From positions 1 through 35,276 of the forward strand of contig RBNJ01000255.1 in assembly GCA_003990765.1 (NCBI GenBank): a stretch of 35,276 nt of DNA, given 5' to 3'. The DNA comes from Jimgerdemannia flammicorona. Taxonomy: Eukaryota. Within the stretch, counting starts at the first letter, position 1; every line of letters starts with the position of its first letter. Position numbers and translations under genes: made by a program. Below the pieces are notes generated by a model. That model was not told the origin of the DNA. It saw only the letters and a program-made list of their open reading frames with translations, and searched no databases. This document shows positions 1 through 35,276 of the stretch, one piece after another.

Positions 1-149
1 CCAGCTCCGCCCCCTCTTCCACCGCGGCCCCCCGCCAGCAGGCCCCTCATACTTCCCCCCAAGCCTGGGCCTCTCCCCACTTGCTGCCATTCAAATGCTC
101 CAGGGCCGCCCTGCCCAGTACGCACCTCTGGATGCTCGTTGGTCGCCAT
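1..149 (-). CDS. N-terminus of a putative LINE ORF1, Gly/Arg-rich (MATNEHPEVRTGQGGPGAFEWQQVGRGPGLGGSMRGLLAGGRGGRGGGA...), partial
   Basis: Manual translation from ATG at 149, open to the window edge; WxxV.R and RGG motifs; CpGs retained. Not in the ORF track (no stop within the window). Confidence 0.4.
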   Translation of the reverse strand, partial: MATNEHPEVRTGQGGPGAFEWQQVGRGPGLGGSMRGLLAGGRGGRGGGA

Positions 150-1211
150 ATTACTAGTAGCTTTCTCCAGAAACCGTGTCGAAAGTGTTGCTAAAGGGTT
201 GTGTAACCTGAATGTTACTGGAGAAAGGACTTCCTGCACCTCATTCTGTGCACCATGCTCTCCCTACCACCAGGGGAAACCCAACCATATGCCAACGACC
301 GAAAGCACATACCTGAGAACCCAACGTATGTATAAGGCCATGCCTGAGCTGAATAGAATAGCCCCTACCATCTCAAAGAGAATGACAGGCAAAGAAAAAA
401 CCCTCATCAAAGCACAATACAGTGGGCAGGGCCTGGTTCTCCCAGTCGAGGTGAGTAAAGGACTTACACATGAGGTGGGAGGAAACCCCCAATACCCCAC
501 TACTCAAGCCTGTGGGCCTCAATCACGTTGCCATGTCAGCTCCCGGTTCCAGTTGAGTGTAGCCAAGACACCTGAAATGGGTAGCCTCGGCCCCCCCGAC
601 CCCCCCTGATGACTGGGGCCTCACCTTGCTATCTGCCAAAAGAAGCCGAGAGTGACACCTACCACCTAACTACGCCGCACCAATCAAAGGCCCCACCAAA
701 GCAGCACCTGCCCCAGCCCCGATGACCACCCCCAGCCTGGCACCCTACTGGTTCACCGTAATCGCCCTTCCACCTATCTGTGACGGCCATCTCCCCTCCC
801 ATCCCGACAACACCTGAAAAGCAGTCACCTACGCCAGAACCACGCTCGCCGGGAAGCTCGCCAAAGCCAGAGGGCCCCACCACAGGCACCAAGGACCTGC
901 AGGTAACCTACACTGAGCACTTGACGCCCAAGGTCAGCCAACTCCCTACGTAGCCCGAGACACACCAAGACAACTCCTTGTTGGCGATGGCAAAAGGAAG
1001 AAGGCGCCACACCAAAACGGGTACACCCCAGACACAGCTGAAGGCATCAGAATCCGCGAAAAAGTGGAGGAAGCACTGATCCGACACCGATAAAGAGGTA
1101 ACTCATCACCATTGCCCTCCTCCCACCATGCCCCTGCAGGCACAGCAAACCAACCCAAGGTAGAGGGGGTAATATTAGGGGAAAGGGGACTTGGAAGGTC
1201 ACCTACCAAAC
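1..1211 (-). mobile_element. 5' part of a putative LINE-like element (long 5'UTR plus start of a putative ORF1), runs off the left edge
   Basis: 236-1211 is highly similar to the 5' ~1 kb of the poly(A) retroposon copies at 4411-5605 and 10431-11649 but lacks their first ~33 nt; left of ~236 it diverges and leads into an ATG-initiated open frame. Confidence 0.6.
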
Positions 1212-2150
1212 AGCATGAGCAGTACCAGTATTGTCATCAAGACTTGGGGGTCTATATTCAAATCAGAGTCAATCATTCTCAACCAAGAGGTCTATTGGTC
1301 AGCAAGAGTAACCAATAATGAAGAGAACTATATCATTATTAATGAATATAGAGAGGTGGTTGCAATAGTGGTAAGAAATCTCTACAGTAATGAGCTTCAT
1401 CATCACATTAATGAGATTTATAAGAATTACATCAAATATCAGGTAGTAGGAAAGAAGAGACAAAAAAAGCAAAGAGGGGGAGTTTAGATGGAAATTGGGT
1501 ATATATACTACAATACTAGTAAAGAGTGGGTTCTGGAGTTCTGAAATTCTACACACTTATTGCCCTTTTTTTTACTTCTCTCCAGATAATCACACTCTTC
1601 ACTGATATACTCTTTTTGACACAATTCCAGGAATGTACAAGATTCTGTACTCTTACTAGAACTTTAGAAGTACTATTGAAGAGTAAACTATATGTGAGTA
1701 TGACATAGTCTGTATAGTGATAGCAGCTATGATCTGGGAGTTCTTTGAGCAGATTGGTAGAGTGTACAGCAGGCTAGCTTGATGGTGATCTCAGTGTGGC
1801 TATACATATATTCTTGGTATAATTTAGTATACCATATGAGGTGAGGAGCTCTGCTTTTTTTGGGTGCTGCAGCCCAGGGGATTTCTGCCCCCCTGCATGT
1901 AAAAAGAACTGACTGAATGCCATCTGTCTGACTGGTTTCTAAGTCAGGGCTCCTGGGGCTGAACTAAGAGCAGGTATCTACTAGTACAGCCTGGCAGTAT
2001 AAGGTCTTGGGCTAAGAGTTCATCCAACTGTATGCTTGTTTCATATCAGAATATATCAGGAATAATATTTCTCTGCCCACATATACAGATAACAACATCA
2101 CTCTAGTAATATTCTATGTCTCAGAAAGGAAGAACCCAATCTGAGAGAAT
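1212..2150 (+). pseudogene. Decayed multicopy gene of unknown function, possibly with an intron at ~1499-1585
   Basis: One frame (that of ORF 1191-1487) stays protein-like with stops that could derive from single transitions; GT...pyrimidine tract-CAG at 1499-1585; 1218-1480 has a diverged inverted homologue at 18783-19046. Confidence 0.4.
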
Positions 2151-2337
2151 AGCAGCAGAGTCTGGTATAATCTTACCTATAGTTTCAGGATTCTGTTTGC
2201 AGCCAATATAGCTATCCTATTTCAACCACATGACCACCATGACACCATTGCCTTCAAGGAGAGCTTGGACATAATAGTCATCATACTCATAACAGATAAC
2301 AGGCTCATCAAGGTCTAGGACTGATGGGTGGAGCAGG

Positions 2338-2421
2338 TTTTGTGAGGGTTAGGCAATATTTTGTAAGGGTTAAGCAATCTTTCATGAGGGTTAGGTAATC
2401 TTTCATAAGAGTTCAGCAGTT
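2338..2421. repeat. 21-bp tandem repeat, 4 units (TTTYRTRAGGGTTARGYAATM-like)
   Basis: Units start at 2338, 2359, 2380 and 2401. Confidence 0.85.
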
Positions 2422-2606
2422 ATTTTATATAGGTTGGGCTGATAGCTAGACACTTCTTCTATAGTACTAGTTTAGCTATTATACCAAGCCCTATCAGCCC
2501 CTTATCTCTGCTCTTATAGTGCTACTAGTACAGTACTGTAGTTCAGGACCAGGGTGCCTATGGGACCCAAACCAGTGATGGGGCCTGAATCTGAGGTAGA
2601 CTTCGA

Positions 2607-2768
2607 CCACCAGAAGTACTCTCTGATCACTGGAAATGTCCTCTGACTGCCAGAAGCACCCTCTGATCGCTAGAAGCACTCTCTAACTATCAAAACATCC
2701 TCTGACTGCCAGAAGCACTCTCCAACTACCAGAAGTACCCTCCAACCACCAGAAGTACTCTCTGACCC
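2607..2768. repeat. ~20-bp tandem repeat, ~8 units (CCAGAAGYACYCTCYRACYR-like)
   Basis: Recurrent ccagaagcac/ccagaagtac followed by ctctga/ctccaa at ~20-bp spacing. Confidence 0.85.
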
Positions 2769-2784
2769 AGACTCAGACTCTTTG

Positions 2785-3445
2785 GTAACTTGGGGCTACC
2801 CTTATGCTACTGGCAGAGGGCAGCAAATTTTGCATGCTCTCTCTACCAACCCTGCTAACCCCCAGCCTGGATATAGGCTGCTGGAGGGAGCCCCACCCAT
2901 CCCAGACACTTGTGGCTTAGGGCTACTCCTTGCTGCCAGCAGAGAGCTACAAATTTTGCATATTCTCTCTACCAACCCTGCTAACCCCCAGCCTGGATAT
3001 AGGCTGCTGGAGGGAGCCCCACCCATCCCAGATACTTGTGGCTTAGGGCTATCCCTTGCTGTCAGCAAAGAGCTACAAATTTTGCATGTTCTCTCTACCA
3101 ACTCCATATCTACCAATCCTGCTAACTGACTCCACCCACTGACCTGGGCACTAATAGCTTGGGGCTGTCTCTTGCTACTGATAGAGGACTGCAAATTTTG
3201 TACACTCTCTCTGCCTACCCCCCCCCCTCTGCCAATCCCCCTATCCCAGACACTTATGGCTTGGGACTGCCCCTTACTACTAGTAGAGGGCTGCAAATTT
3301 TGCACACTCTCTTTGCTGACCCTGTGCCTACCAACTTGTCCACTGACCCAGACACTAACAGCTTAGGGCTGCTCCTTGCTGCTAGTGGAGAGCCACAAAT
3401 TTTGCATGCTTCCTTTGTTACTACTAACCCTGCTGACCACTACTC
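2785..3445. repeat. Six-unit 102-126 bp tandem repeat with core CAAATTTTGCA
   Basis: Core at 2824, 2950, 3076, 3192, 3294 and 3396 (periods 126, 126, 116, 102, 102); first two units nearly identical. Confidence 0.9.
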
Positions 3446-3566
3446 TACTTAGGCTATAAACTCTGGGCTAAGTCCTTAGGTTTTTTTTTCTTTTTATTTT
3501 TGAAAGGTATTAAATATTCCACAAGACTAACCAACTTATCCATAAACCCCCAGGACCTACTAAATT

Positions 3567-4410
3567 TTAGCAGCTTAAGCCCCACCAAGACTTCAGATAC
3601 ATATATATCCAGATTATCTCAGCATTCAGTACACACCTCTTTAGAGCAATGAGGTCTACCCCATCTGAGAACACCTACTTGATGAGAGCACTGGAGGCAG
3701 GAATCACTAAGTAGTCCTAAGCCATACCATATAGGCTGGGGAAGTTTGTTTGAATAGCTATATGCCTTAGTAGGATAGAGCAGTGGTTAGATTAGTAGAT
3801 TAAATTAGTCCAATATCTGTCTGACAATTTATCTTCCACCAGTTAAGCACCTCTGTACCCTCCAGCAGAATCATACAGTCACTGGTAAGGTAAATGGTAA
3901 GTTCATCTATTGATGGCAACTCTTCTACTAATAGCTCTCTCTTCTTCTTTCTATTGAAGTAAATATAAGACAGGAGGGATCTCTTAGCATATTCATCCAG
4001 ACTTTGGCTGGAACCTTGTGGTGGTATATAGTTTTTCTGGTACACTTCAATTATGACCTACTTGATTCTCTCAATGAAGTACTGCTCCCAGCTCTGATCT
4101 TTATAGTATTGTAGCTTTAAGTATGGGTCTAGCACTATTTAGAGAAAAGAGAGTGAGTTTTTATAGAGATTTCTCTATTTTGAAAAAGACAATAGCTATA
4201 TGCCAACATATCTATACTGATTGAGTATATGGCAGTATCTGTTTTGGAGTAGTATTTTCTGAGCTTGCTTAGAGTAACCTCCATAGTGTCTCTCTAATCT
4301 AGGCTTAACTATAAATTACTACAACTCTCCAGCTTATCCTCAAGCTTATCCTCTAGTCAGTCAATCAGAAGGTTGTATACTGGTAATAGAGCTTATTATC
4401 AGAGTTGTTT
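3567..4410 (-). pseudogene. hAT transposase, C-terminal part including dimerization domain, with short introns
   Basis: KLRKYY, VLDPYLKLQYY, ELTIYL..LNWWK and FPSLYGMA*DYLVIPASS..VFS motifs; stop at 3567-3569. Confidence 0.9.
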
Positions 4411-5605
4411 TTTTTTTTTTTTTTTTTTTTGTTTAATGGACTCTATGTCCTGCAGATTTTTATTGGAAGGGAACCTTGACTATATAGGCCAAAACCCTCC
4501 CCCACCACCCATCAAGCACTGGCCCCCCATTAACCTAGGCTAGCTATTGTCCAGCAGCTCGACCATACTAGGTGTAACAGGGCAAAGTAGCCCACACCTC
4601 ATTCTGCACACCATGCTCTCCCTACCACCAGGGGAAATTCAGCCATATGCCAACGACCGAAAGCACATGCCCAAGAACCCAATGTATGTACAAGACCATG
4701 TCCAAGCTGAATAAAATAGCCCCTGCCACCCCAAAGAGAATGACAGGCAAAGAAAAACTCCTCATCAAAGTATAATACAGTGGGTAGGACCTGGTTCTTC
4801 CAGTTGAGGTGAGTAGAGAACTTATGTGAGGCAGAAGGAGACCCCCAATACCCCACTACTCAAGCCTGTGGGTCTTGATCACATTGCCATATCAGCTCTC
4901 GGTTCTAGTTGAGTGTAGCTAAGATGTCTAAAATGGATAGCCTCGGGCCCCCCAACCCCCTCTGACGACCAGGGCCCAACTCCACAAATCGCCAAAAGAA
5001 GCCGAGAGTGATACCTACCACCTTACTGCACCACACCAATCAAAAGGCCCCACCGAAGCAGCACCCACCCCAGCCCCAATGACTGCCCCCAGTCTGGCAC
5101 CCTACTGATTCACTATAATTGCCCTTCCTCCTATCTGTGACAGCCATCTCTCCTCCCATCCTGACATCATCTAAAAAACAGTCACTTATGCCAGAACTGT
5201 GCTTGCTGGGAAGCTCGCCAAAGCCAGAGGGCCCCACCACAGGTACCGAGGACCTGCAGGTAACCTATACTGAGCACTTGATGCCTAAGGTCAGCCGACT
5301 CTCTACATAGCCCGAGACACACCGAGACAACTCCTTGTTGGCAATGGCAAAAGGAAGAAGATACTGCACCAAAATGGGCACACCCTAGATGCAGCTGAAG
5401 GTACCAGAATCTGTGAAAAAGTGGAGGAAGTACTGATCCAACACCAATAAAGGGGCAACTCATCACTATTGCCCTCCTCCTACTATGCCCCTATAGGCAC
5501 AGCAAATCAACCCAAGGTAGAGGGGGTAATATTAGGGAAAAGGAGACTTGGAAGGTTGCCTACCAAACCTTGTGACCAGTAAGGTAGTGGAGAAAGGAGC
5601 CTCTG
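4411..5605 (-). mobile_element. 1.2-kb non-autonomous non-LTR retroposon, copy 2, inserted in the hAT
   Basis: T-tract at 4408-4430 (poly(A) on minus); 17-bp TSD TATTATCAGAGTTGTTT at 4394-4410 and 5606-5622; colinear with 10431-11649. Confidence 0.93.
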
Positions 5606-5622
5606 TATTATCAGAGTTGTTT

Positions 5623-6517
5623 GTTTGACTATATTCTTTATACAATCATCAAAACACTAGTAGTTATATATGATGAGGTATTGTATTGTACAGAGGCAGA
5701 CAAACCAAGTGTGGAGCCAGAGCAGTCACTACTTACTTCCAAAACTCTGATAATATTCCTAAGTACATCTTACTCACTTTCACCTAGAGCCTTGCTCTAT
5801 ATTTCCTTATCAGTAGTCTCTGTTAAATCTATTAAAAACTTCAATTATTCAAAACAAGTTGCTTCAGCTGACTGAAGAAAAAAAAAATATATTACAGCAA
5901 ACTCCAGTATATACTGGATCATTGCAAATATTAAGTTCCAATACATACAGATGTCCAATATAAGCTCTTTTGGAGCTAAACTGATTACTCTATACTGTGC
6001 AGCAAATTTGTCTCATCATTGTGGAGATGATCAGACTGATACAACCAGTTTGTATAGCTTGGAAATTATACTCAGGGCCCCTCCTCTCTCGGATGTTTTG
6101 TCTATATATATATATAAGATAGTTCTGAACAGTGAGGTTCAGTATATGGACCTGGTATTACATATAACAGCTTTCTATATCAAAGACTATATTTTTCTAT
6201 TTGAGGCTGACTGCTAAAACTTGGAAAAATATTGAGTTGTTTGTGGCATTATCTATCATAATGGCCAAAATCTATACTTGAAATATTCAGTTAGCAAATT
6301 TATATGAAAATAAATAATCAATAAAATCTGTTTTGTTTTAGGATCTCTCTCAAAATACTGATCTGATGGTAAGTCCCCCTTTTTTACCTTAGTTGTGATC
6401 CCAAGCTCTCTGATACAACTAATAAAAGTATCTGTGATATTATCTCTAGAATGAGGGCCAGCAAGTTTGATGAAGTCAAGGGTGAGAGATTTAAGCTATC
6501 AATTGAGATCAATCTAA
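5623..6517 (-). pseudogene. hAT transposase, middle part (RNase H-like core)
   Basis: LDFIKLAGPHS, ILAIMIDNATNN (second catalytic Asp region), HILNLTVQ (CxxH region), decayed TRWNST (CIWNLIFAMI). Confidence 0.85.
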
Positions 6518-7273
6518 TGTAATAACTCTCACTTCTACCCCTCTCTTATCCTTTAGATAATTAGGAAAGTGGACTATTACTTAGGGACTTAGTACACAAT
6601 GTGTACCAAGAAGCCTTCAGTTTGAGAAAGTGCTCACTTATAAGTAAGTGTAGCAGTAGTGCCTTCTGTTTCAAAGGTCTTTCTCTGGTACCCTATTTTG
6701 AGGGTCTTGTTCTTTGCTATACACAGACTGAATTTGCCTTGGAATTCAGATTCAATGAGTTTACTTAAGTCTTTGGAGATTTATATACTGGTCTCAGTTC
6801 TGATAGAAGTTAGCTAGGCTTCTAGAGTTTAGTCAGAAACACTAGAGTCACTTAGATGTCATTACTAAAACTCAGGGGAATGTGTATATATGGGGGGGAC
6901 TTGATTCTTATATCAAGGATTGAACTAAAACTGTTTTATTTTGGATGAAAAACTAGGGGGTATTTATACAAGTTGGTCTGCGATTTCTGACTAAGTATGA
7001 GTGACTAATTTGGTAACTATAATGAGGTTTGTGATCACAACCTTTGTCAGGTGGTTTTTGGTAAAGAATATCTTTGTAATCAGGACCTCAATTACTAGAC
7101 AATGATCAGCAGCTATGGCAACAGTTGCTGTGGCGCCGATTGTTGGGGATAAGCTAGATATTATTTTTCGCATCGTTTCACATCATTCATCATTTGTATG
7201 TCATGCTTTGTTTGTATGATGATGTCATCATCCTCAGGTCACATGATTGCTTGTTATGCCTCATTCTATTATA
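6518..7273 (-). repeat. E1 3' LTR (756 bp)
   Basis: Direct repeat of 16077-16832; plus-strand TGTAAT...ATTATA (terminal CA mutated to TA); PPT AAGGAGAGAAGGA adjacent at 7274-7286. Confidence 0.95.
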
Positions 7274-7436
7274 TCCTTCTCTCCTTAGAAATCAATGTCC
7301 TTATTGATTGAGAAATTGAAAACTAGAGGAGAGAAAGGTGGAGAATCCTGCTCGGGGTTATTGGCATCTTCTTCAGTAGCAGGGGGGGTGGTGGTTGCTG
7401 ATGGCTCACTGTCTAGGATGGAGAAGTCAATGAGGT

Positions 7437-8114
7437 CTACAAATGGTTCTTATATTGGGATAGGTGTTGATGTAGGAGTTCTCCATTTGATGCAGTTGGG
7501 GTCATCCAAGTAGGGTTCTTGGTCCTCATGCCTGGGAATATCCATTTGGATAGGCAGTCCTTCAAAGAGGTCAGAGAGGCCTTGAGCCATTGGTCAGGGT
7601 TGTCATTCAGAAGGGGGCTCCAGTAGGGTTCACAGTCAGTAGACTTGAGGGTGATCTAGGAGTTGGCTTCTTGAGCTACCTTGATCTTTAGTTTGTCAAC
7701 CTCAAAGAAGGAGAGGTTCTGGAAATCCTTCAGTTGGATATAGTTGAGGTTGGGGATTGCAAAGAGTACATGGCACATGATTCAATAGACCTTCTTGGCA
7801 AGTCTTTGCTCGCTCCTGTCTAGGTGGGTCCAATCAGTGACTTGGTCCATGGACAGGTTCTTTACCCATTGGAGGAGTTGATGACTAATCTCATATTTAT
7901 GCTAGATCTCTAGGTGGCTGGTGGCAAGGTAGGCTCTTTCGATGACTTCACAGCAGTTGAGGACATAGTGTCCTAAGTCCTGGCTGGAGAGGTTAAGGGC
8001 CTCTGAGCAGTAGTTCCTTTCTTGGATAGCAATCTGGATGTATCCAAAGAGGTGGTCAACCTGGCTTGGAAGGGGCTGGCTATGGTGGACAGTTTGGCAG
8101 TAGATAGTGGGCAT
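7437..8114 (-). pseudogene. E1 extra 3' ORF, 226 codons, unknown function
   Basis: ATG at 8114, one continuous frame with 3 internal stops (TAG, TGA, TAG); TATAAATA at 8179-8186 upstream. Confidence 0.7.
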
Positions 8115-8761
8115 TCTTATCTTGTCTTTTCTTTGTAAGGTGAGGGGGATGAGAGTTGCAGGGTATTCTTGCCTAGGGTATTTATACTTATTCACCCATC
8201 TGATGTGACCTTCCTTTGGTCATGCTTTCTGGTAAAATGCATAACCTGTTGCTGTAAGCAGAGCATGTGCTAGTCACATGAGAAGATCCTGATTTCAAAG
8301 ATATCATTACTTATAGTTGTGGTTACACAGAGTTAACAGGTCTTGATCCACTTTTTTTTTTGTCTAATTGGTGTAATTGTGAGGACTGGCCATCCTTGTC
8401 TAGGGTAAGGGCTCTCATTGTCATGGTTGGGGGTTTGAACCTCTCATAAATAGACTTTTCTTGTAATCTGAGGCAATTCCTAGTAACAATATCTGTCACA
8501 TAGATGGGCTTAGACTGGTTTTGACATTGTTAACTTTTCTAAGTTCCATATGAAGCCTCCATCATCATCCAGTAGAGATGACATAGATGGTGTGAAATAG
8601 AGTTATTCAAATATGTTTTGCTATACTATACTAGATTGTTCTTTTACTCAGGTATCTTCTTATTGGTTTATCCATAGTGTTCCTTTTTCTGCAATATTCG
8701 GTATTATATATTTCCAGATAAAATATGTAGTATCCTTCTGCTCACTTTGCACTCTAATACT

Positions 8762-10300
8762 TTAGAGCTGTAGTTCCTTTCTTTGCTGGGGGGTGAGTGT
8801 TTCCATGTAGTCCTGGAGGGCTTCACATGCATTCTTCAGAGCTTCTTCTTTTTCCCAGGTAGCATCATGGGTGGGGTAACCCTTCCACTTGATTAGGAAA
8901 AAGCACTTGACTGTTTTGGGATATTTGCAGACCTTGTGGTCAAGTACTTCCTCAATTTCGAATTCCTCATGATCATTGATCCTGATTGGGGGTGGTGGTG
9001 GAATTGTATGCTTGGGGAATAGATTCTCATGGTAGTCCACCAATTGGCTGATATGGAATACTGGGTGTACTCGGATATTGTGAGGAAGTTGCAACTTGTA
9101 GTTGACTTTGCTGATTTTTTCCATGATCTTGTATAGTCCAATTCTTCTAGCATAGAGTTTCTTGGCTGGTTGTTATGCCAGAGTGTCTGGGTGGAGGTGG
9201 TCTATTCTAAGCATGACCATGTCACCAATATTATAGAAGGCTTCTCTTTGCTTCAAGTTTGCATACTTGGTCTGATAGTCTTGTACTTCTATGAGAGTAT
9301 CTCTCATCATTTGTGTAAGGTCAGAAATGGTCTCAGCCAGATCTTGGGCTGCTGGAACTGCTGATTTTGCAGTAGTACTCGGGGTCCTTGGGTATTGACC
9401 ATGGTTCAGGAAAAATGGAGTCTTCTTTATAGAGGTTTGCTGACTGTTGTTATAGACAAACTCAGCATGGGCTAGGTACTTGTCCCAATAATTTTGCTTG
9501 TAACAGCAGAAGATGCTAAGCATCTGTTTGAGAGTCCTGTTGGTTCACTCAGTTTGACCATCAGTCTGAGGGTAGTAGGCAATAGAGAACTTCAGCTTGG
9601 TTCCATGGAGGGAGAAAAATGCCTTCCAGAAGTTGTTTGTGAACTTGGTGTCTCAGTCAGATACAATAGTGCTAGGCATGCCATGTAGCCTGAATACTTG
9701 ATTGAGGAAAATCTCAGCAATCTCTGGTGCTGTAGCAGTGGTCTTAGTGGGTGTAAAGTGGGCTTGTTTACTTAGGTGGCCCATGAATACCACAATGGCA
9801 TCCCATCCTACCTTGGTCTTGGGAAGTTGGACAATAAAGTCTATTGCAATCTGGTCCCAATTGTGACTCAGGATAGGTAAGGGTTGCAGGAGTCCTGCTG
9901 GTAGCTTGTTACCACTTTTAAACCTTTGGCACATCTCACATGAGACCACAAAGTCTTTGATGTCCTTGGTCATCTTTGGCCAATAGAACTCTCTTAAGAG
10001 AAGGTTGTAGGTCTTTTCGAAACCAAAGTATTCTGCTGTAGGAGTATTATAGAGTTCCTGTATGATCTTGAGTCGCAGAGTATCATTATTAGGTACAATC
10101 ACTCTGTCATGGTCTCTGTAGATAAGTCTATCATAGTAGGTGAATCTCTTGGCCATTTGCCCCATGGGTTCTGGAATCTTGACCTCTGGGTCTTGGCAGA
10201 ATTGAAGAAAATTCATCAGAGGGCTGTCTTGCTGGTAGCCATCCTTGATCATTTGGGTAAGGTCTCCAATCACTTTGACCATGAAGACAAGTTTATCTTC
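8762..10300 (-). pseudogene. pol: E1 integrase with C-terminal chromodomain
   Basis: FYWPKM..SCEMCQ, GLLQPLP, IAIDFI, IVSD, VHPVFHISQL; chromodomain EFEIEEVLDHK..FLIKWKGYPTHDATWE. Confidence 0.95.
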
Positions 10301-11602
10301 TATGTACCTGGAGAAACCATCAGCCACACAGTTGGTTTTGCCTGAGATATACTTGATTTCCATATCAAAGTTGGCAATGATTTCCATCTAGCAGGCTTGT
10401 CTGTAGGTTAGCATGGGCTGTATGTAAATACAGCTCCTTTCTCCACTACCTTACTGGTCACAAGGTTTGGTAGGTGACCTTCTGAGTCCCCTTTCCCCTA
10501 ATATTACCCCCTCTACCTTGGGTTGGTTTGCTGTACCTACAGGGGCATAGTGGGAGGAGGGCAATGGTGATGAGTTGCCCCTTTATTGGTGTCAGATCGG
10601 TGCTTCCTCCACTTTTTCTCGGATTCTGGTGCCTTTGGCTGTATCTGAGGTGTACCCATTTTGGTGTGGCACCTTCTTCCTTTTGCTGTTGCCAACAAGG
10701 AGTTGTCTCAGTGTATCTTGGGCTACATAGGGAGTCGGCCGACCTTGGGCATCAAGTGCTCAGTGTAGGTTACCTGCAGGTCCTCAGTGTCTGTGGTGGA
10801 GCCCTCTGGCTTTGGCGAGCTTCCCGGCGAGTGCAGTTCTAGTGTAGGTGACTGCTTTTCAGATGTTGTCAGAATGAGAGGGGAGATGGCCATCACAGAT
10901 AGGCGGAAGGGTGATTACAGTGAACCAGTAGGGTGCCAGGCTAGGGGCGGTCATTGGGGCTGGGGCAGGTACTGCTTTGGTGGGGCCTTTTGATTGATGC
11001 GGTGCAGTTAGGTGGTAGGTGTCACTATCGGCTTCTTTTGGCAGTCAGCAGGGTTGGGCCCCAGTTATCAGAGGGGGTCAGGAGGCCCGAGGCTACCCAT
11101 TTCAGGCGTCTTGGCTGCACTCAACTGGAACCGGGAGCTGACATGGCAATGTGATCGAGGCCTACAGACTTGAGTAGTGGGGTATTGGGGATTTCCTCCC
11201 ACCTCACGTATAAGTCCTTTACTCACCTCAACTGGGAGAACCAGGTCCTACCCACCATGTTGTACTTTGATGAGGGTTTTTTATTTGCCTGTCATTCTCT
11301 TTGAGGTGGCAGGGGCTATTCTATTCAACTTGGGTGTGGCCTTGTACATATGTTGAGTTCTCAGGCATGTGCTTTCGGTCGTTGGCATATGGTTGGGTTT
11401 CCCCTGGTGGTAGGGAGAGCATGGTGCACAGAATGAGGTGCGGGCTTATCAGCCCTGCTACGCCTGGCATAGTTGAGCTACTGGACAATAGCTAGCCTAG
11501 GTTAATGGGGTGGCAGTGCTTGGTGAGTGGTGGGGGAGAGTTTTGGCCTATATAGTCTAGGTTTCCTTCCAATAAAAATCTGCGGGACATGAGTCTGTTA
11601 AA

Positions 11603-11653
<51 letters not shown>

Positions 11654-12900
11654 TGTATGTAAATATACCACAATGCATAGTGATCAGTGTAGACCACAAA
11701 TGGCTATCCTAGGAGGAAATGACACCATTCCTGAAGTGCAGTGACAATAGCCAGGAGTTCCTTCTCATGGGTGGTATATCAGGTCTTGGCTGGCTTGAGC
11801 TTTTGGGAAAGGTAGGCCATAGAGCAGTCTTCTTGGCTGAGTACTGCTCCAATGGCAATGTCAGAGGTATCTGTGGTCAGGGTGAATGGTCTGGTAAGGT
11901 TAGGTGCAATTAGTACTGGGGCCTCAGTAAGGAGTCTCTTGAGATGGTCCATAGCCAGAGTGCATTTGGGGGTCCATTCAGCTTTGATATTCACTCCTTT
12001 GCAGGCCAGACTGGTCAATGGAGCTGCAATAGCAGAATATCTTTGGATAAATCTTCAGTAATAACCAGCAATACTCAGAAAGTGCTGGAGTAGCTTGAGA
12101 GTAGTAGGGATAGGGATATCCTTAAGGGCTGATACCTTTCGGGAGTCCATAATGATATCTTCAGCAGAGATGATGTATCCTAAGTACTCAATCTGGTCTT
12201 GATAGAACTTACATTTGCTCATCTTGACATAGAGCTGGTGTTCTCACAGGAGGGTCAGTACCTATCTGAGGTGGGTGTAGTGTAGTTCTACTGTCTCACT
12301 ATAGATTAGTATATCATCAATATATACAAGGACACAGATGTTGAGGAGTAGTCCAAAGATGTCATTCATAGATACCGAAATGTTGCTGGTGCATTGGTCA
12401 ATCCAAAAGGCATGACTCAGAACTAGTAGTATCCAAACCATGTTCGGAAAGCTGTCTTCTCAATGTCCTTCTCATCAATGAGAATCTGGTGGTAGCCATT
12501 TTGCAAATCCAGTAGAGAAAAGGTCTTGGCCTTGAAGATTTGGTGTAGCAACTCGTCAATCTTAGGTAAGGCATACCAGTTCTTGATGGTGATCTTGTTG
12601 AGGGCTCTGTAGTCAATACACATTCACAGAGAGCCATCCTTCTTCTTGATAAATAGAATGGGGGCTCTAAATAAAGAGCAGCTGAGTTCAATATATCCTT
12701 AGGCCAGTAGTTTGGTCAATTCATCCTTGAGGGTCTTGAGCTCAGATTGGGCCAGTTGGTAGATACTATTGTATGGGGGTTCAGATCCTGGAATGAGATT
12801 AATTCCATGTTGGATTTGGCACTTGAGTAGAAGTCCTTGGGGGTCTTGGAATATATCCTGGAATTCTTCGAACAGTTCTTGAGCTTCTGTTGGAATTGGG
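10301..12900 (-). pseudogene. pol: E1 reverse transcriptase and RNase H, interrupted by retroposon copy 3
   Basis: CIDYRALN, LPKIDELL, KTAFRT, YIDD (~12314-12325), TTDTSDIAIGAVL, NCVADGFSR; removing the insert restores TDHYALWYIYIQPMLTYRQA. Confidence 0.95.
10431..11649 (+). mobile_element. 1.2-kb non-autonomous non-LTR retroposon, copy 3
   Basis: 46-nt poly(A) at 11604-11649, AATAAA at 11571-11576, 16-bp TSD GGGCTGTATGTAAATA at 10415-10430 and 11650-11665. Confidence 0.95.
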
Positions 12901-13022
12901 TTACTTATAGCTTCAGTGACTTCCTGTACTGTACAGATAAAGTAGGTGTTTCCCTTTTTTTGAGAGAGTCTCTTCATTTGAATGGCAGAGATGATTTCGA
13001 TTCCTTGGTGGTTGGTATCTTC

Positions 13023-13400
13023 CTAGGGTGTCAGGGTGATCTTTCTGCCTTTGTGGGTCAGGTTAATCTCATTGGTTCTCCAGTTGATGTCTGGGTCGTA
13101 CTGGGTCAACCAGGCTTTTCCTAAGATAATATCTTGTCCTGGGAGGTCTATAATACTGAAGTCCAACTTCTCTTGATATTTGCCAATCTTGAGCAAAAGG
13201 TCTTTACAGATCTTGGTCAATGGTATAGTCTTTTCATCACCAAAGGTAACACTTCTTTTCTTGGTAGTTGGTCTGCTTTGGGCTTCAATTCTCTTGGCTG
13301 TCTTAGTACTGATGTAGTTTCCAGTAGCACTACTATTAAGCAAGACATTGATATTTTGTCTGTGGACTTGGCCTGTGAACTTGATGCAACTGTTCTCCTT
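13023..13400 (-). pseudogene. pol: E1 aspartic protease
   Basis: INVLLNSSATGNYI (decayed LDSGA), DIILGKAWL, PDINW. Confidence 0.9.
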
Positions 13401-13561
13401 CTTGATAGTATTGAGCTCTTCATCTTCATTGTTGACCCAATTGCTGTCAGTCTCCTCGAAGTCAGTTTCTCCCATCCTTCACAAGGAGGGTTGTCTTATT
13501 TGGGTTCCTCAGTCTGTTGGGCTTAGCATTTCTCAGATTGAATTTTGAAAACTTTGGAGAG

Positions 13562-13660
13562 GCATATATGACATTCACCAACATATTCCATACAGTACAT
13601 TCAAATAGAATGAGGGCATTGTCCTTATGGTGCATAACCATCTGCAATTCTCTTGTACCA
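13562..13660 (-). other. E1 Cys/His zinc-finger-like module (WYKRIADGYAP*GQCPHSI*MYCMEYVGECHIC)
   Basis: Manual translation, in frame with gag-dUTPase; closely matches the E2 motif at 24262-24360. Confidence 0.75.
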
Positions 13661-13709
13661 GTTTTCATTATCTTCCTTTATAGTAGTGACCTTTTGACTG
13701 AGAGGTTTG

Positions 13710-14125
13710 TTGGTAGATCCAAATCCTTTCTTGCTACAGTCTGTCTGAGAGAGTTCAGAGACTTCTTCAATAGTAAGATCTTGATAAATTTCTTCGATGA
13801 TTGCTTGGGCAATTCTTTGACCTGTTTTGACTTCAAATGATGTGTCTCCAAAATTTCACAAGATAACATGGATTTTACCAGTAAATACTTGGTCAACTAC
13901 TCCTCCTCCTAGTCCAATGTTGAACTCTTTAGCTAGGCTACTTCACTCAGCATAGCAGATGTATATTCCTTTGGGAGCTTGTATTGTAATTCCTGTTCAC
14001 ACTGTAGTATTGATACTTGGTGGAATAGTGAGATCTTGGCTGCTGTAGAGGTCATATCTAGCATTGGTTGGGTGAGCCTTAGTGAGGATGGTAGCCTTGT
14101 ACCATATCTTCTATACTTTAATAAT
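13710..14125 (-). pseudogene. dut: E1 trimeric dUTPase, in frame with Gag
   Basis: All five motifs visible through stops: ARYDL, *SSLA, GVVDQVFTGKI, GQRIAQ, CSKKGFGST. Missed by the ORF track. Confidence 0.92.
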
Positions 14126-15975
14126 ATTCTTGGGGTTTTTCTTTTCTGGATCTTCTCTAATAACAGTAATATTCTGGTTACTGGGTTTGCCTGTTCTGTT
14201 CTTCTTCTCAGGGCATCTGAATGAGATGTGTCCTACCTTCTTGCAGATGAAGTACAATCCCTTTTTATGGAGCTGCTTCTTCTCATCCTCAGTGGGAGGT
14301 TTGGGTCCTCTGGGATTTTGCTGGTTCCTTTGATCATTCCTTTGATCATATCTTTGATCATTCCTTTGATTATTTCTCCTGGTAGGATTCCTCCTATCTT
14401 GGTTATCCTTCTTGTGTTCTTGATTTCGTGGAGCTTGTGTTACAAGGATTTCGCAGGCTCTTCTTTGTACTTGGGCAAAGTACCATAAGTAGTGGGGGCA
14501 TCCTTGGGGAAGACCTTGTTCCTTGATCTTCTGGGAGAGCCAGTCTGGTAGGGCTGTAAAGAGATGGTTGGCTCTGGTACCATTGATGGCCAAATTGTTT
14601 TCCTGGTAGGTAAGTCCAACGGTTTTGAGGTAAGCATCCATTCTGGTGGCAAAGGTCTCTAGATTCTCTTTGCCATTCTTGTGGAACTTCATCTGGGACA
14701 GTTTGTTCCAAGTTTCTTGTATGTAGGCCGCATTTTGGAATTTAGTCAATAGTAAGGCCTTGAGTCTTGGGCCTGCTTCATAGTCATCCCAACCTGGTCT
14801 ATTGTTGCTAGGTACTTGTCCAATAACTTGGAGGCGGGCTTCCCAGGTTACTGGGTATTGTTCCAAGGTTCACCAGAATTTGGCTGCTGTTCTAGTGAAG
14901 AATGTAGCTACTGTTTCTACTTGTGCTGTTGATGTGGCAAACAGTTGTTAGAGGGTGCTGTTCTGATTGTTGGTGAGCATTCCTATAGGTACTCAGTTAT
15001 CATTCTATTGGTTTACTTGGTAGTCTATATTAACTGCATTGATGAAGTTTTCAATGTCACTGTTTTTTCACTGAATGTTAGAATTTGCAAGATCTTGGTT
15101 GGCTTGTTCTGTTCAGCAATCTGTCCTACTATCCCTGCTAGTGCTGCTAGCTGGGTAGTCAGTGCTGTAATATTGACATCTACTATTGTGTTAACTATTG
15201 GTGGTGGGCCTGTTGGGGTAGATTCTCCTAAAGATTGTTCTGCTTGGTGGGGTTGTGGGGCTATATGACTTGGGGTTACTTGGTTCCCAGATATCAAGTC
15301 AAAGAGTTCTGTGAGAGAGGGTAAACCAAACCTCTATATAGGTAGCTGAGTTGGTTCTGGGGTCTGATCTTCTTGATCTGTAGTTCCTTGGTAAATTTCT
15401 AGGCCTGCTGTTCCTCATTGGCTATCATCAGACTGGTAACCTGTAGAGTCTTCATCTGACTTCCTTTCCTGATGAGATAGTACATCCTTGTACTAACTAG
15501 GTCCTTTAAAGAGGATATTAGTCTCTGACTGGGTAAATGGGCCTACTCCTTGTTCAGCAGTAGGGGATGGTTGGCCTGCTTGCTCATTCTCATACCTAGT
15601 TATGGCAGAGGCATAGTATATAACTAGCCTGTAATAGAGGGAGGTCTTGGTTGGGGTATGATGATATCTATCAGAGACAATCTACTTGACAGCTGCTTCT
15701 CTTGCAGCAGAGGGTGTGATATAATCTAAAAAATCCTGGGTGACTGCAGCAGTAGATTCTGGGGTCCTAGTGGTTCCAATGTATCCTTGGAGGAGTTTGT
15801 AGAACCTATGGCAGCTGACAATATTCCTAAGTCCTGGGTAGTATGTCCTAAAGACCTGATATAAATCCTTATAAGCCTGGTCAATTACAAGTTGATGAGT
15901 CCTTGGGTCTGTGGTTTTCTGATACCACCTGATCCTAATGACAAGGACTTCTCTGGCTCTGGTTTGAGGATCCAC
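14126..15975 (-). pseudogene. gag: E1 gag with long N-terminal extension and zinc knuckle
   Basis: LTFSE..DIENFI motif near 15070 (frameshift in an A-run); zinc knuckle YFICKKVGHISFRC (CX2CX4HX4C with first C>Y). Confidence 0.8.
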
Positions 15976-16060
15976 AGTTAATTCTGGGGGTTACTCCTAT
16001 CTAAGGTTGGTCTTGTTCCAACTTCAGGAGTATGTTCTTTGGTGCCTTCTTGGCTGGTAA

Positions 16061-16073
16061 ACTACTGCTACCA
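16061..16073 (-). promoter_or_regulatory. E1 primer binding site TGGTAGCAGTAGT (initiator tRNA-Met-like)
   Basis: TGG starts 3 nt inside the 5' LTR; TGGTAGC is typical of iMet PBSs. Confidence 0.75.
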
Positions 16074-16076
16074 AGT

Positions 16077-16832
16077 TGTAATAACTCTCACTTCTACCCC
16101 TCTCTTATCCTTTGGATAATTAGGGAAGTGGACTATTACTTAGGGACTTAGTACACAATGTGTACCAAGAAGCCTTCAGTTTGAGGAAGCACTCACTTAT
16201 AAATAAGTATAGTGGCAGTGCCTTCTGTTTCAAAGGTCTTTCTCTGGTGCCCTATTTTGAGGGTCTTGTTCTTTGCTGTGCACAGACTGAATTCGCCTTG
16301 GAATTCAGGTTCAATGGATTTACTTAAGTCTTTGGAGATTTATATACCAGTCTCAGTTCTGGCAGAAGTTAGCTAGGCTTCTGGAGTTTAATCAGAAACA
16401 CTAGAGTCACTTAGATGTCATTACTAAGACTCAGGGGAATGTATGTGTATAGGGGGGACTTGATTCTTGTATCAAGGACTGAACTAAAACTGCTTTATTT
16501 TGGATGGAAAACTGGGGGGTATTTATACAAGTTGGTCTGTGATTTCTGACTAAGTATGAGTGACTAATTTGGTAACTATAATGAGGTTTGTGATCGTGAC
16601 CTTTGTCAGGTGGTTTTTGGTAAAGAATATCTTTGTGATCAGGACCTCAATTACTAGGCAATGATCAGCAGCTGTGGCAACAGTTGCTGCGGCACCGATT
16701 GTTGGGGATAAGCTGGATATCGTTTTCCGCGTCGTTTCGCATCGTTCGTCATTAGTATGTCGCGCTTCGTTCGTATGATGACGTCATCGCCGTCGGGTCA
16801 CGTGATCGCTCGTCGCGCCTCGTTCTATTACA
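16077..16832 (-). repeat. E1 5' LTR (756 bp) with TATA box (~16520-16527), CRE-like TGACGTCA (16779-16786) and CACGTG E-box (16799-16804)
   Basis: TG...CA ends; direct repeat of 6518-7273; motifs read directly. Confidence 0.95.
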
Positions 16833-16837
16833 TCCAA

Positions 16838-17600
16838 TAACTGGTAATGTCCAGAAATAAAATTGCATTGAGGGATATCCATGTGTCAATTGTAAACGAA
16901 ATTTTGCCTGCTGAATTCTACTTATTGAATGTAAGATTATATTGGTGAGCTCTTTATAAATATATATATATAATTTAGCTTGCAAAGGTCATAGTACTGC
17001 TCTTATTTTACTTGAAATATCTGGCAGAGATTGTTGTACTCCTTCTTATAGGCCTCCAGGACATCTTTGCAAATAGTATCGGTACTTGGCAAATATAAAT
17101 CATGCTTGAGGAGGCCAAAGATGCTATACAATTGGTCACTCTCAATAGTTGTAAATGGCTGGTCTGTATACATAATCCAGCAAATGAGCTGATTTTGAAA
17201 TTCTACCAAAGAGTATGGCTAAATATTTTTGATTAAACAGGGTTGTTGATACAGAAATGGTCAGGCAATCAGATAAATATACCCACCACAGCTTGGATGT
17301 CAATTTTATTTATCTCTATATTCTTTTTGATTTTGTCAGAATGTTTGTCTTTTAATATTGATATATGTTTGAAGTTATATTACTAAGCATTTTGAACTTC
17401 TGGCTAATATAGTTTATGAGGGTGGATGAAACAGTATCATGTATGTGTCAAATAAAAGTGTCAGTTATATCAATAGGTACATCTTAATTTTTTATCTACA
17501 ATAATTATAAATAACATCATCTCCTATCTTAGTATAATGTTATCAGATTTTGGAGTAAGGATTATATGGAAGGTGTAGAACTATCAGGGATATTTGACTT
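16838..17600 (-). pseudogene. hAT transposase N-terminal part (decayed BED finger, first catalytic Asp)
   Basis: GKISFTIDTWIS..FLDITSY; FQNQLICWI..QPFTTIE..PSTDTI; decayed IW.HY..(C)NYC BED-like motif at ~17480-17550. Confidence 0.8.
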
Positions 17601-17734
17601 AAAGCATCATTGGTACTGTGAACTGTTGAAGACTAATCTGTTGATATGTATGTTTGTATATTTGTATATATATATATATTTGCATATATGTATATATATT
17701 ATATATATAGATGTATCTAGTATATAAGTTATGT

Positions 17735-18113
17735 GGAGGATTCAGATTAGAGAATTTGATTGAAGGATTTAGATGAGGATTTGGATTGAAGAATTTGAAT
17801 TGAAGGATTTGAATTAGAGGATTTAAATTGAAGGATTCAAATTAGAGGATTCAGATTGAGTAATTCAGATTAAGTGATTCAGATTGAGTGATTTGGATTG
17901 GGTGATTCAGATTAAGTAATTTGGATTGAGTAGTTCAGATGGAGTAGTTTGGATGAGACAATTCAGATGGGTGATTTGGATGAGGTGATTCAGATGGGGT
18001 GATTCAGATTAATCCAAGTTGATTCAGATGGCTTCAGATTTAAGATTCAGATCAAACTATTATGTAATGAATTGAATCCAGATTTGATTCAAATTGACTT
18101 ATTTAGAGCACTA
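17735..18113. repeat. hAT subterminal ~15-bp GATTYRGATT repeats and probable terminal inverted repeat (minus-strand TAGTGCTCTAAAT...)
   Basis: Many ggattcagatt/gatttggatt units; sequence switches abruptly to retroposon homology at 18114. Partner TIR not found in the window. Confidence 0.65.
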
Positions 18114-18782
18114 GTTCCAGTTGAGTGTAGCTAAGACATCTGATCTAGATAGCCTTGGGTCCCCTGACTACTCCTAATAACTGAAGCCTAATCTCATAAA
18201 TTACTAAAAATAGTCAAAAGTGATACCTACCACCTAACTACTCTATATCAATTAGACCCTAATAACCACTCTTAGCCTAATATTCTACTGGTCTACTATA
18301 ATTACTCTTCTTCCTATCTGTAATGACCATCTCTTCTCCCATCCTGACTCTATCTAAAAAGTAGTTATCTATATCAGAATCACACTCACCAAAAAGCTCA
18401 CCAAAGCTCAGAGAGCTCTACTATAAATACCAGAGATCTGCAAATAATCTATACTGGCACTTGATGCCTAAGATTAACTGACTCTATATATAGCCTATGA
18501 CTTACTAGATAATATTTTATTAATGATAGCAAAGGGAAGAAAGTATAACATCAAAATAAGAATACTTCAGATATAGCTGAAGGTATCAAAAATTATAAAA
18601 AAGTGAAGAAGATATTGATCTAATACTAATAAAGAGACAACTCATCACCATTGTCTCTCTTTCACTATCCTGTAATAGATATAGTAAATCAACTTAAGGT
18701 AGAGAGAGTAAAAGTTGTAGAAAGTAGACTTAAAAGATTATCTACTAAACTTTGTAACTAGTAAGATAGTGGAGAAAGAAGT
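18114..18782 (-). mobile_element. Heavily mutated 5' fragment of the same retroposon/LINE family (copy 4), cut by the hAT end
   Basis: Colinear with 4902-5600 with extensive C>T/G>A change; ends in GGAGAAAGAAG versus GGAGAAAGGAG. Confidence 0.85.
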
Positions 18783-19046
18783 GTTCTTTCTACTTATTAT
18801 ATCTCCTTTTCTCTACTATTTAATATTTGGTACAATTCTCACAAATCTTATTAATATAATAGTAAAGTTCTTTACTATAGAAACTCCTTATTTCTATTAT
18901 AATCACTTCTCTGTATTTATTAATAATAATATAATTCTCTTTATTATTGAAGATTTCTACTAACTAGTAGATTTTTTGATCAAAAATAATTTGTTTTAAT
19001 TTGAATGTTAACCTCTAAGTCTTAATAGTTAAGCTGATATTACTTT
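18783..19046 (-). pseudogene. Second, more decayed copy of the unknown gene fragment at 1218-1480
   Basis: Antisense translations align: YYLIFDVILINLINVMMKLITVEISYHYCNHLSIFINNDIVLFII versus YYLIFGTILTNLINIIVKFFTIETPYFYYNHFSVFINNNIILFII. Confidence 0.75.
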
Positions 19047-19142
19047 TATTAAATAACTTATCTTTAAACTTTTTTAAATTATCAAAAGTTAGATATGGTT
19101 AAATTTGGGTTACTTTGAAATTTCTCTATAGTTAAACTAAGT

Positions 19143-20652
19143 TATTATAAAGAGAGATACTTTATTAAAGTTACATAGATTATATATTTCTCTATGTTAC
19201 TAGATAAATGATATAAATCTGATAGAATGACATAAGGTTACATACTGGCATATTGAGTTACTATCTCAATACTCTTACTCAATAAGATATATAATCCAAA
19301 AAAAAGAATACAATGTGTACTTTTCAAAAAAAAGAACAAACTAAAGTAAACTAAATATAACTAATAGAATGCTATCTAGATAACTATAGAAGGTTAAAAT
19401 TCTCTACTTATAAGCATGAAAATAAGTAAAGAATATAGTAAAAGACTAGTAATATAGAAATTTTCATGAGTCAAAAAGTATTTCAAAATATATCCAAAAA
19501 TATTCATAAGTAAAGAATATAATATATATAATCTACTTATAGATAAGAGATACATATAATTATCTACTTCACAATACATGAATCTATTGTTAAGGAGATA
19601 TCTATTAATTCTTTTATTCTATAGTCATGCTACTTATTTGATATTGTATAGTTCTCTGCATAATCTATATATGAGCTTGCTATTTTTATTCTTACAATTG
19701 ATAGACATATAGTTTAGTGTCTATGTCATAATTCAGAAATACTATCTTGATGTCTATTTGATAGATTTTAAGATCATATACTATATCAATTATAAGGAGT
19801 ATTCTAAGTAAAGTAAGCTTAAATACTAGTAAAAATGTCTTATTATAGTCTATACTATAATTCTGTAAATAACTCTTAGTAACAAAATAAGCTTTATATC
19901 ACTCTATATTATTATCAGTATTGTACTTTATTCTATATACCCACTTGAATCTAATTACTTGATGATTTGGCAAAAGAGGTACTAAATCCCAGATATCATT
20001 CTTGATGAGCAAGTTATATTCCTCATCTATTATATATTTTTATTTCTTATTATTAATATTACTTATAGCTTCATCATATGTATTTAGCTCACTAGATATT
20101 ATGATATATATATATTCATATGCTTTGACATAGTTTATATAGTCCTTATATTGGTGTTTAGGGCTTACTAAAATATTCTAATAATTTTCTAAATTGGAAC
20201 AAGTTTCTCAGCAAATTTTGGAGTACTTTTGCTTATATACTCCTTATAAAGGATCTCTCATCACTAGGCTTACTATCATCTTCATCCTCAATCTCTATTA
20301 TTCTTAGCTCAGCCAACTTTGGCTCAGATACATATAGTGAATAATTTTCAACTAGCTATATTTGAAAAATATTTTTCTTTACCACTGAAGAGATAGATGA
20401 CAGTTGTTCTGATTGCTATATTTATACTGGCTGGAATGTAGAGCTTGTTTCAACTAGTACTTCCACATAGATCTCCAAGCTCTTTTCTCTAAACTATATA
20501 TTATGCAAAATGACTATATATTACTTACATAGATTTCATAGCCTATATACTTTGTTGGAATATCCAAGAAATATATACTTACTCACCTTGAGTTCAAATT
20601 TATATCAAATAGTATTACTTTTATTAAGGACATATGCATCATATCTAAATAT
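19143..20652 (-). mobile_element. Ty1/copia remnant: SH3-like domain, N-terminal RT, internal deletion, probable PPT (~19272-19283) and short 3' LTR (left boundary uncertain)
   Basis: IFLGYSNKVYRL; DEEYNLLIKNDIWDLV..KWVYRIK; YKAYFVTKSY..DYNKTF..QIDIKIVFLN, the transition-decayed form of YKARFVAKGY..DY.ETF..QMD.K.AFLN. Confidence 0.85.
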
Positions 20653-21099
20653 TGTAATGTAGCGGATGCTAAGATGAGCAAGTATGTCAGATTTCTTTAT
20701 CTTGAATTCTTGTCTTCTTGACTCCCAGAGTCAGTAGTTCCTTGAGGTCAAATGTATTTTTAAAGAGGTAATCCTGAAGGTCCTTTTATCGGTATACTTG
20801 TTCTTTTTCTAACACTTTCGATCTGAGGTTTATTTACTTAAAGATACTACAAGTTTGCTAGCTATGAGATGGCTACTGAGTTATGTGGCTAAGTTATGAG
20901 TCATTTAGATAATGTCTAGAAATTTAGACAATGTTGAAATGCTATACTAAATTGGGGTGTTCGATTTGGACAATGTCTAGAAATTTAGACAATGTCAGAA
21001 TTGGTGACTGCTAACTATAAGGCTATACTACTTTGGGAATGGGTGCGATCAAGTGTTTATTCCCTATTTCCTTCTTCCTAATTCAGCTATACTATCACA
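20653..21099 (-). repeat. E2 3' LTR (447 bp; 11-bp deletion removes the TATA region)
   Basis: TG...CA; direct repeat of 26236-26693; PPT-like AGAAGGAAG at 21101-21109; internal duplicated ACAATGTCTAGAAATTTAG-like units. Confidence 0.93.
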
Positions 21100-21136
21100 A
21101 CTTCCTTCTGAATAGATGGTCTCGTCTCTGAGGCAT

Positions 21137-21517
21137 TTATTCAAACTCCCATGCTTCAACTGTCTGTATGGTTTTATACTGTTCAATTTGCTATATGACT
21201 GTCTCCCAATGATGTCTCCTTACTTTATCGAAATCGGTAGGGGTTACTCCTCGCAGGTGAGCTAATGCTAATTCATCTTCTCGAAATAGCTTGTGGATCC
21301 TTTTGGTAATAGTGATCTGTGAGTAGGAGAGTTGGCACTCTGCGATTCAGTCTTCTTTGGTCTTTGCTGGATCCTGGTTGAGCACCTGTCTAAGCTTAAA
21401 GTACTCTTGGAACTCTGCCTGATGTTGGTAGGCACTAAAATGCGAGATCTGAGAGAGATGAGTCTGCACAATACTCTGAATACTATCATAACATTCCTCT
21501 ATAGTCGGAGGCACCAT
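21137..21517 (-). pseudogene. E2 extra 3' ORF, 127 codons, unknown function
   Basis: MVPPTIEEC...EYFKLRQVL...ITKRIHKLF...LRGVTPTDFDKV..WEFE* with two internal stops; aligns with the E1 extra ORF. Confidence 0.65.
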
Positions 21518-21577
21518 TGTCTTTCAATAGCCCTTTGTGCAGCACTAGTGATCTTGAGTGCTGCTGCAGTGCTCTGG

Positions 21578-22226
21578 TTATTGGCCATGGTACTTCTTGA
21601 GTCGGTTTTGGTGAATGGTGGTGGGGATTATTGTGCCTGAGGGCTTTCATAGTCAGAAAGTAGTCCCTTTTATATCTTGCACCAGGTAAGGTCCTTCTCA
21701 TTTAGGCTCCAGTTTTCATGACCAAGAAGCTTCTACCATATTCTGATACACCAGGACTTCATCTCCTATCTTGATAATCTCCAGGGGCTTGTGGGTTTTT
21801 TCCGCATTGTTCCATTGCAGTACCTGCACCTTGATGATGTAATCCTTTGCCTTTTTCCTGATCTGGTACAATCTCCATATCTCTATGTCCACATGCTTCC
21901 AAATTACATCATTACTTACTGACAAACTTCCACCAGAACTTTCTTCACTGAATAGCATTTCTCGTGGTGTAAAATGGGTAGGTTCTTCTTGCTTTGTCAT
22001 AGGTGTTTGTTCCTTCTATGTGACCTTATTCATGTACCTCTTTCATCACTTGATTCTTCTAGTACTCAGGGATGACTAATTGTTATCCTTTCTTGAGTAT
22101 TTCTCCATCAGTTTCGAATTGTTTCCATGTCTGATTAATAATTGTTTTTGTCCATTCTTCCAGATGCAGGGGCATCTTTCGCTGCTCCAGGTAGCTGATA
22201 ATTCCATAGTACAGCTCCTTATTCAT
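21578..22226 (-). pseudogene. pol: E2 integrase remnant lacking the catalytic core
   Basis: MNKELYYGIISYL..VHE*GHIEGTNTY joined directly to TPREMLF..IGDEVL..KLEPK*EGPY..HQNRLKKY. Confidence 0.85.
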
Positions 22227-23700
22227 GGTGATTTTGTAGGAGTGGGGTCCTTCGGGGTGTCTATGAGAGGGCGTCGGCATTGGCATTGGTTCTTCCAGGG
22301 TAGTGGGTGATTGTGGCATCATATGCTTACAGTTTCATAATCCATCAGATATAGATTCCTTTGGGCTCACTAGTAGTAAGCAACCAGGTGAGTGCTGAGT
22401 GGTCTGTCTGGATGGTAAAGTGTCTTCTAGCTAGGTAGTAGTGGAACTTCTCTACAGCCCAGATGACTGTAAGGCATTCCAGCTTATAAGACTCATAGGA
22501 TTGCTCTGCCCTGCGAGTACCTTGGCTGAGATAGGCTACCATGTATTCGATGCTATTCTTCTTTTGTGCGAGGACAGCTCCAAGTCCCATTGCACTGGCA
22601 TCTGTCTGCAGAATAAACTCTTGAGTCCAGTTGGGTCTTCTCAGGATTGGGGCCTGAGTCAATCTGATCTTGAGCTTGTCAAAAGCTAGTTACTGCTGCT
22701 GAGTCCACTGGAACTTGACCTCTTTTCTGAACAGATCATAGATAGGACTGGCAATGTGGAAGAACCTTCTAATAAATCTTCTGTAGTAGAATACAAGTCC
22801 CATGAAGGCTCGGGCTTCAGTGACACTGGTAGGTACTGGGTATGCTGCTACTGTCTTGATCTTTGTAGGGTCTATATGTGTTCCTTCACGGTTGATGATG
22901 TATCCAAGGTATGCGATTTTTTCTTCTCCAAACTTGCATTTCTTGGGCTTGATATAGAGGCCATGTTTGCAAAGCCTTCTGAGGATTTCCTCAGTATAGT
23001 CTAAGTGCTCTTTGGCTGTTCGGCTGAAGATGATCACATCATCTACGTATACCATCATCCATTTCTCCATAACATCTCTGAAGATACTATTTATCATTTG
23101 CTGGAAGCTTGCTGGTGCATTGCATATTCCAAAGAGCATATGGAGATAGATGTAGGTTCCATCAGGGATGATGAAGGCTGATCTTTTGCTGGCTTCTGGT
23201 ATAAGGCTGATTTGGTAGAATCCTGAGAATATGTCCAAGGTGGTGTAGAATTGTGATTCATTCCCCAGTATGATGAGAATATCACCGATGTTGGGCAATA
23301 GTTGTCTGTCCTTCTCTGTGACCTCATTGAGTCTTCTCTAATCTGTGCAGAGTCTTGGTGCAAATTCTCCTGGTTGGCTTCCTTTCTTTGATGCAAGGAC
23401 AATGGGAGAGGACCAAGGGCTGCTGGCTTCTTCAATGATACCGGATTCCTCCATTTCCTTGATTTCTGTTTTGAGCCATTCTCTGTATGCTGGTGGAATG
23501 GGGCGGGCCTTCTGATAGATTGGTTTTGCATCTTCAGTATTGACATTATGATAATACAAGGGTTTCTTGGTCTTGATGTCCTTGAAATCCATGGCCAGTA
23601 CATCCTTGAATATATGCAAAAGGCTCTGCAATTCTTCCCTGAGGGGAAAGTTTCTTCTGATTGTATAGGTGTGTTTGTCTTGGCTTTCCTCCTTCTTGTG
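22219..23700 (-). pseudogene. pol: E2 reverse transcriptase and RNase H
   Basis: SSPWSSPIV, SGFYQI, FGICNAPASFQ, YVDD, TDASAMGLGAVL, TDHSAL, NADALS. Confidence 0.95.
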
Positions 23701-23739
23701 CTCCAATTCAGTGATCTTAGTTGCTATGAGAACTCCTCT

Positions 23740-24155
23740 TCCTGTAGAGCCAAATTCAGCTCTTCCTTGTTGAGTTTGTCTGATGTTTGCGACCTCCTTG
23801 ATTCTTGGATTAAGGACAGGTAGGATGAGCATTTGTGTCAGCCGATCCTTCTTCCTTACTTCAAATGGGATTATTGGGTTGTGGTTCCTGGCGAGGAGAA
23901 GGATTTCTCCAGTATAATTCAAATTGATGACTCCTCCTTCTATAGATATTTCACTTTTCACCAGGCTACTCCTTGTCTTGAGGATTCTGATATGGTTTGG
24001 TGGGATGGTTACTTCAATTCCTGTTCCTAGAATGGTAGTGGTCTGTGGTTCGAGTATTGTGTGTGTAGTAGTATATAGGTCCATTCCAGCTGTATTCTCC
24101 AACTTGTACTGTGGCATGACTGCATCAGGGTGAATCTTTCGTATCTTGACTGTGA
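23740..24155 (-). pseudogene. dut: E2 dUTPase between protease and RT
   Basis: AGMDL, TRSSL, GGVINLNYTGEI, DRLTQ, RAEFGSTG within ORF 23338-24507. Confidence 0.93.
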
Positions 24156-24261
24156 TATCTTCATCCTCATCATCACTGTCATCCAATAACTCTGGTGGTC
24201 CGTCTTCTAGTTCCTCCTGGTTCTTCTTTGGCTTGTTGGTGATCTTCTTCACCTCAATGAT

Positions 24262-24360
24262 ATATAAGTAGCAGTGATCCAAGTGCTGGGCACAGTACAT
24301 TCTTTCACCATGGGGGCACCTTCCTAGTGGGGCATATCCATCTGCGATTCTTGTATACCA
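24262..24360 (-). other. E2 Cys/His zinc-finger-like module (WYTRIADGYAPLGRCPHGERMYCAQHLDHCYLY)
   Basis: Within ORF 23338-24507; final TAT plausibly from TGT; homologous to 13562-13660. Confidence 0.75.
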
Positions 24361-24489
24361 TTCTTCCTCTGTCAATTGCTTGCCTTTTCCTTTCTTTGTT
24401 GTAACTATATAGGCTTCTTCTTCTTGGTCTTCCTCTATCTCCAGGCAGACTTCTTTATGGATGTTGATGGGAATTCTGATCTTTTTTCC

Positions 24490-24790
24490 CCAGTAGATGA
24501 TTTGCATCTTCTATGCACTGAGGTCGATCATTGCCTTGGCTTTGTGAAGCCACTGATTGCTGATGAGGATATCGTAGTTGGTTGCATTGGTGACAATGAC
24601 ATCCACAGGGATAGTAGCTTCACTGAACTTGATTGGTATATCCCGGATCTTTCCCAAAGGTGTTGCTCATATTCCATTGGCCGTGATAAACACCAATTTG
24701 GTGGCTTCTTCTATCTTCCAGCCTAGGTGGTCCTTGATCTGGCAGGTAGCATAGGCTGATGTTTTTCAATTATCTTCACTCTCTTTATCT
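24490..24790 (-). pseudogene. pol: E2 protease remnant lacking the D-T/S-G active site
   Basis: SAYATCQIK joined in frame to DHLGWKI..TANG..PLGKI..YDILISNQWL; alignment with the E3 protease shows ~22 codons missing. Confidence 0.8.
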
Positions 24791-24799
24791 GAATCTTCT

Positions 24800-26179
24800 T
24801 GTGCATTGTTGGCTTCAACTATTCTCCAACCTTGGTCCTTACCGATGTCTGAGATTCCTGTTCTCATTTATTGTCTGAATGTGGGAATTTCTGCTAGTTG
24901 GCTGAAGGTTGCATTGACTTTTTGGTCCTTGAGGTCCTTGAAGATATCATACTTAAAGGTCTTGCTTTTGTGCAATTTCTGCTCCTTCTTTCCTTCACTT
25001 GATGGGGTAGTGTTTCGGATGATATCCTCCACTGCTCGATCAAGTTCGGCATCCTGTTCCAGCTCCATTTCTTGATCAGCTTTGCTCTGCTGGATCTCAT
25101 TTCCGATGTCGACTTCCAGTTGCTTTGTTTGTGTCTGGGTCTTCTTAGGAGGTCTGCCTGGAGGTCTTTTATAGGGGCTGGATTGGATATCCTTCTTGCT
25201 TGAGGTGGCAAGGTAAGCTTCCCATTCCTCCCTCTCTTCCTCAGATTCTCCAATCTCCTCAAAGGTGATAGTGTTTGCTTGTTCGCAGTTCCTGGTTGCA
25301 TTGCTTGGATTGGCCTTTCGCTTAGTTTCTATCATACATTTGGAGGCATAGTGGCCTTCTTCTCTACAATTATAGTATGTTATTGATTGTCTTGCATTTG
25401 TAGCAGCAAACTTCTGTACTAGCTTCTTCTTGAATTCCTTGACTATATCACTGAGGTGTGCTGTCATTTCTGCAAACTGCTTGGCCAGTTCCTCTATTGG
25501 GTTGACCCTTCTCTGATCTTGTGGTTGTTGTTATATATTTCGATTAACTATAGCAGCTGGAACTATATTGGTAATTCTTGGTGCTTGCTCAATTTTTACT
25601 CCAGTTATCCTTTTCATTATATGGCCTTGAGGGTGTCTGGCAGTCCAGTATCTTTGGGCATAGGTAACTTTCTGTCCCAGGTCCAGTGGTGTTGGGGTAG
25701 ATCAAATGGCTAAAGCGATTTCTTAGTGAATACCTTTCATGAAGGTATTCTTGGCCACTTGGTCTTGAACTGCATTGGGATAGTCAGTAAGGACTATTTG
25801 GTGTCGGATTCTTGTATAGAATGTGTTTGGGTCTTCTGACATTCCTTGGCAGATGGTATTCAGTTGATCTTTGAGTGCCTGTTTGATTTCATCTGTGTAG
25901 TAGGTTACCCAGAGCCAGGCCTTGAAGGCTAGGATTCTTGCTGGATCATTAGCTCCTTATATATTAGCTGTAGTAAACACAGTTCTTGCTGGGCCTCAGA
26001 GGCTCACAGGGAGTAGGGCTACTTGTTGTACTACTGATAAGGTTCTTACAGCAGCATACTGCTTGAAATCATCAATGAAGGTGATGATTGATTCATCAGA
26101 GATATATCCATAGAATATGGGTGGTCTCATATCTATTCTGTCTGATTGTGTTGTGTGGGTTCTGATTGCGGTTGTTCAT
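24800..26179 (-). pseudogene. gag: E2 gag
   Basis: PPIFYGY..ITFIDDF; zinc knuckle YYNCREEGHYASKC. Confidence 0.85.
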
Positions 26180-26217
26180 TGTTCAGCTTGAAAGTAAGGA
26201 ATTCATCTTGAATCATC

Positions 26218-26232
26218 AGCCAATGGGCACCA
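26218..26232 (-). promoter_or_regulatory. E2 primer binding site TGGTGCCCATTGGCT (tRNA not assigned)
   Basis: TGG 3 nt inside the 5' LTR. Confidence 0.7.
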
Positions 26233-26235
26233 AGT

Positions 26236-26693
26236 TGTAATGTAGTAGATGCTAAGATGGGCAAGTACGTCAGATTTCTTTATCTTGAATTCTTGTCTTC
26301 TTGACTTCCAGAGTCAGTAGTTCCTTGAGGTCAAATGTATTTTTAAAGAGGTAATCCCGAAGGTCCTTTTATTGGTATACTTGTTCTTTTTCTAACACTT
26401 TCGATCTGAGATTTATTCACTCAAAGATACTGGGTTATTTATATAAGTTTGCTAGCTATGAGATGGCTACTGAGTTATGCAGCTAAGTTATGAGTCATTT
26501 AGATAATGTCTAGAAATTTAGATAATGTCGAAATGCTATACTAAATCGGGGTGTTTGATTTGGACAATGTCTAGAAATTTAGACAATGTTGGAATCGGTG
26601 ACTGCTAACTATAAGGCTATACTACTTTGGGAATGGGTGTGATCAAGTGTCTATTCCCTATTTCCTTCTTCCTAATTTGGCTATACTGCCACA
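26236..26693 (-). repeat. E2 5' LTR (458 bp)
   Basis: TG...CA; direct repeat of 20653-21099; TATAAATAA on minus at ~26435-26443. Confidence 0.93.
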
Positions 26694-26697
26694 ATAT

Positions 26698-27017
26698 ATA
26701 TAAATGGGATATATCTAGCTTCATTTTACTCTATAATTCTTCAGGAGTAAGATTGTCATCCTTATACTTATTGTTATTATCAGCTTTCTTACTTAATGAT
26801 CAAGAAACATATTGATTACAGATATATGTTGCTATGTTGATAGCTTCAGTCCAATAGAAATATTCTAATCTAGTAGTATTGATCATCATCTGCACCATTT
26901 CAATGGCTGTACAGTTAAATTACTTAGCTATGCTGTTTTATTGAGATATATAAAAAGTCATCATTTGATGGCTTATGATATATTTTGTCAGAAATTCTCT
27001 AAATATATTATTGATAT
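26698..27017 (-). pseudogene. Ty1/copia integrase C-terminal half (same element as 19143-20652)
   Basis: SQ*NSIAK*FNCT (decayed PQQNG.AER.NRT), YWTEAINIATYICN, TPEEL*..DISHL. Confidence 0.85.
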
Positions 27018-28447
27018 TGTAACAGACCAAAACATACCACCTGAATTATAACTTAGCCAGATGATGCGAACAATTAGCATACTTACTCAGCATGATGTAA
27101 CTTTCAGTATATCATAGTTACTCATGCCTGCCATACTTATAATTAGCCAAGACACCAGATCAGAATTATTTACCTATATCCTGCAGACACTCATATCCTG
27201 CGGACACACTCATGTCTTGCAGACACACTCATGTCCTATAGACATACCTGTACCCAGAGGATATACCCAAACATTACCAAAGATAGCAAATCTATAGTTA
27301 GCCACATAGTAACCAGATAGCAACCAACTTGTATAAATTACCCCAGAGGCGAGAGTGAATAAAACCTCAGTCCGAATTGAAGTGCAAACCAAAGAAGCCT
27401 CTAAAGATTGAGCAATTGGTCTCCTTATTCCCACTCCGGTCTACTTTCCAATACAAAGAAGAGTTTGTTATGTTTTTGGTTCGCTTGCCAGATAAGCCTG
27501 AAGACTTGCCGCCTAAGTTCAAGAAGAACTTCACTGCCTTTGGTTCGCTTGCCAGATAAGCCTGAAGATTTCTGCCTTTCTGCCACCTAAGAGAAAGCTG
27601 CCTTGCTCAAGCCAGTTTCTGATGCAACTTCGCAGTAGAGCCAGTCTACGACGTAACCCCGTGCAAATGAAGCCAGTCTTTGACGTAACTTTGCCAAGAG
27701 ACCCTTTCCCAAAGAATGCCACCAGTAGTTCATATTCTCAGTCGAAGCCGCCGATTTAGAAGAATCTGCACCACCTGAGTTATTTCCCAGAAGTCCGCGG
27801 ATTCAGGAAGAATCTGCGCCATCCCGTTTCCTAGTTAGAGCCTGCTGATTCAGGAAGAATCTGCACCATCTGAGTTAATTCCCAGTTAAGCCACCGTTTT
27901 CAAGAAGCCTGTCAAATCTGTGTCGTCTGCCACTTTCGAGTTATCTACATTTCCAGAAGAGCCATCCGAGTTCTTCATTATTCCCAGTAAGCCTATAGAA
28001 GAATCCATGCCATACAATTCCCAGAGAGCCAAATCGAGTCATCTGCCAGAAACCACATACTTTTGGAAACCCATTGCACTACACAGAGATTGCCGTGCTA
28101 CATGAAGATCACCCGCTACTCAAGAAGGAGAACCACTAAATTGCCAGACTGTTACACCTAGAAATTGCATACTTTTGGAGATTGTCATGCTATACAAATT
28201 ATTGTGGCATTCTCAGTTGACCCAAGAAGGAAACCCATTCATACACAAATCGCCGCTACACCCAGAGAACAGTCCTAATAAGGAAACCACTCGCAGATAT
28301 CCAGCTTTGACTATTATACTGCTAAACACCAAGGATCTCAGGAATCTTAGAACATTTTGTTGCTTTTGACAAAGTAACTGGGAGCTCAAGCCAAACTACA
28401 TCAACCCCCAACCTTGTAATTTGCCTCCATTGAGCTGGCATGTTACA
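27018..28447 (+). repeat. E3 5' LTR (~1430 bp) with several internal tandem repeats
   Basis: TGTAACA...TGTTACA terminal inverted repeat; starts where the copia frame breaks and ends 2 nt before the PBS; TATAAAT 27332-27338, AATAAA 27358-27363. Second LTR not in the window. Confidence 0.75.
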
Positions 28448-28449
28448 TT

Positions 28450-28466
28450 TGGGGGCTCAACTGGGA
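28450..28466 (+). promoter_or_regulatory. E3 primer binding site, tRNA-Pro type
   Basis: TGGGGGCTCAACTGGGA closely matches the canonical PBS-Pro TGGGGGCTCGTCCGGGA. Confidence 0.85.
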
Positions 28467-28482
28467 AGATTTTAAAATCGAT

Positions 28483-30480
28483 GTGACTTTTCAGCTCACA
28501 AGAACCCACAGTCAACTGGATACATTTGATACAACACCAATCTCTGCCACTACAGGAGAACCAGTCATCACTAGCATTTGGACAGGAAGAGAAGTAATCA
28601 CCTCAAGACTTGCCAACTACCCAGCATCAGAAGGATCTCAACCAGAAGCAGGAGGTAGTATAGCCCAAAATTCCCAATCAGATCAACCAGATCAACCAGA
28701 TCAACCAGACAATACAGGCAGCCCTGCTAGAGTCTTTGGAGAACTTGCACAAGAACTAGACGAACTTATTATCCAGACCCAACATCTTACAGCCAGACAG
28801 CATACACCAGTCCCACCAATCTCACCAATAGAACCCCTACCACAACCTCTTGCAGAACCAGAAGTAGCTCCTACAAGGATACCTAGGCCTACTCCATCTC
28901 ACCCAAGAACAAGAACACCATCTTCAAGATACCCAAGCACCCTGGTCTCTAGTGACAGTTCAGAAAGTGAATCAGAATCAGAATCCGAATTCGAACCAGA
29001 ATCAGAAGAAAGTGACGAAGAAATAGCCACCTCATTGCCAATCTTTGCAGGATACCTGGAGGAAAACCCCAGAGAATTCCTTGATGGAATCAAAGGAATT
29101 GCAGCCTTGAGGAATCTCTCAGATGAGAGGAAGATTGCGAGAACCAGCTAGAGGGATTTTCCATCGAACAGCAAACAACCCAGATTCAGAACTAGCAAGA
29201 CAGATATAAGCAGCAGTCTCCTATGAGCTAGAATATCAGGCCATGGTCTACTGGCTCATAGAAAAGTATGCAGGAAATGAAACCCACCACAAGGCTCAGG
29301 AATCCATCATGGGAATGAAGATGAATCTTGGAGAATCACCCAGAGCCTTCTTCACAAGAATCCAGAAGAGAATGCACTCTGCCGGGTTCAATGCCACCAA
29401 CCAAGACATCATAGGTCCAATGACCTTCATGAATGGGATTCCTCTGAATATTGCCCAGCATATCTGCACCCTAGGCATCAGGAGGTCTGAAGAGCAAGTA
29501 GATGCTGCCCAAGGATTCTTTGATATCAGGCAAGGAACTACCTGGAGTGACCATGACAAGAAGGAAGATAAAGAAGATATCCTGGTCAAAGCCCTACAAG
29601 GACTCCTTCAAGGACAAGAAAGGTCTGAAGAAAGAAGGCCAGCCAAGGAAGGAAAGAAGGACAGAAGTGAAATTCAAGACCTTAGCTCCAAGTTAGACCA
29701 ATTGGTTGGGCAGATTGAAAAACTCACCACATGCGAAAATCGGGACTACCAAAACAACAGAGGGTACCCACCACAGAGGAGCCAAGGTTATCCACCAAGA
29801 GATAACAGGAATTACCAGCAAGAAGAAAGAAGGTACCCTGCCTGAGACAGAGCCCAAGTCCAATGCTTCCACTGTGGACAATTCAGACACTATGCCACTG
29901 AATGTGACAACAAAAGAAGTGACCGAAGGGACTCAGAACCACCAAACCAAAGGAATGACACCCAGTACAAGAAGACTGAAGCCCATCCTATTGAAGATTT
30001 CGAGGAAGCAAGCAACAGTGAATACTACAGTGATCTAGACTTGTATCCTACCAAGGTTACTACCCAAAAAACAGTCTACCCAGCAGAAAAAAGAAAGAGA
30101 CCTGTGGGAAGACCATCCAGGAACATCAGCAGAAGAATCATTCAAGAAGAAGACGAGGAACATGAAGAGGAACAAGTTGAAACACCTCCCCAAACTCCCT
30201 CACCTTTTGTGCCTGAGACAAACGAGTTGCCACCAGAAGATGAAGAAATGGAACAAGAAGAATGAGAACCTGCTGCTCCAAAGTCTAAGAAGAAGTACAC
30301 CCCAAAGACCATGCCTAGGGATATTTACAATGAAGCCTGGCAGAAGATTCAAGAAGCCAAGATGGAAGTCCCTCTCCTGCAGTTCCTGCAACTGACATCA
30401 GCTGGAGTCCGAAACAAATTGCTGAGAACCACCAGGTCTAGCACTGGCCGAGTTCCAATCCCACAGCAAGAACCAGCCTC
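28483..30480 (+). pseudogene. gag: E3 gag
   Basis: LPIFAGYLEENPREFL; MKMNLGESPRAF; zinc knuckle CFHCGQFRHYATEC at ~29863-29904. Confidence 0.88.
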
Positions 30481-30499
30481 CATCCCTATCCAAGCAGCC

Positions 30500-30880
30500 G
30501 AAAGACATGTCAGCACCTACTTACATGGAGACATTGGAGGACAAAAAGCAAAAATCCTCATAGATACAGGAGCAGCTGTCTGTGTTATTGCCAAACGATT
30601 CTTGGACACCCTCCAATGGCCCATTGACGGACCATCCAACCTCAGCATCATAGTAGCAGATGGAGCCCGAACTCAACCCCTTGGAGAAGTATGAAATATC
30701 ACCATCTCCCTTGGACACATTCAGTTCTCTATCCCCAAAGCTGTTGTCACCGAAGCTGTCACCTATGATATGATTCTTGGCACCAACTGGATGAAGGAAA
30801 TGAATGCAGTTGTTGATATTGGCCAACAAGTACTCAAGTTCGACTACCGAGGCAAGAAGTATAGAGTTAAAGTGACCAGC
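30500..30880 (+). pseudogene. pol: E3 aspartic protease
   Basis: ILIDTGAAVCVI, VADG, YDMILGTNWM. Confidence 0.93.
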
Positions 30881-32188
30881 TATGAGCAATCAAAGAAGAA
30901 GAAGAAGGTCACTATTCAAGAAGAATATGCCAGCAGTGAGGAGTCTACTACAGAAGAAGAAGAAGAATCCAAAGATGGAAATGATCCCAGACTCAATCCA
31001 CGAATTAACCTGGTGGATGACAGACTAGAAGACAATATGTGGACCAAGAATACTATCCCTATCACCATTGGAGCCATTGCAGGAGAAGCCAAAGGATGCC
31101 CTACATGCCTCAAGAGACACAAGTATCCTGAGCACTCCTCCAAGATCATGGGAAAAAGGAAATTGCCTGGTGCAGCCTGCCCAGAATGCAGAAGAAAGAA
31201 GAAGAAATGCAGACATGTTCCAGAAACACCTGTGACCAAAGCTGCAGGAGTACAAGCAATTTGGGGTCAAGAATCATCTGAGGAAGAAGAAACTTCTGAT
31301 CAAGAAGTTCCTGAACAAGAAGCACCTGATGAAGAAGAAGTCTCCAAACTCATTCCCTGGGATGACCCTCGCTGGACACCACCTGAAGACAATGACCCCT
31401 GAAATACAGAGAAAGGACCCAGCACCATCACCATTATCCCTAAGAAAGAAACCCACCAAGAGAAAGCTTTTCAGCTAGGAAGATGTCCACATCAAATGGT
31501 CTTCCACTCTCTCTGAGACTACTGCTATCAGTGTCATCTGTTGGATCAATAAGAAAGACAGAGACCTCAGAGACCAGAACCCCCAACTACTCTTGCACAG
31601 TCCACCACCTTTCAAGAGGTCACCACATGGTTACAAAGTCAATTTAGGGGACAAGGCTTCTTCACCCAAACAGAAATATACCCCTTATCTACCCTTCCCC
31701 CAACCTATGATCAAGATGGGTACCAATTCCCAAGACAACAAGAGATAAATAGCTGGGAACATCATTTCCAAGCAATGGAATATTGTAACCATAGGAGACA
31801 CCCTGATTGCCGAGACTGCAGACATCAGAAGATTCACCTCAGTCATAATATTGCAGTGCACACCTTGAAGAAAGGAGATAACCGAAGCCAGATCTGAAAA
31901 AGTCAGATTCGAAAAAGCCAGACCAAGAAGCCCGGAAAAAGAATCCTCAAGATCTACGATTTGGGAGAAGACATCCTAGCTCTCGTCAGACATGTAACCC
32001 ACTAAGGATGGGCAGAAGATGCCACCAACTTCATGGAAGCCCTTGACCCTACAGGAAGGAGGGGAATCAATTACCTCCGAGACCCCTCTACTGGAGCCAG
32101 ATGGCCACACCTCAACCTTAGAGCTTGGAGGCTTTCTGCTAGTAGAGCTTCAGCTCTAGGAAAGCCTGAACTCAGCAAGGACATTGCC

Positions 32189-32593
32189 CAGTATGCCCTG
32201 CTGCACTCCAAGGCCAAACCCCCAGCCAAAGCCCACCCAGAGGATGTAGGATATGATCTTCACAGCCTGGAGAATGAATCTATCAAGTCTGGAAAAACCT
32301 TCATGGTCAGAATGGGATTAGCCATGCAACCACCTCAAGGAGCTTATATTCAACTGACCTCAAGGTCTGGACTTGCCAGACAAGGGATAACTGTAGAAGG
32401 AGGAACCATTGACCCTGAATATACAGGTGAAATCAAGGTTATCCTACACAACAGCAGTGCAGAATGGCACCGAATCATTAGAGGACAGAAGATTGCCCAA
32501 GCAGTCTTCATGAAGGTTAAGACCCCACAGTTACAGGAAGTCTCGGAACTAACTAAAGGAACAAGACAAGCCAAGGGATTTGGAAGTTCAGAC
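32189..32593 (+). CDS. dut: E3 dUTPase domain (stop-free) within pol
   Basis: VGYDL, SRSGLA, GGTIDPEYTGEI, GQKIAQ, RQAKGFGSS. Confidence 0.95.
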
Positions 32594-32999
32594 AGGAAAG
32601 AGGTACATCTCCTTCAAGTCAACCACCTCAAGAGAAATGTCCCCCAGCAAGTATACCGGCAACCAGTCAGACTGCACAAGAACCTCATCCTGGAGCCTGG
32701 AGAACAAACTACTTTCGAAATCTTTGCACCACCCGACCCCAGAAACCTTTTCTTTGAACCTAAGGAAGATATCCCACACCTGGACATAGAGGGACACACA
32801 TTCCCTGAAAAGATGAACCCAGTATACTCCTGAGCAATCAACCAAAGTTGGGAGACCATCATCCTGCTGAAAGGAACCATCATAGGACATCTGGTGCCTT
32901 TTCTCAACCGAACTCATAGGGAAGTTTATGAACTAAACCTATCGGAAATGGCAAAAGGTCTCAGAAGAAAGGAAAGGCCCCTCTGCGACCCAGGAGACA

Positions 33000-34412
33000 G
33001 TGAAGCCTTCCACCAATATTGGAGAAGAATTGACACCTCAACAACAGCAACAACTAGTAGAACTTCTCAACAAATATCAAGATATCTTCACCACTGATTA
33101 TGGTAACCTGCCATACAATCCATCATATCACCATAGCATAAATACAGGAAGTGCAACACCCATCTGGCAGAAACCCTATAGAATACCCCATCATTTGAAA
33201 ACATTCAAAAAAGAGCACATCCAAGAACTCTTAGACAATAGAGTCATCCGACCCTCTACTAGCCCCTGGGCCAGCCCTATACTTATTGTACCAAAGAAAG
33301 GAGGATGGAGACTCTGCATGGATTACAGAAAACTCAACTCAGTTACTGAAAAGGATGCTTATCCTTTGCCCAGAATCGATGATCTTTTGGACCAGTTACA
33401 AGATGCCAGATACTTCAGCAGTATGGATCTCTTCGCAGGATTCCATGAGATCCCCATGGACCCCAAGGACATTCAAAAGACAGCTTTTCTTGCTCTAGGA
33501 AAACTGTTTGAATACCTCCGGATGCCCTTTGGACTTTGCAATGCACCCCCCACCTTCCAGAGGATGATGAATTCAGTCTATGCCCCCTTGATCCACCACT
33601 GTCTGATTGTATATATGGATGATTCCAACATCTATTCAGCAAATTTCGAAGAACACCTGCACCACCTAGAGGAATTCTTCAAGCTCACCCGCAAGAATCA
33701 CTTGTGACTAAATGCAAAGAAATGCTACTTTGGAAAACAGAAACTCGAATTCCTGGGATTTGTGGTCTCAAAAGAAGGAACCCATGCAGACCCAAAGAAA
33801 ACTGGGAAGATCAACAATTGGCCAGTACCCAAGACTCCAAAAGAAACACTATTATTCCTGATGCTAGTATCCTACTACAGAAGGTTCATCAAGGATTTTG
33901 CCCAAATCACTGCCCCAATCCGAATCCTTCTCAAGAAAGGAATGACATTCAAATGGACAGAATCACAGGAAAAAGCCTTCAGAGAACTCAAGAACCGCAT
34001 GACTACAGCACCAATCCTTATGTGCCCCAATCTACAGAAGCCATTCATCTTGTATACAGATGCTTCCAAAGATGGCCTAGGAGCAGTTCTAGCCCAAGAA
34101 GGACCTGACCAACAGCACCATGTGATAGCTTATACAAGCAGAGCTACCAATCAGCAGCAGACAAACTATGGTAGCACCAAACTGAAGTGCCTTGCAGTCA
34201 TATGGGCAGTCACTCTGTTCAAGCATTACCTCATCGGAAAAAGGTTCACCCTGATCACAGACCATGCAGCCCTCAAATGGCTATTCAACTGTAAGGAACC
34301 TGCCAGAATTCTAGCCTGCTGGATCCTTATCCTTCAGGATTACAAAATCACCATCATTCATAAAGCAGAGAAAGCCCACAACAATATTGATGTACTTTTC
34401 CACCAGCCCTAA
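33000..34412 (+). pseudogene. pol: E3 reverse transcriptase and RNase H
   Basis: SPWASP, CMDYRKLN, YPLPRIDD, MPFGLCNAP, YMDD, TDASKDGLGAVL, TDHAAL; one internal TGA at 33705. Confidence 0.96.
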
Positions 34413-35276
34413 TGAATCAGAGGAAGGGTGTCCCAAGGAACCACACCCTAAAGAAAGCTCCTCAGACTATCAAAGCACAAGAAAATCTTATCCAAAAAGA
34501 ACATCAGAAAGTCCACCAAGGACAGACAAGCATAGAAGACAGGATTTGAAAACAATATCAACATTGGCCCCACCTCAGAACTCAAGTTCGGGATATTATC
34601 CAGAGATGTGACATCTGCCAGAAGTACTAAGGAAAGAAGAACTACCAAGCCCCTCTGCAACCAATTCCCCCACCCACTCACATCTTTCAAAGATGGGAAG
34701 TAGATGTAATCAGACCTCTACTAGTTACACTAAGAAGAAACAAATACATCCTTGTATTTGTAGAACATCTGACCAAGTGGCCCGAGGCTTTCCCAATGGA
34801 AATCGCAGATGCCTTAACCATTGTAGGCCTCCTCCATGGACTCATATGTACTCAGATATGGACCTCCAGAAGAACTCATCTCTGACTGAGGCATAGAATT
34901 CATCAACAACATAATCACAAGTTATGCCCAAATTCACAAGATCCACCTCAAAAAAACCACATCATACCACCTCCAGACCAATGGCATGACAGAAAGAATG
35001 AACCAGACCATCAAGAAAGGACTTACCTGAGTCAACCCTATTAATTGGGACCTCTGCTTACCTGAGATCCTATGGGAAATTCGGAACACCCCTGCCACAT
35101 CCACTAAACAAAAGCCATTCGAAATGATGTTTGCCAAGAAAACCAGAACTGCTGACCATGAGAATCTTGGAGACCTCCTCAAGAAGGCAGAACAGTTATG
35201 AAATCAAGCCCAAGGACAGATTATCAAAGCCCAGGAAAGACAAAAGAAGTACTATAACCAAAAACAGAAGGATCAG
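34412..35276 (+). pseudogene. pol: E3 integrase (partial), different frame from RT-RH
   Basis: H..HQG..WP..CDICQ, WEVDVIRPL, EHLTKWPEA, LISD*G, YHLQTNGMTERMNQTI. Confidence 0.93.

Follow-up and report, generated by a model that had tools for sequence, protein, structure and literature searches.

Among the accessory functions known from fungal gypsy elements and some retroviruses is a retroelement-borne dUTPase, and the dUTPases of retroviruses and retrotransposons are a textbook example of host functions that were captured. Novikova and Blinov (2008) reportedly described dUTPase-containing fungal Ty3/gypsy elements. Fungal Ty3/gypsy elements with a dUTPase include PosPlaTy3-3, -4, and -5 of Postia placenta, elements of Phanerochaete chrysosporium, and Tmt1 of Tuber (PMC2864245). 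According to the sections of that study drawn on here, the dUTPase occupies different places in gypsy families of one fungal genome, namely the Pol N-terminus, the interval between the protease (PR) and reverse transcriptase (RT), or the Pol C-terminus, and independent acquisition of the dUTPase was already proposed for those families (PMC2864245). As far as these sources extend, variable placement of the dUTPase in fungal gypsy families was already published in 2008-2010. In the passages on the bdelloid rotifer elements Juno, Vesta, and TelKA, the dUTPase is placed between PR and RT (PMC5408684).

Here we analyzed a 35,276-bp stretch of Jimgerdemannia flammicorona DNA (contig RBNJ01000255.1; "the window"). 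The window, from a CpG-depleted genome, is itself strongly CpG-depleted and is a pile-up of dead transposable elements, namely LTR retrotransposons. We recognized three decayed Ty3/gypsy elements, E1, E2, and E3 (Table 1), and the nearest named RT relatives of the window elements are fungal.

Table 1. Features of the three elements in the window
Feature	Position	Strand	Description
E1	6518..16832	-	Decayed Ty3/gypsy element with chromodomain
E1 3' LTR	6518..7273	-	756 bp; termini TGTAATA...TATTACA
E1 integrase (H2C2, core, SH3-like) and chromodomain	8801..10087	-	Pfam
Nested E0-family fragment	10427..11629	.	1.2 kb: LTR and ~170 bp of adjoining sequence, 86-90% identity
E1 RT and RNase H	11659..12650	-	One frameshift within RT
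E1 aspartic protease	13050..13412	-	Pfam RVP_2, E 2.8e-7
E1 zinc-finger-like module	13529..13672	-	C-P-H-x12-C-x2-C, between dUTPase and PR; 74 bits with the profile of database relatives
E1 dUTPase	13712..14098	-	Decayed: transitions at motif residues, stop in motif II
E1 5' LTR	16077..16832	-	756 bp
E2	20653..26693	-	Decayed Ty3/gypsy element without chromodomain
E2 LTRs	20653..21099 and 26236..26693	-	4-bp TSD ATAT/ATAT
E2-family 3' ORF (Pol C-terminal extension)	21140..21529	-	62% identity to L001
E2 dUTPase	23740..24123	-	Motifs III-V decayed
E2 zinc-finger-like module	24226..24372	-	87 bits with the same profile; last Cys replaced by Tyr, intact in L001
E3	~27018..35276	+	Decayed Ty3/gypsy element, ends inside integrase at window edge
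E3 candidate 5' LTR	27018..28447	+	Second LTR outside window
E3 GRCPH...CYQC motif	31454..31537	+	Weak, variant relative of the zinc-finger-like module
E3 dUTPase	32213..32590	+	Within an open 275-aa frame; all five motifs recognizable

The domain order of E1 is gag(CCHC)-DUT-ZnF-PR-RT-RH-(nested fragment)-IN-chromo (DUT, dUTPase; ZnF, zinc-finger-like module; RH, RNase H; IN, integrase), followed by ~1.5 kb of 3' sequence; the nested fragment, of the E0 family, interrupts the element between RNase H and integrase. E2 has the order gag(CCHC)-PR-ZnF-DUT-RT-RH, then a conserved C-terminal extension of Pol; its integrase core is deleted and is present in its relative L001. In E3 the order is gag-PR-(~200 aa)-weak Zn motif-(~240 aa)-DUT-RT-RH-IN(zf). 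An earlier note on this DNA had given the orders as gag-DUT-ZnF-PR in E1 and PR-ZnF-DUT-RT in E2 and E3, in agreement with our annotation, with the weak motif alone in the ZnF place of E3.

The Pol order PR-RT-RNase H-IN of Ty3/gypsy elements is complete in E1. E1 and E2 have paired LTRs with TG...CA ends, a target site duplication (TSD), a primer binding site (PBS), and a polypurine tract (PPT), and E3 has a candidate 5' LTR and a candidate PBS only, with its 3' end beyond the window. In element sense, the PPT of E1 (AAGGAGAGAAGGA) precedes the 3' LTR and its PBS candidate (TGGTAGCAGTAG) is located 2 nt downstream of the 5' LTR. As the earlier note had stated, the TSD is 5 bp in E1 (TCTAA/TCCAA, the copies differing by one transition) and 4 bp in E2, and the LTRs are dissimilar: no nucleotide similarity was detected when those of E1, E2, and E3 were compared with each other. 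The PBS candidates also differ, beginning with TGGTAGCAG in E1, TGGTGCCCATTGG in E2, and TGGGGGCTCAAC (from position 28450) in E3, where the candidate was judged from the single visible LTR. A homologous ORF before the 3' LTR of E1 and E2, also claimed, could not be recovered: the best six-frame BLASTP and tblastn matches between the two had E values of 0.016 and 0.02, and hhalign of the E2-family 3' ORF profile against E1 gave a probability of 0.14% (E 0.4). The E2-family ORF matched no Pfam family.

The chromodomain reported for E1 was confirmed (Pfam Chromo, E=1.5e-10; score 41 bits, cut-off 25), and the Pfam search gave no Chromo match in E2 or in L001, a near full-length relative of the E2 family. 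In the RT tree, E1 was placed in a clade (100/99) with chromodomain elements and dUTPase-less gypsies, and the RT of E2 and L001 fell outside the chromodomain clade. A single RT clade of E1, E2, and E3 with their relatives was rejected by the AU test (p=5.1e-6). E1 is thus assigned to a chromodomain (chromovirus-like) Ty3/gypsy lineage, and a non-chromodomain lineage includes E2 and E3.

All three elements have a dUTPase, as the note had said (Pfam PF00692; E=4.2e-26 in E1, 3.6e-19 in E2, and 2e-25 in E3). By their sequences, these are dUTPases of the trimeric type inside a Gag-Pol polyprotein. They resemble that family in their Pfam matches (E 1e-19 to 1e-26), in matches to solved cellular and viral enzymes (up to 115 bits), and in motifs I-V (AGxDL, RSS, GxIDxxYxGE, RxAQ, and GFGS), which are intact in P0006 (E1 family), L001 (E2 family), and P0001. 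They differ from it in being embedded in a polyprotein, and the window copies have inactivating transitions and stops.

In E1 and E2, the CPH...CxxC sequence marks a genuine, conserved domain that spans ~45 residues and has the pattern C-H-C-C. The profile scores of both (Table 1) are far above chance, and no other site scored near them in a six-frame translation of the window. The earlier note placed this module near the dUTPase in all three elements. The statement holds for E1 and E2; the E3 motif is weakly related, with 5-7 bits (E 0.03-0.12) using the strict profile; a profile that took in variant motifs as well was needed for 11 bits (window-wide E 8e-5). The E3 motif matches P0068 (44% over 27 aa, E 0.004), and its spacing is off by two residues from that of the E1/E2 module. 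A variant Zn motif with a ~170-aa linker is common to P0001 (PR-Zn-X-DUT-RT) and P0067 (Zn-X-DUT-PR; E 7e-12).

A search of 1.84e9 proteins with the module profile gave 13 matches at E<=1e-3, nine true and four false positives in HYR repeats, and a metagenome scan contributed the carriers L001-L003. Among 14 sequences, the putative ligands Cys, His, Cys, and Cys are present in 14, 13, 13, and 12, respectively, and Tyr occupies the position in all four exceptions. A dUTPase is adjacent in nine of the 12 carriers outside the window (upstream in seven and downstream in two), and the E1/E2-type module is always at the dUTPase-protease junction, in either order. The linkage is not absolute: P0010, P0013, and L002 have the ZnF without a dUTPase in the available 82-373 aa. 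Conversely, the elements P0066 and P0069 manage without a ZnF, although the dUTPase of P0066 is sister to that of the ZnF-bearing P0014 (98/91). Between E2 and L001, Ka/Ks was 0.12 for the ZnF, 0.10 for the dUTPase, 0.11 for PR, and 0.07 for RT-RH. The ZnF and dUTPase of the E2 family are under purifying selection, as the note's claim that selection kept these modules requires.

The AlphaFold2 model of the ZnF (mean pLDDT 91) consists of a helix, a beta-hairpin, and two helices. Foldseek and VIA-align searches with this model gave a best E of 5.9 and a best Z of 3.4, respectively, for a small domain that such searches easily miss, and the ESM Atlas gave no usable match. No Pfam family matched the module at E<=0.01, and a sub-threshold match to zf_RING_Vps8 was seen in P0013 only. 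We considered whether the module is a retroviral CCHC knuckle (PF00098), but its spacing is C-x-H-x12-C-x2-C rather than C-x2-C-x4-H-x4-C, and it has no zf-CCHC overlap, while the separate gag knuckles match that family. Since the ZnF is not basic and has a Glu-rich N-terminus, nucleocapsid-like binding of nucleic acid is disfavored.

Among described systems, PosPlaTy3-type elements are like E1 where the dUTPase precedes PR at the N-terminus of Pol, and like E2 and E3 where it lies between PR and RT, a comparison of architecture alone (PMC2864245, the sections used here). In those sections, the zinc fingers named are CCHC and HHCC, with no Cys-His module beside the dUTPase (PMC2864245). The order nucleocapsid zinc knuckle, dUTPase, protease of E1 is shared with Mason-Pfizer monkey virus, as described in the part of the source cited (PMC1802613); E1-E3 are LTR retrotransposons, not retroviruses. 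Betaretroviral NC-dUTPase, in the same part, physically joins a zinc-binding domain to a trimeric dUTPase (PMC1802613), an arrangement like that of the putative zinc-binding domains here. The extra finger of E1 and E2, however, is a separate C-H-C-C domain of ~45 residues and not a CCHC knuckle; it flanks the dUTPase on the side facing PR and is not basic. The rotifer elements share the place of the dUTPase between PR and RT, and Juno, by its published description, has an extra zinc knuckle after the dUTPase, a further instance of a zinc motif that accompanies the dUTPase of a retroelement; however, the finger of E2 precedes the dUTPase, the host group and lineage are others, and the likeness is one of description only (PMC5408684).

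The distribution of the two domains could be explained by vertical descent, in which an ancestor of both gypsy lineages had dUTPase and ZnF, and internal rearrangements in the vicinity of PR and many independent losses followed with no exchange. The uniform ZnF identities among carriers are consistent with this, as is a tree in which the gypsy and copia dUTPases all lie to one side of the cellular-like sequences sampled (SH-aLRT 89). However, dUTPase-less elements interleave between the E1 and E2/E3 lineages in the RT tree, where monophyly of the three was rejected, and the best PDB match is not the same for the three dUTPases. Very many losses would also be required. The dUTPase tree, which has weak deep nodes and a sample without named eukaryotic cellular dUTPases, also groups the elements in a manner opposite to the RT tree: E3 with E1 (98/93), and the E2 clade with the chromodomain elements P0069 and P0091 (89/79). 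A constraint uniting the E3 dUTPase with the E2 clade was nevertheless not rejected (AU p=0.217), and thus the incongruence between dUTPase and RT is statistically insecure. On balance, we regard descent without exchange as conceivable but rather unlikely. Because dUTPase and ZnF are scattered over two RT lineages in four arrangements, with close relatives that have no ZnF, we prefer modular recombination among retroelements, by which both would have spread over a long time with additional gains and losses. In gypsy and copia polyproteins, dUTPase is found at many positions.

The earlier note supposed more specifically that co-resident lineages exchanged these modules. In a recent form of such exchange, the E1, E2, and E3 families of this genome would have swapped the dUTPase, the ZnF, or both via co-packaged RNAs. 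The ZnF core is in fact the sole nucleotide-level similarity between E1 and E2 (73% over 75 nt), the ZnF of the two families is 58% identical, compared with 36% for the dUTPase and ~35% for RT, and the E3 dUTPase is nearest to that of E1. However, 58% is no outlier among carriers (26-74%; for example, L001-L002 60% and L001-P0009 58%), and 73% nucleotide identity is as predicted from ~58% amino-acid identity. The dUTPases of E3 and E1 are ~35% identical, and thus any transfer between them would be ancient, and the constraint test above also tells against a swap. Recent exchange here is therefore quite improbable and is not needed for the distribution of the two domains. The distinct RT lineages of the original claim stand and module shuffling among lineages is plausible, but the co-resident exchange does not follow.

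As for function, by analogy with established retroviral dUTPases, the enzyme would hydrolyze dUTP near the reverse transcription complex; uracil would thereby be excluded from the cDNA, which would escape degradation or mutation. The ZnF may be an adaptor or spacer stabilized by zinc that would keep the dUTPase trimer in position, or tethered, within the polyprotein or particle, loosely like the zinc-knuckle nucleocapsid in betaretroviral NC-dUTPase. Overall, we regard a ZnF of this proposed kind beside the dUTPase, spread by modular recombination, as the more probable reading. In a bolder version, which we consider unlikely, the fold of the ZnF would be a new one that binds zinc, and ZnF and dUTPase would make up a mobile cassette of two parts. 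This cassette would have moved between unrelated LTR-retrotransposon lineages (chromodomain and non-chromodomain gypsy), with the ZnF also found apart from a dUTPase, and the ZnF would dock the trimer onto the protease/reverse-transcription machinery of the particle. If true, retrotransposons would have in the cassette a counterpart to the NC-dUTPase fusion of betaretroviruses.

The earlier note further suggested counter-defence, that is, that the module shields the elements from a host process driving C>T change in repeats. Decay is indeed dominated by transitions (66 of the 72 differences between the E1 LTRs and 475 of the 605 between E2 and L001), and CpG o/e is 0.16-0.23. However, transitions focused on CpG would be the expected trace of methylcytosine deamination in the chromosome, which gives T and not dUTP-derived U, and the site of dUTPase action is the nucleotide pool during cDNA synthesis; from established enzymology, dUTPase would thus be unable to act on such decay of resident DNA. 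Moreover, all three elements are heavily mutated, and decay has gone as far in the dUTPase-bearing copies as in the E0 element, which has no dUTPase (CpG o/e 0.17). We consider this role very improbable.

Thus, E1-E3 are an ordinary known kind of element plus one modestly new accessory domain. The proposal of an undescribed system survives in part: dUTPase at variable positions was already in print in the portion of the literature cited (PMC2864245), and the ZnF, which had no Pfam or PDB match in the searches above, is a zinc-finger-like domain of ~45 residues that is apparently undescribed. The copies in the window are dead, and no long-standing question is opened. What is added is a small, selectively maintained Cys/His domain, usually with a dUTPase, between dUTPase and protease. 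If zinc binding and a requirement in dUTPase function or in processing of the polyprotein were demonstrated, the domain would count as a new accessory of LTR retroelements and serve as a handy marker for module shuffling among them.

Three gypsy elements of two lineages in the window each carry a dUTPase (DUT), and two of them have a genuine Cys/His domain in common. The window is composed almost wholly of transposable elements, the positions of which are listed in the table. In E1, which has a chromodomain, the LTRs are 756 bp long with the termini TGTAATA...TATTACA, and a 5-bp flanking duplication (TCTAA/TCCAA) has copies differing by one transition; the candidate primer-binding site (PBS), 2 nt inside the 5' LTR, is TGGTAGCAGTAG and the polypurine tract is AAGGAGAGAAGGA. 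E2 is flanked by a 4-bp duplication (ATAT) and has the candidate PBS TGGTGCCCATTGG. The LTR bounds of E3 are candidate only, the second LTR being missing from the window, and its candidate PBS is TGGGGGCTCAAC. The two LTRs of E0 (about 1.05 kb each) are 85% identical, and in its interior no pol was recognised and tandem repeats of 88-126 bp were observed. A 1.2-kb fragment of the E0 family (86-90% identity) is nested at the RNase H/integrase junction of E1, and this insertion accounts for the length of E1. The AT-rich stretch between E1 and E2, where GC is 27.7% and CpG is nearly absent (observed/expected 0.03), contains an older E0-family copy (72%); this stretch is probably repeat DNA, much older and more fully mutated. 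The LTRs of E1 and E2 are unrelated, yet both end in ATTACA in the element sense, and the seven bases ACTTGGT follow both of them before the candidate PBSs diverge.

Positions of the elements and associated features in the window, with domain orders
Feature	Position	Strand	Description
E1	6518-16832	minus	LTRs defined by direct repeats and pairwise alignments; gag with CCHC knuckle, dUTPase, Cys/His motif, PR, RT, RNase H, integrase, chromodomain
E2	20653-26693	minus	LTRs of 447 and 458 bp; gag with CCHC, PR, Cys/His motif, dUTPase, RT, RNase H
E2-family 3' stretch	21140-21529 (5864-6253 in L001)	minus	stops about 40 nt short of the 3' LTR
E3	candidate LTR 27018-28447, to window end	plus	gag, PR, long spacer, dUTPase, RT, RNase H, integrase zinc finger; ends inside integrase at window end
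E0	213-5617		fourth element; non-autonomous LTR element
E0 LTRs	213-1269 and 4573-5617		
E0 tandem repeats	2805-3426		
E0-family fragment in E1	10427-11629		
Older E0-family copy	18114-18781		
AT-rich stretch	16833-20652		
ACTTGGT after E1 and E2 LTRs	16070-16076 and 26229-26235		plus-strand positions

Each element was scanned with Pfam in three sense frames, with stops read as X. A dUTPase was recovered in E1 (E 4.2e-26), E2 (E 3.6e-19) and E3 (E 2e-25), and the domain orders stated in the earlier note proved to be correct. The RT of E1 carries one frameshift, its integrase comprises H2C2, core and SH3-like parts, and its chromodomain was detected with E 1.5e-10. In E2, the integrase is reduced to a C-terminal piece, and Pfam found no chromodomain. 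The window copies of all three elements are dead, and several dUTPase motifs of E1 and E2 are damaged by transitions or a stop. The proteins are members of the dUTPase family, and all five motifs are kept in intact relatives, namely P0006 (a database protein of the E1 family) and L001 (a metagenome contig of the E2 family); the E3 dUTPase is contained in an open 275-aa frame. The closest solved structures are not the same for the three dUTPases. The structure 2d4l (molecule name 'DU'), which we take to be the Mason-Pfizer monkey virus enzyme, ranked fourth among solved structures for the E2 dUTPase and was absent from the best 60 structures listed for that of E1 or E3.

The Cys/His modules (ZnF) of E1 and E2 are 42% identical over 62 residues, with the near-identical core WYxRIADGYAPxGxCPHxxxMYC, and are the only match between these elements at the nucleotide level (73% over 75 nt). 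When 1.84 billion representative proteins were searched with a three-sequence profile of the module, 13 matched at E<=1e-3, nine of them true; the remaining four, which are HYR-repeat proteins by Pfam, were rejected as false. A pattern scan of metagenome contigs gave the further carriers L001 (an almost full-length element), L002 and L003, and a fourth contig (L004), which matched over 13 residues, was set aside as spurious. The alignment of ten sequences is essentially without gaps across a core of about 45 residues. The four putative ligand positions are intact in 14, 13, 13 and 12 of 14 sequences, and all exceptions are Tyr, which is one transition from Cys or His in the genetic code; thus, the exceptions fit decayed copies. 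Among the 12 carriers outside the window, the dUTPase lies just upstream of the module in seven (P0006, P0008, P0009, P0011, P0014, P0016 and L003), with PR downstream where the sequence extends far enough, and just downstream in two (P0012 and L001), and it is absent from the available sequence of three, all of them short (P0010, P0013 and L002). The position of the ZnF is constant, between dUTPase and PR. In these last three (the L002 region is 332-481), the module is followed about 45 residues downstream by a second small Cys cluster (WCxCxEC), and the protein around it may be gag-like or the product of a host gene.

The earlier note attributed the module to all three elements. A ten-sequence profile run over six frames of the window had just two matches, E1 at 74 bits and E2 at 87 bits, and the E3 motif (GRCPH...CYQC) has a spacing unlike that of the module and scored only 5-7 bits with this strict profile. 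Thus, the shared module stands as a genuine domain in E1 and E2, but the E3 motif is a weak match. A variant motif, CPxC..Y....C..C, in the database proteins P0001, P0067 and P0068 resembles that of E3, which is 44% identical to P0068 over 27 residues (E 0.004); with strict and variant sequences combined in one profile, E3 was the third and last match in the window after E1 and E2 (11 bits, E 8e-5 within the window). Judged from these comparisons, the E3 motif is probably a relative of the module, but a weak one. The variant motif, together with a linker of about 170 residues, is common to P0001 (PR-Zn-X-DUT-RT) and P0067 (Zn-X-DUT-PR), with E 7e-12; thus, an oriented Zn-X-DUT unit occurs on either side of PR, depending on the element.

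Between E2 and L001, at Ks of 0.6-0.9, Ka/Ks was 0.12 for both the module and gag, 0.11 for PR, 0.10 for dUTPase and 0.07 for RT-RNase H. Purifying selection thus acted on the module as it did on the other parts of the polyprotein, which bears out the proposal that it and the dUTPase were kept by selection. An AlphaFold2 model from the ten-row alignment was confident (mean pLDDT 91) and predicts a helix, a beta-hairpin bearing the Cys-Pro-His, and two helices, the last of which is opened by the CxxC. Pfam has no family over the module, a fold search with the model gave nothing above noise (best Foldseek E 5.9, best VIA-align Z 3.4), and the ESM Atlas, queried with the E2 ZnF segment, returned no usable match. 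The model of the start of P0014 (CCHC-DUT-ZnF-PR, seven-row alignment) had a mean pLDDT of only 55 and is too poor to judge the packing of the ZnF on the dUTPase.

An RT-RNase H tree was built from 19 rows of gypsy polyproteins found in the searches, both with and without dUTPase. E1 falls in a clade (100/99) with the chromodomain proteins P0091 and P0101, dUTPase-less Aureobasidium elements, and P0066, P0069 and P0074; outside it lie the E2 family with P0001 (87/92), and E3. Constraining E1, E2, L001, E3 and P0001 to one clade cost 67.8 log-likelihood units (AU p=5.1e-6), so that the single RT clade named in the earlier note as the outcome contrary to its claim of distinct lineages does not occur on this sample. 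In a dUTPase tree of 50 rows from a careful tree search, in which the cellular-like rows are unnamed sequences chosen by similarity to E3, the grouping is the opposite: E3 joins the E1 family (98/93), whereas the E2 family groups with P0012 and P0001 (100/93) as sister to the dUTPases of the chromodomain proteins P0069 and P0091 (89/79). A group of E3, E1, P0014 and P0016 in a first small tree (99/93) was not retained, as more taxa left support for E3 and E1 only. ZnF identities are uniform (58% between the E1 and E2 families, 26 to 74% in other pairs), and thus so short a module cannot date any transfer. P0066 has no ZnF, though its dUTPase is sister (98/91) to that of the ZnF-bearing P0014, which indicates that the module was gained or lost between close relatives. 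The distribution of the module can be explained only by recombination or by recurrent gain and loss across lineages. However, the more specific proposal of exchange between co-resident families is not demonstrated, since a grouping of the E3 dUTPase with the E2 clade is not rejected (AU p=0.217) and the deep nodes of the dUTPase tree are weak.

Two further proposals are not supported. A homologous ORF before the 3' LTR had been claimed for E1 and E2. In the E2 family, the place of a chromodomain after the integrase is taken by a conserved coding stretch some 130 residues long (62% identity between E2 and L001), and in E1 the chromodomain is followed by about 1.5 kb in which a frame of about 200 residues is broken. 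No homology was detected between them (best E 0.016 by six-frame BLASTP and 0.02 by tblastn; hhalign probability 0.14%), and Pfam had no match in the 3' region of either element. The second was counter-defence against C>T change. The E1 LTRs show 72 differences, 66 of which are transitions, and of the 605 substitutions that separate E2 from L001, 475 are transitions. CpG observed/expected is 0.16-0.23 across the elements (0.17 in the dUTPase-less E0); such a pattern is what deamination of methylated CpG would be expected to leave in resident DNA. Counter-defence is unsupported, because such CpG-centred, chromosomal decay is chemically beyond the reach of a dUTPase, and it strikes elements with and without the enzyme alike.

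The presence of dUTPase in gypsy elements is already known. According to the sections available of Novikova et al. 2010 (PMC2864245), gypsy families of Postia placenta have a dUTPase at the Pol N-terminus, at the C-terminus or between PR and RT; the same sections refer to previous reports from Phanerochaete and Tuber, propose independent acquisition from different sources, and mention extra ORFs of unknown function. The available text of Llorens et al. 2009 (PMC2774666) describes betaretroviral and fungal chromoviral dUTPases as alike, and that of Rodriguez et al. 2017 (PMC5408684) places the dUTPase of rotifer elements between PR and RT, followed in Juno by an extra Zn knuckle. The accessible part of an Entomophthora genome preprint lists dUTPase among enriched TE-related Pfam domains. 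A profile search for long proteins gave 36 polyproteins, none with the strict ZnF. Pfam was run on 25 of them, including the ginger (Zingiber) protein P0075; the other 11 are five more ginger proteins with dUTPase and six dUTPase-less gypsies. Among those scanned, three dUTPase positions occur in gypsy proteins (ahead of PR, in the PR-RT interval, or in the interval from RNase H to integrase) and two in copia proteins (past a PR-associated beta-barrel domain, or between integrase and RT), and the dUTPase of a frog retrovirus-like protein follows the integrase. The Ty1/copia-type polyproteins and several gypsy-like proteins of Zingiber officinale with dUTPase belong to the series P0070-P0095. 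The copia and ginger cases show that dUTPases occur in retroelements far beyond the fungal gypsy examples that the sections available cite. In those parts of the literature that the searches covered, we found no description of a C-H-C-C finger beside a dUTPase, and the small dUTPase-associated zinc-finger-like domain is apparently the one new item.

Retroviral dUTPases have an established role in lowering dUTP. Because of this function, we infer that the element dUTPase may, by analogy, lower dUTP where reverse transcription occurs. The nearest functional analogy is, from the available text, the fusion of nucleocapsid and dUTPase in Mason-Pfizer monkey virus (PMC1802613). The acidic, non-basic composition of the ZnF argues against nucleocapsid-like binding of nucleic acid. 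The module would bind zinc via its putative Cys, His, Cys and Cys ligands, and it may serve these elements as a structural adaptor that links the dUTPase trimer to the PR dimer, or else provide a docking domain in the particle.

Follow-up and report, generated by a model that had tools for sequence, protein, structure and literature searches.

A conserved, putatively zinc-binding module between dUTPase and protease in decayed Ty3/gypsy retrotransposons of Jimgerdemannia flammicorona

What is the short Cys- and His-bearing segment that sits beside the dUTPase in two decayed retrotransposons of Jimgerdemannia flammicorona, and what might it contribute to the polyproteins that carry it? The question is raised by a single 35,276-nucleotide contig (RBNJ01000255.1), analyzed over its whole length and referred to below as the window. 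This 35-kb stretch is a nest of decayed LTR retrotransposons, of which two, E1 and E2, lie on the minus strand and a third, E3, on the plus strand. A first-pass annotation had singled out a conserved module in E1 and E2, together with a shorter version in E3, and had proposed that it behaves as an independent mobile domain under selection. The features on which an answer depends are listed here, element by element.

6518-6817, minus strand: LTR segment of E1, a direct repeat of 16077-16376 at 93% identity
9914-10087, minus strand: integrase H2C2 zinc finger of E1 (PF17921, E 5e-19), 3.5 kb downstream of the module and distinct from it
13050-13412, minus strand: retropepsin-like protease of E1 (PF08284), downstream of the module and in the -1 frame relative to it
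13526-13699 (core 13562-13660), minus strand: module of E1, in frame with the upstream dUTPase
13712-14098, minus strand: dUTPase of E1 (PF00692, 91.7 bits), immediately upstream of the module and sharing its frame
20652-21100, minus strand: LTR of E2, paired with 26235-26694 at 94-95% identity; the pair bounds E2
23740-24123, minus strand: dUTPase of E2 (PF00692, 69.3 bits), downstream of the module and sharing its frame
24208-24399 (core 24262-24360), minus strand: module of E2, inside an open 390-codon frame (23338-24510)
24451-24732, minus strand: decayed protease of E2, upstream of the module; it has no Pfam match and aligns with the E3 protease (tblastx chain, read-through)
25333-25374, minus strand: Gag CCHC zinc knuckle of E2 (PF00098, E 0.0027), distinct from the module
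30527-30796, plus strand: protease of E3 (PF13975/PF13650)
31475-31534, plus strand: candidate module remnant of E3, with the knuckle and CxxC only and an in-frame stop; statistically unsupported
32213-32590, plus strand: dUTPase of E3 (PF00692, 89.7 bits)

The three dUTPases all score above the PF00692 gathering cut-off of 22 bits. E1 is an element of ~9.9 kb bounded by the LTR segments 6518-6817 and 16077-16376, and E3 extends from ~28 kb to the end of the window. Pfam was run on open frames and on read-throughs with stops masked as X, and recovered dUTPase, retropepsin, RT, RT_RNaseH, Integrase_H2C2, SH3_Tf2-1 and Chromo in E1; the Gag CCHC knuckle, dUTPase, RT and RNase H in E2; and retropepsin, dUTPase, RT, RNase H and integrase H2C2 in E3. 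A chromodomain is visible in E1 and in neither of the others, E2 being truncated or decayed and E3 being cut by the window end. The hosts of the module are dUTPase-carrying Ty3/gypsy LTR retrotransposons, chromovirus-like in the case of E1, and the three elements are mutually distant, with RT identities by tblastx of ~34% between E1 and E2 and 43% between E2 and E3. The E3 dUTPase is 41-44% identical to E1-type dUTPases and only 25% identical to the E2 enzyme, despite the E2-like order of protease, then dUTPase and RT. Because this dUTPase is E1-like while its order is E2-like, the position of dUTPase in pol has changed among fairly close dUTPase lineages.

The manner of decay is recorded in the LTRs. 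The LTR pairs of E1 and E2 show 47 internal differences, every one of them a transition and none a transversion; 24 of the 47 fall in CpA/TpG and 11 in CpG contexts, and the observed/expected CpG ratio of the window is 0.18. Transition-only differences and low CpG together point to deaminase-type or RIP-like decay of the elements, which is also consistent with the kind of stops and Cys/His losses found in the module copies. Elsewhere in the window an extra LTR-like repeat family is represented by two copies 4357 bp apart (237-1242 and 4595-5599), with an array of 102-126-nt units between them (2805-3426), and by a third copy at 18114-18781 that is 72-73% identical; the ORFs tested in this region contain no Pfam domain. 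A look-up of sequencing runs for the window returned one run with 0.05 of the sampled words, and no RNA run was listed.

The similarity between the E1 and E2 segments is dense and sharply bounded. The translations given by the first-pass annotation were reproduced exactly from both minus-strand stretches, and its count of 17 identical residues among the first 23 holds even if no stop is counted; at the nucleotide level, 51 of 69 bases agree. It had read the E1 stops as TGA, which is right for the second (13601-13603) but not for the first, a TAA at 13625-13627; the frame then ends at a further TAA, 13523-13525. The E2 copy carries a Tyr at the last conserved Cys position. Both copies in the window are dead, E1 by its stops and E2 by the lost Cys. 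The immediate flanks, which had been called unalignable, have 2 of 20 residues in common upstream and 3 of 14 downstream (5 of 34 together). The module provides the only blastn match between E1 and E2 (75 nt, 73%, E 7e-7), and by tblastx it reaches 63 bits, with 49% identity over 45 residues compared to ~34% for RT. A further measure comes from an independent HMM, built solely from the metagenome sequences P0009, P0010 and L001 and thus excluding the window sequences and their close relatives. Run over all six frames, it scores the E1 module at 52.7 bits (E 5e-18) and the E2 module at 54.3 bits (E 1.5e-18). The module of E1 and E2 is very probably a real, conserved protein domain. The notion that the similarity is a chance resemblance or a meaningless linker may draw on the E3 'copy', which scores at chance level, but it is refuted for E1 and E2 by independent E-values of 1e-18 and by 14 relatives, 11 of them with a dUTPase or protease domain detected beside the module, and it keeps practically no probability.

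These relatives were gathered from several collections. A full HMMER scan of 1.84 billion representative proteins with a 63-residue E2 segment returned nine sequences at E<=1e-3 (best 1.6e-11). A profile search of a 5.8-billion protein set yielded eight matches among 7998 scored candidates, three of which were new, and a scan of JGI metagenome contigs found two relatives among 11 pattern-matching stretches. The viral-contig scan produced 21 pattern matches and no relative, a word-indexed search of longer proteins with the E2 segment gave no match, and the ESM Atlas offered a best score of 0.78 for the module part, a lead only, and nothing usable for the whole of P0014. The total is 14 relatives, 12 proteins and two metagenome loci, all of which derive from metagenomes or assemblies. 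Of the 12 proteins, 10 were tested for clustering, and every one of these is the sole member of its 90% cluster. Among them, P0005 is a near-identical, uninterrupted counterpart of the Gag-dUTPase-module frame of E1, and P0007 is a counterpart of the E2 arrangement. The family is rare and apparently undescribed; the databases searched contain few eukaryotic transposon proteins. One metagenome locus, L001, has a peculiarity of its own: the frame that holds its module (2-616, plus strand) matches PF15805, the SCNM1 acidic C-terminal region, over residues 58-87 (30.2 bits against a cut-off of 27). This match falls in a G-W...D...G-x-W stretch, and a similar stretch occurs in a separate frame of the same locus (818-1120).

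The shorter version reported for E3 is present in the sequence as written, but it is not demonstrable as a copy. It keeps the G-R-C-P-H and C-x2-C pieces without the N-terminal half, and its scores are 2.3 bits against the family HMM and 0.2 bits against the independent HMM (E 0.09-0.3). On these scores a third module copy in E3 was rejected; the segment is a possible relic at most. A second Cys-rich stretch lies between the protease and dUTPase of E3 (31097-31216, plus strand), in which two CxxC pairs are followed by a run of Lys and Arg. It matches no Pfam family and recurs in L001 at 659-775, with 39% identity over 36 residues and 60% over 15. This stretch is a candidate for a further small zinc module of that linker.

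Granted that the similarity is real, it could in principle reside in the nucleic acid, in the form of a cis-acting RNA or DNA element or of a patch that was swapped recently. Such a reading would account for the sole blastn match between E1 and E2, and in E1 the module does lie ~40 nt upstream of the end of ORF1; E2, however, has no frame junction at the module. Identical residues are encoded by identical codons in 11 of 20 cases in the module and 53 of 93 in RT (Fisher p = 1). The first-pass remark that shared codons differ mostly at third positions is therefore true but trivial, the share of identical codons being that of RT, and for the same reason the blastn match reflects only dense amino-acid identity and there is no sign of a recent transfer of the module. 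The module-coding RNAs of E1 and E2 fold worse than their shuffles (z +1.49 and +1.83), on which grounds RNA structure was rejected, and the distant relatives conserve the protein pattern, including Cys and His. A cis-element or an exchanged patch is already disfavoured and must be considered very improbable. It was thus the protein on which selection acted.

The signature of the protein, [WF]-Y-x-[RK]-[IL]-x-[DE]-G-Y-x-P-x-G-x-C-P-H-G ... M-Y ... C-x2-C, describes a self-contained mini-domain of ~45-50 residues. Counted over 16 copies (the 14 relatives plus E1 and E2), the knuckle Cys is present in all 16 and the His in 14, while the CxxC retains its first Cys in 15 and its second in 13; this second Cys is absent in E2, L002 and P0011, elements with other signs of decay. 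The Cys after M-Y is kept in only eight copies and the His three residues further on in only seven, so that neither is an essential ligand. The expectation that Cys and His are conserved throughout the family is thus borne out for four of the six positions, the other two being variable. AlphaFold2 models of two subfamilies, based on shallow alignments of 12 and 11 rows, share one topology at mean pLDDT values of 79.3 and 76.9. The predicted fold is compact: an N-terminal helix over W-Y...D-G and a loop or short hairpin bearing C-P-H are followed by two helices, one short and one long, the long one starting at C-x2-C. The module is probably zinc-binding. We infer a single zinc held in a treble-clef-like manner by a C-H-C-C site, to which the knuckle would contribute its Cys and His and the long helix its N-terminal pair of Cys. 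The secondary structure of both models fits a treble clef, with the knuckle in a loop or hairpin and the CxxC at a helix start, and no fold match was obtained. Counted from the sequences, the core has a net charge of about +2 to +3, far below that of a nucleocapsid protein.

Does this pattern correspond to a domain already described? A Pfam search with ten module sequences at E<=10 gave no consistent family, only scattered single matches below cut-off. Nor is it a Gag CCHC knuckle or an integrase finger, as had been stated: both of these are found separately, the former in E2 (PF00098) and the latter in E1 (PF17921). The Gag CCHC knuckle is likewise a small retroelement zinc motif with basic flanks, but it is an 18-residue element requiring C-x2-C-x4-H-x4-C, whereas the module spans ~45 residues with helices and reads C-x-H-x12-C-x2-C; PF00098 is absent at E<=10 in the ten sequences. 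For the integrase H2C2/HHCC fingers (PF17921, PF09337; H-x(3-7)-H ... C-x2-C), the module lacks the His pair and has no Pfam match. Duplication of a Gag segment that contains G-C-P-H (E1 near 14500; P0005, P0014) was rejected at an hhalign probability of 7% over 9 columns. Searches by structure were equally unproductive. Foldseek against the PDB gave best E-values of 3.8 and 7.0 for the two models, VIA-align over 48,161 chains reached a best Z of 3.4, and the BFVD fold search a best E of 1.3; the absence of a match in these searches does not make the fold new.

The only PDB sequence match of the family profile is to the tandem finger of tristetraprolin, over Y-K...G-R-C-P-[YH]-G, which raises the possibility that the module is a strongly derived CCCH RNA-binding finger that lost two ligands and recruited the downstream CxxC. 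The match, however, is not significant (E 4.1, 10.5 bits), and even at E<=10 the Pfam search brings up no CCCH model. Of the ligands in the C-x8-C-x5-C-x3-H pattern, the first and third positions are not Cys in the module, and the distances to the following Cys and His are also different. A CCCH ancestry is improbable on these grounds.

A dUTPase lies within ~60 residues of the module in 10 of the 14 relatives. It is directly upstream in nine of them (P0004, P0005, P0006, P0008, P0012, P0013, P0014, P0015 and L002) and in E1, and in all of these the GFGST motif of the dUTPase precedes the knuckle Cys by 31-52 residues. Where the sequence continues, a protease follows the module (P0008, P0012, P0014, L002 and E1), and P0014 displays the full order of Gag, CCHC, dUTPase, module and protease. 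E2 and P0007 mirror this order: the end of the protease is followed after ~30 residues by the module, an acidic linker, dUTPase and RT. The remaining relatives, P0009, P0010, P0011 and L001, are fragments, and no dUTPase is seen in their available sequence. Two arrangements emerge, Gag-dUTPase-module-PR (E1 type) and PR-module-dUTPase-RT (E2 type). The PF00692 coordinates confirm that the module follows dUTPase in E1 and precedes it in E2, the observation from which the first-pass annotation had derived an independent mobile domain. Opposite sides of the dUTPase are indeed occupied in E1 and E2, yet wherever its neighbors are visible the module is always between dUTPase and protease. Independent mobility is thereby overstated and only partly supported: the module forms the centre of a single block of three domains, which occurs in mirrored orders. 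Interconverting the two mirrored orders needs more than one simple move, which fits domain shuffling and is not proof that the module itself is mobile. Module identity between the two types, at 24 of 43 residues, does not clearly exceed the 17-21 of 44 found within the E1 type, the numbers being small.

Translation places the module always in frame with its neighbors, with one variable boundary. For E1, as for P0005, the frame that encodes Gag, dUTPase and module closes immediately behind the module, with the protease in the -1 frame (in E1, 13050-13478, minus strand); in this decayed copy the module frame and the protease frame do not overlap. Module and protease share one frame in P0008, P0012, P0014, L002 and E2.

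What, then, could such a module do? The chances are about even that it constitutes a new zinc-binding accessory mini-domain of the Gag-Pol polyprotein in a dUTPase-carrying Ty3/gypsy lineage. As to its task, our tentative preference, argued by analogy and short of an even bet, is that it serves as a nucleic-acid tether for dUTPase. In this mechanism the module would bind one zinc through its C-H-C-C site and, together with its Lys-rich flanks, would form an extra contact to nucleic acid. That contact would keep the trimeric dUTPase, or a Gag-dUTPase-module or PR-module-dUTPase precursor, at the RNA or cDNA inside the particle, so that dUTP would be removed where reverse transcription happens. 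In the E1 family, where the module ends ORF1, it would be made in Gag-like amounts as the C-terminus of a Gag-dUTPase protein. The tether is favored because of the constant dUTPase adjacency, the Lys-rich flanks, the implied Gag-level expression and the 'extra Zn knuckle' of Juno elements. Several observations run against it. The net charge is modest, two of the six Cys/His positions are variable, and neither fold nor sequence matches a known nucleic-acid-binding finger. The module is as near the protease as it is to dUTPase, which is possibly not its partner at all, and four of the 14 relatives have no dUTPase in the available fragment.

A more ambitious possibility is that the module co-evolved with retroelement dUTPases as the aiming part of a two-part counter-defense cassette for uracil control. 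As such it might recognize cDNA that is single-stranded or contains uracil, or it might engage a host protein, either a uracil-DNA glycosylase or a deaminase-type restriction factor; the dUTPase-module pair would then have been inserted anew at differing positions in pol. That the decay is by transitions only (47 of 47) shows that deaminase-type mutation pressure acted on the elements, without linking that pressure to the module. We regard this proposal as distinctly unlikely.

The main rival to the tether is a role on the protease side or in protein docking, a status it owes to the modest charge and to the equal closeness of the protease. Under this proposal the module would be a folded zinc spacer that acts through protein-protein contacts or protease regulation, controlling precursor dimerization or cleavage, or docking dUTPase or another partner. 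Positional parallels would be the region upstream of retroviral proteases, or the domain that ends betaretroviral proteases. Wherever a protease is visible (E1, E2, P0008, P0012, P0014, L002 and the N-terminus of P0007), it is ~30-55 residues away; the module is only mildly basic; and the E1 module sits at the gag/pol frame junction. The geometry, however, is not fixed, since the protease follows the module in the E1-type order and precedes it in the E2 type. A spacer of this kind has perhaps a modest chance of being right, and the nucleic-acid tether is kept here as the working proposal.

How dUTPase reaches the site of reverse transcription, and why some retroelements carry it, are only partly understood, and a module beside dUTPase in 10 of 14 relatives and both window copies offers a concrete entry point that is small and easy to express. 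Transposon annotation pipelines now leave this domain unannotated as 'linker', and the mirrored orders dUTPase-module-PR and PR-module-dUTPase illustrate how domains are shuffled within one polyprotein. The gain for retroelement biology is modest and does not amount to a new type of system, since retroelement polyproteins are already known to carry extra zinc modules.

Among such accessory domains, the G-patch at the C-terminus of betaretroviral protease is a further comparison: it is small, adjoins the protease of retroelements that carry a dUTPase, and has a presumed contact with nucleic acid. The G-patch is glycine-rich, with a consensus of ~45 residues and no metal site. Both it and the module are small and protease-adjacent; the module differs in having four conserved Cys/His, only three of its Gly positions are conserved, and with no Pfam match at E<=10 a G-patch was rejected.

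Closer parallels come from elements that combine zinc segments with dUTPase. Searches of CC-licensed PMC articles and bioRxiv preprints brought up no description of the motif, and the nearest is a remark on an 'extra Zn-knuckle' in the bdelloid rotifer LTR retrotransposons Juno1 and Juno2 (PMC5408684). A frog LTR paper (PMC4131045) and a Repbase review (PMC5753468) yielded nothing on the module. On the dUTPase side, two reports place the enzyme at varying pol positions in Ty3/gypsy elements of basidiomycete and other fungi (PMC2864245; PMC2774666), and a third describes dUTPase enriched with retroelement domains in Entomophthora (bioRxiv 10.1101/2023.09.13.557621). The Juno knuckle follows dUTPase and lies upstream of RT, with dUTPase between PR and RT (PMC5408684). 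It thus has the same pol position as the E2-type module except for the side of dUTPase on which it sits, a comparison by description, and it may be either the same module or a CCHC knuckle; the Juno elements, moreover, lack a chromodomain, whereas E1 has one. Among the closest systems is the nucleocapsid-dUTPase fusion of the betaretrovirus Mason-Pfizer monkey virus (M-PMV), which binds oligonucleotides as a trimer (PMC1802613). The two have in common a zinc-knuckle segment, putative in the module, that flexible linkers attach covalently to the trimeric dUTPase of a retroelement, in a gag-proximal frame beside the protease. In the virus, the zinc segment is the ordinary CCHC nucleocapsid, N-terminal to dUTPase. 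The module, by contrast, coexists with a separate Gag CCHC knuckle, has its putative ligands arranged as C-x-H ... C-x2-C in a different predicted fold, and is found on either side of dUTPase.

Follow-up and report, generated by a model that had tools for sequence, protein, structure and literature searches.

The window, by which we mean the whole stretch of 35,276 nucleotides from Jimgerdemannia flammicorona that was analysed, consists of nested and decayed Ty3/gypsy LTR retrotransposons, here called E1, E2 and E3. E1 lies on the minus strand between two LTRs (6518-7276 and 16077-16835) that are 91% identical, and Pfam searches identified a protease, a dUTPase, an RT, an RNase H, an integrase and a chromodomain in its coding region. 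The chromodomain (8762..8899, minus strand, Pfam Chromo E 1.4e-10) runs up to the pol stop codon at 8764-8762, and E1 is a chromovirus. E2, also on the minus strand, is bounded by a 3' LTR at 20652..21100 and a 5' LTR at 26235-26694, which are 92% identical. Pfam detected a protease, a dUTPase, an RT and an RNase H in E2 and no chromodomain; translation added an integrase remnant without catalytic core. E3 is found on the plus strand from about 28400 to the end of the window, where it is cut inside the integrase.

In the RT-RNase H region E1 and E2 are 38% identical, and E2 and E3 44%. All three elements encode a dUTPase between the protease and the RT, at about 13710-14100 in E1, 23740-24120 in E2 and 32210-32590 in E3 (Pfam E 4e-26, 3.4e-19 and 2e-25, respectively), with a mutual identity of only 28-37%. 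Chromoviruses with a dUTPase in this position are among the basidiomycete elements reported previously (PMC2864245; PMC5408684).

A repeat family of about 1.2 kb is also present in the window, with copies at 233-1224, 4405-5609, 10427-11629 (inverted) and 18114-18781. At a distance of 4357 nt from each other, the first two copies enclose 3.2 kb without pol domains, in which tandem repeats of 88-126 nt (2774-3438) and one sub-threshold hAT dimerisation match on the minus strand were found. This repeat pair with its interior looks like a non-autonomous LTR-like element. The inverted copy interrupts E1 within or next to the RNase H, beside a long T run. The region between E1 and E2 (17001-21000) is very AT-rich, with a GC content of 0.23-0.31 against about 0.43 in the elements, and is in part a degenerate copy of the same repeat.

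Most of the decay consists of transitions. The start of the E1 5' LTR (16790-16835) is CG-rich where the 3' LTR (7240-7276) has CA or TG, and the differences between E2 and related contigs over 21101-22300 are transitions in 172 out of 198 cases in sequencing run X2 and in 113 out of 124 in run X1. This pattern fits deamination of methylated or RIP-like targets.

The 3' reading frame of E2

Between the integrase remnant of E2 and its 3' LTR, the minus strand from 21517 to 21137 forms a 127-codon frame that closes in a stop codon and lies in the integrase frame behind three stops. Judged by sequence comparison, this is real coding sequence and represents the 3' four-fifths of a 153-codon gene, here called ORF3. 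The first 25 codons are located at 21514..21588, where an ATG of its own (21588-21586, context CCATGG) opens a frame that differs from that of the integrase and overlaps the last integrase codons. The translation of this leader is 92% identical to the N-terminus of a metagenomic relative, P0004, and scores 30.7 bits against positions 1-27 of the family HMM. The rest of the gene (21137..21517), with two internal stops and the terminal stop at 21139-21137, scores 172.5 bits against the same HMM. The original prediction was correct in placing coding sequence at 21517-21137 in the frame of the integrase; it missed the 25 codons at 21588-21514, which are read in another frame.

A gap of 26 nt separates the end of E2 ORF3 from the polypurine tract (21101..21110), which is followed directly by the 3' LTR. 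A stop codon at 21137 is kept in related contigs from four sequencing runs; the contigs are all short, belong to related copies and give no joints. The seven runs listed for this sequence have small shares (0.05-0.08), with none of RNA among them. Thus the gene has an ATG of its own that overlaps the integrase, a stop codon shortly before the polypurine tract, and a position on the sense strand of an element of the order gag, protease, dUTPase, RT, RNase H and integrase, as in the family described below. The copy in the window is dead, its frame being broken by a 10-nt deletion and two internal stops.

Relatives of this gene come from soil metagenomes. A search over all 1.84 billion representative proteins retrieved two clusters of six and two members (P0001 and P0002; E 6.5e-43 and 2.6e-40) with 69-70% identity, and a profile search found 14 E2-type proteins among 492 candidates. 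None of the database members has a name; all are predictions from short contigs in ENA or JGI. All four full-length forms (P0004, P0008, P0009 and positions 5795-6256 of contig L001) are 153 aa long, have the same start and stop, and are about 70% identical. All four begin with MAN, followed by N or Q in the three proteins, and their C-terminal EAWEFE with the stop is also found in E2. A search of viral contigs with P0004 confirmed none of 13 pattern matches. Another candidate, L002, showed 39% identity over 44 residues; it was dropped as a probable chance match, located in a 626-aa ORF on a contig dense with long ORFs.

L001 is a metagenome contig of 6479 nt that carries a near-complete E2-like element encoding gag (CCHC), protease, dUTPase, RT, RNase H, integrase and ORF3. 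The contig and E2 are collinear, with 76-86% nucleotide identity, and the contig has an intact ORF3 of 153 codons. Positions 2-125 of the contig correspond to the end of ORF3, the polypurine tract and the start of the LTR, and positions 6290-6479 end in the LTR. The contig is circularly permuted, and a collapse of the LTRs in the assembly, tandem copies or a one-LTR circle could be the cause. Compared with L001 (4858-5403), E2 lacks 546 nt of the integrase core at 21979-21981 (minus strand); no rve domain was found in E2 by Pfam. Related contigs from four sequencing runs continue with unlike sequence exactly at 21979/21981.

The comparison with L001 also bears on the reading of the stretch as a non-coding 3' UTR with accidental frames, in which the metagenomic proteins would be artefacts of gene calling. 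In E2 itself the stop counts are indecisive (3 in 127 codons, while two other frames have 4 and 5), and all database members are the unnamed predictions mentioned above. However, start, stop and length are conserved in all four full-length copies at about 70% identity, and between E2 and L001 the amino acid identity of ORF3 (about 70%) exceeds the nucleotide identity (67%). Over 147 codons of this single pair, where pS is saturated, pN is 0.181 and pS 0.879, a ratio of 0.21; the corresponding ratios are 0.11 for RT-RNase H and 0.14 for the dUTPase. The direction is nevertheless clear, with ORF3 under purifying selection and evolving faster than RT-RNase H and the dUTPase. A 102-aa open frame antisense to ORF3 (21332-21640, plus strand) has no Pfam match; L001 contains no counterpart of at least 80 aa, and we take this frame to be accidental. 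Given the conserved start, stop and length and the pN/pS ratio, the non-coding reading of the stretch is contradicted and hardly credible.

The integrase frame of the stretch allowed a second reading. The original prediction had considered that it might be a C-terminal extension of the integrase, here in a decayed state. The frame from 21517 to 21137 is indeed that of the E2 integrase, but this coincidence arises from the deletion: a DNA alignment of E2 with L001 places the 10-nt gap directly after codon 25, and the rest of ORF3 thereby falls into the integrase frame by accident. In all eight E2-type proteins that reach the N-terminus, the region upstream of 21517 is translated in the other frame, from M-A-[NT]-.. 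to ..AIERQW, as the beginning of an independent ORF that has an ATG of its own. The search over the 1.84 billion representatives, which had no length limit, returned only proteins of 107-130 aa and no fused form.

The integrase itself also ends at this point. In E2 its C-terminal SH3/GPY-like module (21578..21850, minus strand) runs into an in-frame stop at 21580-21578, 8 nt past the ORF3 ATG, and a second stop follows 14 codons further. The ORF at the integrase end of L001 (5425-5838), which has weak matches to SH3_Tf2-1 and MLVIN_C, terminates at a TAG (5836-5838) that lies 44 nt inside ORF3. This same TAG is the second stop of E2. At least one of the three stops is consequently the natural terminator of pol, and the three do not represent a decayed integrase extension. 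In both elements the ORF3 ATG overlaps the integrase end and has the CCATGG context. The extension reading is therefore contradicted by the intact relatives and by the end of the L001 integrase, and we regard it as extremely improbable.

The chromodomain extension of chromovirus integrases (PF00385), which is present in E1, likewise follows the SH3/GPY module on its 3' side, whereas the E2 stretch is a separate ORF with a product predicted to be all-helical. A chromodomain identity was rejected, as E2 has no Chromo match and ORF3 is a separate ORF in another frame. Overall, the stretch is in all likelihood a decayed separate accessory gene of E2, a dUTPase-bearing Ty3/gypsy LTR retrotransposon without a chromodomain.

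The 3' reading frame of E1

E1 carries an ORF in the corresponding place. E1 ORF3 (7285..8114, minus strand) starts with an ATG at 8114 and ends with a stop at 7287-7285; its frame shifts by 1 nt at 7584 and is broken by four internal stops. It comprises about 277 codons in the window copy and about 293 in relatives. The frame contains 7 stops in 319 codons, compared with 14-20 in the other five frames and with 18.1 +/- 4.1 in shuffles (1st percentile 9). A spacer of 648 nt separates the E1 pol stop from the ATG, and the stop codon abuts the polypurine tract (7274..7284, minus strand), which lies between ORF3 and the 3' LTR (6518..7276). The original prediction that both 3' ORFs occupy the same position and strand was borne out: both are sense, with pol on one side and the polypurine tract and 3' LTR of their element on the other.

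One database relative of E1 ORF3 was found, P0021 (214 aa), which matches at 101 out of 175 residues without gaps (E 1e-74). Its cluster mate P0022 (259 aa) provides the C-terminal part and ends in DIDF, as E1 does. E1 ORF3 scored 228.8 and 50.9 bits with an HMM for which P0021 and P0022 were the only source. From these sequence data we conclude that the E1 3' ORF is also a genuine separate gene. No further E1-type relatives were obtained: P0021 as query retrieved only itself among 111 candidates, with P0022 none of three pattern matches in viral contigs was confirmed, and a search of genome contigs confirmed none of 44.

Relationship between the two ORF3 types

The original prediction of homology was based on an ungapped alignment of 37 residues between the two 3' ORFs. 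Both peptides are present on the minus strand as quoted, the E1 peptide at 7785-7895, inside E1 ORF3, and the E2 peptide at 21284-21394, and the alignment has 7 identities in 37 positions and a BLOSUM62 score of 25. In a shuffle test with the register held fixed, none of 20000 shuffles reached this score; such a test ignores that the register had been chosen. When the 139-aa E2 frame was aligned locally, with the register free, to the three sense frames of the E1 3' region, the quoted register was not the best, and the score of 35 was reached by 163 out of 300 shuffles (35.8 +/- 4.8). With the decayed copies of the window alone, the similarity between E1 and E2 is indistinguishable from chance. 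Likewise, in a six-frame scan of the window neither family profile detected the decayed copy of the other family.

In the same scan, the best match of the E2-type HMM outside its own family was at 8243-8368 on the minus strand (-0.2 bits, E 0.3, HMM positions 78-118, a part that includes the conserved W-I-x-E-C motif). This match, probably due to chance, falls in the spacer of E1 shortly before the ORF3 ATG and is not in the ORF3 frame.

The intact relatives give a different result from the decayed copies. The E2-type HMM (HMMER) scored 6.3 bits with P0021 and 5.8 bits with P0022, values reached by none and by one of 2000 residue shuffles, respectively, a control that is lenient towards amphipathic helices; the reversed sequences scored -1.2 and -1.4. 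In the opposite direction the E1-type HMM, from a family of three sequences only, gave 11.0 bits with P0004 and 7.3 bits with P0009, neither reached in 1000 shuffles. P0008 (81 out of 1000) and P0011 (548 out of 1000), which belong to another E2-type sublineage, were not above shuffles. The alignment of P0004 is ungapped over 79 columns (E1-type 70-148, E2-type 62-140), and all significant profile matches fall in one register, the one originally proposed.

Profile-profile comparison, which had been suggested as a check, gave a divided answer. With hhalign, P0021 against the E2-type alignment reproduced the proposed register (E 0.026), and family against family gave P = 0.0074 over 70 columns, but the hhalign probability was no higher than 1.9-5.3%. 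When near-full-length rows were used, the score of 20.6 was reached by 5 out of 230 column shuffles (median 12.8, 99th percentile 21.7). An earlier shuffle control was heavy-tailed, with 11 out of 200 shuffles reaching the score and a maximum of 138.5, probably due to fragment rows.

The two types also have motifs in common. The original prediction derived the YEIS and YFKLR upstream of the 37 residues from a Y..(I/L)G motif, and the intact proteins agree with this, P0021 and P0022 having YEIG and most E2-type proteins YFKLG. Further downstream P0004, P0008, P0021 and P0022 have a basic helix, AK[KR][IV]H..FR (AKKVHQVFR versus AKRIHKLFR in intact relatives), in which the His is replaced by Tyr in some members according to the HMM match lines. 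AlphaFold2 models of the two types reached a pLDDT of 50.6 (18 sequences) and 34.6 (4 sequences), which is too poor for fold assignment or comparison; in these low-confidence models the predicted helices of both types coincide in the aligned register, including their boundaries.

Against a common origin, the two ORFs may be unrelated genes, each of which was acquired or arose on its own at a permissive site that both elements have between pol and the polypurine tract, their similarity being chance or convergence of amphipathic helices. This is consistent with the decayed copies, which are not above chance and do not cross-detect, with the two out of four E2-type proteins that fail against the E1-type HMM, and with the low hhalign probability. 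The lengths (153 versus about 293 aa) and the junctions with pol (a 648-nt spacer in E1, an overlap with the integrase in E2) also differ, and the ORF3s of the LTR elements described from bdelloid rotifers are heterogeneous and independently acquired (PMC5408684). On the other hand, with intact relatives the significance repeats in both directions and in one register, the Y..[IL]G motif and the basic helix are common to members of both types, and the helix boundaries of the models agree. The host elements are themselves related, both having a dUTPase between protease and RT. Furthermore, ORF3 is only about 70% identical between E2 and L001 where RT-RNase H is 87% identical, and twilight-zone similarity of ORF3 is therefore to be expected between E1 and E2, with their 38% identity in RT-RNase H. 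Independent origin is quite possible in view of these observations, if on the whole doubtful.

We consider homology of the E1-type and E2-type ORF3 plausible, and judging from the profile matches rather probable. For the families, the intact relatives return the proposed register with a significance that is weak but repeats; the two decayed copies taken by themselves do not rise above chance. The common ancestral part would, with a similar degree of confidence, be a core of about 80 residues with four helices, beginning with the Y..[IL]G helix and ending with the basic helix.

Possible function and place among known accessory genes

No library assigned the ORF3 proteins to a family. In Pfam nothing below E 0.1 was matched by the antisense ORF or by any sense frame of the two 3' regions, and the intact ORF3s gave no family and one sub-threshold hint only; nor was a fold match found. 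Against PDB sequence profiles the best matches were E 0.052 (asparaginase) and 1.2 (TrfB) for query A3, and E 6 for query A2. In the ESM Atlas no related named clusters were found for either query. Clusters named Closter_coat, Translat_reg and DUF6192 occur among the 30 nearest of both Atlas queries, the first two with identical length and member count. They may be hub clusters for orphan helical proteins, and are a lead only. The original description of a small conserved helical unit without a family is in agreement with these results, the E2 stretch being coding and predicted helical.

Transmembrane segments customarily reach a Kyte-Doolittle mean of about 1.6. The maximum mean over 19 residues was 0.17-0.66 in all five ORF3 proteins, and an envelope identity was rejected, as there is no hydrophobic segment in any of the five and no env family in Pfam. 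The ORF3 proteins are soluble and all-helical according to prediction. The three full-length E2-type proteins each have one match to Phi-xx-Phi-xx-Phi-x-Phi, a short and common pattern, in their acidic C-terminus (residues 144-152). P0022 has similar matches in an acidic tail with a net charge of -9 over the last 40 residues.

From these properties we infer that the product would be a soluble, helical, non-envelope regulatory protein. The helices of its core would serve in binding nucleic acid or a partner, and the conserved acidic-hydrophobic C-terminal motif would be a putative export or activation signal. Such a protein, produced from a subgenomic or reinitiated message, may help the element to express itself in the manner of Rev and CERV or of a transactivator. 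ORF3 could be expressed via splicing, via an internal start, or by reinitiation at the overlapping stop and start. Retroviral Rev/Rex, which act in the export of unspliced genomic RNA, and Tas-type factors offer a further functional model. By analogy with such factors a Rev/CERV-like or transactivator-like regulator is conceivable, and as a specific mechanism we advance it tentatively, as unlikely rather than likely.

The U3 region of E2 contains two copies of a dyad, TGTCTA and TAGACA separated by 6 nt, about 75 nt apart (20915-20995 and 26520-26600 in the two LTRs). In a similar place, the LTR of L001 (6395-6479) contains at least four tandem 18-mers with an AGATCT core. From their sequence, the dyads and the 18-mers are candidate regulator-binding repeats. 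In the most far-reaching version of the proposal, ORF3 would be an old, fast-evolving accessory gene of both chromodomain and non-chromodomain dUTPase-bearing Ty3/gypsy elements and a counterpart of Rev or Tas, with a four-helix nucleic-acid-binding core and a C-terminal export or activation motif, acting on the element's own RNA or on the U3 dyads. Taken as a whole we consider this version quite improbable.

Additional genes have been described in several LTR elements. The fungal Ty3/gypsy elements described by Novikova et al. (2010, PMC2864245) include some with an "add. ORF" of unknown function beside gag and pol, and PosPlaTy3-5 with a dUTPase between protease and RT. They resemble the present elements in having an extra ORF and a dUTPase in this position; E1 joins the chromodomain and the dUTPase in one element. 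The description of the additional ORF in that paper assigns neither a sequence family nor a function.

The bdelloid rotifer Ty3/gypsy-like elements described by Rodriguez et al. (2017, PMC5408684) likewise have a dUTPase between protease and RT and lineage-specific ORF3s downstream of pol, and the paper cautions that not every ORF3 is an env. However, the ORF3s described there are env-like, bear transmembrane segments, or encode a GDSL esterase or a DEDDy exonuclease, whereas the ORF3s of E1 and E2 have neither transmembrane segments nor an enzyme family. The rotifer elements as described also lack the chromodomain present in E1.

CERV of the Caenorhabditis elegans element Cer1, which is needed for the export of genomic RNA (Sun et al. 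2023, PMC10309623), resembles the ORF3 product in being small, non-structural and encoded in an LTR element besides gag and pol. It would be a functional analogy only, for a soluble accessory protein with a leucine-type C-terminal motif. Plant Retand elements are described as having long regions between pol and the LTR (PMC11963269).

We found no description of the ORF3 family in the literature, which is not searchable by sequence and in this respect gives weak evidence. Within the known class of retrotransposon accessory ORFs the family is new, and none of the types described so far corresponds to it.

Of all parts of LTR retrotransposons, the additional ORFs downstream of pol are understood least; they are often wrongly called env or passed over as UTR. 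Here, what appeared to be a stop-riddled integrase tail is, by the sequence evidence, a separate gene under selection with its own family in soil data, and the neighbouring chromovirus has a second such gene. The relevance is chiefly for transposon specialists and for annotation. Without homology of the two ORF3s, new genes would simply have landed repeatedly between pol and the polypurine tract. If they are homologous, the accessory gene would predate the split between chromodomain and non-chromodomain lineages bearing a dUTPase, which would argue for an essential regulatory role and would provide a defined candidate for a retrotransposon-encoded regulator.
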